From NCBI RefSeq assembly GCF_032062105.1, contig NW_026918070.1:62001-126000 (forward strand): DNA of 64,000 nt, read 5' to 3'. This DNA is from Saccostrea cucullata (Eukaryota). Each line of letters begins with the position of its first letter. Position 1 is the stretch's first letter. This document shows, one piece after another, positions 1 through 64,000 of this stretch. The notes beneath the pieces were generated by a model. The model had not been told where the DNA came from. It did no database searches and saw nothing but the letters and a program-made list of their open reading frames with translations. The translations under genes were made by a program, and so were the position numbers.

Positions 1-136
1 CCCTATCCCCATGTCTTATTGCTTGTATGACATTATATTGAACACATGATTGAATTAAAGCTTTCCCTCTATATATGAAAAAGGAGGCTATGTTTAACTA
101 AGCAAGACATTTGTTGTGGTTTTTTTTTTGGTTATG

Positions 137-470
137 GAAGGATATGAAGATAACGAACCGTATTCAATATCAAAGTCCATAAAACAATTTTATACAAAAC
201 AGGAGCAAAGCAAACACGGACCTCCCAAACATCAGAGGTAAGATCAGGTGCCATTGAGGAGTGAGCATCCCCTGCTGACCGGTCACACCCGCTGTGTGCT
301 CCTTGTCATGATCGTGAAATAACGGAAAAATCCGTCCTCAATTCAGTGTATAAATAATGGACTAATAATTGGTATGAAAAACGTCAGTCAGCATTTGACT
401 TAATGATAAATTGTAGTTGCTGACAAGGTCATTGTATTGACCATAGAACTTGCGAAATGATGCTTTTTAT
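137..470 (-). mobile_element. Penelope-like retroelement 3' fragment
   Basis: Same conserved block (cagaggt..atcaggtgcc..gaggagtgagcatcccctgctgaccggtcacacc) as the 3' end of the RT-bearing copies at 40545-41968. Confidence 0.7.
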
Positions 471-1569
471 TCAGTCATTCAAATATTTAACATTAAAACA
501 GAATAAACATATTTGACTGATCATGCTTGTAATTTAACAATGATTATAATTTTTCACCCAAAGATTCTGAAAGGGAAGAGTTTGCCTAAAATATATTTTG
601 TTCTGAAATCAACATAATTGTATTTTTTCTGAAAATGGTTTCTAAATCTTTCAATACAAGACCATGACGAAGTAATTTACTTCTATAACAAAATGTATTA
701 TCGCCCTACTGCAGTTGAGTCTATTTTTGGGAAAATCCACTTCTCTCTTCAAAAATGTCAATTATAATTCCTAAATATCTAATCCCTTCAAAAATAATTT
801 TTAGAAAATGATAGCTATTAATAAATAGATTTGAAAAGCTCCCCCCACACACATTATAATTTATATGTTCTCAGATACATTGTAAATATGCCATAAATAT
901 TTATTTCATCAAAACATATAATTTTTTAAAGTTTGTTTTTACATTACATTCAAACATTGGAGATCAATATGCCCTTTCCAATTACGAAATTCAAACATTT
1001 GCTTTACAATAATGTTCAATCCATATTTCATTTTTTACACATTGCAAAATCGCCGTGTAATGAATTAAATTTTTATCTGTCTGTAATTCACTTATCTAAG
1101 TTAAGGCCAGTCACAAAGGGTTACTAAGGGAGGTTGTATTCCTTGAGATATAATTATTTACATGAAGTTTCTACTAAGTCTTTAATCGACATGGACATAC
1201 ATCAGCACATTCTAGTGTAAGCACAGAACTGAAATCATTATTACTTGACCATGAAGATGATTTCTTTTAAAATTACTGTTTAGTTTAATTTTTTACTTAA
1301 CCAAGACATGCAAGAGATTCGAAAGTTGGGAATATTTATCACAACATATCAACATAAAATGATAGGGACAAAGGATACAAGCAAATAGTATTTGATGATA
1401 ATTCAACTATTTGTTTTATTATTTCGCAGAATAGTGGCTTTTACTCTTTTACTTTTACTGGCTCTTACTTAATTTTAATGTGGTTAATGAATTCAAACAA
1501 AATTGATGTATGATATCATCATTTTTGATATCCCATTTTCCCAAGCCAGAATAAATGAACATTTCAAAA

Positions 1570-2195
1570 TAAGAGATGCCCAAGGATATAGAGTATAAAC
1601 TAAACTGATCAAGGTTTCATGCCCCAAATCACGAGAAATAAGATGATAATTAGTTTATTAGTAATTTGTTTGAGCCCCTACCACTCGGGCCAGAAGGGTA
1701 TAGGGACCATGAAACTCACAGTTTTATGTCCCTACACCCATAGATGCTCTGTGATGAAATTGGTTGAAATTGGGACAGCAGTTCCAGAAGGATTTGGAGA
1801 TAACGAACAGTATTCAACTTCAAAAGTCCATTAAAATAATACAAAATAGGAACAGATCAAGCACGGATCCCATAAAACATCAGAGGTAAGATCAGGTGCC
1901 ATGGAGGAGTGAGCATCCCCTGCTGACCGGTCACACCAGCCGTGTGCTCTTTGTCATGATCAGGGAGTAACGGGAAAATCCGTTGTCAATTCAGTGTATA
2001 GTTAATGGACTAACAATAAGTGTGAAAAACGTCAGTCAGCATTTGACTCTATGATAAATTGTATTTGCTGACAAGGTCATTTTAGAAGAAGTTGGAAATG
2101 TTCAAATGTTAACGTACAACACACGATGGACGACGTACGACGGCGAACATAAACGGATAGTAATAGGTCACCTGAGCGATTCAGGTTAGCCAAAA
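1570..2195 (-). mobile_element. Helentron-like non-autonomous (HINE) fragment interrupted by a Penelope-like 3' fragment (1787-2081)
   Basis: gacg-type microsatellite plus a subterminal hairpin aggtcacctgagcgattcaggttagcc at 2125-2192. The satellite-like unit at 1620-1790 resumes at 2082 (agaag on both sides of the insert). Confidence 0.55.
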
Positions 2196-2469
2196 GAGAA
2201 CTTATCGTTGGACATTTTGATTGTATCAAACAAAATAACTGGGATTATAAAACATTTCTGTTTTTCTCTTCTATTATTAGCCTATGCTGATAAACTGTAA
2301 TTTAATATTATTTTCTGATTTGAAATCATCGAAAATGTATTTCATTTCATTTTTGAAGAGATGTGAACTGTCAAAAATGGTTTTGTAGTTATATCTGGAT
2401 CATATATGGGGTTAACGAATACAAGCTAAAATGTCAATTGAAACGGTATAAATCAATAGCAGAGGAAAT

Positions 2470-2830
2470 AATAGTAGAGAGGACTATAAAACATCAGAGA
2501 TGGAATCAGGTGCCATGAAGAAGTAAGAAACTCCTACTGATCAGTCCCATCTGTCTTTTGCTCCTTGACATGATAAGGAAAACAGAAAAAAAACGATTTG
2601 AAGACAATTAAATGTGTAAATAATGACCCAACAGTTTTATTGAAAAAAACTCAGTGAGCATTTGGCATTGGTAGTTGTTTTTAGTGACATGTTTAATATA
2701 TCGACCATAGAACTTGCGAAATAACGACTTGAAACGAGACGGTTCATATATTTTTTCATCAACTGCTCTAATTTGCCTCAGTTTAGAAATTGAACATATT
2801 CGCTAAAGCAGTTCTAGTGAAAAATTAAAG
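2470..2830 (-). mobile_element. Degenerate Penelope-like 3' fragment
   Basis: Diverged copy of the same 3' block plus antisense of the RT C-terminal coding region (cgaccatagaacttgcgaaa). Confidence 0.55.
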
Positions 2831-5800
2831 TTGAAAGTGATTATGACGTCATAATGGATGTAGCACCACAAAATTAGTCTAAAGTCATTTACTAGATCTT
2901 GACCTTAATTGGTGAAAAATAATCCAATATGTTATATTGCTTCATAAATAATTACGCCTTAAAGGTGTGTTTTAAGCGCAAGTGAAAAGTTTAAATATCT
3001 AAACAAATGCTGACTAACGTTTTGCATTCTATCAAAACCATACTATCAAAAACGTCAAGGCTGTATTTACACAGGGAATGCTTACTCTTTGATGGCACGT
3101 GTTTTCCCCTCTGATCTTTAAGAGGTCCGTGTTTTGCTGTGTTCCCACAATATATAGTGTCAAAGGATTTTTGAGTTTGATTACTCATCTTTTTCCTTCA
3201 TACATGTATTTCACTGAAAACCTTGGTATACCTTTTTTTACTTCAAGGTTAATAAGTGCAATAAAATATTCATGAAGCAGTCATCCGCAGAAACTTCAAA
3301 ATGTGACATTGATAAATGAGTAAATTGATAAAATGAAATTATTTTCAGACCCAACTCGTTGTACAAATTTTTTTTTATGTTAATTCACCTTGAAATAATA
3401 GATACTATATGGTTGAACTGACTTGAATTTGCAAAAAATAGATAAATTTCACATTTCAATGCTTTTATCATAGACAATACCTTTTTAGTTTTACTGACCA
3501 CGTCTTGTCCAGTATTCATGTTTATTTTGAATTGCTATTAATTCAGCCTACTTTTAGCATTTACGTTGATTACATTTGTTAATTTGACATAAATGACACA
3601 GAAACTAAATAATAAAAGAGCTTTCAAAATACCACTCAGTTGTTTAATTATTGTTCCTGAACGCGGGAAGGACTTTGAATGCTCGTCATACGATGCTACT
3701 TCAATACCAATATATTAGTACGGATAGATTAATCATCCCTACAGAGTTGTCTATGAAACGACAACTACTTACTCTACAAAAAGGAACCCATCTAGCATTA
3801 AAACCCATTACAAAACCACTCTTCTAAATGGAAAAAAAGAAATCAATACCATGTCCAGTAACCAATTTGAATAATTTTTATCTGTTATATAAACCCCCTT
3901 TTTTTCTGTAAATATCGCCAAATAGAATACTTTAAAATTAATATAAATTTGAAAATATAAACACAATCACATGAAGAATACTGTATTTGGAAGCCACGTA
4001 TATGAATTAATTTCAAAAAGATAAACAAAATCCATATGTAAAGAACTCTTTGTAAATTCATGTAACCCATAAACGTGTAACAAGCTAAGTAACGTCGACA
4101 TGGATAAAGTATTAAAGAGATCACATCAAATGTTATAAATCAAAAAATAATTGTCCTAAAATCGAATGATGCATGAAAGTTTTAATACAATCTAATAATA
4201 AATGTATTTTTATATGTTGGGTTTTATCATTTTTAAACATTTTCTATATTCTTTGCACATTGAAATGCAATTATTTTCAGACTTACGTTTTTCTATTAAC
4301 ACAATGATAAGAAGATCACGACAGTGTTTTCAGACGTGTTTGCTCTGCTCCCAAGTTGTATTTTAGCCCTTTCAAGATACCTGCCGGACGAGTCTTTCTC
4401 AGAAGTTTCCTTGATAGATAATTAAATGACGTATACAATTTAAAAAAAATGAATCTAAGTCGTATTTCAAGAGTTGTACAGCAATTATCTGCAGACGATC
4501 AAACCTCTTGTTCCAGACTATAAAATCCACATAACATACTATTTTAGATTTTAAGTGATTACTATTAAGTAGGAGAATAAGTATATAAGTAGGAGTAGCA
4601 GAATAAGTATGAAAGAAAGATACATAAAATTTAAGCGGTAAATCCCTTCCATAGGATGTGGCCTTTATTTTACTCAGAATTGTGGAATTTTTAGTAAAAA
4701 AAAGAATGATGTGACATATTGACAAAAATCAAAAGTCTAAATTTTACTCTACATTTTGCATGCAACTAATCACTGTTATGTGTACCCTAATGGAATACTA
4801 CTTTTAAAAAAATGGAAACGTAATTTGGAGAATATAGATCTTTCATTCTGGTAGGAGTACCACTTTCCAAATCCCATTGAAACTTGACACCTCCCGACTC
4901 TTTGATGCCCTTGAAATATGTGAGATGAGCACAAAGAAATACATTTACCTCCTTTGGCTGCTCAGTGTATATGATCAAAATCTACCCAAATGTGAAACGA
5001 GAAAATTGTACCTAATTGCGCTTATATGTTATTTTTAAAATATTCTAAAATCTACCTGACCTTTCCAATTATAAACAGAACAAGGAAAGAATTCATATGC
5101 AGCGGCCTGATTTCTTACCGATTAATCAGCTTAGACTGCATTACGAATGAGTACAACAAAAATACCAGAAAAATTTAATGCTCAAAGAGAGCTTTCTTTT
5201 TCTTGCTTTCCGAGAGACAAATTAAAATGCGAATCTACAATTTCAATGCTCATAATTTCAATCATATGGTTTATAGTATAATTTTATAGTTTTGTAAGTC
5301 GAATAATGGACAAATGGCTACATGTTTACCATAGTATCAGTGAATACAAATTTTATATGCATTGCTTGGTCCAAAACGATAGAAGCTGAGGTTCTATGGG
5401 AATTGCCATGCATAAAAGGGCTTTTGTCGACCATTCAATTAAACACGAGTCTGTGGTTAAGTAAAAACATCTTGAAAGCAGCATGTTTTGTCATCCAGTC
5501 ATCGGACTGGACAATTGTAAATAATAACAATAGCAATATATAGAAGATTCCTCAGACATGAATTTCCCTCTATTGTACTGATACCTGCCTATTTTATTCA
5601 TCTCTATCATAGAGTCTAAAAAATTCATGGATAACGCAGTATTTGTCAAAATAAAAACAATACAAACTATTGACACTATTCAGAAAGTGTCGTATTCCTT
5701 CACACTTGTTTGAAAATAACCAGAATGATTGTAGATTTAATATAATTCATCGTATAAAAAGAGGCCACAAACCAGTTTTGTCTCCTGATCCTTTATTTTT

Positions 5801-5849
5801 AGTATAAGTTTCGTGTAGGAGCGCAATTAGTACTCAGTATAAATAGGTA

Positions 5850-6996
5850 CCGTGGTTTCATAAATTTTTGTTGGCATCAATTTTCGTGAATTGTGTAAAA
5901 ATGACGTTTTCGAGGATACTTTAATTTGTGGACAAAAGAATTGCCTATACAAATGAATAACATTTTTCTTAATGGAATGAACATTTAAGGTAAGTCACTC
6001 CTCAAATTTCTTATATCAAGGATTTTTTGAGAAGTATATTTTGGATAAGTATTCATAAAGTGTGACTCAAAATCGCAGAGAAAATAGGGGGTCAGTGTGC
6101 ATCGTACTGATGTATGGTACATTTAAGTTGACCTTTTTGCACTGAAATTTTAACCCTTTAGTTTATAACTTTTATACAATTATCTCTTATTATATTTTAT
6201 CAGCTGTAACCATGGCAATAAATTTATTCTTACTTAACGTAAAATAGTTTGAATAATGTTTATCATTGATCAAATCTTGCAAATTAATGCGCGTAAATAA
6301 TTATGTGACCTTTTTGCACTACAATAAAACATATTTTTGGTATTAGAAAAATAAATTAGCAATATAATATTTTCTTATATCAAGCTTTGCATGATTTAAG
6401 TGCTGATCAGTCATAAGTATCGAGTAGTTTAAAATAATGAAAGAAAAAGTTGTGGTCAGTGATGTTAATTTTGAAATATTGGACAAAATATGTGATTTTC
6501 AGGCAAAAAATGGTGTAAATTTTATCTTGACTTCTTTTATATATCTCCAGTTTTTGGCAAAGTTTGTTGAAGGGAGATGTAAAACTTGTTCTAAAAATAC
6601 AAATTAAGACCTATATCAAATATTCCTATCAATATCATAACGAAAAATATTCTGCGAGTAAAAGTATGTGTGGCTAAAGTTTCAAGACTTTAAATTAAAT
6701 AATTGTGCAGCTTTGCAGAAATTTCTGCTAAATATCCTTCCACCACGAAAAATAGTCCCTAATAAATCTTGCTTCTTTGAAGATTTTTGAGCAGTTTTTT
6801 CTTTGATTGTTAAAAAATATACATTGTTGAACATAATTATTTTATAAAAATTGAATTTTAATAAATATTTTTGAAGTTAGAGGTTCTGCGCGAACTTTTC
6901 TAAAAAGCTAAAGAGTGACTTACCTTAAATTCGTGAATCTGCTCAACAACGAATTCTTCGAAAATTGGTGCTCAAAGAATATTCACGAAACCACAG
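5850..6996. mobile_element. TA-type (Tc1/mariner-like) MITE hosting a nested element
   Basis: Imperfect TIRs ccgtggtttcataaattttt.. / ..aagaatattcacgaaaccacag. TA on the left. The sequence is continuous once 5989-6924 is removed. Confidence 0.6.
5989..6924. mobile_element. Non-autonomous TTAA-TSD DNA transposon (Kolobok-like)
   Basis: Perfect 12-bp TIR GGTAAGTCACTC / GAGTGACTTACC, with TTAA on both sides (5985-5988, 6925-6928). RR..YY termini fit Kolobok better than piggyBac. Confidence 0.8.
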
Positions 6997-8966
6997 TTTA
7001 TCGGCAAATGTTCATGTCAAAGATTCCCTGTCTGTCCAGCCCTTACATTCTTTAATTAATTTTTGTTATGTTGAATAAAAATATGATTTGTTTAAAATAG
7101 ACTTCTTCTTTATAATTTAATGAATTAGTTAGGAAAATATTCATTTTCGGGTGAGTAAAACAAAGGGGGAAAATGTTCTATCTTTACGCTGCTACCACCA
7201 GTATTTTGTATTGAAATTGTATTTCATTTTAAATTTTAAAATAAAGGACAGAATTGAATTTAAAGTGTTGATAATTATGCTTATTAACATGTAGGAATGA
7301 AACACGATACCCAGAATTGAAGGATATCAATTAATCTCTTTATTCTCATGCTGCATTATTAATTTCTTTAGATTGTATGTATTAGGCTTGCAGGAGGTCG
7401 ATCGTGCACTTTACAATCTGATATAAAGAAAATCGTGATCAAGCCCAGTTGTCTCTTTCATGCTTCGTATTTGGTCTATTGCAGAATTTATTTACCTGTT
7501 TTCTGTTATTGACCTGTTAACATTAATGCAAGCATTCAATAAACTATGTTTAGCAAATGAAAGAAATCATTTAATAGTAAGTTTTATATACAAGGTTAGA
7601 TATGCTTGAAACTTTTATTGAAATATGTGTCTTCACTATAATTTCAAAGGCTCTTTATAATTCATACAGATGAATAACTCTGAGAAAGGAATGATTTCAA
7701 ACGATATTGCAAATATAAGCAAATTTATCTAATTAATCTTAAAGAAGTAATTTACAATTATAATTAAATGCCTTCAAGTGCAAGATGATAAACTTCCAAT
7801 CTTTATATCTAAAATGTTCTTTGTACTTAAAGACATATTTTCAAAAAGAAAAACCATGAAATTAATGAAAGAATTAGATTGAAAAAATTTTACTATTTAA
7901 AATTGTAATTGTTAGGAATTTTAAAGGCACTAGAAGGACATTGTTGAAAAATTGTAAGAACTCGCTTTTTTATTAACAGCATTTCGAAATTTCAATGCCC
8001 CTTTTTCCTCACTCCCTCCCCCTTTCCTCTCTACTTTCTCTATTTTTTCTTTATTTCTTAAAAAAAATTTCGCACGTTTTTCTTGTCTTGTTTGTAACTT
8101 TGATCTGTTTGTTTTCGAAAATTTTGTGATTGAAGGATAAAAAAAGATGTAATTCCTTGCGTTAATAAAAGTGATTAAGGTCAATATGATGTTTCAATAT
8201 ATAATCCCAAATTACTGCATCGATAATGATTAACATTTGGCACATCTTATATACTATCATTCGCAAAATACACCAGGAATTATATTCAAATAAATATTTG
8301 AGTATAAGTACAGAAATGTAACCTTCCTTAAATTTAACTAGTAACTAAAAGTAGATAGTACATGTATCCCTACAAACGTCCCAGGAACGACAGCTTGGTT
8401 AATAGACAGGAATTCTTCTATCTGCTCTAAAAATTACAAAAAAAAATATTTAAGGCAATTTAAAACCGGGCAAATTTTGTGTCCTCGCTTAAAGAATCTA
8501 CTATGTTGATAGCTTTTTCCACAAAATCTTTAGTTAAATAGGTAAGTTCAACTTGTCTTGATGGGAGCAGCAGCTTTTGATTTCAATGTTATTTTTGTTA
8601 GTACAACTCTGATGGCAAATTTGTTTATAAACAATCTTTGAAGATAAAAATCAATATAAAATGATCATTTCAATAGAATCAAATGATCTTATTCCGTGAC
8701 ATCGATCTGAATAAAGTGATTCCCTTAACCTATAAACAGTAGATTAGAATCCATTGATGCTATAATTAAAAGCTGTGAATGAAATTATTTTTATAGAAGA
8801 AGGACAGGAAAGGTAGATGCTGTTTAAATTTTCAAAGTTTGAGTTTAAAGTTGGATATGTTCAACATTTATACAATATTTTGAAATAACACATACACAAA
8901 TATAGGCCATTGTTACCCGATCCCGAACTGAAAATTAAACCAAATGCCTTGTTTCGTCATGCCTGT

Positions 8967-8983
8967 CCAATCTATCGATCAGT
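8967..8983 (+). promoter_or_regulatory. Possible core promoter (CCAAT plus TCAGT initiator-like motif)
   Basis: CCAAT at 8967-8971 and TCAGT at 8979-8983, about 90 nt upstream of the predicted ATG. Short motifs only. Confidence 0.25.
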
Positions 8984-9069
8984 GATTGATACCGCACTTG
9001 ACAAGGAGAGCTTTACTGCGCTGGTCGCAGTTTTAAAAAGGAAAATAAAAATCCACTGCTGGTCAGGAA

Positions 9070-9106
9070 ATGTCATCAACAAGTAAAATAACGTGTATCT
9101 TAACAT
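9070..9106 (+). CDS. Predicted first coding exon (start of signal peptide) of the otoancorin/mesothelin-like gene
   Basis: ATG at 9070 and a phase-1 GTGAGT donor at 9107. Spliced to 14784 it gives MSSTSKITCILTFLTLLVLITA-QQTPGPKPSGSC, a typical signal peptide. Confidence 0.7.
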
Positions 9107-12100
9107 GTGAGTATGACACTTTTTATCCAGTTTGACCATATTTGTCAGATTTGTCAATTTAAGAAACAGAACAGAACTTTCAGATTGCACATCGTTTCTT
9201 AAAACTGAAAGAAATACATATACATATTACAGGGAAAAGTGGCTCTCTTGATTCTCAAGCATTTGATTTTTCGCATGAACTTCATGCGAAAATCAAACAA
9301 AAATCGTCAGAAAAGTCCAACGTGCAAATTTCAGGCGAATGTCCACATACAATATTTGTGCGAAATGCATGCTATTTTGATGTGACCATAATGTCTTTGT
9401 GTTTGTGCTTTTTCTACATTCTTCCACTCCTTAATTTCTTCTCCCTATTTTTTTTTCTCAAAACATACTCAATCGTAGTTAATTCGCTTAAAAATAAAGA
9501 AAATAAAGAAAATTACTTTTTTTATTTGATAATAAATAACATTAACTGATCTAATTAAAGAGAATTGAAATGTATCATATATATTTTTTTCAAAATTTTA
9601 GAATACATTTTTTTTTACTTTATACATGCAAAATGACAAAAACCCTCTCAATTAATACTTTCTAACATATCCAAATTCACATAATAAGCTATTATATTAT
9701 CGTTTTGCGCTTTAAATTCTATTAAGAAAATACTTCAAAAAGGCTGCTTTGATCTGTAGAATAAATTTTAATCATAAATTATGCATTTAAAAGGTACCAA
9801 TAGCATCACATCTTAAAAAACTATCAATTGATAAAAAATTAAATTTAAGAACAAGTTAGTTTCAAGTACAATTGTTGAGACCTCCTATTATTGCATATAT
9901 ATAGTTAAATTTACTAAAAGCAAAAGATCTTGAATGTTGGCATATATATCTATATCTAACTTTCTTTTTTAACACTAAAATATCTATATGTTTTAACCTA
10001 ATTTTTATTATATTGTAAATATTATTTAATTCGAAATGAATTTACGAAGACTCTTTCCACTTTCATTAAGATAAATTATGCGGTATAGATTTGAATGTGT
10101 GTAGAAGAGATAAAATATTTGGAAACAACAAACAGTATTTAAGCTATCTGAGATAGTTCTTCTCTTAATATCTCCACTTTTTAATACCCTTTATTGTTAA
10201 AACATATATTAGAAATCTTGAATAACGAATACTTTTCATAATAGAGTATGTTATTGCCTAAATTATTTTTAAAGTATGAAAAGTAACATTCATTTTGTCA
10301 AAACTGACTTTATTCAGTTTATCAAAAGCATTATCCAATAAGAAAGAGCAATCATCTTGAATAGGTTCCTTTAAAATCATACATTATTTTCTATCGTATT
10401 CTGCTCAAAATTTGTTTTATTTTAAAAAAAAATTAGCAAATGTTAGCATTTACAACTTTTAAACTAACTTCAACAGTTTACCAAAACAACTTTTTTTTCT
10501 TTAAGCACTTTTTTTTGCATGAACCTTGACCCGTCCTACCCCTTATTTAATTTTGATATGTTGATATGTTGTGATCTAAGTAATAATATTATTTTTCAAA
10601 CAGATGTATCTAAGGTCGAAATCATATTAATATCCAATGATTGCTTACCAGTCCCTTTTCAGAGTCGTGGTTTTAATCCACCTGGTGCAACATTATTTTT
10701 GGTTCTTTCATATTCTCGCCTTATCAAAAACTATTTTATTTTTTTTCATAAAGGTTTTGTATTTTTACTTAATTGTTTACTTTTGTGCATTTAATGAAAT
10801 ATATATTTGGAGATAAGAAAAAGTATTCAAAATCAAATTCCATAAAACAATACAAAAAAGGAGCAGAGCAAACAAGGACCTCCGAAACATCAGAGGTGGG
10901 ATTAGGTGCCATTGAGGAGTGAGCATCCCCTGCTGACCGGTCACACCCGCCATATGCTCCTTGTCATGATCGGGAAATAACGGAACAATCCGTCGTCAAT
11001 TCAGTGTATAAATAATTAACTAACAATTAGTATGAAAAACGTCAGTAGGTATTTGACTCAAAGATAAATTGTATTTGCTGACAAGGTCATTCTATCGACC
11101 ATAGAACTTATGAAATGATGACTTTAAACGAGACAGCTGAAATTCTTGTTTCATCAACTGTTTCATGTTTCATGGTCCGCACAGTTTGACCATTCTTCGC
11201 TTTATGTTTTAATAATCAAATCTATCATCCTAGTTCTTCTACTGTTCTTTAAAAACCAACAAATTCCAATTATTTGAATTGGAATTACATGTAATTACCC
11301 TAATTTATGATATTTCGTCATTTTTTTGAAACACATATTTCATTTTTCTCATTTTCGTAAGTGTTTTAAAGATACAATGATGAAAATATTTTATAAAATT
11401 TGATGAACGTTGTGAGATAAAAGCCCAAAGACCCCTTGTGTCTACTTTACTATTAGGAGCATCAATTTTCAACGTCAATAAATAAGTAAAATAGATATGT
11501 GCATGTTCTTTGAACCCTCTTAAAACCCTTTATTCCATCATTTCTAAATCATCCTCAGCATAATTATCAAAAATATTTACATTGCATCCATGGTATCACG
11601 GTTCAATACATTATTTAATATTCAAATGATTTTTTGAATGGCGAAATATCGATGTATAACTACCCTATCAACAGTAATATCTATATAATTTTTTTTAATG
11701 CAAAATTATCAAGACAATTTTTGGCATTATATTTGCTGTTAAAAAATAAAAGTTTCTACGTCCGATCGATTGGCAGGTACTTTTGCAATACATGAATCCA
11801 TTGATCTGACAAAGTCTGATTGTATTCAGATCACAGTCTGGATCAAGGTTTAACATGGCATAATTGATTCTTTTGTCAGAATATAATTGAATTCGCACAA
11901 TAACTTGGGGGTAATTTTTAAAAATAAACAATTGACTCCTCAGTTATCATCTGGTAGTAGGGCACATTCATGTCTTAGGTATCAATTTGCACGCTCTTGT
12001 CTTTGAAGATCTAGAATTGCAAAACATTGCATGTTCTATTGTTCAGCTTGTATTTTGAAATGGTTCAACGATATAATCATTGCAATATAATTCTACTGTC

Positions 12101-15100
12101 AAAATGTTTTAATTTAAAATACTTCAATCTTAAGACAACACTATAAGAATTTTGCTGATATATAAATGTGCATTTTTCGCAAAACTTTTAGTGTATCTCT
12201 CTCATTCCTTAACACCGTTATTTGTATGCAGATTAACATTTCAAAGCTATTTTTGAGGAATTTAAATAATTATTTGTTTCATTCACTATGACAAAATGCA
12301 GAAAATATTACACGATATGAGAATGCCATGCAAAATAATGAATTAAGGAACAGTAAACTCAATTTTTTTTAAAAAAATGTTCTCTCAAGATAATCAAAGC
12401 CAGATTGGATCTTTGAGAAAAATTGAATTCCGGGCATTTCTCTCTGATAATGTGTGTCTGGGGATTTTAATTTATCCATCTTTATATTATTGTGCAGTCT
12501 TTACGGCTTTATCGCCATGATCAATATATCTGCCCAGGATCGAAGAATCAAAAGCATGATATCAACAGAATTCTATCAAAATAGGCCTTTTCTTCAATTC
12601 GTAATAACCAAAGAACAACCAGGAGGTCGAGGATAGACAGTGAATCTATACTTATAGTTTTCTAGATGTGTGTAATTTTTGCATTTCATAAACAGTGATT
12701 TGAACATATTTTATTGTATATACTTTACAATTTGGATTGGGCAAAAGTTCGAAAAACTTATTACGCCCTCTCCCTATATATACATTATACCAAACATATT
12801 TACACACATGGGTTTCAGCTTAAAATGAATAACACAGAAAAACATAATATATAATAATCAGAGTAAAACACATTCAATAGAATACAGTCCATATGTAATA
12901 AACATGCTGTATAAGATTTACAATTAGAAATAATTATTGTATCAACCAAATCGTCTTGAATTTTTAATAAAAGTTTTTTACAATAGAAAATAGGTATTCA
13001 TTTTCAACATCATTTAACGATTTGTCTCCCCAGAGTAAAGTGTGAGTATCGACAGTGTGTAATTTACCCATTCGCAAAAATTTGTCAAAAAATTCTTTCC
13101 TGGCTTCAGAAATAATGATGAGTATCCTCTACTCTTCCACAAGAACATAGTGGACTCAAGATTACATTACATCCAAAAAGATCGCTATTTAGCACGCAGT
13201 TATGTCTAAGCCTCGTGTGAATTATATTTAAGCGTCGAGTTCCATAACTAAAGTAAGAGGGTGGCATTTGTTTATTGTAAGAAATAGAGTTTTTAAAAAT
13301 AGATAACGAGGAAGAATTTTTTACATTAAGAGGTAATGAGTTCCATTCTTCAATAACAAGGGGAACGAAAGTTGACTTGTAAGCTTGCAATCAACATTTG
13401 GGTATATTATAATTCTGCGAGTTTCTCGTACTGTAACTTGATGAATTACATCGTAAGTTTGGGATTATATCAGTTAGATATTCAGGAACTTGGTTTCTAT
13501 CAATTTTATACATTGTAGTTAGTCTAGTCTTTTTCCTTCTTTCATGCAATGGTTCCCATCCATTTTCAAAGTAAAGTGCATCTTTAGAAGCTAACAGAGT
13601 TAAGCCTGTGACAATTCTAGCAGCACATAGTTGTAATTTTTCTAATTTTTCGCTGTCACCTACATTACATCCACCCCACACCAAGGAAGCGTATTCTAAC
13701 TGTGGCAGTATTTAAAAGATACAAGTTTCTCTTTTTTTGATTTTTATTTTTTGAAATTTACGGAAGGCTATTTAGAACCTAACTAAAATATTTGTTAGAA
13801 AATGATTTTATATTTAATTTCATGTATTACGACAAATATGTAGAATTTATTGTTATTTTCTTTTTAAACAATCTTATGAAGAATGAAATTCTTAGTGAGT
13901 CTATTTAGAATTAATCAAACATATATTTCAATTCGATATAACAAATAGTGGAAGTTGTAAAAAAAAAATGAAAATAATTCGTTAAACAATTCTTGCAATT
14001 GTTAAATTAGTAATACATTGTATGACACTCCAATATTTTTATTTCAATTAAATTTGTTTAACCAATTTTAAACTTAAAATTATCATAATAAATTCGTTTA
14101 AATCATTTCTTATATTAAATTCGTTTAAAAGATCTAAACTTGTTTTATTGAAATATACATTTTAGGCCAATAACATATTATCTACAATCCAATAAATTGA
14201 TTTTCCAAAATTATATCAACGAATTTAATTCGTTTTAAAAAGTATAAATCTTTATTTTAAGCATATTTAATTAGGAATTTGAATTAAATTCTAGATGTTG
14301 TCCATTTAATTTATTCTGTTAAAGCAATTTCTTGCATTCGTTATTATGAATTCAATATCATTTTTACTACTATTCGTTTTAAGAAATTAAACAAAAATGA
14401 TTTAAAAATGACCTAATGAATTTGTGTAACGAATTTCACCAATTTTAATTTTGAATTCAAAAAGAATTCTTTTATAAGTCCTTTATTAGGTATAATAAAA
14501 TTCCTTTCAACTATTTCAATACTGCATACATGTAATTTGCAATTGTTCACTTTGTTTCAATGCATCTCTAAATCTACTTAAAACATATTCCATTCTAATA
14601 AGTTTTGACATATTTCAATTCTGTGAGAACAAGTTAAAATTTCAATTTGCTTCTTGTTACTTAGTATATTAATATTCTAATATAAATAATTTATTTATAA
14701 ATGTACAATAATTCATTAGTTTATGTCAATGAAATGTTGTCCTAAGGTGTTATATTTTTATTATATAATTATTCTATTTACAGTTTTGACGTTATTGGTC
14801 CTAATAACAGCACAACAAACTCCAGGACCTAAGCCAAGCGGATCTTGTGGTAAGTAAAATATAAACTACCTAATTAATGATCAATACGAACGCAGTAATA
14901 TCCTGGATATGGACAAAGCAAGTGTAGAATTAAGTTTAACGAAAATGCAACAATTAAGTATACCCCGAACTTATAAGTATGAATATAGAGTGCGATACTC
15001 ATCTATATCTTGAACCCGTGCATATAGTAGCGTGTTGAAAGAAAACTCACATCATGTAATTCTTCTGTTAGTTTACCACCCGATCTGGTGGATCATGTTG

Positions 15101-18100
15101 TGTATGAAATCAAGTTGTATATAAAGGACTCATCTTTTTTCATTCTGGGTAAAGTCACATCTCGATTTGACAAACTGAGTCCAGTTGTCACAAAACCAGT
15201 GAATATAGTCCCCAGTGAAATGTTCCCAGCCTCATTGATCATTAGGTCAAATCAAGTCATTCAACACTTTTTTTTTACATGAATTCAATGCCTATATATA
15301 AGATTAGATCATTTTTTCAATAATGATTGAATATGCATATACTTAACGTAAGATGTTTTTAATATCTCAGCAAACACCACTGGACTCCCCTGTCCACACG
15401 TCTGTCCGTGTTATGAGAAAAAGGCTCCCGAGGACTGCTTCTCTTTTGATGAGTTTGGGAATCCGTTGCCATGCCCAATGATAGATTTCAATGTAACTCT
15501 ATCCAGAGCCAGAAACGAGACTTCAGAGGCGGAAGGTAGGAATCTTGGAATATCATTCATAAAATCATATCATTTTCAGTAAATATTTAATATTTATGTA
15601 AAAGTTGAGCAGGGAATAAAAACAGAATCACGTAAGAAATCTGGGCTTTAAAAGAAAAATTAAAGTATCCATGTGTTTTAAGAAAAATCATTGTATTGAC
15701 ATACGTCAGTCTGAGATGTTATTCTCCTTTTAAAATAAATGTTACCTAGAATTTTAGATAATTAATCACATTTCTTTCGAAGATAACTATTGCAATAAAT
15801 TCGATTTAGATAGTCGGGTAAGGAGATTTTTGCAGAAGCTTACAGTTCGACACAGGGGAATTCCTTAAAAGCTCTTTTTCAAATATTAAAATAGTTTTGA
15901 ATTTTTTATAGACGTAAATTTAAATTGTTTTTTTTAATTCTTGTGCAGGATCTAAATACTAGTATGTTCACTTTTAAGTGAAAATATTCTAGATATAATC
16001 CGTTGTGAAATTATTCGTTTTCAATCAGATATCTGATAAATACGTTAAAGAAATTTTGGTTTCCTTCACAAAATACTTCTTATTTCTTAATTTCAAAGTG
16101 TTTGTCTAACTTACAATTATTTATTTTCGCCGAATAAGAGATAAATAATAAATATAAAATTCTTTTACTGGTTTTAACTTTGTTCATAGACTAGTAGATT
16201 GATCATTTTACATTTTTTTGTTGTACTTATATTACTGCGAATACTTATTGTAGTCTTTGAGGCAAATTCTGTCATGGGTACATGTTCCCGCCATGCTAAG
16301 TATCTTGATACTTGGGCCAGACTTACAGATGACACAAAACAAAAGATTAAAAATTTCCTCTCCAACCCTGCCGACCCAAGTATCACCTACCAAGACATCG
16401 AGAAAATGCCCATCGAAGCTTTTTCTGCTGCTAACGTAAATATGGATTTAATACACACATAAATAGCGTTTTAATCATGGAATAGAATAATCGTGTTACT
16501 TAAAGTTAACTGACATTTACAGAAGACTTTGTGGCGAGAGGTCATGTCCAAGGCATCAGACAGACAAAAACTGGCTATTCAGATGAAGGTCATGACGAGT
16601 AAGGACTGTGAAGTTCAAAGCATGCTCAAAGGACTCAACTTTACCAAACTCTATCTGGTACTTGTTGAAACATTCTCAAATGGTGCATTAATGCTATTGG
16701 GTAAAAATTCATGTGAATGGTTTTAATTTACTTCATTTCTCATGTTTATTTGATAACAGGCCAGTGAAGCAAAGAAAGAGGTAGATGCTACCATTTTTGG
16801 AGAAGATCTCTGCCGTGCACTTCTGCATAACTGTTCATATCTACCACCAGAGCTCTTTACGTTCATTAACACCACAGCTCCAATTTGCTTCTTATATTTC
16901 GGTGAAGATTGCTTAGGCTCAAAAGACGGAATGAAATTCTTTGGTAGGTAATAAAATTTTATTACCGCGAGGAGGAATTTCTAAAACGAAGTAAATTATT
17001 GACAAACAAGTTGATGTAACAAGAATATCAGGAGTTTCGCTTAAAGTTACCATTTTGTAAGTTCTATGGTCGATGCAATGACCTTGTCAACAAGTACAAT
17101 TTATCATTGAGTCAAATGCTGACTGGCATATTTCATACTAATTGTTAGTCCATTATTTATACACTGAATTGGCGAGGGATTTTTTCATTATTTTCCGATC
17201 ATGAAATACAGCTCACTTCTCCATGGCACCTTATCCACCTCAAATGATTTAGAGGTCCGTTTTGCTCTGCTCCTATTTGAGCATACTTTATTTGAACAGT
17301 AACGTCAAGGGACGTAGGCAACTTGTGACTAAATCCATCATTCAATTAAATGGCCTGCTACACGCAAAATTAAATTAATCACAATAATTCATAAAAATAA
17401 CATTTAAGATAATGGATAGCTCATGTGCTTCTAAATTTCTCTATTTACTACTTGTGTAAAACACAGAACCAGGAATAAATATACATAGTTTTAGAAACTT
17501 TTTAGAAACATCTTTCTTATTGAATGGATTGTAAATGTGTGTTTCAATATTAATATTTTTATCATCTAGGTAATTTTACCGGATTGCCATGTCCAAAGGA
17601 GTGTCCATGCTACAAGGATAAGGGTATAGGAGACGGCTTCTCCTTTGATCAAAATGGACTTCCCCTACCGTGTCCAAATATAGACATGAATGTTACTCTA
17701 TCAAGGGCCAGGAACGAAACGTCAGAAGCAGGAGGTAAATCTTAAGAATAACCAAATGGCCTAGGAACAATGGGTCATGATATCTGAAAAAATGGTTGAG
17801 GAATAATGTAAAAATTACTCATCTTAAAATCTGTTGATATAGCGTAATCAATTGTTCATTTTTGAAAGATTTGTAATTAATATATGATAAAATATATTCA
17901 ACTATAAAAATAGGTACAAATTTCATTTTTCCTAATCATACTCTGCTGCTTTATTAAAAGCATATTTCAGATGTACTTGTAGTGGACTTTATTTTTAGTC
18001 CAGTTCTTCTATTGCAAATATACAGAGTATACAATATATAGTCAAAACAATGACAAGACCTCCCAGCAATAAGAAAAATCACAACAATGCACGTATAAAG

Positions 18101-21100
18101 AAATATAATATTTTTTCTTGCAATAAAAATAGATTAATCCATAAATTTTGAATTGAGATACATCAAACAATTTTCAAGGATTTTATTCAATGTAAACTAC
18201 TGCTTCAATAGACTCAATTAAAAAATAATAACATGCATGAATACTTAATTAAATCTTCGAAAAAGGGCGTAGGGAATCTTTTTTAATATCAAATGAATAC
18301 GTTTTTTACTTCAATGTAATTATGTATTTCTGATATTATATATTTACCACAATTTTGGTGATATATAAATTTTTAAAGAGTTATTTCATCGAGACAATGT
18401 CAATTCATTTGGGATAATATTAAAAATTAACAATTGCAAAAACATTCTACGATTAACGAGCATATATCGATCTGATGAAAAACTTATAGAATACAAACCT
18501 ACGAACATTGTATAAATACAGAACCTTGGAAGTTCCAGATGCTGGATCCATATACCCAGGGAATGGTAATAGTCCTAATCACCAATTATATTAACAGTCA
18601 TATCAATTCTTAACTAGAGTATGGATATTGATCACTGTTTTTTTATTTATTCATTTTACTCATTTTTCAAAGTTATTTTGCAAATTATTTCATAGAAACA
18701 AATCGATAAGAATACCAAGAGTATGATGATAATGATGATTGTTAATGGGCAGGGCTTCTAAGTTACATTAATGCTTTTTAAATAATAATGAAGATTATTC
18801 AATTGTGTTGTGGCAGGCATGACGTATTCCCTGACAAAACTTACTTTTGTTAACTATAGTTTATTGATTATAGTGTAATTTACATTTCACATCACTCAAT
18901 TTAATGTATTAGTATTTTACTAGGTCTTTCTGACTTGCCTTATTATGTCTTCGAAATATTCTTGTAGTGTTTGAGGCAAATTCTGTCATGGGTACATGTT
19001 CCCGCTATGCTAAGTATCTTGATACTTGGGTCAGACTTACAGATGACACAAAACAAAAGATCAAAACTTTTCTCTCCAACCCTGCCGACCCCAGTGTCAC
19101 CTACCAAGACATCGAGAAAATGCCCATCGAAGCTTTTTCTTCTGCTAACGTAAGTATGAATTCGATACACACAGAAATGGCTTTTCACACACATAAAGTT
19201 AGCGGAGAGTTTAACACAAAGCGAAGCTAATTCAAATTGAATGGAATAGCAAAATTTAGTCAAATGTCATAGGTACTTGTGCTATTTTTTGAAAAACTAA
19301 AAAAAAAGTTGCCATTATGTCAAATGGATTTGACATTTACGTAATTTGCAAATGACATTGTGGCCGGAGCAGGTCGCAGTAGCTGTCGTGTGAACGCAAT
19401 TTTATTCGCATTAGTTTGATTTGCATAAGTTTACTTCGCATTAATTTACTTTGAATTAAACTCTCCATGTAAACAGGGCATTAATTGACAAAAACTGGCT
19501 ATTCAGATGAAGGTCATGACGAGTAAGGACTGTGAAGTTCAAAGCATGCTCAAAGGACTTAACTTTACCAAACTCTATCTGGTACTTCTAAATAGTGTAT
19601 TAATGCTATTGGAAAAAGATTCATGTGACTGATGTCAATTTACTTCATTTCTTATGTTTATTTGATAACAGGCCAGTGAGGCAAAGAAGGAGGTAGATGC
19701 TACCATTTTTGGAGAAGATCTTTGCCGTGCACTTCTGCGTAACTGTTCATATATACCCCCAGACCTCTCTAGGTTCATTAACACCACAGCTCCAAATTGC
19801 TTCTCACATGTTTCTGAAGATTGCTCAGGCTCTAAAGACGGAATGAAATTCTTTGGTAAGTAATATAATTTGCTTACCAAAGTATTGGATTTCTTAGTAT
19901 AATTAGCATTGACTTTGATATTGTGCAATTTACTTTTCTATGATGATTACATGTGAAATATTGAAGAACTCATGACTGTGTAAGGGTGAAAATAATTAGC
20001 TATCCTCAGAAAAGTTAATAAATATATATCCCGGTGAGCTTGAAATAAAAGATATCATAAAGTTCTTCGGTTTGTAAAATTTTGACTTGCTGATTTATCT
20101 CTTTTTTTAAATATCTTGTATTCGACTTTTATGACCAGTATTTGTAAATTAGTATCGTGTAACTTATTAAAGATAAAAATATATGAGCATTTCTAGAGGT
20201 ATTTTTCACAATACATTATTGAAAATTTCAAGATAAAGGATATCTCACCTGCTTTTCTAAGCCATATTTTATCTTCGAGAAACACCGCAAGAAACTTAAT
20301 TTTTCTCAGTATTTGGAAACAAACATCTCTTTCTTATTATAGAATGTAAATGTGTGTTTCAATATTAATATTTTTATCTAGGTAACTTTACCGGATTGCC
20401 ATGTCCAAAGGAGTGTCCATGCTACAAGGACAAAGGTACAGGAGACAGTTTTTCCTTTGATCAAAATGGACTTCCTCTACCGTGTCCAAATATAGACATG
20501 AATGTTACTCTATCAAGGGCCAGGAACGAAACGTCAGAAGCAGGAGGTAAATGTCAAGCTTTAGAATAACAAAATGGCTTAGGAACAATGGGTCTGGACC
20601 TGTGAAAATAACAGGTTAAGGGATAATGTAGTAATTTCTAATTGAGGATAAGTAAATTCAAAGTGGTTAAGTTTCACACTTGTATAATTTTTCTTGTATA
20701 TATAATAAATTTCTTTAGCATAAGGGGTGTTTTGTGTTCTAAATATCACATTTGGTTTATACTTGAATTATACTTCTTCTTGTTTAAACTCAGCCAATAA
20801 GGACCCGGCGGATTCATAACATTAATCAAACACTTCCAATTATTTCCATGAGAGATAAAGTTACAATTTCATATTAGACACCCGACCCTAACTTTTATCT
20901 TTTCATATGTAACTATGTATTTATTTGGATATCTTCTCATGAAACACTAAATTTGTTTAGAATTACAATCGTTAAACCTCCTGACTTGTATTAAATATTT
21001 CACATTGTCTATTACTACATGTATTAAATTTCCACAAAAATATCTTGTAGTGTTTGAGGCAACTTCTGTCATGGGTACATGTTCCCGCTATGCGAAGTAT

Positions 21101-24100
21101 TTGGATACTTGGGCCAGACTTACAGATGACACAAAACAAAAGATAAAAACGTTCCTCTCCAACCCTGCCGATCCAAGTGTCACCTACCAAGACATCGAGA
21201 AAATGCCCATCGAAGCTTTTTCTTCTGCTAACGTAAGTATGAATTTAATACACACAGAAATGGCTTTTCATTCATTAAATAGAGCAGTATTGTCACTCAA
21301 AGTTATGCCCCTTCACACGGAGAGCTGAATTCGAATTAAACTTAAAGTTACTGCAAATTTGCTTTGCCTACCGTTCACACGGAGAATTTAATGCGAATTA
21401 GTTTACTGCGCATTAAATTACTTCGCATTAGCTCTGTGTGAACACTAAGCGAAGCTAATTCGAATTGAATTCTGAGGCATGCGTAATGGCAAAATTTAGT
21501 CAAATGTCACTTGTCGGTGGTCAGCTATAGGTACTTGTGCTATTTTTGAGTGAAAAACTAAAAAAAAAAAATGTTAATCATTAAAATGTATATACACACA
21601 CTTTGCCATTATGTCAAATGGATCTGCTTCTACATAAGGTGACGTGATTTGCAAATGACTTCATAATAGTCGTGCTGACGCCGGACTGCAGAACTGAAAT
21701 TTTAATTCGCATTTACTTCACAGTAGCTGTCGTGTGAACGCAATTTAATTCGCATTAGTTTGATTTGCATAAGTTTACTTCGCATTAATTTACTTTGAAT
21801 TAAACTCTCCATGTAAACAGGGCATTAATTGACATTTACAGAAGACATTGTGGCGAGAGGTCATGTCCAAGGCATCAGACAGACAAAAACTGGCTATTCA
21901 GATGAAGGTCATGACGAGTAAGGACTGTGAAGTTCAAAGCATGCTCAAAGGACTCAACTTTACCAAACTCTATCTGGTACTCATTGAAACCTTCTCAAAT
22001 AGTGCATTAATGCTGTTGGGTAAAAATTCATGTGAATGATGTCAATTTACTTCATTTCTTATGTTTCTTTGATAACAGGCCAGTGAAGCAAAGAAGGAGG
22101 TAGATGCTACCATTTTTGGAGAAGATCTTTGTCGAGCACTTCTGCGTAACTGTTCATATCTACCCCCAGACCTCTTTAGGTTCATTAACACCACAGCTCC
22201 AAATTGCTTTTCACATGTCTCTGAAGATTGCTTAGGCTCAAAAGACGGAATGAAATTCTTTGGTAAGTAATATAATTTGCTTACCAAAGTATTGGATTTC
22301 TTAGTACAATTAGCATTGACTTTGATATTGGTAAATTTGCTGATATGAAGACCATATTTAAAACAGTACAGAAAAAAACAACTGTTTTAGGGTGAAAAAA
22401 ATTATCTATTCTGAAAAATGTTATTCAAGGAATTAATTTAACAGATACCAAAACTATGCTACATATATGTATTTTTATCATCTAGGTAATTTTACCGGAT
22501 TGCCATGTCCAAAGGAGTGTCCATGCTACAAGGATAAGGGTATAGGAGACAGCTTCTCCTTTGATCAAAATGGACTTCCCCTACCGTGTCCAAATATAGA
22601 CATGAGTGTTACTCTATCAAGGGCCAGGAACGAAACGTCAGAAGCAGGAGGTACATGTAAAGCATAACAAAATAGCATAGGAACAATGAGTCATGTTCTG
22701 TAAAAATAATTAGTTAAGGGATAATGCAGTAATAAAAATAAAGGATAAGTAAACGGATATTGGTTAAGTTTCAAACTGGTAAAATTTTTTGTATATAATA
22801 ATTTTACTATAGATATGGAAATGCGGTGTTCTAAATGTAGAATTTGATCGATGGATAAATTGTATGTTGTTTAACGCCCCTCACGCGAATTCTTCACTCA
22901 TATACAGCTGTAGAGACGCCATTACTTGCCGGAAAAGAGCAACATATTTTATTCTATACTCGGCACTCAAGACCAAAAGCAGGGAGGGAACCTTTTCATG
23001 CCAACACCTACTGCGACACGGGACCTCGGTTTCTACGGTCTCATCCGAAGGACCGGTCTCCATGTCCCACAGTGGGATTCGAACCCTCGGCGTAAGGATT
23101 GATTCCTTGCTTCGCGACTCTAGAGCAGACGCTCTAACCACTGCGCCGCGGGGGCAACTGTAGAATTTGATCATTTCTTCCCGTTTATACTAAGCCAATA
23201 ACTTCTACTAAAGACTTGATCGGTTCTTTACATTAATCAAATACTTTCATCAATGTTTGAGCTTGAGAGATAAAAAATTACAGTTGCATGTTAGACATCT
23301 GATTCTTTCGTTGATGTTTCCATATGTAACTATGTATTTATGTCGACACCTTCTCATGGAACACTAAAGAACTATATGCGGTATGTTGCATATATATGCC
23401 CCCACAAAAGTCAAATTTTGAAAACTTCCTGAAATGTGCTGAATTCAATAAATTGTATGAGAAATATAAATTAACAGAAAATATTATAGTGTCAAAGCAG
23501 TGTATTCACAATTTTTGTTTTTATGACGTCACAAACTAGTCCGATTTTATATCCTTTTTCAGAAAGAGGACAAAATGGACAAAATTTCAACAATTTTAGC
23601 TTTAAAATTTACAGAGCGCAAGTTTGTTCAGGAACAATATTGACAAATTTCATTGATATTATCATTCTACACATTATATCAAAATATTGATCCTGAACAC
23701 ACATGCGCTCGGTGACTTTTACTCAAAATATCGACGAAATATGTACATTTTTCTGTAAAATTCATAAAAAACTGAAATTTACGTCATGTTTGTGACGTCA
23801 TTACGTACATATGGCGTCATTACTTATGAAAATATTCAGTGCTTTGAAGTCAACATATACTCCCCTATTTAAGAACATAATTAAATATATCTCCATCAAA
23901 GTTTGATTTCGGGGGCAAATATTGGTTATTACCGAATAAAGTTCTTTGTTTAGAATTACAATCGTTAAACCCCCTGACTTGTATTTTAATTTCACATTGT
24001 TCACTTTTATTAAAATTTCTTGTAGTGTTTGAGGCAAATTCTGTCATGGGCACATGTTCCCGCCATGCCAAGTATTTGGATACTTGGGCCAGACTTACAG

Positions 24101-27100
24101 ATGACACAAAACAAAAGATCAAAACTTTCCTCTCCAACCCTGCCGACCCAAGTATCACCTACCAAGACATCGAGAAAATGCCCATCGAAGCTTTTGCTGC
24201 TGCTAACGTAAGTATGACTAAAGTTCATGCGAATGGAATTTTAATCATGAAAAATAGGGGTATTACAAACGTTTTATTGACATTTACAGAAGACTCTGTG
24301 GCGAGAGGTCATGTCCAAGGCATCAGACAGACAAAAACTGGCTATTCAGATGAAGGTTTTGATGAGTAAGGACTGTGAAGTTCAAAGCATGCTCAAAGGA
24401 CTTAACTTTACCAAACTCTATCTGGTACTTGTTAAAACCTTCTCAAATAGTGCATTAATGCTATTGGGTAAAAATTCATGTGACTGATGTCAATTTACTT
24501 CATTTCTCATGTTTATTTGATAACAGGCCAGTGAAGCAAAGAAGGAGGTAGATGCTACCATTTTTGGAGAAGAACTTTGTCGAGCTCTCCTGCGTAACTG
24601 TTCACATCTACCGCCAGATCTTTTGAGATTCATAGACACAACTATTCCAAATTGCTATTCACATGTCTCCGAAAATTGTTCAAAGTCTAGAGATTCATTT
24701 GGTAACCAAATATTATTATTATGTGTTTGTGCTATGAAATGAATTGTACCGAGAAGCATTTCATAAACGAAATAATAGCGAACCTCTGATCGTTATCTGT
24801 TAGTTATCTCCACCTATTTATTTGATAGAGCTACATGTATACACTCTAATATATATTTTTTCCTGACAGGTAACGCTACTGGACTGCCGTGCCCAAAAGA
24901 GTGTCCCTGCTATCGTGATATTGCCGGCGATAGCCTCTCATTTGATATAATGGGACAGGCCTTGCCTTGTCCTAATATCGACAAGAATGTTACACTATCT
25001 AAGGCCAGGAACGAAACTTCGGAAGCTGGAGGTAAAGATACGCGGAGAATCACTGAATAAAGGGGATTATTTGGAAACTCTCTATATGAAGAAATCAACA
25101 AATAGGAAATTATGATTAAACTTTATTATGAAGTTCTACTGATCATATTCTTTTTCTTTTATGTATTTCAATGCCTTCTAATGAATAGAATTACAAGCTG
25201 GGCGAATCTAATGTTAATTTTTGGAAGATAACAATTCTACCTAAGGCTGCCCACTGGGTCTGGTCTACTTTAATGAAAATTCAAAATTTGTTCGATTGAA
25301 AATTTATTATTGGTTTTCTTAACGTGGGCACTGAGATCGCTACAATTAAAAATTCATAAGAATTTAATCCATGTTAGAAGAAACTGTCATCGCAGTTCAT
25401 ATTTATTGCAAAAATTACTTCTCGCATGAATGAAGTACTTATTTTCTAAAAACAAATCTCTAGGTTGTGGAGTGTAAAAATTCCAAGTCTATGGAATTTC
25501 ATTTTTTTTTAAGAAAAAAGACAAAGAATTCACCGTAATCTTCCAACTGAATAACGGCAGTTTCTTTTTTTAATAGTGTTTGAGGCTTCTTCTGTCATGG
25601 GAACATGTTTCCGCCATGCTAAATATTTGGATACTTGGTCCAGACTTACAGATGACACAAAACAAAAGATCAAAACTTTCCTCTCCAACCCTGCCGACCC
25701 GAGCATCACCTACCAAGACATCGAGAAAATGCCCATCGAAGCTTTTGCTGCTGCCAATGTAAGTTATGAAGCATTCATATTCATATTGCATTTGTGGTGC
25801 AAGGTTTAATGGATTTTTTTTAAACTTCAGACGTATTACTTGTAGAAAACTCTTTGGCGAGAGGTCATGTCTAAGACATCAGACAGGAAGAAGTTGGAGA
25901 TTCAGAAAAAAATCCTCATGAACACTGACTGTGAAGTCCAAAGTATGCTCAAAGGACTCAATTTTACAAAGCTGTATCTGGTAATAATTTTACATCAGTA
26001 AAAAGTCAGAGCACAGAAAACCATATGAAATAGTTTATCTCAGTTAGCTGTATTTTAACCATCACTTTTTTTCTAACAGAGCAGTGAAGCTAAAAGTGAA
26101 GTCGATACCTCCATTTTCGATGAAAAGCTTTGTCGTGCTGTCCTACGTAACTGCTCGGGTTTCTCTGAGGGTATGTGGGGATTCATAAACAACACTGCCT
26201 CAAACTGTTTGCCATATGTTCCACAAAATTGTACACAACTCCGAGGTCCGTTTATACCATTGGGAAACACGACTAAGGATGTTTTTATGCCTGTGTCCAC
26301 TTTGGATCCATCTATGACAATGCCCCCTAAAAGCGGGAACACAACTAGAGATGCTCTTACGCCTATGCCTACTAGGGATGCATCTATGACCAAGCCCTTG
26401 TCTACTGCAATGCCAAGCAAAAGCTCACCTAGTATTATTACTCAAGCCCCAGTAGTTACACCCAAACAATTTAGTGGATGCGGTAAGTAATTATTTTTTA
26501 AACATTTACAATTCAGAACTACCACTTTATGAATAACACAAACTTTATTCCAGAAACCATTAACATTTTTCAAATACCAATATTCAAGAAGGTAAACTGA
26601 ATAATGTTTAAAATTTTCAATTACATATAAATCGACAAGGAGCTGCACATCTAAGCACCACAGAAAATTTACACTTTCTTCATATTTAAGGATTATTTTA
26701 TTTGTGCATTTTCATGTATAAAAAGATCAAAAAATGTAAATCAATCCTTGCATCTAAGATTTTTTAACCACAGATCCTGGTTCAGAGGGACTTCAATGTC
26801 CACGAAACTGTTCTGATTGCTACAGGAACAAAGCGTCTACGGACTGTTACTCTTATGACAAGTATGGGGCCTTTCTTGGTTGTCAATCCTTTGCCAGAAA
26901 TACGACTATGATGAAGGCTTTGAATGATACAACTGACGCAAAGGGTGAGAGAATTTATGTTTCGTACAGTATATATGGGTATGATTATTTTATCAATTTC
27001 ACTTCGCCTTTGTGTTTTAAAACAATCAGTATTTTTTCTTTTATATTTAAAGTATTTACCGCATCAGCTGAAATTGGAACATGTTCTAGACTTGCTAAAT

Positions 27101-30100
27101 ACTTAAGAAAATGGATCAGTCTTACCGCTGCTACCCAGGACAAAGCCTTACAATATTTGAGGGATCCAAAGTCAGTGTCTGATGATGACGTCAAGAGACT
27201 TCCTATTGAGATATTTGCCATTGCCAATGTATGTTTGTTGTTTTGCTACATTTTACTTAACAGTGAACAAGCATGCTAGGCTTTCTATAATATTTATCAC
27301 AGAAATTTTCTTTGGCTGTTTCTCAGTAATTTGTGTATATATCATATGATTCATACACACAGTTTCACACTCAGAAATACTTTTTTCTAGAAAACTTTAC
27401 TTGATAATATAACACGACAAGCCTCTACTGATCAGAAGTTGTACCTGGCTACTTCCGCCTCCCTCACCAGAAGCTGTCAAGTCCAGGATCACCTCAGCTC
27501 ATTCAGCTTAGAACAAACATTTAAGGTAAAAATTGACTAGTGTTATATACCCATTACATCATGACAAAAAGAAAGAGCTATTCTAATCACCAAAATGAAT
27601 GTTATGAGTAAATATATATTTTATTTTTCAGGATGCAAAGCAATCTGGAGCCGTGGATTCTACTTACTTCAATGCTTCTTTATGTAAAGCTTTTATGGAT
27701 GGACAGTGTGATATGCCAATGAGCAAGTGGCAGTTTGCTGTAGATCATGCCCAGGAATGTCTTCTTGATAAAGCTGTCTGTCTCAAAGACGTCAATGACG
27801 CTACACTGGAGAATCTATTATCGTAAGATGTCCCTCTATCTTTCTGCTATATTTTCCAACTTTTACAAAATTATCCTTTGTTTAAGATTCATGCCTGATT
27901 TTTATACAAAAACGGGAAAAAATTAGAGTGTATTTGTGTGTTGAGAAAGAGACAGACAGACGAAAATAGGGAGCGAGATAGAGTGAGGAGTGAGAAAAAC
28001 AGGATCATGTCTTCTTTTTTTTCTTCGCTTACTGTATTTTGCTTTCGACTTTCTTTTAAAGAAAAGGGAAAGATTTCTTAATCAAATTTCTTCAGAAGAA
28101 GACATGCGTTATTCATTTATTGAGTCGTTTTTACTAACTCAGAAGTAAAATTTCTTCTAAAATACTGTTTATTAACACTTGCAGAGTTGAGTCCATGAAA
28201 GGGTTGTGCAACAAGACGAATATTGATGATAGATCGAAAGAGCTGTTCCAAAGCCGCTTAAATTCGTATCTCGGCAACAAGACCACGTTCACTTGTGATC
28301 AGGATTTCCTTCTTTTGATGAATCTGTGTAACTTGAAACCAAAATACGTGACAAAGTTTTGCACCAGTGCCAAAGTAAGATATATTTTGATTTTTATTTT
28401 AAAATTAAACTATGAAAAAGCATGAAAATTTGTTCTCAAACTATGGAAAAACATCAAAACCAATTGCAATGTTTATTTGCATAGTTGAGATAAAAAAAGA
28501 TTTTAAGAAAAATGAATGTCATAAAATGGATTAAAAATTAGTGCGTTTATTTGGCTTTGAATCTATCTATAAAACCAATGTCCGTAGAAAATTACAAATT
28601 TAATGCACTTCTCAGGAAGGCTACATATCGAATGCTACTCTAATTCTAGGGGCAAAGGTGAATATATTCCGTTTTGTGTGTATTAATGATTCTTTGTTTA
28701 AATCAATTCTTTTTTCAGGTTGCGCAATATACACCCTCAACAGAACAATCTCGAGAATGGGAAATCATAAAAACAGAGTACTTAAACAAACAACAAGTTG
28801 ACTTCTCAGCAATGGACAAAGCCACTCTTTCCTCGTAAATGTCTTATTTTTCTACTTTTTGCCTAATCTTTTGAAAACGGTTTCGAAAATTTTATAATCA
28901 GGCAAATAAGTGTCATGGTTGAAATGACACTTTAGTTCAAGTAAGAGGTAAAGACATGAATAAGATTAAAAATTTCCATGTTGAAGACGTACATATCATC
29001 ACATATTTCCATGAATTGAATGTTATATTGCATGTTTCATACGACGAGCTTAATAATTTTCATATGTTTAAAATAATCATATGTAAGCTTATCTCCCCGT
29101 GACGCAGCTGATAGGCACAAAATTATTCCTGTAAGCAAATTTACTCCTAATCATTGACATATGCAATTCGATTATTCATATGCAGCATTTAAGATTAATC
29201 TTCAGTATTTCTTGCTTTTCATCAAACTTTGTTTTCCCTTCATTCTCAAATTTTTAAAAACTATTCATCATTCAGTTTAGAAATTTTTAGAAATTGATCT
29301 GGAACGGTGCTTGATTTGTGGTTTTCTGTTTATTAAGTTCAATAAAGTCTCTCTCCTACAAGGAGATATTTTAAAAGCAAACTTAGAAATAAACTGTTTT
29401 AGATAACATATGCTTACAGAATGCGTGGTTAATTTACTTTTGCACACATACGCAAATCTGCTAATGAGTAAAATACGATATTCTTACATATCTTTTGAAG
29501 GTATTTACCGATTTCAAAGTCCACGATGAAATCCCTGGATGCTGCAGTTCTAACAAAAGTCAAAGACGCAGTTTGTACAGATAATGTTTTGGATAATGCC
29601 AAATTCACCGATGGACAGGTGAGCCTATCAACAAAACATAAAATTGCGAGATAACAAATAGGTAACCTTGTGAGGAGTAAGGTATTGCTTTGAATTTGTT
29701 TTATAATCAGATATCTCATTATTGTATGTTTGAATCGACGTCTAATTTACAAAATACGTTTAAAGATTTTCACTTATCTCTCCTTTATGTTTGATCATTT
29801 ATTGCATTCAATTGAATAGAAAAACCTAGAAGTACATGTTTTGAAAAGAATAGTCACTGATATACATTGCTACAAAATTGTATAGATACGAGAGGTGATG
29901 GATGTGCTTCGAATCAAAGGAAAGCTGGACAAGACTACTGACAAAGATTGTCTGCTGAAGTATGTCCCAGCCGAGATTGTCGACTCCTTGTCCGATTCTG
30001 ATTTAACAACGGCTTATAATCAGAACAAAATTAATGTAACCAAACTTACTCCACCTCAGGTAAGCTTCCTTCTATCTCAAAAGTATATCCACAAATCTTA

Positions 30101-33100
30101 CTCCCCACTCCACTGTTGGTAAGCTATCAGTTTAATATCCACAAATCTTACTCCCTGCTCTTCTTTAGGTAAACTAACAGTTTAAAATCCACACAAACTC
30201 TCTCCACCTCAGGTAAGCTTATTTAGTATCCACCAAAATCCTTCCAACTCAATGAGGCATTAATATCAACCAGACTCACTCCGCCTTAGGTTAGCTACTT
30301 TAAACCTCAGGAATGACGCCTTAATATCATGCAAATCACATGTGTGCGGACTTATGTTAAATAAGTTGAAACGACTAAACCAAAACACATTCATTATTTC
30401 TCATCAACAACTACTTGTCAAATAATATCAACCAACGTCAACTTACCACGTCTCACCATGATAATAGGAAACTCATCAAAACCGTATCGTACCTGGAGTT
30501 TTTTATTTTATTTTACATGTATAATAAAAATAATTATATATGTATTACTATTAAAAATAGTTTCAGTATCTTTCTTTTACAAAGAAATATATATTTTTTT
30601 TATCTCCACGTATTTCATGCAATTATTACTTTCTTATGCCTTAATCTAATTCTGTTCATATTTCAGGCTAAAAGAGTTTTGGTACTAATAAGCGGAAGTG
30701 TATGTATTTTACGATTCATTTAAACTAAAATACTTACATTTTGTTTAAAATATATGATGAAGAAAATGACAGTTTCCTCATTAATTTTGTGTACAGTTGA
30801 CATCAGAAACACAGATCAAAGATAATGCCGACCTGTTAGTAAGGGGCGGATCCAACTCTCTTCCCTCACTCAAAGACAAGTCTGCAGAGACCAAGAAGGC
30901 ATACATTAAGAGTATAAAGAACCAACAGCAAGAAAATAAAGTGAACCCCTCTGTTGTCACGGCGGTGGTAGAAGCGGTAAGGCACCAATGACGTGGAAAA
31001 ATATATTGTTATTAACTGACAGAAAGTAAAACAATAATTAATTAACTGTTGTATGAAGTGGATTTCGACATAAAAAATACAGAAATACTTTGTTTAATTC
31101 TAGTCCTTAGACACATCTGATCGTGAAGGGTCTTTTAAAACGCTAGCATCCGAATCCTCAGAGGATATGATGAGTTTTATACCACCAGATTTCATTACGG
31201 ACATGAGTTCATCAGATGTTCAAAATCTCGCCAGTTGGCCCGACTTGAAGTCGGTTAAACTCCCAAAGAATCTGGTAAGTACTTCGTTCATTTCTTACCG
31301 ATATATATGTATTTTATTTATTCTAAGGTCTCTGATGATTCTTCCTTTTCTATGAACCAGGGAAAAGCTTTGATACAGAAAGTACAAGACACTGGAATAG
31401 CACTGAACGACCCTGACGTCGTTTCCAACCTGGTGGCAGTGGTAGGATCCGCACCCAAATCCCTGTTTAACACAATAGACACAAATAACGCCAACTGCCC
31501 CACAATTCTATCATCGGTCGCTGAATCAGAAGCCATTTCAGCAGAAAAGGTCAATTTTGTCACATATATAATTACAATATATTCATTTACCCCTGCTTTG
31601 TCTAGAAAACTCTATATAATAAAACTAGACAAACACTAAAGCTGTAATTAATTGTTAACCTAACTAATTATTATTTCTTTATTTCAGTACGAGCATGTGT
31701 GTAAGAAGTTAGAGACCTGTCTGACTTCCACCAATGTAGACCTCTCTGATGCTTCCTCGCTTTCCGGGAACGCTCTAGCCTGCTTCAAGTAAGACTTGTC
31801 GATGTTTTCGACTTAAGTTCATATTATAAAATAAATTTAACAACTGGTTATTGGTTTTTTTATCTTATCTTTTAGATGTACATTTTTTGTATGTCTTATG
31901 GTTCCTTAATTGACTATAATCTTAAATGACTAAGTCAAAATCTGAATATTTTCGTATAGTGAAATGTAATGATGATCATGATAAGAGGAGATTAAATAGT
32001 TCTATAGGCACTGAATAGCATTGGTTAGATTAATTTTATCACCAAAACTATTCGTGCATGAAAATTAAGATCGTTAAGCATCCCTAACTTCCTAAACTGC
32101 ACATATTTAGACTTCATTTTCATCCCAAACTCAATTGTCTTCATGAAGAAAGGTTTTCTCTTAAGTAGACCAACAATAATGTGCACTCAGGATGCACTCA
32201 GTGTGTAGTGTCAGGAAGATGGCAAGAGTGAACTTAAAAATTTTCCCCAAAAACTTCCAATGACAGGGGAAGAACGAGGGACATTTATTAGTGTTATGTT
32301 CCATCTCTTATTATGATGTTTTTGACAGTAAAACTGCGCTGAAGGCTGTTAGTGGGAGTTGCTCAGATATAACAACAAAGATGTGCACTGCTGACTTCTC
32401 ACTGCTGGATGGAAAACAGAGAAAAAGTGAAATCAAAGAATACGTCTTTGAATGTGTGCGTATTATTTATACTCTTTATTCTCTAGCACAATGTGTCCGT
32501 ATCCTTGTAGTTGTCTGATTTTCTTTCTTCTTCATAAATTCATACAATTGTTAGATTTTTATGAATAGAAAAAACAGTTCCAAATTTTTAAAAAGGAATA
32601 AAAGTATTTATACCAAATAAGGTTATGGTACATATTTTTTTGCTGTGTGAAATTGTAATTATCAAATAAAGGAACAAACCAAATTTATATGAACCAAAGG
32701 CTATTGTTGTCATTTGAATCTTTATCTAATACTCAGTAGCTTAGTACTTTAAAGATGACCAAATCATCTCAATTAATTTTTAGGAAAGCGTTTCTAAATC
32801 ATAAAAAAAAAAGCAAGAATATTAATACAACCTTGTCTGTTATATTTTTCTGGTTCTTTTTCTCCACAGCTAGGGATTACTAACACCATTACTGGCTCAC
32901 ATATTAACAGTATGGGAAGCTGCGCAGAACTGTTGTCTGACTCTGATATTCCCAAGATGGACATAACAGCCATGGAAGCCATCTTTAATATTCTCTCCTC
33001 CAAATTCACTTGCCTGAGCAAGATTGGTGCCTACGTCGAAAAATATGTTACTCTGTAAGTCTTTACCTGTCATCTTCAGACTTAATGCGTTGCAGTTAAG

Positions 33101-36100
33101 TTTTTCAGCAAAACAGAAATTTCGTTAATTCTTAATTTACATTGAGTGTGAGTTGATTGGCGGGATTTATATCTTTTAAATATAACTTCTTAAAAGAGAA
33201 AGCATGTACACTATTATGAAAGCTGTTCGTGTTTTTTTGTGGTTTAACAGAAAAGGAAGTACCATAACAACTACTGACATCGTCCATCTGGGCGACTGGG
33301 CTATACATCTACAAAGCAGCTTATTTTCGGGCATGGTAAGTACATCTGGGTTCATTTCACCTCCAACCTCTGATGTTTTGGAGGTCCCTGTTTGCTCTGC
33401 ACCTATTTTGTATTGTTTACTGGATTTCTGAGCTTGAATACTGTTCGTTATCTCCATATATTTCATTCAATCAGTAGTCCACACTAACCTTCTTTAAATT
33501 GACATTTACATTTCATGTTAATATATTAAAGACGGGAATCTGTGATACTGTATCCACCATTGGGGAAGCTCTAAAGGAAAGAGACGCCATAAAGCAGGAA
33601 CTCATAGAAGAAGGATTGTTTACTGAGTGCAAAGAAGAAATCAGTGAAATCAAAAAAGAAATCGGGGAATATATCATCGCCGCCATAGAAGACTGTACCG
33701 CAGCCAGACGACGGAAGAGAAACACAGGTAGATTTTGTTTATAGTAAGCACTTATGCATCAAAGTCTAGGGCTTCTATGGACAAACTTTGAAAAATTGGT
33801 TTTGGTTTATATTTGCAGGCACTATCACGTGTTCTCAGCTAACTGACATGGGGTCGTCCATGCTAAGTTCCCTGACAACTTCACAACTCTCCGGAATCCA
33901 GGATGCTGATTTTATCCAATGTGTGAGTTTACTGGGAAGCCCGACCGATTACAGCGCAGAGCAGAAACAAGCTCTAGCCAGCATTGCCAAGAGAGGAACG
34001 GTGAGAAAAGGAAGATTTTTTTTAATTTAAAAAATAGCAATGCAAGGACTCCTAAATAATTAATGTTATTATACTACCGGTTATTGTGACTGCTTAGTAA
34101 AGAAAAGATATATATGCACATCTTCGACATTTACTACTAAATTTTTATGTAAATAAAAAAATAACAGAGTGTCATGAAGATCCTCTTGTTCTCAGGTGTA
34201 TGGTAGTCCAAGCACGTGGTCGTCCTCCACAATACAGAGTCTGGGGTCAATCGTCCAGGGTCTGACCTCGGCGGAACTTGACATGATGACCTTTATCTAT
34301 GACGACATTGCGCAGCTCGGGGCGTACTCAGGATGGGAGGACTCGCAGGTTTGTCTCATTGCCTGACTCCACGGCGTCAGGCACTACTAAGGATCAATAT
34401 TTCCTAGGTGTGAAGCTAAGAGGTCACAGTTAGCCAGCAAAAATGTGTACATGCTGATTATCATCGGATTTTCTTACATGCGTTTCAGCAATAACAGTTA
34501 GCAGAAAAATAACCATATTACTGATACAATATATTGATGTATTTACTTCCTTTAGCTTTTTGCTAGCAGCTATTTATTTCTTACGAGTTCTTTCACAAAC
34601 ATGTCCGTTTGACCTTTTTTGCGTTTCTATACTACTGGATTAATCCATTTGTCCTCTATGTAAGGGGTGACACAATTATTTTGCGCCAAAATGTCAGGTG
34701 TACGTTTTTGCGCCCTTTTCCTGGACTTTATTAGTATGCTATTGAATGGAAATGAAAACTGCATGAATGATATAAAGTTTGTTCTTTTTTGTCGGAATCA
34801 TGGTCGAGCTTTGGAAAAAAAAACATATCGGTGATATGTGAAGTGAGTTAGAAGTTGCATCATTTAAAGTAATAAAAACGAAACGAACAAAAATCTCTTA
34901 AGATGATGCACTGGCCAAATATACATCTGATCATAACCCCCCTCCCCCTCCAGGGGGTTTCCTCCCACAAAAACAGAGTATATAGACTAATAAAAGTGTC
35001 TTCTCACATTTCAGGATTGAGAAAGTTTATTATTTTTTTGCTCGTACAAATATTTTTGATGTGGACCCTTCATCTCTGGGAAACCCTCCCTGAATCCGCG
35101 CCTGTCGCCATTCATATATCGCCTTCAAGTTTGTTGGGTCATTTAAGCATATATAGCTTTATTTATCCCACGTTTCCAACAATCTTTGATGCTCTGGCAT
35201 ACCCAAGAAACTATTAAACATATTCTGCATGTCAGTCATAACCGTTACGATTCCCAATTTCTTGTAGTTATATTTTCAGCTGTCTTTCTCAAAGCCTATG
35301 CTGTATGCAGTTGAATCTAATTTATGTAACCTTTAAATATAGCCATGCTTTCCAGCAGTAATCAGTTACATTAGTTTTCCCCTTATTTTCTTCATCCTAT
35401 AAAACCATTTTTAGACTCGCGGAGTGAGTTGTTCATCTTTACGTCGCGGGTTCAAATCTACAGCGGGACATGTACAAGATTTCATTTTCATTTGAGATAC
35501 AAACAATTTATATAAAAAAATGTTTTCTTTTTCCATTGCTCTGATGTGTATCATATAACAAAATAAATGCATGATGTTTTGTGCAACATCTTCATAATTT
35601 ACACTAGTGAAACAATTTAGACACCCTCCCCCCAATGTAAACGTTTATAACTTATCATGTTATAGGTTCTATAAATATTGATCGCATTAGTCAGGCAAGC
35701 TTTTGAAAAGCTGTTACTTGTATATCACTCAAGTCAGTCATTTTGAAAGTAACAAAACATGTTCTCTCTCAATCGTTCTATATCGTTCTTAATTTTAGAA
35801 AACCACCATATTTGGAAATTGGACTAAGTCGAGTACCATAGCAACTATAACATCATCAGAGCTGAGGTCATTAGGTCACATGATTTGTGCAATGTCTACA
35901 GGCCAGATATCCCAAATTACCCAAGCTGTTTATGAGTAAGATGTTAAAATTTATCATAAATTGTCTTTATTTTATCAAGCACAAAAAGAAATATTTTATC
36001 ATAATTTGGGAGTATATTGTCGCAAATGTATATACATCTTAAAGTTATTGAAAGCGAAAGATGTTTAATAAATAAGAATTCATCTAATAAGTATGAAATT

Positions 36101-38659
36101 TATCCTGAAATTAATTCCTGACAAGCAGTCTTAATGTTTGCTATCTGAATTAAAAGCTACTGAGTGCCAATACATATCTACTCGTATATATTCATTACCT
36201 TTAAAACATGTCAGTAGATAATATTTCAGAATTTGTATTTCTGATAGTATTTGTGATTTTTGATACCATACTCTAAATAACGAAACAACAAAACTACGAT
36301 AATGAAAAGAAGGGGTTGAATAAACATCCCCCTCCCAAAAAAGTTTAGTATTTGAATTCGACTCTCGGGGAGGTTAAAATATATTGAACATAAAGTAAAA
36401 TAATCTATTCAGTACTAATTAATAATTAACAGAGCATCTGCTGATAAGGTTGGGGAAGTGACGAGCTGCAGTGATACTCAGATGGTAGAATTTGCCAACC
36501 ACGCCAAGACTGCTTTTGGTAATGTGTACAACTGGACGAGTGTCCAAGTCACCAACGTCGGGGCTCACATCGGTAAGATGCAAGATCGGGCTAAACGTTT
36601 ACCATCACACGTGTTTATTGAGCAAATTGTTTCAAAACATAAAATGAGATAACTCATAATGACATAAATTTATATTATTATTCCTTTATAGACTTGCCAA
36701 GTAAAAGTGTTTTCTTATCTACTTTTGTTGCACAAGCTATGCTAAATTGTTTTGTATTTTGCTTATAAATACATTTCTTTTGAAAAATTATTAAGGTTCA
36801 AGCAATTTTATATGAGTGAGCAGATGGTTTATGACCCGTAATATACGTTATGTTTTATTTGTTGCTAGGTGGCCTTATTAAAAATTATGTTTTATTTCGT
36901 CACTAGGTGGCCTCAGTAAGACGGAGATCGCCACGTTGACTGAGGCTCAGATTGATGAGATTTTAGCCTCTCACGTTACCCTTATTCCATCCTCAGTGTT
37001 TTCAGTGAGTGTGTTGTTAAATTACAGAGTAATATTATTAGATGTACTCATACAGAAAACTTTAAATTAATTGTTGAGAGAAGATTGCCTCTAAACTTTT
37101 AAAGATAATTTTTAGGTTTTAACAATCCATGAATAGTTGTCTCGATATATAAATCACCATTGTTTGATCAATGGCTTTCAATTCATCACTTTCAATTCAA
37201 ATAAAAACTAAGATACATTTTGTTGATCTAATCTTAACACATTTTCTGTGATGTTTCTAGGGTTTTACTGCTACTCAGCTGGGAAATTTCAGTCCAGCTC
37301 AAGCGCAAGCCACCACCACCACTCAAAGATCCACCCTGGATTCTTCACAAATGTCGGCTCTAGAGAGCGCTGCGGGCGTCAGTTTCTCCAGCTCCAGTGG
37401 AGGTATGAGTTATACTGCTGTACACATGGATTTCACAATTTACAGTTATAATCTCCATTGTCCTGAACATAGATAACGAGTTATACTGCTGTACACGTGG
37501 TTGTCACAATTAATAGTTATAATCTCCATTGTCCAGTACACAGATTAGGAGTTACACTGCTATGCACGTGGTTGTCACAATTTACAGTTATAATCTCCAT
37601 TGTACTGTACACACAGATTAGAAGTTATACTACTGTATTCGTGGTTGTCACAATTTAGAGTTATAATCTCCTTTGCCCGCAGATTAGGGGTTATACTGCT
37701 TACATGTGGTTGTCACAATTTACAGTTTTAACATAATCTCCATTGTCCACAGATAAGGAGTTATACTACTGTGCACGTGGTTATCACAATTTACAGCTAT
37801 AATCTCCATTTTACTGTACACAGATTAGGAGTTATACTACTGTACACATGGTTGTCACAATTTACAGTTATATAATCTCCATTGTCCAGTACACAGATTA
37901 GGAGTTATACCGCTGTACACGTTGTTGACACAATTTACAGTTATAATCTCCATTGTCCAGTACACGGATAAGGAGTTATACTGCTGTACACGTGATTGTC
38001 AAAATTTACATTTATAATCTCCATTGTTGTGTCCACAGATTAGGAGTTATAATACTGTACACGTGGTTATCACAATTTAGAGTTATGATCTCCATTTTAC
38101 TGTACACAGATTAGGAGTTATACTGCTGTACACGTTGTTGTCACAATTTACAGTTATAATCTCCATTGTCCAGTACACAGATAAGGAGTTATACTGCTGT
38201 ACACGTTGTTGTCACAATTTACAGTTATAATCTCCATTGTCCAGTACACAGATTAGGAGTTATACTGCTGTACACGTTGTTGTCACAATTTACAGTTATA
38301 ATCTCCATTTTACTGTACACAGATTAGGAGTTATAGTGCTGTACACGTTGTTGTCACAATTTACAGTTATAATCTCCATTGTCCAGTACACAGATGAGGA
38401 GTTATAGTGCTGTACACGTGATTGTCAAAATTTACATTTATAATCTCCATTGTCCAGTACACAGATTAGGAGTTATACTGCTGTACACGTGGTTGTCATT
38501 CTAGCCTATACTGTTTAACAATATATTCAATTCCAAATCTACATTCTATTCTTAGTACACTTAGTACAGTTTATTATTTTCTTTTTTTCAGTTGACCGCG
38601 CTGTTCAGATGTCATGGTTGGCTGTCTCTCTGTCCGTGCTCCTGGCCTTGTTTCTCTAG
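9070..38659 (+). CDS. Large GPI-anchored mesothelin/otoancorin/stereocilin-superfamily protein with six N-terminal tandem Cys-rich modules (about 46 coding exons, about 2,320-2,345 aa)
   Basis: Hand-spliced GT-AG exons with compatible phases and no internal stop: 9070-9106, 14784-14849; M1 15371-15535, 16254-16435, 16523-16657, 16760-16943; M2 17570-17734, 18968-19149, (19507-19581 damaged), 19672-19855; M3 20382-20546, 21051-21232, 21842-21976, 22079-22262; M4 22486-22650, 24026-24207, 24290-24424, 24527-24701; M5 24870-25031, 25577-25758, 25846-25980, 26080-26482; M6 26774-26944, 27053-27228, 27391-27525, 27632-27822; then 28185-28374, 28719-28834, 29501-29618, 29886-30059, 30667-30699, 30797-30976, 31104-31274, 31361-31549, 31688-31788, 32329-32455, 32870-33054, 33251-33335, 33532-33727, 33819-34000, 34196-34348, 35799-35935, 36433-36572, 36907-37004, 37261-37402, 38592-38659 (TAG). 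The C-terminal motifs VYGSPSTWSSSTIQSLG, LRSLGHMICAMS and AFGNVYNWTSVQVTNVG resemble mesothelin (YGPPSTWS) and otoancorin/stereocilin repeats. The protein ends SSSSGVDRAVQMSWLAVSLSVLLALFL, a GPI-type tail. Family assigned by motif recall, not by database search. Confidence 0.85.
10805..11160 (-). mobile_element. Penelope-like retroelement 3' fragment in intron 1
   Basis: Well-preserved copy of the conserved 3' block plus antisense of the RT C-terminus. Confidence 0.7.
12697..13712 (-). mobile_element. 5'-truncated CR1/L2-group LINE (ORF2 C-terminus plus 3' UTR), decayed
   Basis: ORFs 13391-13684 and 13106-13390 read LEYASLVWGG..LEKLQLCAARIVTG..GWEPLHERR..EEWNSLP..RLRHNC.LNSDLF..SPLCSCG.VEDTHHYF with an in-frame stop between them. 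The 3' tail ends ..acaataaaatatgttcaaatca. Confidence 0.85.
16965..17292 (+). mobile_element. Penelope-like 3' fragment in intron D1-A2
   Basis: gtaagttctatggtcgatgcaatgaccttgtc (KFYGR-type RT C-terminus) followed by a degenerate 3' block. Confidence 0.65.
21306..21824. mobile_element. PIF/Harbinger-type MITE with TTA TSD (decayed copy at about 19190-19480)
   Basis: TIRs tgccccttcacacggagag / ctctccatgtaaacagggca, with TTA on both sides. The empty site aaagttaactgacatttacag is visible in module 1 (16502-16522). Confidence 0.8.
22850..23158 (-). mobile_element. Full-length tRNA-derived SINE with a V-domain-like core
   Basis: A box ggcgcagtggt and B box ggttcgaatcc, core ggtccttcggatgagaccgtagaaaccgaggtcccgtg, and a perfect 14-bp TSD tgtagaatttgatc (22836-22849, 23159-23172). 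Confidence 0.88.
23366..23947. mobile_element. Non-autonomous DNA transposon (Kolobok-like termini) in intron A4-B4
   Basis: Imperfect TIRs aaagaactatatgcggta..gccccc / gggggc..taccgaataaagttcttt. Absent from the paralogous intron at about 20945 (acactaaatttgtttagaattac). Confidence 0.65.
33340..33462 (+). mobile_element. Short Penelope-like 3' terminal fragment in an intron
   Basis: acctctgatgttttggaggtccctgtttgctctg...tactgttcgttatctccata matches the family 3' end. Confidence 0.65.
37407..38497. repeat. 71-bp minisatellite (about 15 copies) filling the last intron
   Basis: Unit ggagttatactgctgtacacgtggttgtcacaatttacagttataatctccattgtccagtacacagatta. Period measured at 38114/38185/38256. 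Confidence 0.95.
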
Positions 38660-39034
38660 AAAGACATTAATTTAATGAATTCCAGTGTTAGATACCAGTG
38701 ATATTAAACACTTTGTTGTCGTTTCACTGCTCAGTATTAAACTGTTACTGTTGTTATATTTGTTGTTAAGATCTCCCCCGTGATGATGAGCATGCGTTAG
38801 TAGGATGGCTTGTGGATTAACTGCTGGCGGTTAGTACTAAATGAATACTGGCAACGCTCCGGAAGTGCCCAAGTATCTCACACATGCGATCATTTTTCTG
38901 AAAACTATTTTCTACTGTTTTAAATGTGATAACTGTTTGTTCTTAAAATTTTAGCATTGTTCAATTTTTATACTTTAACAGGTTACAGAATGAGATCAAT
39001 AATAATTTATGACTTTTGTAACCAATTTTTAAAA

Positions 39035-39049
39035 AATAAATTTAATAAA
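39035..39049 (+). terminator. Probable polyadenylation signals of the otoancorin-like gene
   Basis: Two AATAAA hexamers (39035, 39044) about 380 nt after the stop, followed by GT/T-rich sequence. Confidence 0.45.
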
Positions 39050-40544
39050 TGATCTTGTGTTTATTTTTTCTAATTTTGTTAATGATGCCGCAGCTTGAAA
39101 TAATTTTGCTGGATGGCGAGGAGTATATCCAACCAACATTAAAATCTAAATTAAAGGGTACTTTGAGAGAATGTAAAAGTTTTGCTTCAAATAACAAGAA
39201 GATATACCAAGAAGTTTCTAATGTGAGTTGTGAAAATTTATAGCTGACATGAGCCTATATGTGAGTTTTCTTCGAGTTTAAAGTCACCGCCTGTTTGACA
39301 TGTTAGCCATGCTTTTTTTCCTTTAGCTTTCTTAAAAACTATCCGATCAATTAGTATAAAATTTACCTTAAGGCATCAATAGTAAAATAAAGATCGCCTA
39401 CATAAAGAGTCAAGCTTCCTACAAATGGGGAATTTAAATATAAAATTAAGGTAAACATACATAAAAAGTTTACATATACAGACATTTCTATGCCGTGTTG
39501 ATGAAATTGTTACAAGTATATGTATCTACCATTCAAGTTACATGATTTATTGTGAGATAAGTTGATGATTCAATGATACCAACAGTCTCCTTTTTAAGTT
39601 TAAAAAAGAACAGTTCTAGGTAAATATACGAATATGCGTTGATTGATCCATATGGCCAATATTGGTTTCAGTCTTAAGGTAGTCATATCCTCAGGTTCAT
39701 AAAATTAGCAGTTAAGTAATCGAAAACACACATAAAAGATCTCTGAATCCATAAAGAATGTATATTTACCCACAGTATTTTTTTTTATGTTAAACATTTA
39801 AGTTAATCATATTATATAGCAAAAATTGTCAAATCTCCAATATATTTTCAGAAAAAGCGAAAAGGAATATCAGCTATGCATTTTCTAACTGAAAATGGAT
39901 CAACAAATATATTTTAGGTTAAAAAACAATAGGTATCCAGGCATTCAGAGAAATTGGCATGATTTTAAAAACCTATTTGGTATTCTATGTCTTCTATTTC
40001 GTTCATGTATTATATAATACGTATACATAGTGTATAAGTCTTCTGTTATCATTGTAAGACTTAACAAATGACTTCTAATTTCATATCATGCAAATAAGCG
40101 TTGGTATCTAAGGCTTGGTTCAAGAAAATCGTACTATTCTAAAAGTGTATTTATTTTTTTTTCCTTTTAAGGTCTTCAAATGTCAAATTTTTATAAGATC
40201 TTTTCTAAGACTTCCATAAACCTTGAATCATATAAAGATGAATAAAATGAAAATTGTTGCATGAAAAGATTTCATTTTCAAGCCTCATACTGGTGCTTTT
40301 TAAATCAAATGATGATTTATGGAGTTATCCTTCCTAGCTGAGGATTGGATACCATTATCCTTAAGAAAAAGCTTGTCGACATCTGTTCTGGTCGTTGACT
40401 TTAAGCAACATGCATGTAGTTTGTATGAGGTTCCAACTTGTATCTGGGTCATGGAAATGTAAAAGGAAACTTTAACTGACCTTATCACAAATTTTTATAA
40501 TCTGTAAACCTTCCTCCTGCATTTTTGGCATAAAAGGTCGTCAA

Positions 40545-41968
40545 TGCACATTTTCCCAAGGAATGAACTGCATATACTTTGCTATTTTTGTATTCATTTG
40601 AAGCAGAATTGGTCCAAAATCTTATATGTGAAAAGAAAACAAAACTCTCGCTCTATAGCCTTCAACTCGACATTTACATGTAGATATATCGACTTGTCAA
40701 TTCACAATGGTAATTTCAATTCTAATGTCGATACGATATATCCCGGTGAGCTTGAAGTAAAAGATACCACAGAGTCAAATACATCTGTTTCATATTTGGA
40801 TATTTTACTTGAAAAAGACGTTAATGGTAATCTATAACAACCGAGCTCTATGATAAACGCGATGACTTAACTTTTCACTTGTCAACTTCCCTTACTTTTG
40901 CAGCAATACACCTTAAAATTCATAATAAGGTGTTAATATCTCTGAGTTGTTTCGATAGCAAGAACATGCTCTACGTATGAACAATTTTTATAATGAGGTA
41001 AGTTTTTGAAAAACGAGTTGCTGCAACAAAAATAACAGTCTCGTTTAAAGTCACAATTTCTAGGTTCTATGGTCGATATCATGACCTTGTCAGCATATAC
41101 AATTTCTGATTAAGTCAAATGCTGACTGATGTTTTTCATACTTATTGTCTGGTCATTATTTACACACTAAATTGTCGACAAAATTTTCAAGTACATCCCT
41201 ATAATGACAAAGAGCACACGGCGGGTGTGACCAGTCGGCAGGGTATGCTCACTCCTCAATGACACCTAACCCCATTCGTTTAATCGACTTTTGAGTTTGA
41301 ATACTGTTTGTTATTTCCATATGTATCTCAAATATTTATTCTATATTTCAACACGCTATTTAGATAATCGACAACGCATTGTCAATTAACAATGGTAATT
41401 TCCATACTTATGTCGATACGATATATCCTGGTGAGCTTGAAATAAAAGATACCACAGAGTGAAACACACCTGTTTCATATTTGGATGTTTTACTTGAAAA
41501 GGACGTCAATAGTAATCTAACAACCGAGCTCTATGATAAACACGATGACTTAACTTTTCTATCGTCAACTTCCCTCACCTATGCAGCAATATACCTTCAT
41601 CACCTGCATACGGAGTTTATATTTCTCAGTTGTTTCGATACGCAAGAGCATGCTCTATGTATGAACAATTTCTAAACCCATTGTAAATTAATGACTAACA
41701 AGTTGATGAAACAAGAATATTAGCAGTTTTGTTTAAAGTCATCAATTCGTAAGTTCTATGGTCGATACAATAACCTTGTCAGCAAATACAATTTATCATT
41801 GTGTTAAATGCTAACTTACATTTTTCATACTAATTGTTAGTCTATTATTCATACACTGAATTGACGACGCATTTTTCCCAATCATGACAAAGAGCATACG
41901 GCGGGTGTCACCAGTCGGCAGGGGATGCTCACTCCTCCATGGCACCTGATCCCACTTCTGATATTTTG
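40545..41968 (+). mobile_element. Two head-to-tail decayed Penelope-like RT fragments, each with its 3' end
   Basis: Frameshifted RT C-terminal motifs: FNSTF.RYID, VDTIYPGELEVKDTTESNTSVSYLDILLEKD.NGNL, LYDKRDD, VNFPY.CSN.P, KFYGRY. No GIY-YIG follows the RT. Confidence 0.8.
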
Positions 41969-42579
41969 AGCTATGCTGAATACATTGTAAGAAGGCATAT
42001 GTCATGAATATAAACCAGTATGACAGAAGTAGGTTTGTGGATATTTTTGTAGGTTTTTTAAAACAAATTTTGACCCATGGACAAAGGTGTCCCTAAAAAA
42101 TGTTTAAAATTATTCCTTAAATCAAAATCTATCAATATTCAATTCAAGGGCAGGCCTGCCCTGAAGGACTTCTTTGCCAAATTTCATGCAAAAAATGGTG
42201 TAGGCAAAATGCTGTTTTGGTCCCTTTTGGAGGTTAATTTCAAAGTTTCAAATGATAATTTTTAGGATTCAAATGCTTTGTAAAATCTAGACACATTTAC
42301 AATGCAAAACAACTTACTATCATTGATTTTTTTAATATGACTTTTTCCGGAAAATGTATCTCTCCTACAGGTTAATTCTTTTGTAATTCTGAACACAGGC
42401 CTTGTTATATTGTATAAATCTATAAATCGTTATGTTGAATGTTGATTGACATGTTTCACATACTTAATTGTTAAGTTATCATTTTTACACTAAGTTGTCT
42501 ATAATTTTTACGTTGGCTGACGTCATCTAGTTTGTCTAATTAATCAATTATTATTGACAATTCAGCAGAGCATACAATG

Positions 42580-42960
42580 AAATATATGAAGATAAGGAAC
42601 AGTATTCCAGTTCAAAAGTCCATTCAAACGGTAAAAATTAGGAGCAAAGCAAACATGGACCTCCAAAACATCAGAGGTGGGACCAGGTTCCATTGTGGAG
42701 TAAACATGCCCTGCCAACCGGTCACATTCGATGTGTGTTCCAATCGGGAAAACATTAAAAATTGTGAACAATTCAGCGGGTAATTAAAGGCATAACAAAA
42801 ATAATGAAAAACATCAGACAGCATTTGAATTAATGCTAGATTTTATTTATTAACAAGGTCAATGTACCGACCATAGAGCTGATGATTTTTAACGACTGCT
42901 GATATTCATGTTTTATCTACATTTGTTAATAATTTACCTCATTTTAAGGTAGGTCCGTAC
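42580..42960 (-). mobile_element. Degenerate Penelope-like 3' fragment
   Basis: Diverged copy of the conserved 3' block. Confidence 0.55.
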
Positions 42961-43849
42961 TTTCAGAATTGTCTGTCAAACTGATAATTTTTCAATTTGA
43001 ATACCTTGAACAAGTCTTAAACTTACTAAAACACCCATAAAATACATATCTTTGCAGATTAATTTTCATACAACATGTCTCAGCACACATACCTCTAAAA
43101 ACTCAACAGCCAAAATTGAACATAAAAAAGTGTGATATCATATTTCTCTTATTTATGCACCAAATCACATCAAATTTATGTTAAAACTTATGAAGATCAA
43201 AAATATTCATTTGCCAAGAGAATATTTGGAGTCTTTACTGCAAAATATTAACAAATCGGTGTTGAATCTGTCCATGTCTTTCAGAAAAAAATCTCAAAAT
43301 ATCTGTATTTTTTATAATTCTTAAAATCCAGAATGTTTAGATGCCATTTTTTCTTTAAAACTATTAAGAATTATATCTAATGTTAACAAAAACAGCTACT
43401 TTATTATGGTTGACCAGAGAATTTTAACAAAACAGTCTTTTGAATACGTATACCCCCATTTTTGGAATATCAATTTTTTCAATTATTCAATGTAAAATTT
43501 TTAAATAATAAAAATAAAATGGATGATATAGGCTCTAAATCAATAAAAATTGGTCTCAGGTTAGTTTGCTTAAAAGAAAATTAAAAAGATTTAGGTCCAT
43601 TAAAGCAATTAAGAATTTTGTGTCTGTGTATGTACTAAATGACATATAGGTCTTATGGACAGAGTGCAAAGTGTTAATTTCCATAAATAATGTATATTAA
43701 ATGCTTCATATGTACAATAACACTATAATAAACAAATATTTACTTGCTAAATCATTTTCAATCACCCAAAAGATTCTTATCAATAGAAAAGTGAAAATCT
43801 TAATTTTATATTGATGTGTAAAATTAGAACCAGATCCGTAAAAGTGTTG

Positions 43850-44565
43850 GCCTTCCTTAAAACGTGCTGATACGTAAAACATTCTCTTGCATATGGATTC
43901 AAATGAAACAAAAACCCCATATGCAGGTGATGAAGGTATTGCTGCATAATTTAAGTTGGGGAAGTTGATGATTGGAAAGTTAAAGTCATCAAGTGTATCA
44001 AAAACCTTTGTAGTTATGATACAATTAAGGGTTTTTTTCAACGAAGGATATGGAGATAACGAACAGTATTCAATATCAAAGTCCATAAAACAATACAGAA
44101 TAGGATCGGAGCAAACACGGACCTCAAAAAACATCAGAGGTGGGATCAGGTCGTCAATTCAGTGCAATATTTATGGACTAACTAACAATAAGCATGAAAA
44201 ACGTCAGTCAGCATTTGATGACTCAATGATAACTTGTATTTGCTGACAAGGTCATTTTATCGACAATAGAACTTATAAAATGATGACTTTAAACGAGACT
44301 GCTAATATTCTTGTTTCATCAACTTGATTGTCAATAAGTTAATAATTTAGAAATTGTTTGTACATAGAGCATGCTCTTGCATATCAAATCAACTGAGATA
44401 TATAAACTGTGTATGCAGGTGTACTGTGTTGAAGGTATATTGCCGCATAAGTAAGGGAAGTTAACAATAGAAAAGATAGTCATAACATTTATCATAGAGT
44501 TTTGTTGCTGGATTACCATTAGGATCTTTTTCAAGTAAAATATCCAAATATGAAACAGTTGTTTC
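43850..44565 (-). mobile_element. Penelope-like RT/3' fragments
   Basis: ORF 43706-44134 contains DDFNFPIINFP..IPSSPAYGVFVS. ORF 44331-44567 contains SIVNFPYLCGNIPS. Confidence 0.75.
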
Positions 44566-45048
44566 AATAATTATTTGAAAACACTTCAACTAATCAAATA
44601 ACGTTTTTGTGTTCTAATTTAAAAAATGGATTTAATATGATTATCATATGAACTATAGGAAATCTTACATAACAAACAAGGAACTGTGTTTTAATGATTA
44701 TTTATTAATCAATTTATGAGACATTGTTTTATAAAAATTAAAACCACACCTTCCCATCCCATTTCAATCATATTCAGTGGTTTATTCTTCATGCGATAAA
44801 AGATAATAATAAACTGAAATCCTACAAAGACAACAATTTCTGAGAAAGTACCAAAATAAAAAAAATCCAAAAACTTTAGTTAGGAATTTTTTCCTATTAA
44901 AACATAACTAATCTGCAGAAAATGAAATTAAATCCTGATTAATCTCCTTTTTCTGTTCTGTGAAGTAATTTTTCTGAGGTACAAAACAATAAACAATTAT
45001 TACATCAACACTAACACTATTCAGAATTGGTGGCCATCTTTGTTTCTG

Positions 45049-48000
45049 CTAGGAGTAATCGTCTTCGTTGCTCTCTGGTTGCTGTGGCAGCTGAAGTTGC
45101 TGCTGTTGCAGAGCTTGCTGGGTCTGGAGCCATTGCTGTTGTTCCAGAAGAGCCTGTTCCTGTTTAGCCTGTAACCATGGCAATACATATATTGTGTTGT
45201 AACCATGGCAATACATATATTGTGTTGTAACCATGGCAATAAATATATTGTGTTGTCACCATGGTAATACTTTACATTTATTGACCGAGTTCAAGGGCAA
45301 CATGCGTTTTGTTGGACCAAAGAACCAAACTGTCTGCCTGACGCCGTTAGGCCAAAGGCAGACAGTTTGGTTCGAGGGTCTGGCAAAACGCATTTTGCCC
45401 GAGAACTCTGTCAATAAATGTTTTGTTATACCTTTCATTTTATTTTGTTTTTTTTTTTTGACATACATGTATTTTGTGCTGTATTGCATGATGTAACATC
45501 AGATCTGTCACTGTTTAACAACAACGAATGAAAATGAGATTAAGCTCTTCCCATTCTGTGACGTAAGCGGTCCAATATCTCTCTGAGCGGTCCAACATCT
45601 CATTCAGCGGTCCAACATCAATTTTTTTATGCCCGCTCAGCAAAACATTAAAAATGATATACTTTTTTTGGTATAGATTTGTATAGAAACAAATTTTTAA
45701 AGGTATAACAAACACATTGTGTTGTAACCATGGTAAAACATAAATTGTGTTGTAACCATGACTATATATATTGTGTTGGAACCATGGCAATACATATGTT
45801 GTGTTGTAACCATGGCAATACATATATTGTGTTGTAACCATGACAATACATATATTATGTTGTAACCATGGCAACACATATACTGTGTAGATCAAAGCTG
45901 ACTATCAATGTATCCATGACAACAAATATATTGTGTACATCAAAGCAGACTCTCAAATGTTTTACACTTACATGTGATACATTCTATCACATTACATGAT
46001 CATAAAATACATTCCTTATTTGGGATAACAACTATTAGCCTTGCATTTTTTCATGCTTTAAAGTAAGATATGTTTATAAGCTCTTCATACCTAGCCACAC
46101 ATTCCACCTCAAGAAACAATGCAGAGGAGTACTGTAGAAGCAGGAATATTTGTGGAGGATATAATTTCGTTATTTTCGTTGGCAGAATTAATCAACAAAA
46201 TTAAATCCATGACGAAATTTTAACCTAAGCATTCATAAATACTGGGTTGTATTTTATCTTTTTTATTCACACAAAAACTTTTACTGAAACGCAAAAGAAA
46301 CGCAATGTAATATGCATGGGGGTTGGACTTTAGAATTTTGCATATTAATTAATCACAGGCTGATGGTGGAGTGTTTGTAAGTGAAGTAAAGTAGCATCCA
46401 GTTGTAAATCTATAAGAAATGTTTTATTGTTGATGTTATTTCATTATCTTATTGTTTACTTGAATTATTGATGCAATACACATTGCACTTCGACATTGTA
46501 TTAATGTAAACAAATGCTGTTTTTGTGTTACTAGACGATCTAGCGAGATATTGTTGAACAGACAGTAAGGGACAGTGATACTGAGATGTTGTATGTCAGT
46601 TTTTCATCATTATCTACCATATTACGACTGCAATTTACTTACTTATTTCAGCATTATCACATGTGTTGTAAATTGGGCGCCTTCCATCTTTCTTACGAAG
46701 AAATTAGTCATGTGACATAAACATTGTTGTTTTACAATTGATAAGATCGAAATAACACTGTCCGTGTCCTCAAATATTCATAATTGATACTTAAATGTTA
46801 TTTTATTGCAGTATTGTCATTTAATTATGCTGTATTTGACGAAATGTTTTGGAACTTGAATGTGTAGCGTAATACTTATGTGTTTGCATTATTGTTCGGT
46901 ATTACTACGCCATGGATTGTGTGTGTCCGTTTTATTACAGATTGTTTGTTGAACTTGTTTTCTAATGTATATCGAATAGAATTTATAGCTCCCACTTTAC
47001 ATGTAGAAAGGACATTTTGAGCGATGTTATTTTCTTTGTATTACACAAAATGTATGTAAAGTAGTTCCGAGTTGCTCCAGAAAGGACAATTATTCATTGG
47101 TTGTTGTGATCACGTGACCATTTATGGAAGGTTATATATATGAGCAGCGAACGCCAGTTTCATTACGACGATCGTAACGATCAGATCATATTACGTCATC
47201 AACATCACTGACTGTAAATTACTAGTGACTTAGGTAAAAGAAAATAATGTAAACTAATACAAATTAAGTAGTGTATAATTTCTCCACCGCACGGACACCG
47301 CAATCCACTATATTTTATTAGGACAGAGATGTTAAGCTAGGACTTAGACTCATATAGATGTACTGACTGTTTTGTTATATTTCACTGAAGTCATTATTAA
47401 ATGAAATATTTGAAATGAGAAATGGAACTTGGTTATGATTTACAAGGATGTGAAGTAAATATTATAAAGGGTGTTTAAATACATGCGACGGGCTGAGGAT
47501 GCCCCCCCTTTTTATATGTGGACGGATGTCATGAGTAGTCCTGATAAAATTTAATTAATTTACACGGGATGGAAACATTGTAAGCTGATTGGCATTTGAC
47601 AGGGTGCTGAGGAAGCTTACAGCAACAACCTATTTTAGGGGGAAATAATTATGTAAAGTAAAGAATTTTGTATCTTAAAATTATGGATATCTTCAATTTG
47701 GTAAATATCGGTAATTTAAAGGTTGAATGATTTTCATACCATAGCTGGAAGTCAAGTTTGAGTCTGCTTAACAGAAAACAAATATTGCATGTTTAACAGA
47801 ACATTTGGCAATATTTTGGAGTTTTAAGGGTTTGTACTGTTCATCTTAAGTAATGCAGCAATATTTCAAGAAATAATATTTCAAGAAATAAGCCCCATGG
47901 GAATCCGGGTTAGAATAGGTCCTCAGTACCCCCTTGCTTGTCGTAAAAGGCGACTAAATGGGGCGGTCCTTCGCACGAGACCGTATAAACCAAGGCCCCG

Positions 48001-59946: not shown

Positions 59947-60433
59947 GATCAAACCCCGCTGACTGCCATATTCCTCCCTTTTTAAAGGTCTTCGGCCCCC
60001 TGAAAGACCCCAACTCAGGCCCATCCCTGGCAGGCCTCTCACCTGTCCAATCCTGGTCATGGCACCAAATCTGTATCAGAAAGGGAGAAAATGAATGCTT
60101 GGACCAGGAATCAAACCCTGGACCCCTGCATCACTAAGTCAGGTGCTCTACCAACTGAGCTACCCAGGCTGATATCCTTGGTGCAAATCATTACATTCCT
60201 CGCTCCTTAAATTGTCTTCAACCTCGAAGACACAACCAAAGAACCTATTAGCCCCTGTCAGGACTTTCACCTACAAGTCCAGGATCGGTCAACGGCACCA
60301 AATCTGTAACAGGATAGAAGAAAAATGCTGCAGACCAGATCGGAATTCAAACTCGGGCCCCCTGAAACTCTGGTCAGGTGCTCTACCAACTGAGCTATCT
60401 GAACACTGGTGTTTGAACCTAGCTGATTGCCAC
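59947..60433 (-). mobile_element. Tandem TRIM with tRNA-derived LTRs (Helenus-type), right part of the array
   Basis: On the - strand: LTR TG..CA 60433-60305 with A/B boxes, PBS tggtgccgttgacc 60300-60287, PPT aaggagcgaggaa, LTR 60195-60072 with A/B boxes, PBS tggtgccatgaccagg 60067-60052, PPT aaaaagggaggaa, then the next LTR from 59970. Confidence 0.75.
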
Positions 60434-60441
60434 ACACACAT

Positions 60442-61393
60442 GTTTTTAGCTCACCTCAACGAAGTTGGGGGAGCTTATGTGATACCCTTGGCGTCGGCGT
60501 CGGCGTCCCGGGTTAAGGTTAAGTTTTTTGGAGCAGTTTTCTTTTTAAGGAGGCTGGGGGGTCAACAATTTAACCACAAAGTAACCACCAGATTTAACTT
60601 ATTTTTTTAGATATGGTATCTTAAGCTGTCAACATTCATTTGACAAAGAAAAAATTCATAAATTTTAGTTTTAAATTTTGATCATTTTCTATATCCTTAT
60701 ATGGAGCTCTCCTTTTAAAGGAGATAGAAATAGTCTGAAAATGGCTGCCACCCCCCAGCCTCGTTAAGTACTTCTATGTCCTATATTGATTAGACATGCA
60801 TGGAAGATGTTTCTAACTTTCTAATGTGTTTCATTGGACCAGTCAAAGTTTCAGATGCTGCAATTTCAGCAAAGGAATGACCAGGTTAATGTTTTTGGTG
60901 CAGGTTAACATTTTTGGTGCAGTTTTTGGTGTAGGTCTCATTTCCGAGTAACTATAAGCCCTATGTTGACCAAACTTACATGGATGGTACATCTTAGGAT
61001 GCATACTACCAGACTTGCTTCGGATGCTGAATCTGACCTACATTTTCCGGTTGAGTGAACAGGTTAAAGTTTTTGGTGCAGGTTTCATTTCGAAGATACT
61101 ATGAGCCCTATAATGACCAAACTTGCATGGATGGTACATCTTAGGATGCATTCTACTAGACTTGCTTCGGATGCTGAATCTGACCTACATTTTCCGGTTG
61201 AGTGAACAGGTTAAAGTTTTTGGTGCAGGTTTCATTTCCAAGTTTCTATAAGACATATAATGACCAAACTTGCATGGATGGTACATCTTAGGATGCATAC
61301 TACCAGTCTTGCTTCGGATGTTGAATCTGACCTACATTTTCCTGTTGAGTGAACAGGTTAAAGTTTTTGGTGCAGGTTTCATTTCCAAGTTAC
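60442..61393 (+). mobile_element. Helentron-like element with 147-bp tandem units, truncated by a following insertion
   Basis: tttttagctcacc..gggagctt hairpin, (ggcgtc)n microsatellite, period 147 (61061, 61208, 61355). Confidence 0.75.
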
Positions 61394-64000
61394 TACCCCT
61401 GCGAAATGATCAAGAATAATTCTTGAACTTTGAAGAAAAGTTCATGAATTATATTCTTGAATCAGCTCATGAATTGTTCATGAAGATCCCATGAAGTTAA
61501 AATTGGACACTCATGATTTCATGGATTTTATTCATGAAAACCAAGTTCAAGAATATTCAAGAATTATTTGTTGTTCATGAACAAACTTGGATTTTTTAAT
61601 TGCCTGCAAAATGATCAAGAATAATTCTTGAACTTTCAAGAAAACTTCATGAATTATATTCTTGAACTTTCAAGAAAACTTCATGAATGATATTAATAGG
61701 TTCAATGCATTTTCATGAACTAATCATGAATAATTTGTAAAAGTTATTTAGGAATGTTCATGAACTATTCATGAATGTTCTTGCTTTTTGTAAACAAAAA
61801 TGTAATAAATTATGCAAAATGAAAAACTGTAAAAGAAAATATTTTAATAGCATCTTGAAAGATTTCACAGAATTTTTGTTTTCCAATCATGGTAACAAAA
61901 TCTTTGTTCAAGTAAACAACTCTGATAAGTGATATCGATAATAAATAAATTATGTAGTTCATTCCTAGTAAAATTATGTAAAAATTTTAATTCAAACGCG
62001 ACTCTTTGCAGAATCCTTAACCTTACTTGGTCAAGAGGAGTGTGGGTTCCTTATTCAGCATATTTCAAAGTGTATGCTTAAAATGGAATGGTTTTTAATC
62101 CAAGTCTCACTGTCTGGCAGAAAAGTGTGTTCAGCAATTAGGGCATCAGCTAAAAGGGCTTTCAAGGATTTTGAGAAGAGGTGGTCAAATAAAAAAAATC
62201 TTATTGGCTTTCCCTGTGGAATTTTCAGAATTTCATCACTTGGATACTTTGATCGATTACGATTCATATTTTCATTCCTTTCTTTTGTTTTTCTTCAAGA
62301 TCCTGGATTTTTTTTTTGGCAGCCAGAGTTTTTTTAATCTTCCGATCTCAACTCATCAACATTATCTGTGAACTGCTTCTCTTTTCCCTACAAGAACAAA
62401 GATTTTCTGAAAATGCTCATAAATGTGAAAACTTAAGACTTAATTTTTTTTTTTTTTTTGCAAAATTGTTTCATTTAATTCTGCATTATAGGCACTGCCA
62501 TATTTTAAAGCAATCCGAGCGGGAGTTTAGCCTGTTTCCCTTGCCCGCCATGTTCAAGATGTTATAGGTGAACAGGATGGATTTTTCAATCTTTAATTAT
62601 TAAATGTAACGTAATTTGGTTGGATCCTTAATCATAACACAGTTTGACAAAATTTTCATTAAAAAAGACATAACTGAACTCTTACAAATAGACAGTAACA
62701 TCTTGACAAATATCTCAGATTGAGCGATTGCCTCCATTTTTTTTTGTAACTCACCATTAATATCTGCAGTTATTAAGTAAATTGATCCTCTGGATATTCC
62801 TTCTTCATATTCTGTTATTTTCTTCAAAGGTTGACAAAGAATGACTAGATCTTATCTACGCAAATAATCCTCCCACTCTACCGATTCACTTTCCAACGTC
62901 TCGCGCGTTTCAAAGTTTGCGCCTTTTAAAAAGTGTCATGCAGAGCTAATTAAGAAATAGTTTCGAATTGCCAAGATTGTTGTTAAACAAAAAATAACAA
63001 ACACTATCTGAATGCTTTTTCACTGAAATTAATTTTTTTTAATTAATATAAGTTAAATCATTTATTGAATTGGATTTTTTATATTATACCTAAAGAGCCA
63101 CAGTTTCGTATTTTCAAGTATGGCCGGCTCCATATCATGAGGACAACAAATAAATCTTGGGAACCGTTCGCCCTCAAACAGAGTACCCTGAGCTATGTAT
63201 AGGTATACAGTGTATAGGAGAATAGACTACAAAATACGAATGTGGGTCATGTCATAGATACTTCACAACCATGGAGCCTGTGCTGTATCATTTACACACG
63301 ATGGACAGAAAGATGTGACTTGATAACTGCATCAAAATATAAAGCGTTTGACCCAAGAATAGTACGGAATAGTACAAGAGATATGATTTTTTAGCTGTAA
63401 ATAAATCTAAGATACGTTTTTACGAAGATCATGAAATTTTTCCTAGACTATAAGTCTGTTTTATTTTCTCACAACTTGTTAAAAGTTTGACAAATAGAGA
63501 AAATTCGGTCGAACAAAGTTGTGTCGTGAAAAATGAGATAATTTAAAGCACAATATTAATATAGCTGGCCATTTTAAATGATGAAGAAACATTAGTAATT
63601 CAATATGAGAAAAAAATGCTGTCAATATTGATGCAGTGTTCTTTAAATTACGATCATAATTTAATTACAATCTCCCTTCTAGACAGTACATAACAGAGTT
63701 TTATTATCCTGAAGAATCTAAGTTACCGATTCGGAGAGTAGAAAATAGTGATTTTAACCTCTTATGTTCTCCTACTTGTCTCTGATCCAATACTTTCAAA
63801 ATCAAAACAAAAGCATGTCATTAATTAAATCAGGGGTTTGTTCAACAATTGCATCTGCATGCAGAAGTTGTATTATGGGAGTAATGAGTGTTTTCTGGAA
63901 ATCGTTTGTGACAATTATTTTTACATTTTTAGTCTTCATGAAAATTCATGAACATTCATTACCTTGAACTATTAAGTTTTTTTTCTTTAAACTGAAAATT
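61394..64000. mobile_element. Probable DNA transposon with TTCATGAA-rich subterminal repeats; runs off the window
   Basis: Starts ta-cccctgcgaaatgatcaagaataattcttgaac (repeated at about 61603). Dense ttcatgaa/ttgaac motifs recur near 63935-63970. Possible decayed coding remnants on the - strand at 62055-62827. Confidence 0.4.

What the first reader, a model, noticed from the sequence alone, without database searches (positions are those of the whole stretch)
9070..38659. Giant GPI-anchored mesothelin/otoancorin-like protein with a six-module N-terminal array
Seen: a continuous reading frame of about 2,330 aa with a signal peptide, six Cys-rich modules of about 220 aa, a P/T/S linker, a helical region, RRRKR and a GPI-type tail. 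Established: vertebrate mesothelin, otoancorin and stereocilin are helical-repeat surface adhesion proteins, and I know of none with such an array. Inference: a lineage-specific multivalent adhesion or recognition protein whose repeated module matches no domain I recognise. Possible roles are gamete recognition, ciliary/mucus tethering or immune recognition.
Basis: partly seen in the sequence, partly recalled or inferred. Interest (0 to 1): 0.8.

Follow-up and report, generated by a model that had tools for sequence, protein, structure and literature searches.

The report
Oyster stereocilin/mesothelin-like protein with module array
This is a real, expressed oyster gene for a large cell-surface protein of the stereocilin/otoancorin/mesothelin kind, in which oysters have multiplied the family's own N-terminal helical domain into a species-variable array; it is an interesting variant of a known family, with no tested function.

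Summary
A 44-exon gene on the + strand (14723-38659; Saccostrea cucullata LOC134242870) encodes about 2,328 aa. In order it has:
- a signal peptide;
- five closely related four-exon Cys-rich modules (module 2 has a broken exon C);
- a P/T/S linker;
- a sixth, divergent module;
- about 625 aa of alpha-solenoid;
- an invariant RRRKR;
- a 308-aa conserved domain with a GPI-type tail.

The coding sequence starts at 14723, not 9070. The linker lies between modules 5 and 6, not after the array.

RNA contigs from a close relative confirm 13 splice joints. Single contigs bridge the array, module 6 and the helical part.

Family assignment is supported but remote:
- Pfam Mesothelin passes its cut-off on the post-furin part.
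- Mussel and scallop homologues pass Pfam Stereocilin, and a mussel one aligns end to end with module 6 onward.

The module matches no Pfam family or solved fold. Its model is confident (pLDDT 88.6): a Cys cap plus ARM-like helices.

Every other bivalve homologue found has one module. Only this oyster orthologue group has an array, with 3 to 6 copies depending on species. Distal copies cluster by species, and dN/dS between them is 0.11-0.26.

RefSeq models lack the first 380 aa. Function (apical matrix or mucus tether) is inferred only.

The parts
14723..14849 (+). First coding exon. It carries the start codon, a hydrophobic signal peptide and the ...PKPSGSC junction, and ends in phase 1.
   Evidence: Aligns with the N-termini of the C. 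gigas and S. echinata orthologues. An in-frame stop lies 2 codons upstream of the ATG.
15371..16943 (+). Module 1 (exons A 15371-15535, B 16254-16435, C 16523-16657, D 16760-16943).
   Evidence: Module HMM score 429 bits.
17570..19855 (+). Module 2 (A 17570-17734, B 18968-19149, D 19672-19855). The exon C remnant 19489-19581 has lost its acceptor and first 14 codons through a 51-nt deletion.
   Evidence: RefSeq isoforms X1-X3 all start at a Met inside this remnant.
20382..22262 (+). Module 3 (A 20382-20546, B 21051-21232, C 21842-21976, D 22079-22262).
22486..24701 (+). Module 4 (A 22486-22650, B 24026-24207, C 24290-24424, D 24527-24701).
24870..26482 (+). Module 5 (A 24870-25031, B 25577-25758, C 25846-25980, D 26080-26482). 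The 3' part of exon D (about 26251-26482) is the P/T/S-rich linker ending ...QFSGC.
   Evidence: An RNA contig covers 26079-26480 and runs on upstream into an exon C. Orthologous to the last distal module of S. echinata.
26774..27822 (+). Module 6, the ancestral membrane-proximal type (A 26774-26944, B 27053-27228, C 27391-27525, D 27632-27822).
   Evidence: RNA joints D5>A6>B6>C6>D6. Orthologous across five oysters. Aligns with the single module of mussel, scallop and pearl-oyster homologues.
28185..33705 (+). Pre-furin alpha-solenoid region, 13 exons: 28185-28374, 28719-28834, 29501-29618, 29886-30059, micro-exon 30667-30699, 30797-30976, 31104-31274, 31361-31549, 31688-31788, 32329-32455, 32870-33054, 33251-33335, 33532-33705.
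   Evidence: RNA joints for the first nine junctions. Identical to RefSeq P0001. AF2 pLDDT 70-87 and all-helical. Foldseek top hits are HEAT/ARM solenoids.
33706..33720 (+). RRRKR, a candidate furin/proprotein-convertase site.
   Evidence: Invariant in five oyster orthologues. A basic R-x-K/R-R site lies about 310 aa from the C-terminus in all nine other bivalve homologues.
33721..38591 (+). Post-furin conserved domain (rest of exon 33532-33727, then 33819-34000, 34196-34348, 35799-35935, 36433-36572, 36907-37004, 37261-37402). It holds the YGxPSTW motif and short L-[ST]-x-x-Q-[IL] repeats.
   Evidence: Pfam Mesothelin 31.4 bits. 41-93% identity across 14 bivalve proteins with an invariant ITSSELRSLGH. 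The repeats match PDB 9zem 'HeliScrew4' at E 3.5e-7 and Pfam ALTTAQ_rpt in 4 of 14.
38592..38659 (+). Last exon: spacer plus a 14-residue hydrophobic tail (GPI-attachment-type signal) and the stop codon 38657-38659.
   Evidence: The tail is conserved in kind in all 14 homologues.

Best explanation
The locus is one real gene, Saccostrea cucullata LOC134242870. It encodes a secreted, heavily N-glycosylatable protein of about 2,330 aa that probably carries a GPI anchor. It belongs to a family conserved across pteriomorph bivalves and is a remote relative of vertebrate stereocilin, otoancorin and mesothelin.

The ancestral layout, kept in all bivalve homologues found, is: signal peptide, then (in the longer homologues) an extra N-terminal stretch, then ONE Cys-capped ARM-like helical module, then about 600 aa of ARM/HEAT-type superhelix, then a basic convertase site, then about 300 aa of conserved domain ending in short helical repeats, then a GPI signal. 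In the oyster lineage, one paralogue has multiplied the module. The four-exon block is phase 1-1 and its introns still share sequence, so unequal crossing-over can add or remove whole modules in frame. The result is 2 to 5 extra distal copies, placed beyond the mucin-like linker. Their number differs between species, and they are either homogenised or independently amplified within species.

Inferred mechanism, not shown: the protein is processed at RRRKR as the mesothelin precursor is. Its GPI-anchored stub holds, or releases, a long ectodomain whose stalk presents several identical binding modules. Like otoancorin and stereocilin, it would tether an acellular glycoprotein layer (mucus or another apical matrix) to an epithelial or ciliated surface, and the array would add avidity or reach.
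For: Gene model. 44 exons with consistent phases and GT..AG sites. The last 1,948 aa are identical to RefSeq isoform X1.

Transcription and continuity. Spliced contigs in 4 runs from 3 studies (two runs on record as RNA-Seq, the other two only guessed to be RNA), 90-99% identical to the window, reproduce 13 joints. Single contigs of 3.4-4.0 kb bridge the exon C/D5 linker, module 6 and the helical region.

One frame from signal peptide to GPI tail is also annotated in S. echinata, C. virginica and C. gigas.

Family.
- PF06060 scores above its cut-off on the post-furin part, and matches in 5 of 5 oysters.
- PF21058 scores above its cut-off in mussel and scallop homologues.
- Module 6 onward aligns end to end with the mussel protein at E 7e-105.
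- The 1149-aa model is an all-alpha solenoid and its top Foldseek hits are HEAT/ARM solenoids.

Module.
- AF2 model at pLDDT 88.6 and pTM 0.82.
- Only weak ARM-like matches.
- Copy counts of 6, 5, 4-5, 4 and 3 in five oysters, and one copy in nine other homologues.
- In the tree, the proximal module is orthologous across species and the distal copies group by species.
- dN/dS between distal copies is 0.11-0.26.
- Introns share repeat families between modules.
- The B-exon profile finds only this cluster and short fragments among 1.84 billion representative proteins.
Against: - Exon C of module 2 is broken in this assembly. The full frame needs exon skipping, which was not observed.
- The RNA evidence comes from a close relative, not from this species, and covers only 26-32 kb.
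- The link to vertebrate mesothelin rests on a 43-residue Pfam match. Profile searches of PDB sequences did not find mesothelin.
- The post-furin part of the model has pLDDT below 50, so no structural comparison with solved mesothelin was possible there.
- Signal peptide, GPI anchor and furin cleavage are read from sequence and conservation, not from a predictor or an experiment.
- No tissue, localisation or ligand data exist. No paper mentions these loci.
Confidence: 0.8

Rival explanations
1. In this individual or haplotype the gene is damaged. The 51-nt deletion in exon C of module 2 would make transcripts either stop after about 380 aa or be degraded. Alternatively, translation would start downstream, as in the RefSeq models, giving a protein without a signal peptide. 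The six-module protein would then not be made from this allele.
For: The deletion removes the acceptor and 14 codons, and the nearest upstream AG leads into an in-frame TGA. NCBI's pipeline could only start its three isoforms at a Met inside the remnant.
Against: Exon C is 135 nt and phase 0-0, so skipping it keeps the frame. Exons A2, B2 and D2 are intact, with dN/dS of 0.11-0.26 against other copies. All orthologues are intact. O. edulis models also contain modules that lack part of the unit.
Confidence: 0.12
2. The array and the C-terminal stereocilin/mesothelin-like part are two separate genes or transcripts, fused only on paper.
For: RefSeq models do not reach the signal exon. RNA support was obtained only for 26-32 kb.
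Against: Single spliced contigs run from an exon C through D5 and the linker, module 6 and on into the helical exons. S. echinata, C. virginica and C. gigas models run from signal peptide through 3-5 modules to the GPI tail in one frame. No stop, terminator-like gap or second signal peptide lies between the parts.
Confidence: 0.03
3. The protein is made as described, but the distal array is a fast-evolving recognition surface (gamete, self/non-self or microbe recognition) rather than a matrix or mucus tether.
For: Copy number differs between every pair of oyster species compared, and distal copies group by species. From my own knowledge, oyster sperm bindin likewise carries a variable number of tandem lectin repeats.
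Against: dN/dS between copies is 0.11-0.26, with no sign of diversifying selection at this coarse level. No lectin or immune domain was detected. The contigs' word depth in the RNA runs was high, but such depth is a poor measure of expression and the tissue is unknown.
Confidence: 0.2
4. The number of modules is an assembly artefact, with a tandem repeat either expanded or collapsed.
For: The assembly is fragmented, with 23,869 contigs. Tandem arrays are error-prone.
Against: Copies differ at dS 0.19-1.0 and have introns of different lengths and contents, so they are not duplicated reads of one unit. Chromosome-scale assemblies of four other oysters also show arrays.
Confidence: 0.05

Closest known systems
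Mesothelin precursor (MPF + mesothelin; Pfam PF06060)
   Same: A secreted all-helical ARM-type protein (PMC2628672). A basic convertase site splits an N-terminal part from a C-terminal part of about 300 aa that ends in a GPI signal. The Pfam model matches the YGxPSTW region above its cut-off.
Otoancorin and stereocilin (Pfam PF21058 Stereocilin)
   Same: Large (1,100-1,800 aa) GPI-linked helical-repeat proteins that attach acellular gels to apical cell surfaces (PMC2628672). The single-module bivalve homologues have the same size range and pass PF21058. Automatic names 'Otoancorin' (C. gigas) and 'Stereocilin' (Mizuhopecten) have been given to family members.
   Different: This protein's own pre-furin region does not reach PF21058. 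No tandem array of an N-terminal domain is known to me in the vertebrate proteins. I could not test whether the module corresponds to their N-termini.
Single-module bivalve homologues (oyster paralogues LOC111119099 and LOC133204464; Pinctada, Pecten, Argopecten, Mizuhopecten, Ylistrum, Mytilus)
   Same: The layout from module 6 to the GPI tail is the same. There is an end-to-end alignment, 41-51% identity in the post-furin domain, and a basic site at the same distance from the C-terminus.
   Different: They have one module. This orthologue group has 3-6, the extra ones lying distal to the P/T/S linker.
ALTTAQ repeat proteins (PF20080) and PDB 9zem 'HeliScrew4'
   Same: The last 70 aa or so before the GPI site are short L-[ST]-x-x-Q-[IL]-type repeats. 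They match 9zem at E 3.5e-7, and bacterial ALTTAQ proteins at E 6e-6.
   Different: Only this short membrane-proximal stretch is alike. The matches are to bacterial or unidentified repeat proteins, with no sign of common function.

Membership tests
Mesothelin/MPF family (Pfam PF06060) | Match to the family HMM at or above the curated gathering score | tested here: met
   P0001:1440-1751 scores 31.1 bits and P0001:1444-1751 scores 31.4 bits, against a cut-off of 25.8. All 5 oyster orthologues match at E <= 0.01. However, the match is one 43-residue stretch, the whole 1751-aa protein scores 24.0 (below cut-off), and only 3 of 14 bivalve homologues match at E <= 0.001.
Stereocilin family (Pfam PF21058) | Match to the family HMM at or above the gathering score | tested here: inconclusive
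   There is no hit on this protein's pre-furin region or on its four orthologues, even at E <= 1. Homologues from Mytilus (36.1 bits), Argopecten (29.6) and Mizuhopecten (28.7) pass the 26.6 cut-off. This protein aligns end to end with the Mytilus one at E 7e-105.
Mesothelin/stereocilin/otoancorin superfamily | Predominantly helical ARM/HEAT-type superhelix | tested here: met
   The AF2 model of 1149 aa is all helices, with pLDDT 70-87 over residues about 65-730. The best Foldseek hits are karyopherins, CAND1, SF3b and other solenoids at E 5e-5 to 6e-4. The post-furin part has pLDDT below 50.
Mesothelin/stereocilin/otoancorin superfamily | N-terminal signal peptide and C-terminal GPI-attachment signal | not testable with these tools
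   No predictor was available. By inspection there is a 20-residue hydrophobic core followed by ITA|QQ. At the C-terminus an SSSSG run, an 8-residue spacer and a 14-residue hydrophobic end are conserved in kind in 14 homologues.
Mesothelin precursor | Furin-type cleavage separating a shed N-terminal part from the GPI-anchored part | tested here: inconclusive
   The RRRKR motif is present and invariant in oysters. A basic site lies at the same distance from the C-terminus in nine other homologues. Cleavage itself is not testable here. The position relative to the PSTW motif differs from what I remember of the human precursor.
Mesothelin (solved structures 8cx3, 4f3f) | Structural superposition on solved mesothelin | tested here: inconclusive
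Armadillo repeat fold (for the module) | Significant structural match to ARM-repeat proteins | tested here: inconclusive
ALTTAQ repeat (Pfam PF20080) | Tandem short repeats matching the family HMM | tested here: inconclusive
   This protein scores E 0.27-0.9. Four of 14 homologues match at E <= 0.001. The family profile matches PDB 9zem at E 3.5e-7 over positions 209-278.

The most novel reading that the evidence does not exclude
The Cys-capped helical module is a new extracellular domain family of bivalves. Its oyster-specific array, amplified or homogenised separately in each species on top of a mucin stalk, would be a rapidly evolving multivalent recognition device (gamete, larval-settlement or microbe recognition). 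Copy number would tune specificity or avidity, making this an invertebrate case of a stereocilin/mesothelin-type protein turned into a variable receptor.
Probability: 0.15. Interest if true: 0.7.

Novelty: new variant of a known kind. Interest (0 to 1): 0.45.

Why it matters
- Stereocilin, otoancorin and mesothelin are medically important vertebrate proteins (deafness, cancer targeting). Their molecular mode of binding and their evolutionary origin are poorly understood.
- A clearly related and strongly conserved bivalve family keeps the signal peptide, solenoid, basic site, conserved C-domain and GPI layout. It offers an outgroup for working out which parts are ancestral.
- The oyster gene shows how such a protein can gain valency by in-frame duplication of a symmetric four-exon block. 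It also defines a 220-aa module that can be modelled confidently and has no Pfam family.
- In practical terms, the RefSeq models of this gene are truncated at the N-terminus and lack the signal peptide.

Tried and rejected
- Exon-by-exon Pfam scans gave nothing but one faint Mesothelin hit.
- phmmer and profile searches of PDB sequences never found mesothelin.
- The ESM Atlas search by features gave no usable hit. The search by shape gave TM <= 0.41.
- hhalign of the module profile against the pre-furin and post-furin profiles was not significant (E 0.16 and 0.25). Internal homology of the module to the rest of the solenoid is therefore not shown.
- A word search with the alignment of module 6 to the C-terminus found only oysters.
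No phase-compatible acceptor was found, and there was no orthologue similarity upstream of 14.7 kb.
- The look-up of encoding contigs has no record for the RefSeq isoform.
- Searches of earlier findings returned nothing.
- Five literature searches for the locus names, K1RK31, otoancorin plus oyster, and mesothelin-like plus bivalve found nothing relevant.
- ORFs in introns and flanks that looked like mobile-element remains gave no Pfam hit.
I rebuilt the model from coordinates only.
- The joined 2,328-aa model was used only inside local scripts. It was sent to no search or folding tool. The database protein P0001, identical over the last 1,445 aa, served as proxy. The first 380 aa were searched exon by exon only.
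Full report
**What is there**

The window is G000:C207:62001-126000 of a 1.17-Gb assembly. A database protein encoded here is named 'uncharacterized protein LOC134242870 isoform X3 [Saccostrea cucullata]'. The window is 28-39% G+C and has no N.

Stop-free segments on the + strand between 14.7 and 38.7 kb contain a four-part peptide series that recurs six times, followed by unique helical-looking segments. I listed all AG/GT sites compatible with the frames and chained them into a first model. I then corrected that model at three places using orthologous proteins and RNA joints:
- a 33-nt micro-exon at 30667-30699;
- the acceptor of the next-but-one exon at 31361;
- an extra exon at 33251-33335, together with the strong donor at 33054.

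The result is 44 coding exons spanning 14723-38659, all GT..AG, and 2,328 aa with 87 Cys and 49 N-x-S/T sequons. Its last 1,445 aa equal P0001, and its last 1,948 aa equal RefSeq isoform X1.

**Anatomy**

- The first exon (14723-14849) encodes a short basic N-region, a hydrophobic core of about 20 residues, and ITA|QQTPGPKPSGSC. It aligns with the N-termini of the C. gigas and S. echinata orthologues.
- Each module is four exons: A (phase 1-1), B (1-0), C (0-0) and D (0-1). A whole module is therefore phase 1-1.
- Modules 1-5 are 59-95% identical to one another. Module 6 is 33-46% identical to them.
- Ten Cys positions are conserved.
- Exon D of module 5 runs on into a P/T/S/M-rich stretch of about 75 aa ending QFSGC, which echoes the end of the signal exon. 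The linker thus separates modules 1-5 from module 6.
- After module 6 come about 625 aa of helices, RRRKR at 33706-33720, and 308 aa ending in SSSSG, an 8-residue spacer and a 14-residue hydrophobic tail.

**A defect**

In module 2 a 51-nt deletion, flanked by a short direct repeat, removes the acceptor and the first 14 codons of exon C. The next AG upstream leads into an in-frame TGA. Exon C is 135 nt and phase 0-0, so skipping it keeps the frame, and that is how the 2,328-aa frame is obtained. All three RefSeq isoforms (1973, 1751 and 1751 aa) start at a Met inside this remnant. They therefore lack the signal peptide, module 1 and half of module 2.

**The 5' end**

I found no phase-compatible join to the signal exon and no orthologue similarity upstream of 14.7 kb. 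The stretch 9070-14722 is thus unverified as part of the coding sequence.

**Is it transcribed as one unit?**

The run search found only small shares of the sampled words. Laying four runs (three studies) on 26001-32000 showed spliced contigs 90-99% identical to the window, which points to a close relative rather than this species. Two of the four runs are on record as RNA-Seq; the other two are only guessed to be RNA. Thirteen joints coincide with my junctions from D5>A6 to the 31549>31688 junction, exactly or within the stated ambiguity.

One 3,432-nt contig covers D5 with the linker, module 6 and the helical exons, and its loose 5' end reads like the end of an exon C. A 4,021-nt contig runs from before module 6 past 31788 into the next exon. 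The contigs' word depth was about 1,000 in two runs of 120-138 million letters, but such depth is a poor measure of expression and I do not rank expression by it.

Single frames from signal peptide to GPI tail are also annotated in S. echinata, C. virginica and C. gigas. The 'separate transcripts' refutation therefore fails for the part that could be tested.

**Relatives and family**

A profile of the six B exons was searched against 1.84 billion representative proteins. It found only P0001 (whose 50% cluster would take in the other oyster orthologues, at 58-92% identity), short unnamed fragments, and two unrelated repeat proteins.

Word searches with P0001 gave orthologues in S. echinata (2193 aa), O. 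edulis (2134), C. virginica (2073) and C. gigas (1784; also K1RK31, 'Otoancorin').

A search with the post-furin domain added:
- oyster paralogues (1232 and 1292 aa);
- proteins from Pinctada, Pecten, Argopecten, Mizuhopecten (named 'Stereocilin'), Ylistrum and Mytilus;
- two bacterial ALTTAQ-repeat proteins.

Pfam results are as follows.
- Mesothelin PF06060 scores 31.1-31.4 bits (cut-off 25.8) on the post-furin part, and matches in 5 of 5 oysters. The match is a 43-residue stretch around YGxPSTW.
- Stereocilin PF21058 passes its cut-off in the mussel and two scallop proteins, but not in this protein.
- P0001:603-1751 aligns with the Mytilus protein over 1,231 columns at E 7e-105. The alignment includes the module, the basic site and the tail.

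The post-furin domain is 41-93% identical across 14 bivalve proteins, with an invariant ITSSELRSLGH. Its last 70 aa or so match PDB 9zem 'HeliScrew4' at E 3.5e-7, and ALTTAQ_rpt in 4 of 14 members. Solved mesothelin was never found by sequence.

The S. cucullata genome has three loci with this domain: this one, C10327 (which also has one B-like exon) and C21329.

**The module**

There is no Pfam hit. AlphaFold2 on an alignment of 16 modules gave pLDDT 88.6 and pTM 0.82. The model has an irregular Cys-rich first 35 residues or so, followed by 13 short helices.
- Foldseek against PDB: best E 0.67. Full-length mesothelin 8cx3 came fourth, at E 0.96.
- Atlas search by shape: TM <= 0.41, with several ALTTAQ-repeat clusters.

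All of these are below what the tools treat as meaningful for helical repeats. The module is ARM-like in appearance but matches nothing specifically. hhalign of the module against the rest of the protein is not significant.

The 1149-aa model (module 6 to the end) is an alpha-solenoid with pLDDT 70-87 up to residue 730 or so and below 50 after that. Its Foldseek hits are generic HEAT/ARM solenoids.

**How the array evolved**

A module HMM counts 6 modules here (one without exon C), 5 in S. echinata, 4-5 in O. edulis, 4 in C. virginica and 3 in C. gigas. It counts exactly one in each of the nine other bivalve homologues, always ahead of the solenoid.

I built a maximum-likelihood tree of 19 modules, leaving out the partial ones. 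It splits 100/100 into two clades:
- a proximal clade, with one module per oyster;
- a distal clade, in which C. gigas and C. virginica copies group by species (100/98 and 100/99).

The last distal module is shared by the two Saccostrea species, and the upstream ones group by species. Introns of different modules still share repeat families. Between distal copies dS is 0.19-1.08 and dN/dS is 0.11-0.26, so the copies are kept under purifying selection and are not assembly duplicates.

The phase 1-1 block, together with a signal exon and a linker that both end in ...SGC in phase 1, explains why blocks can be gained or lost in frame.

**Mechanism**

Shown: the gene structure, splicing of the 26-32 kb part, family relations, copy-number differences, and constraint on the copies.

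Inferred from the family (PMC2628672 for the vertebrate proteins): secretion, GPI anchoring, convertase cleavage at RRRKR, and a role as a tether between an apical cell surface and an acellular glycoprotein layer, with the array on a mucin stalk adding valency or reach. I put about 0.8 on the identity and architecture, and no more than 0.35 on the tether role specifically.

**Novelty**

The genes are annotated only as 'uncharacterized' (or automatically named), and no paper mentions them. The family assignment is therefore not new in kind. The array, its species-specific copy number, the definition and model of the module, and the corrected 5' end are new. I rate it a new variant of a known kind, of moderate interest.

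**Limits**

The joined spliced model was used only in local scripts and was not sent to any search or folding tool. P0001 and its parts served as proxy, and the first 380 aa were searched exon by exon.

Noticed in passing
window 19425-19581: A 51-nt deletion relative to modules 1, 3 and 4 removes the acceptor and first 14 codons of exon C of module 2. It is bounded by a short direct repeat (GACA). All three RefSeq isoforms of LOC134242870 start at a Met in the remnant, so they lack the signal peptide and 380 aa.
   Followed up: partly
window 37407-38498: A minisatellite of 15.4 copies of a 71-bp unit (85% matches) fills most of the last intron, just upstream of the GPI-signal exon.
   Followed up: no
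G000:C10327:243137-256229 (-) and G000:C21329:346739-348907 (+): Two paralogous loci carry the post-furin domain. The C10327 locus also has one B-like module exon 12 kb upstream, and its C-terminal domain has only short introns.
   Followed up: partly
L017:6718-8667 (ENA metagenome assembly contig k141_514553, 14.7 kb, 34% G+C): An unnamed contig carries an A-like and a B-like module exon, 33-39% identical to the oyster modules. It is presumably DNA of another mollusc in an environmental sample.
   Followed up: partly
P0037, P0038 (bacterial proteins): Bacterial ALTTAQ-repeat proteins (one fused to a calpain-type protease) score E 6e-6 and 1e-4 over about 88% of the oyster post-furin domain. 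P0037 also gives a faint Pfam Mesothelin hit. This may reflect shared short L-T-x-x-Q-I repeats rather than ancestry.
   Followed up: partly
window 60096-60169 and 60332-60404 (-): Two tRNA-like matches (Rfam RF00005, 38.4 and 32.6 bits) lie 236 nt apart, outside the gene. They may be tRNA genes or tRNA-derived repeats.
   Followed up: no
window 33176-33466 (-) and 10773-10919 (+): Similar peptide strings (...KQYK.GAEQT.TS.TSEVG...) appear in stop-free segments at two places, suggesting a dispersed repeat. At 33.2-33.4 kb it overlaps, on the opposite strand, a coding exon (33251-33335) that is conserved in all oyster orthologues.
   Followed up: no
P0012 (O. edulis), P0013 (C. virginica), P0011 (S. 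echinata): The P/T/S linker is itself a tandem repeat whose length differs greatly between species: about 75 aa here, about 105 in S. echinata, about 220 in C. virginica and about 390 in O. edulis.
   Followed up: no
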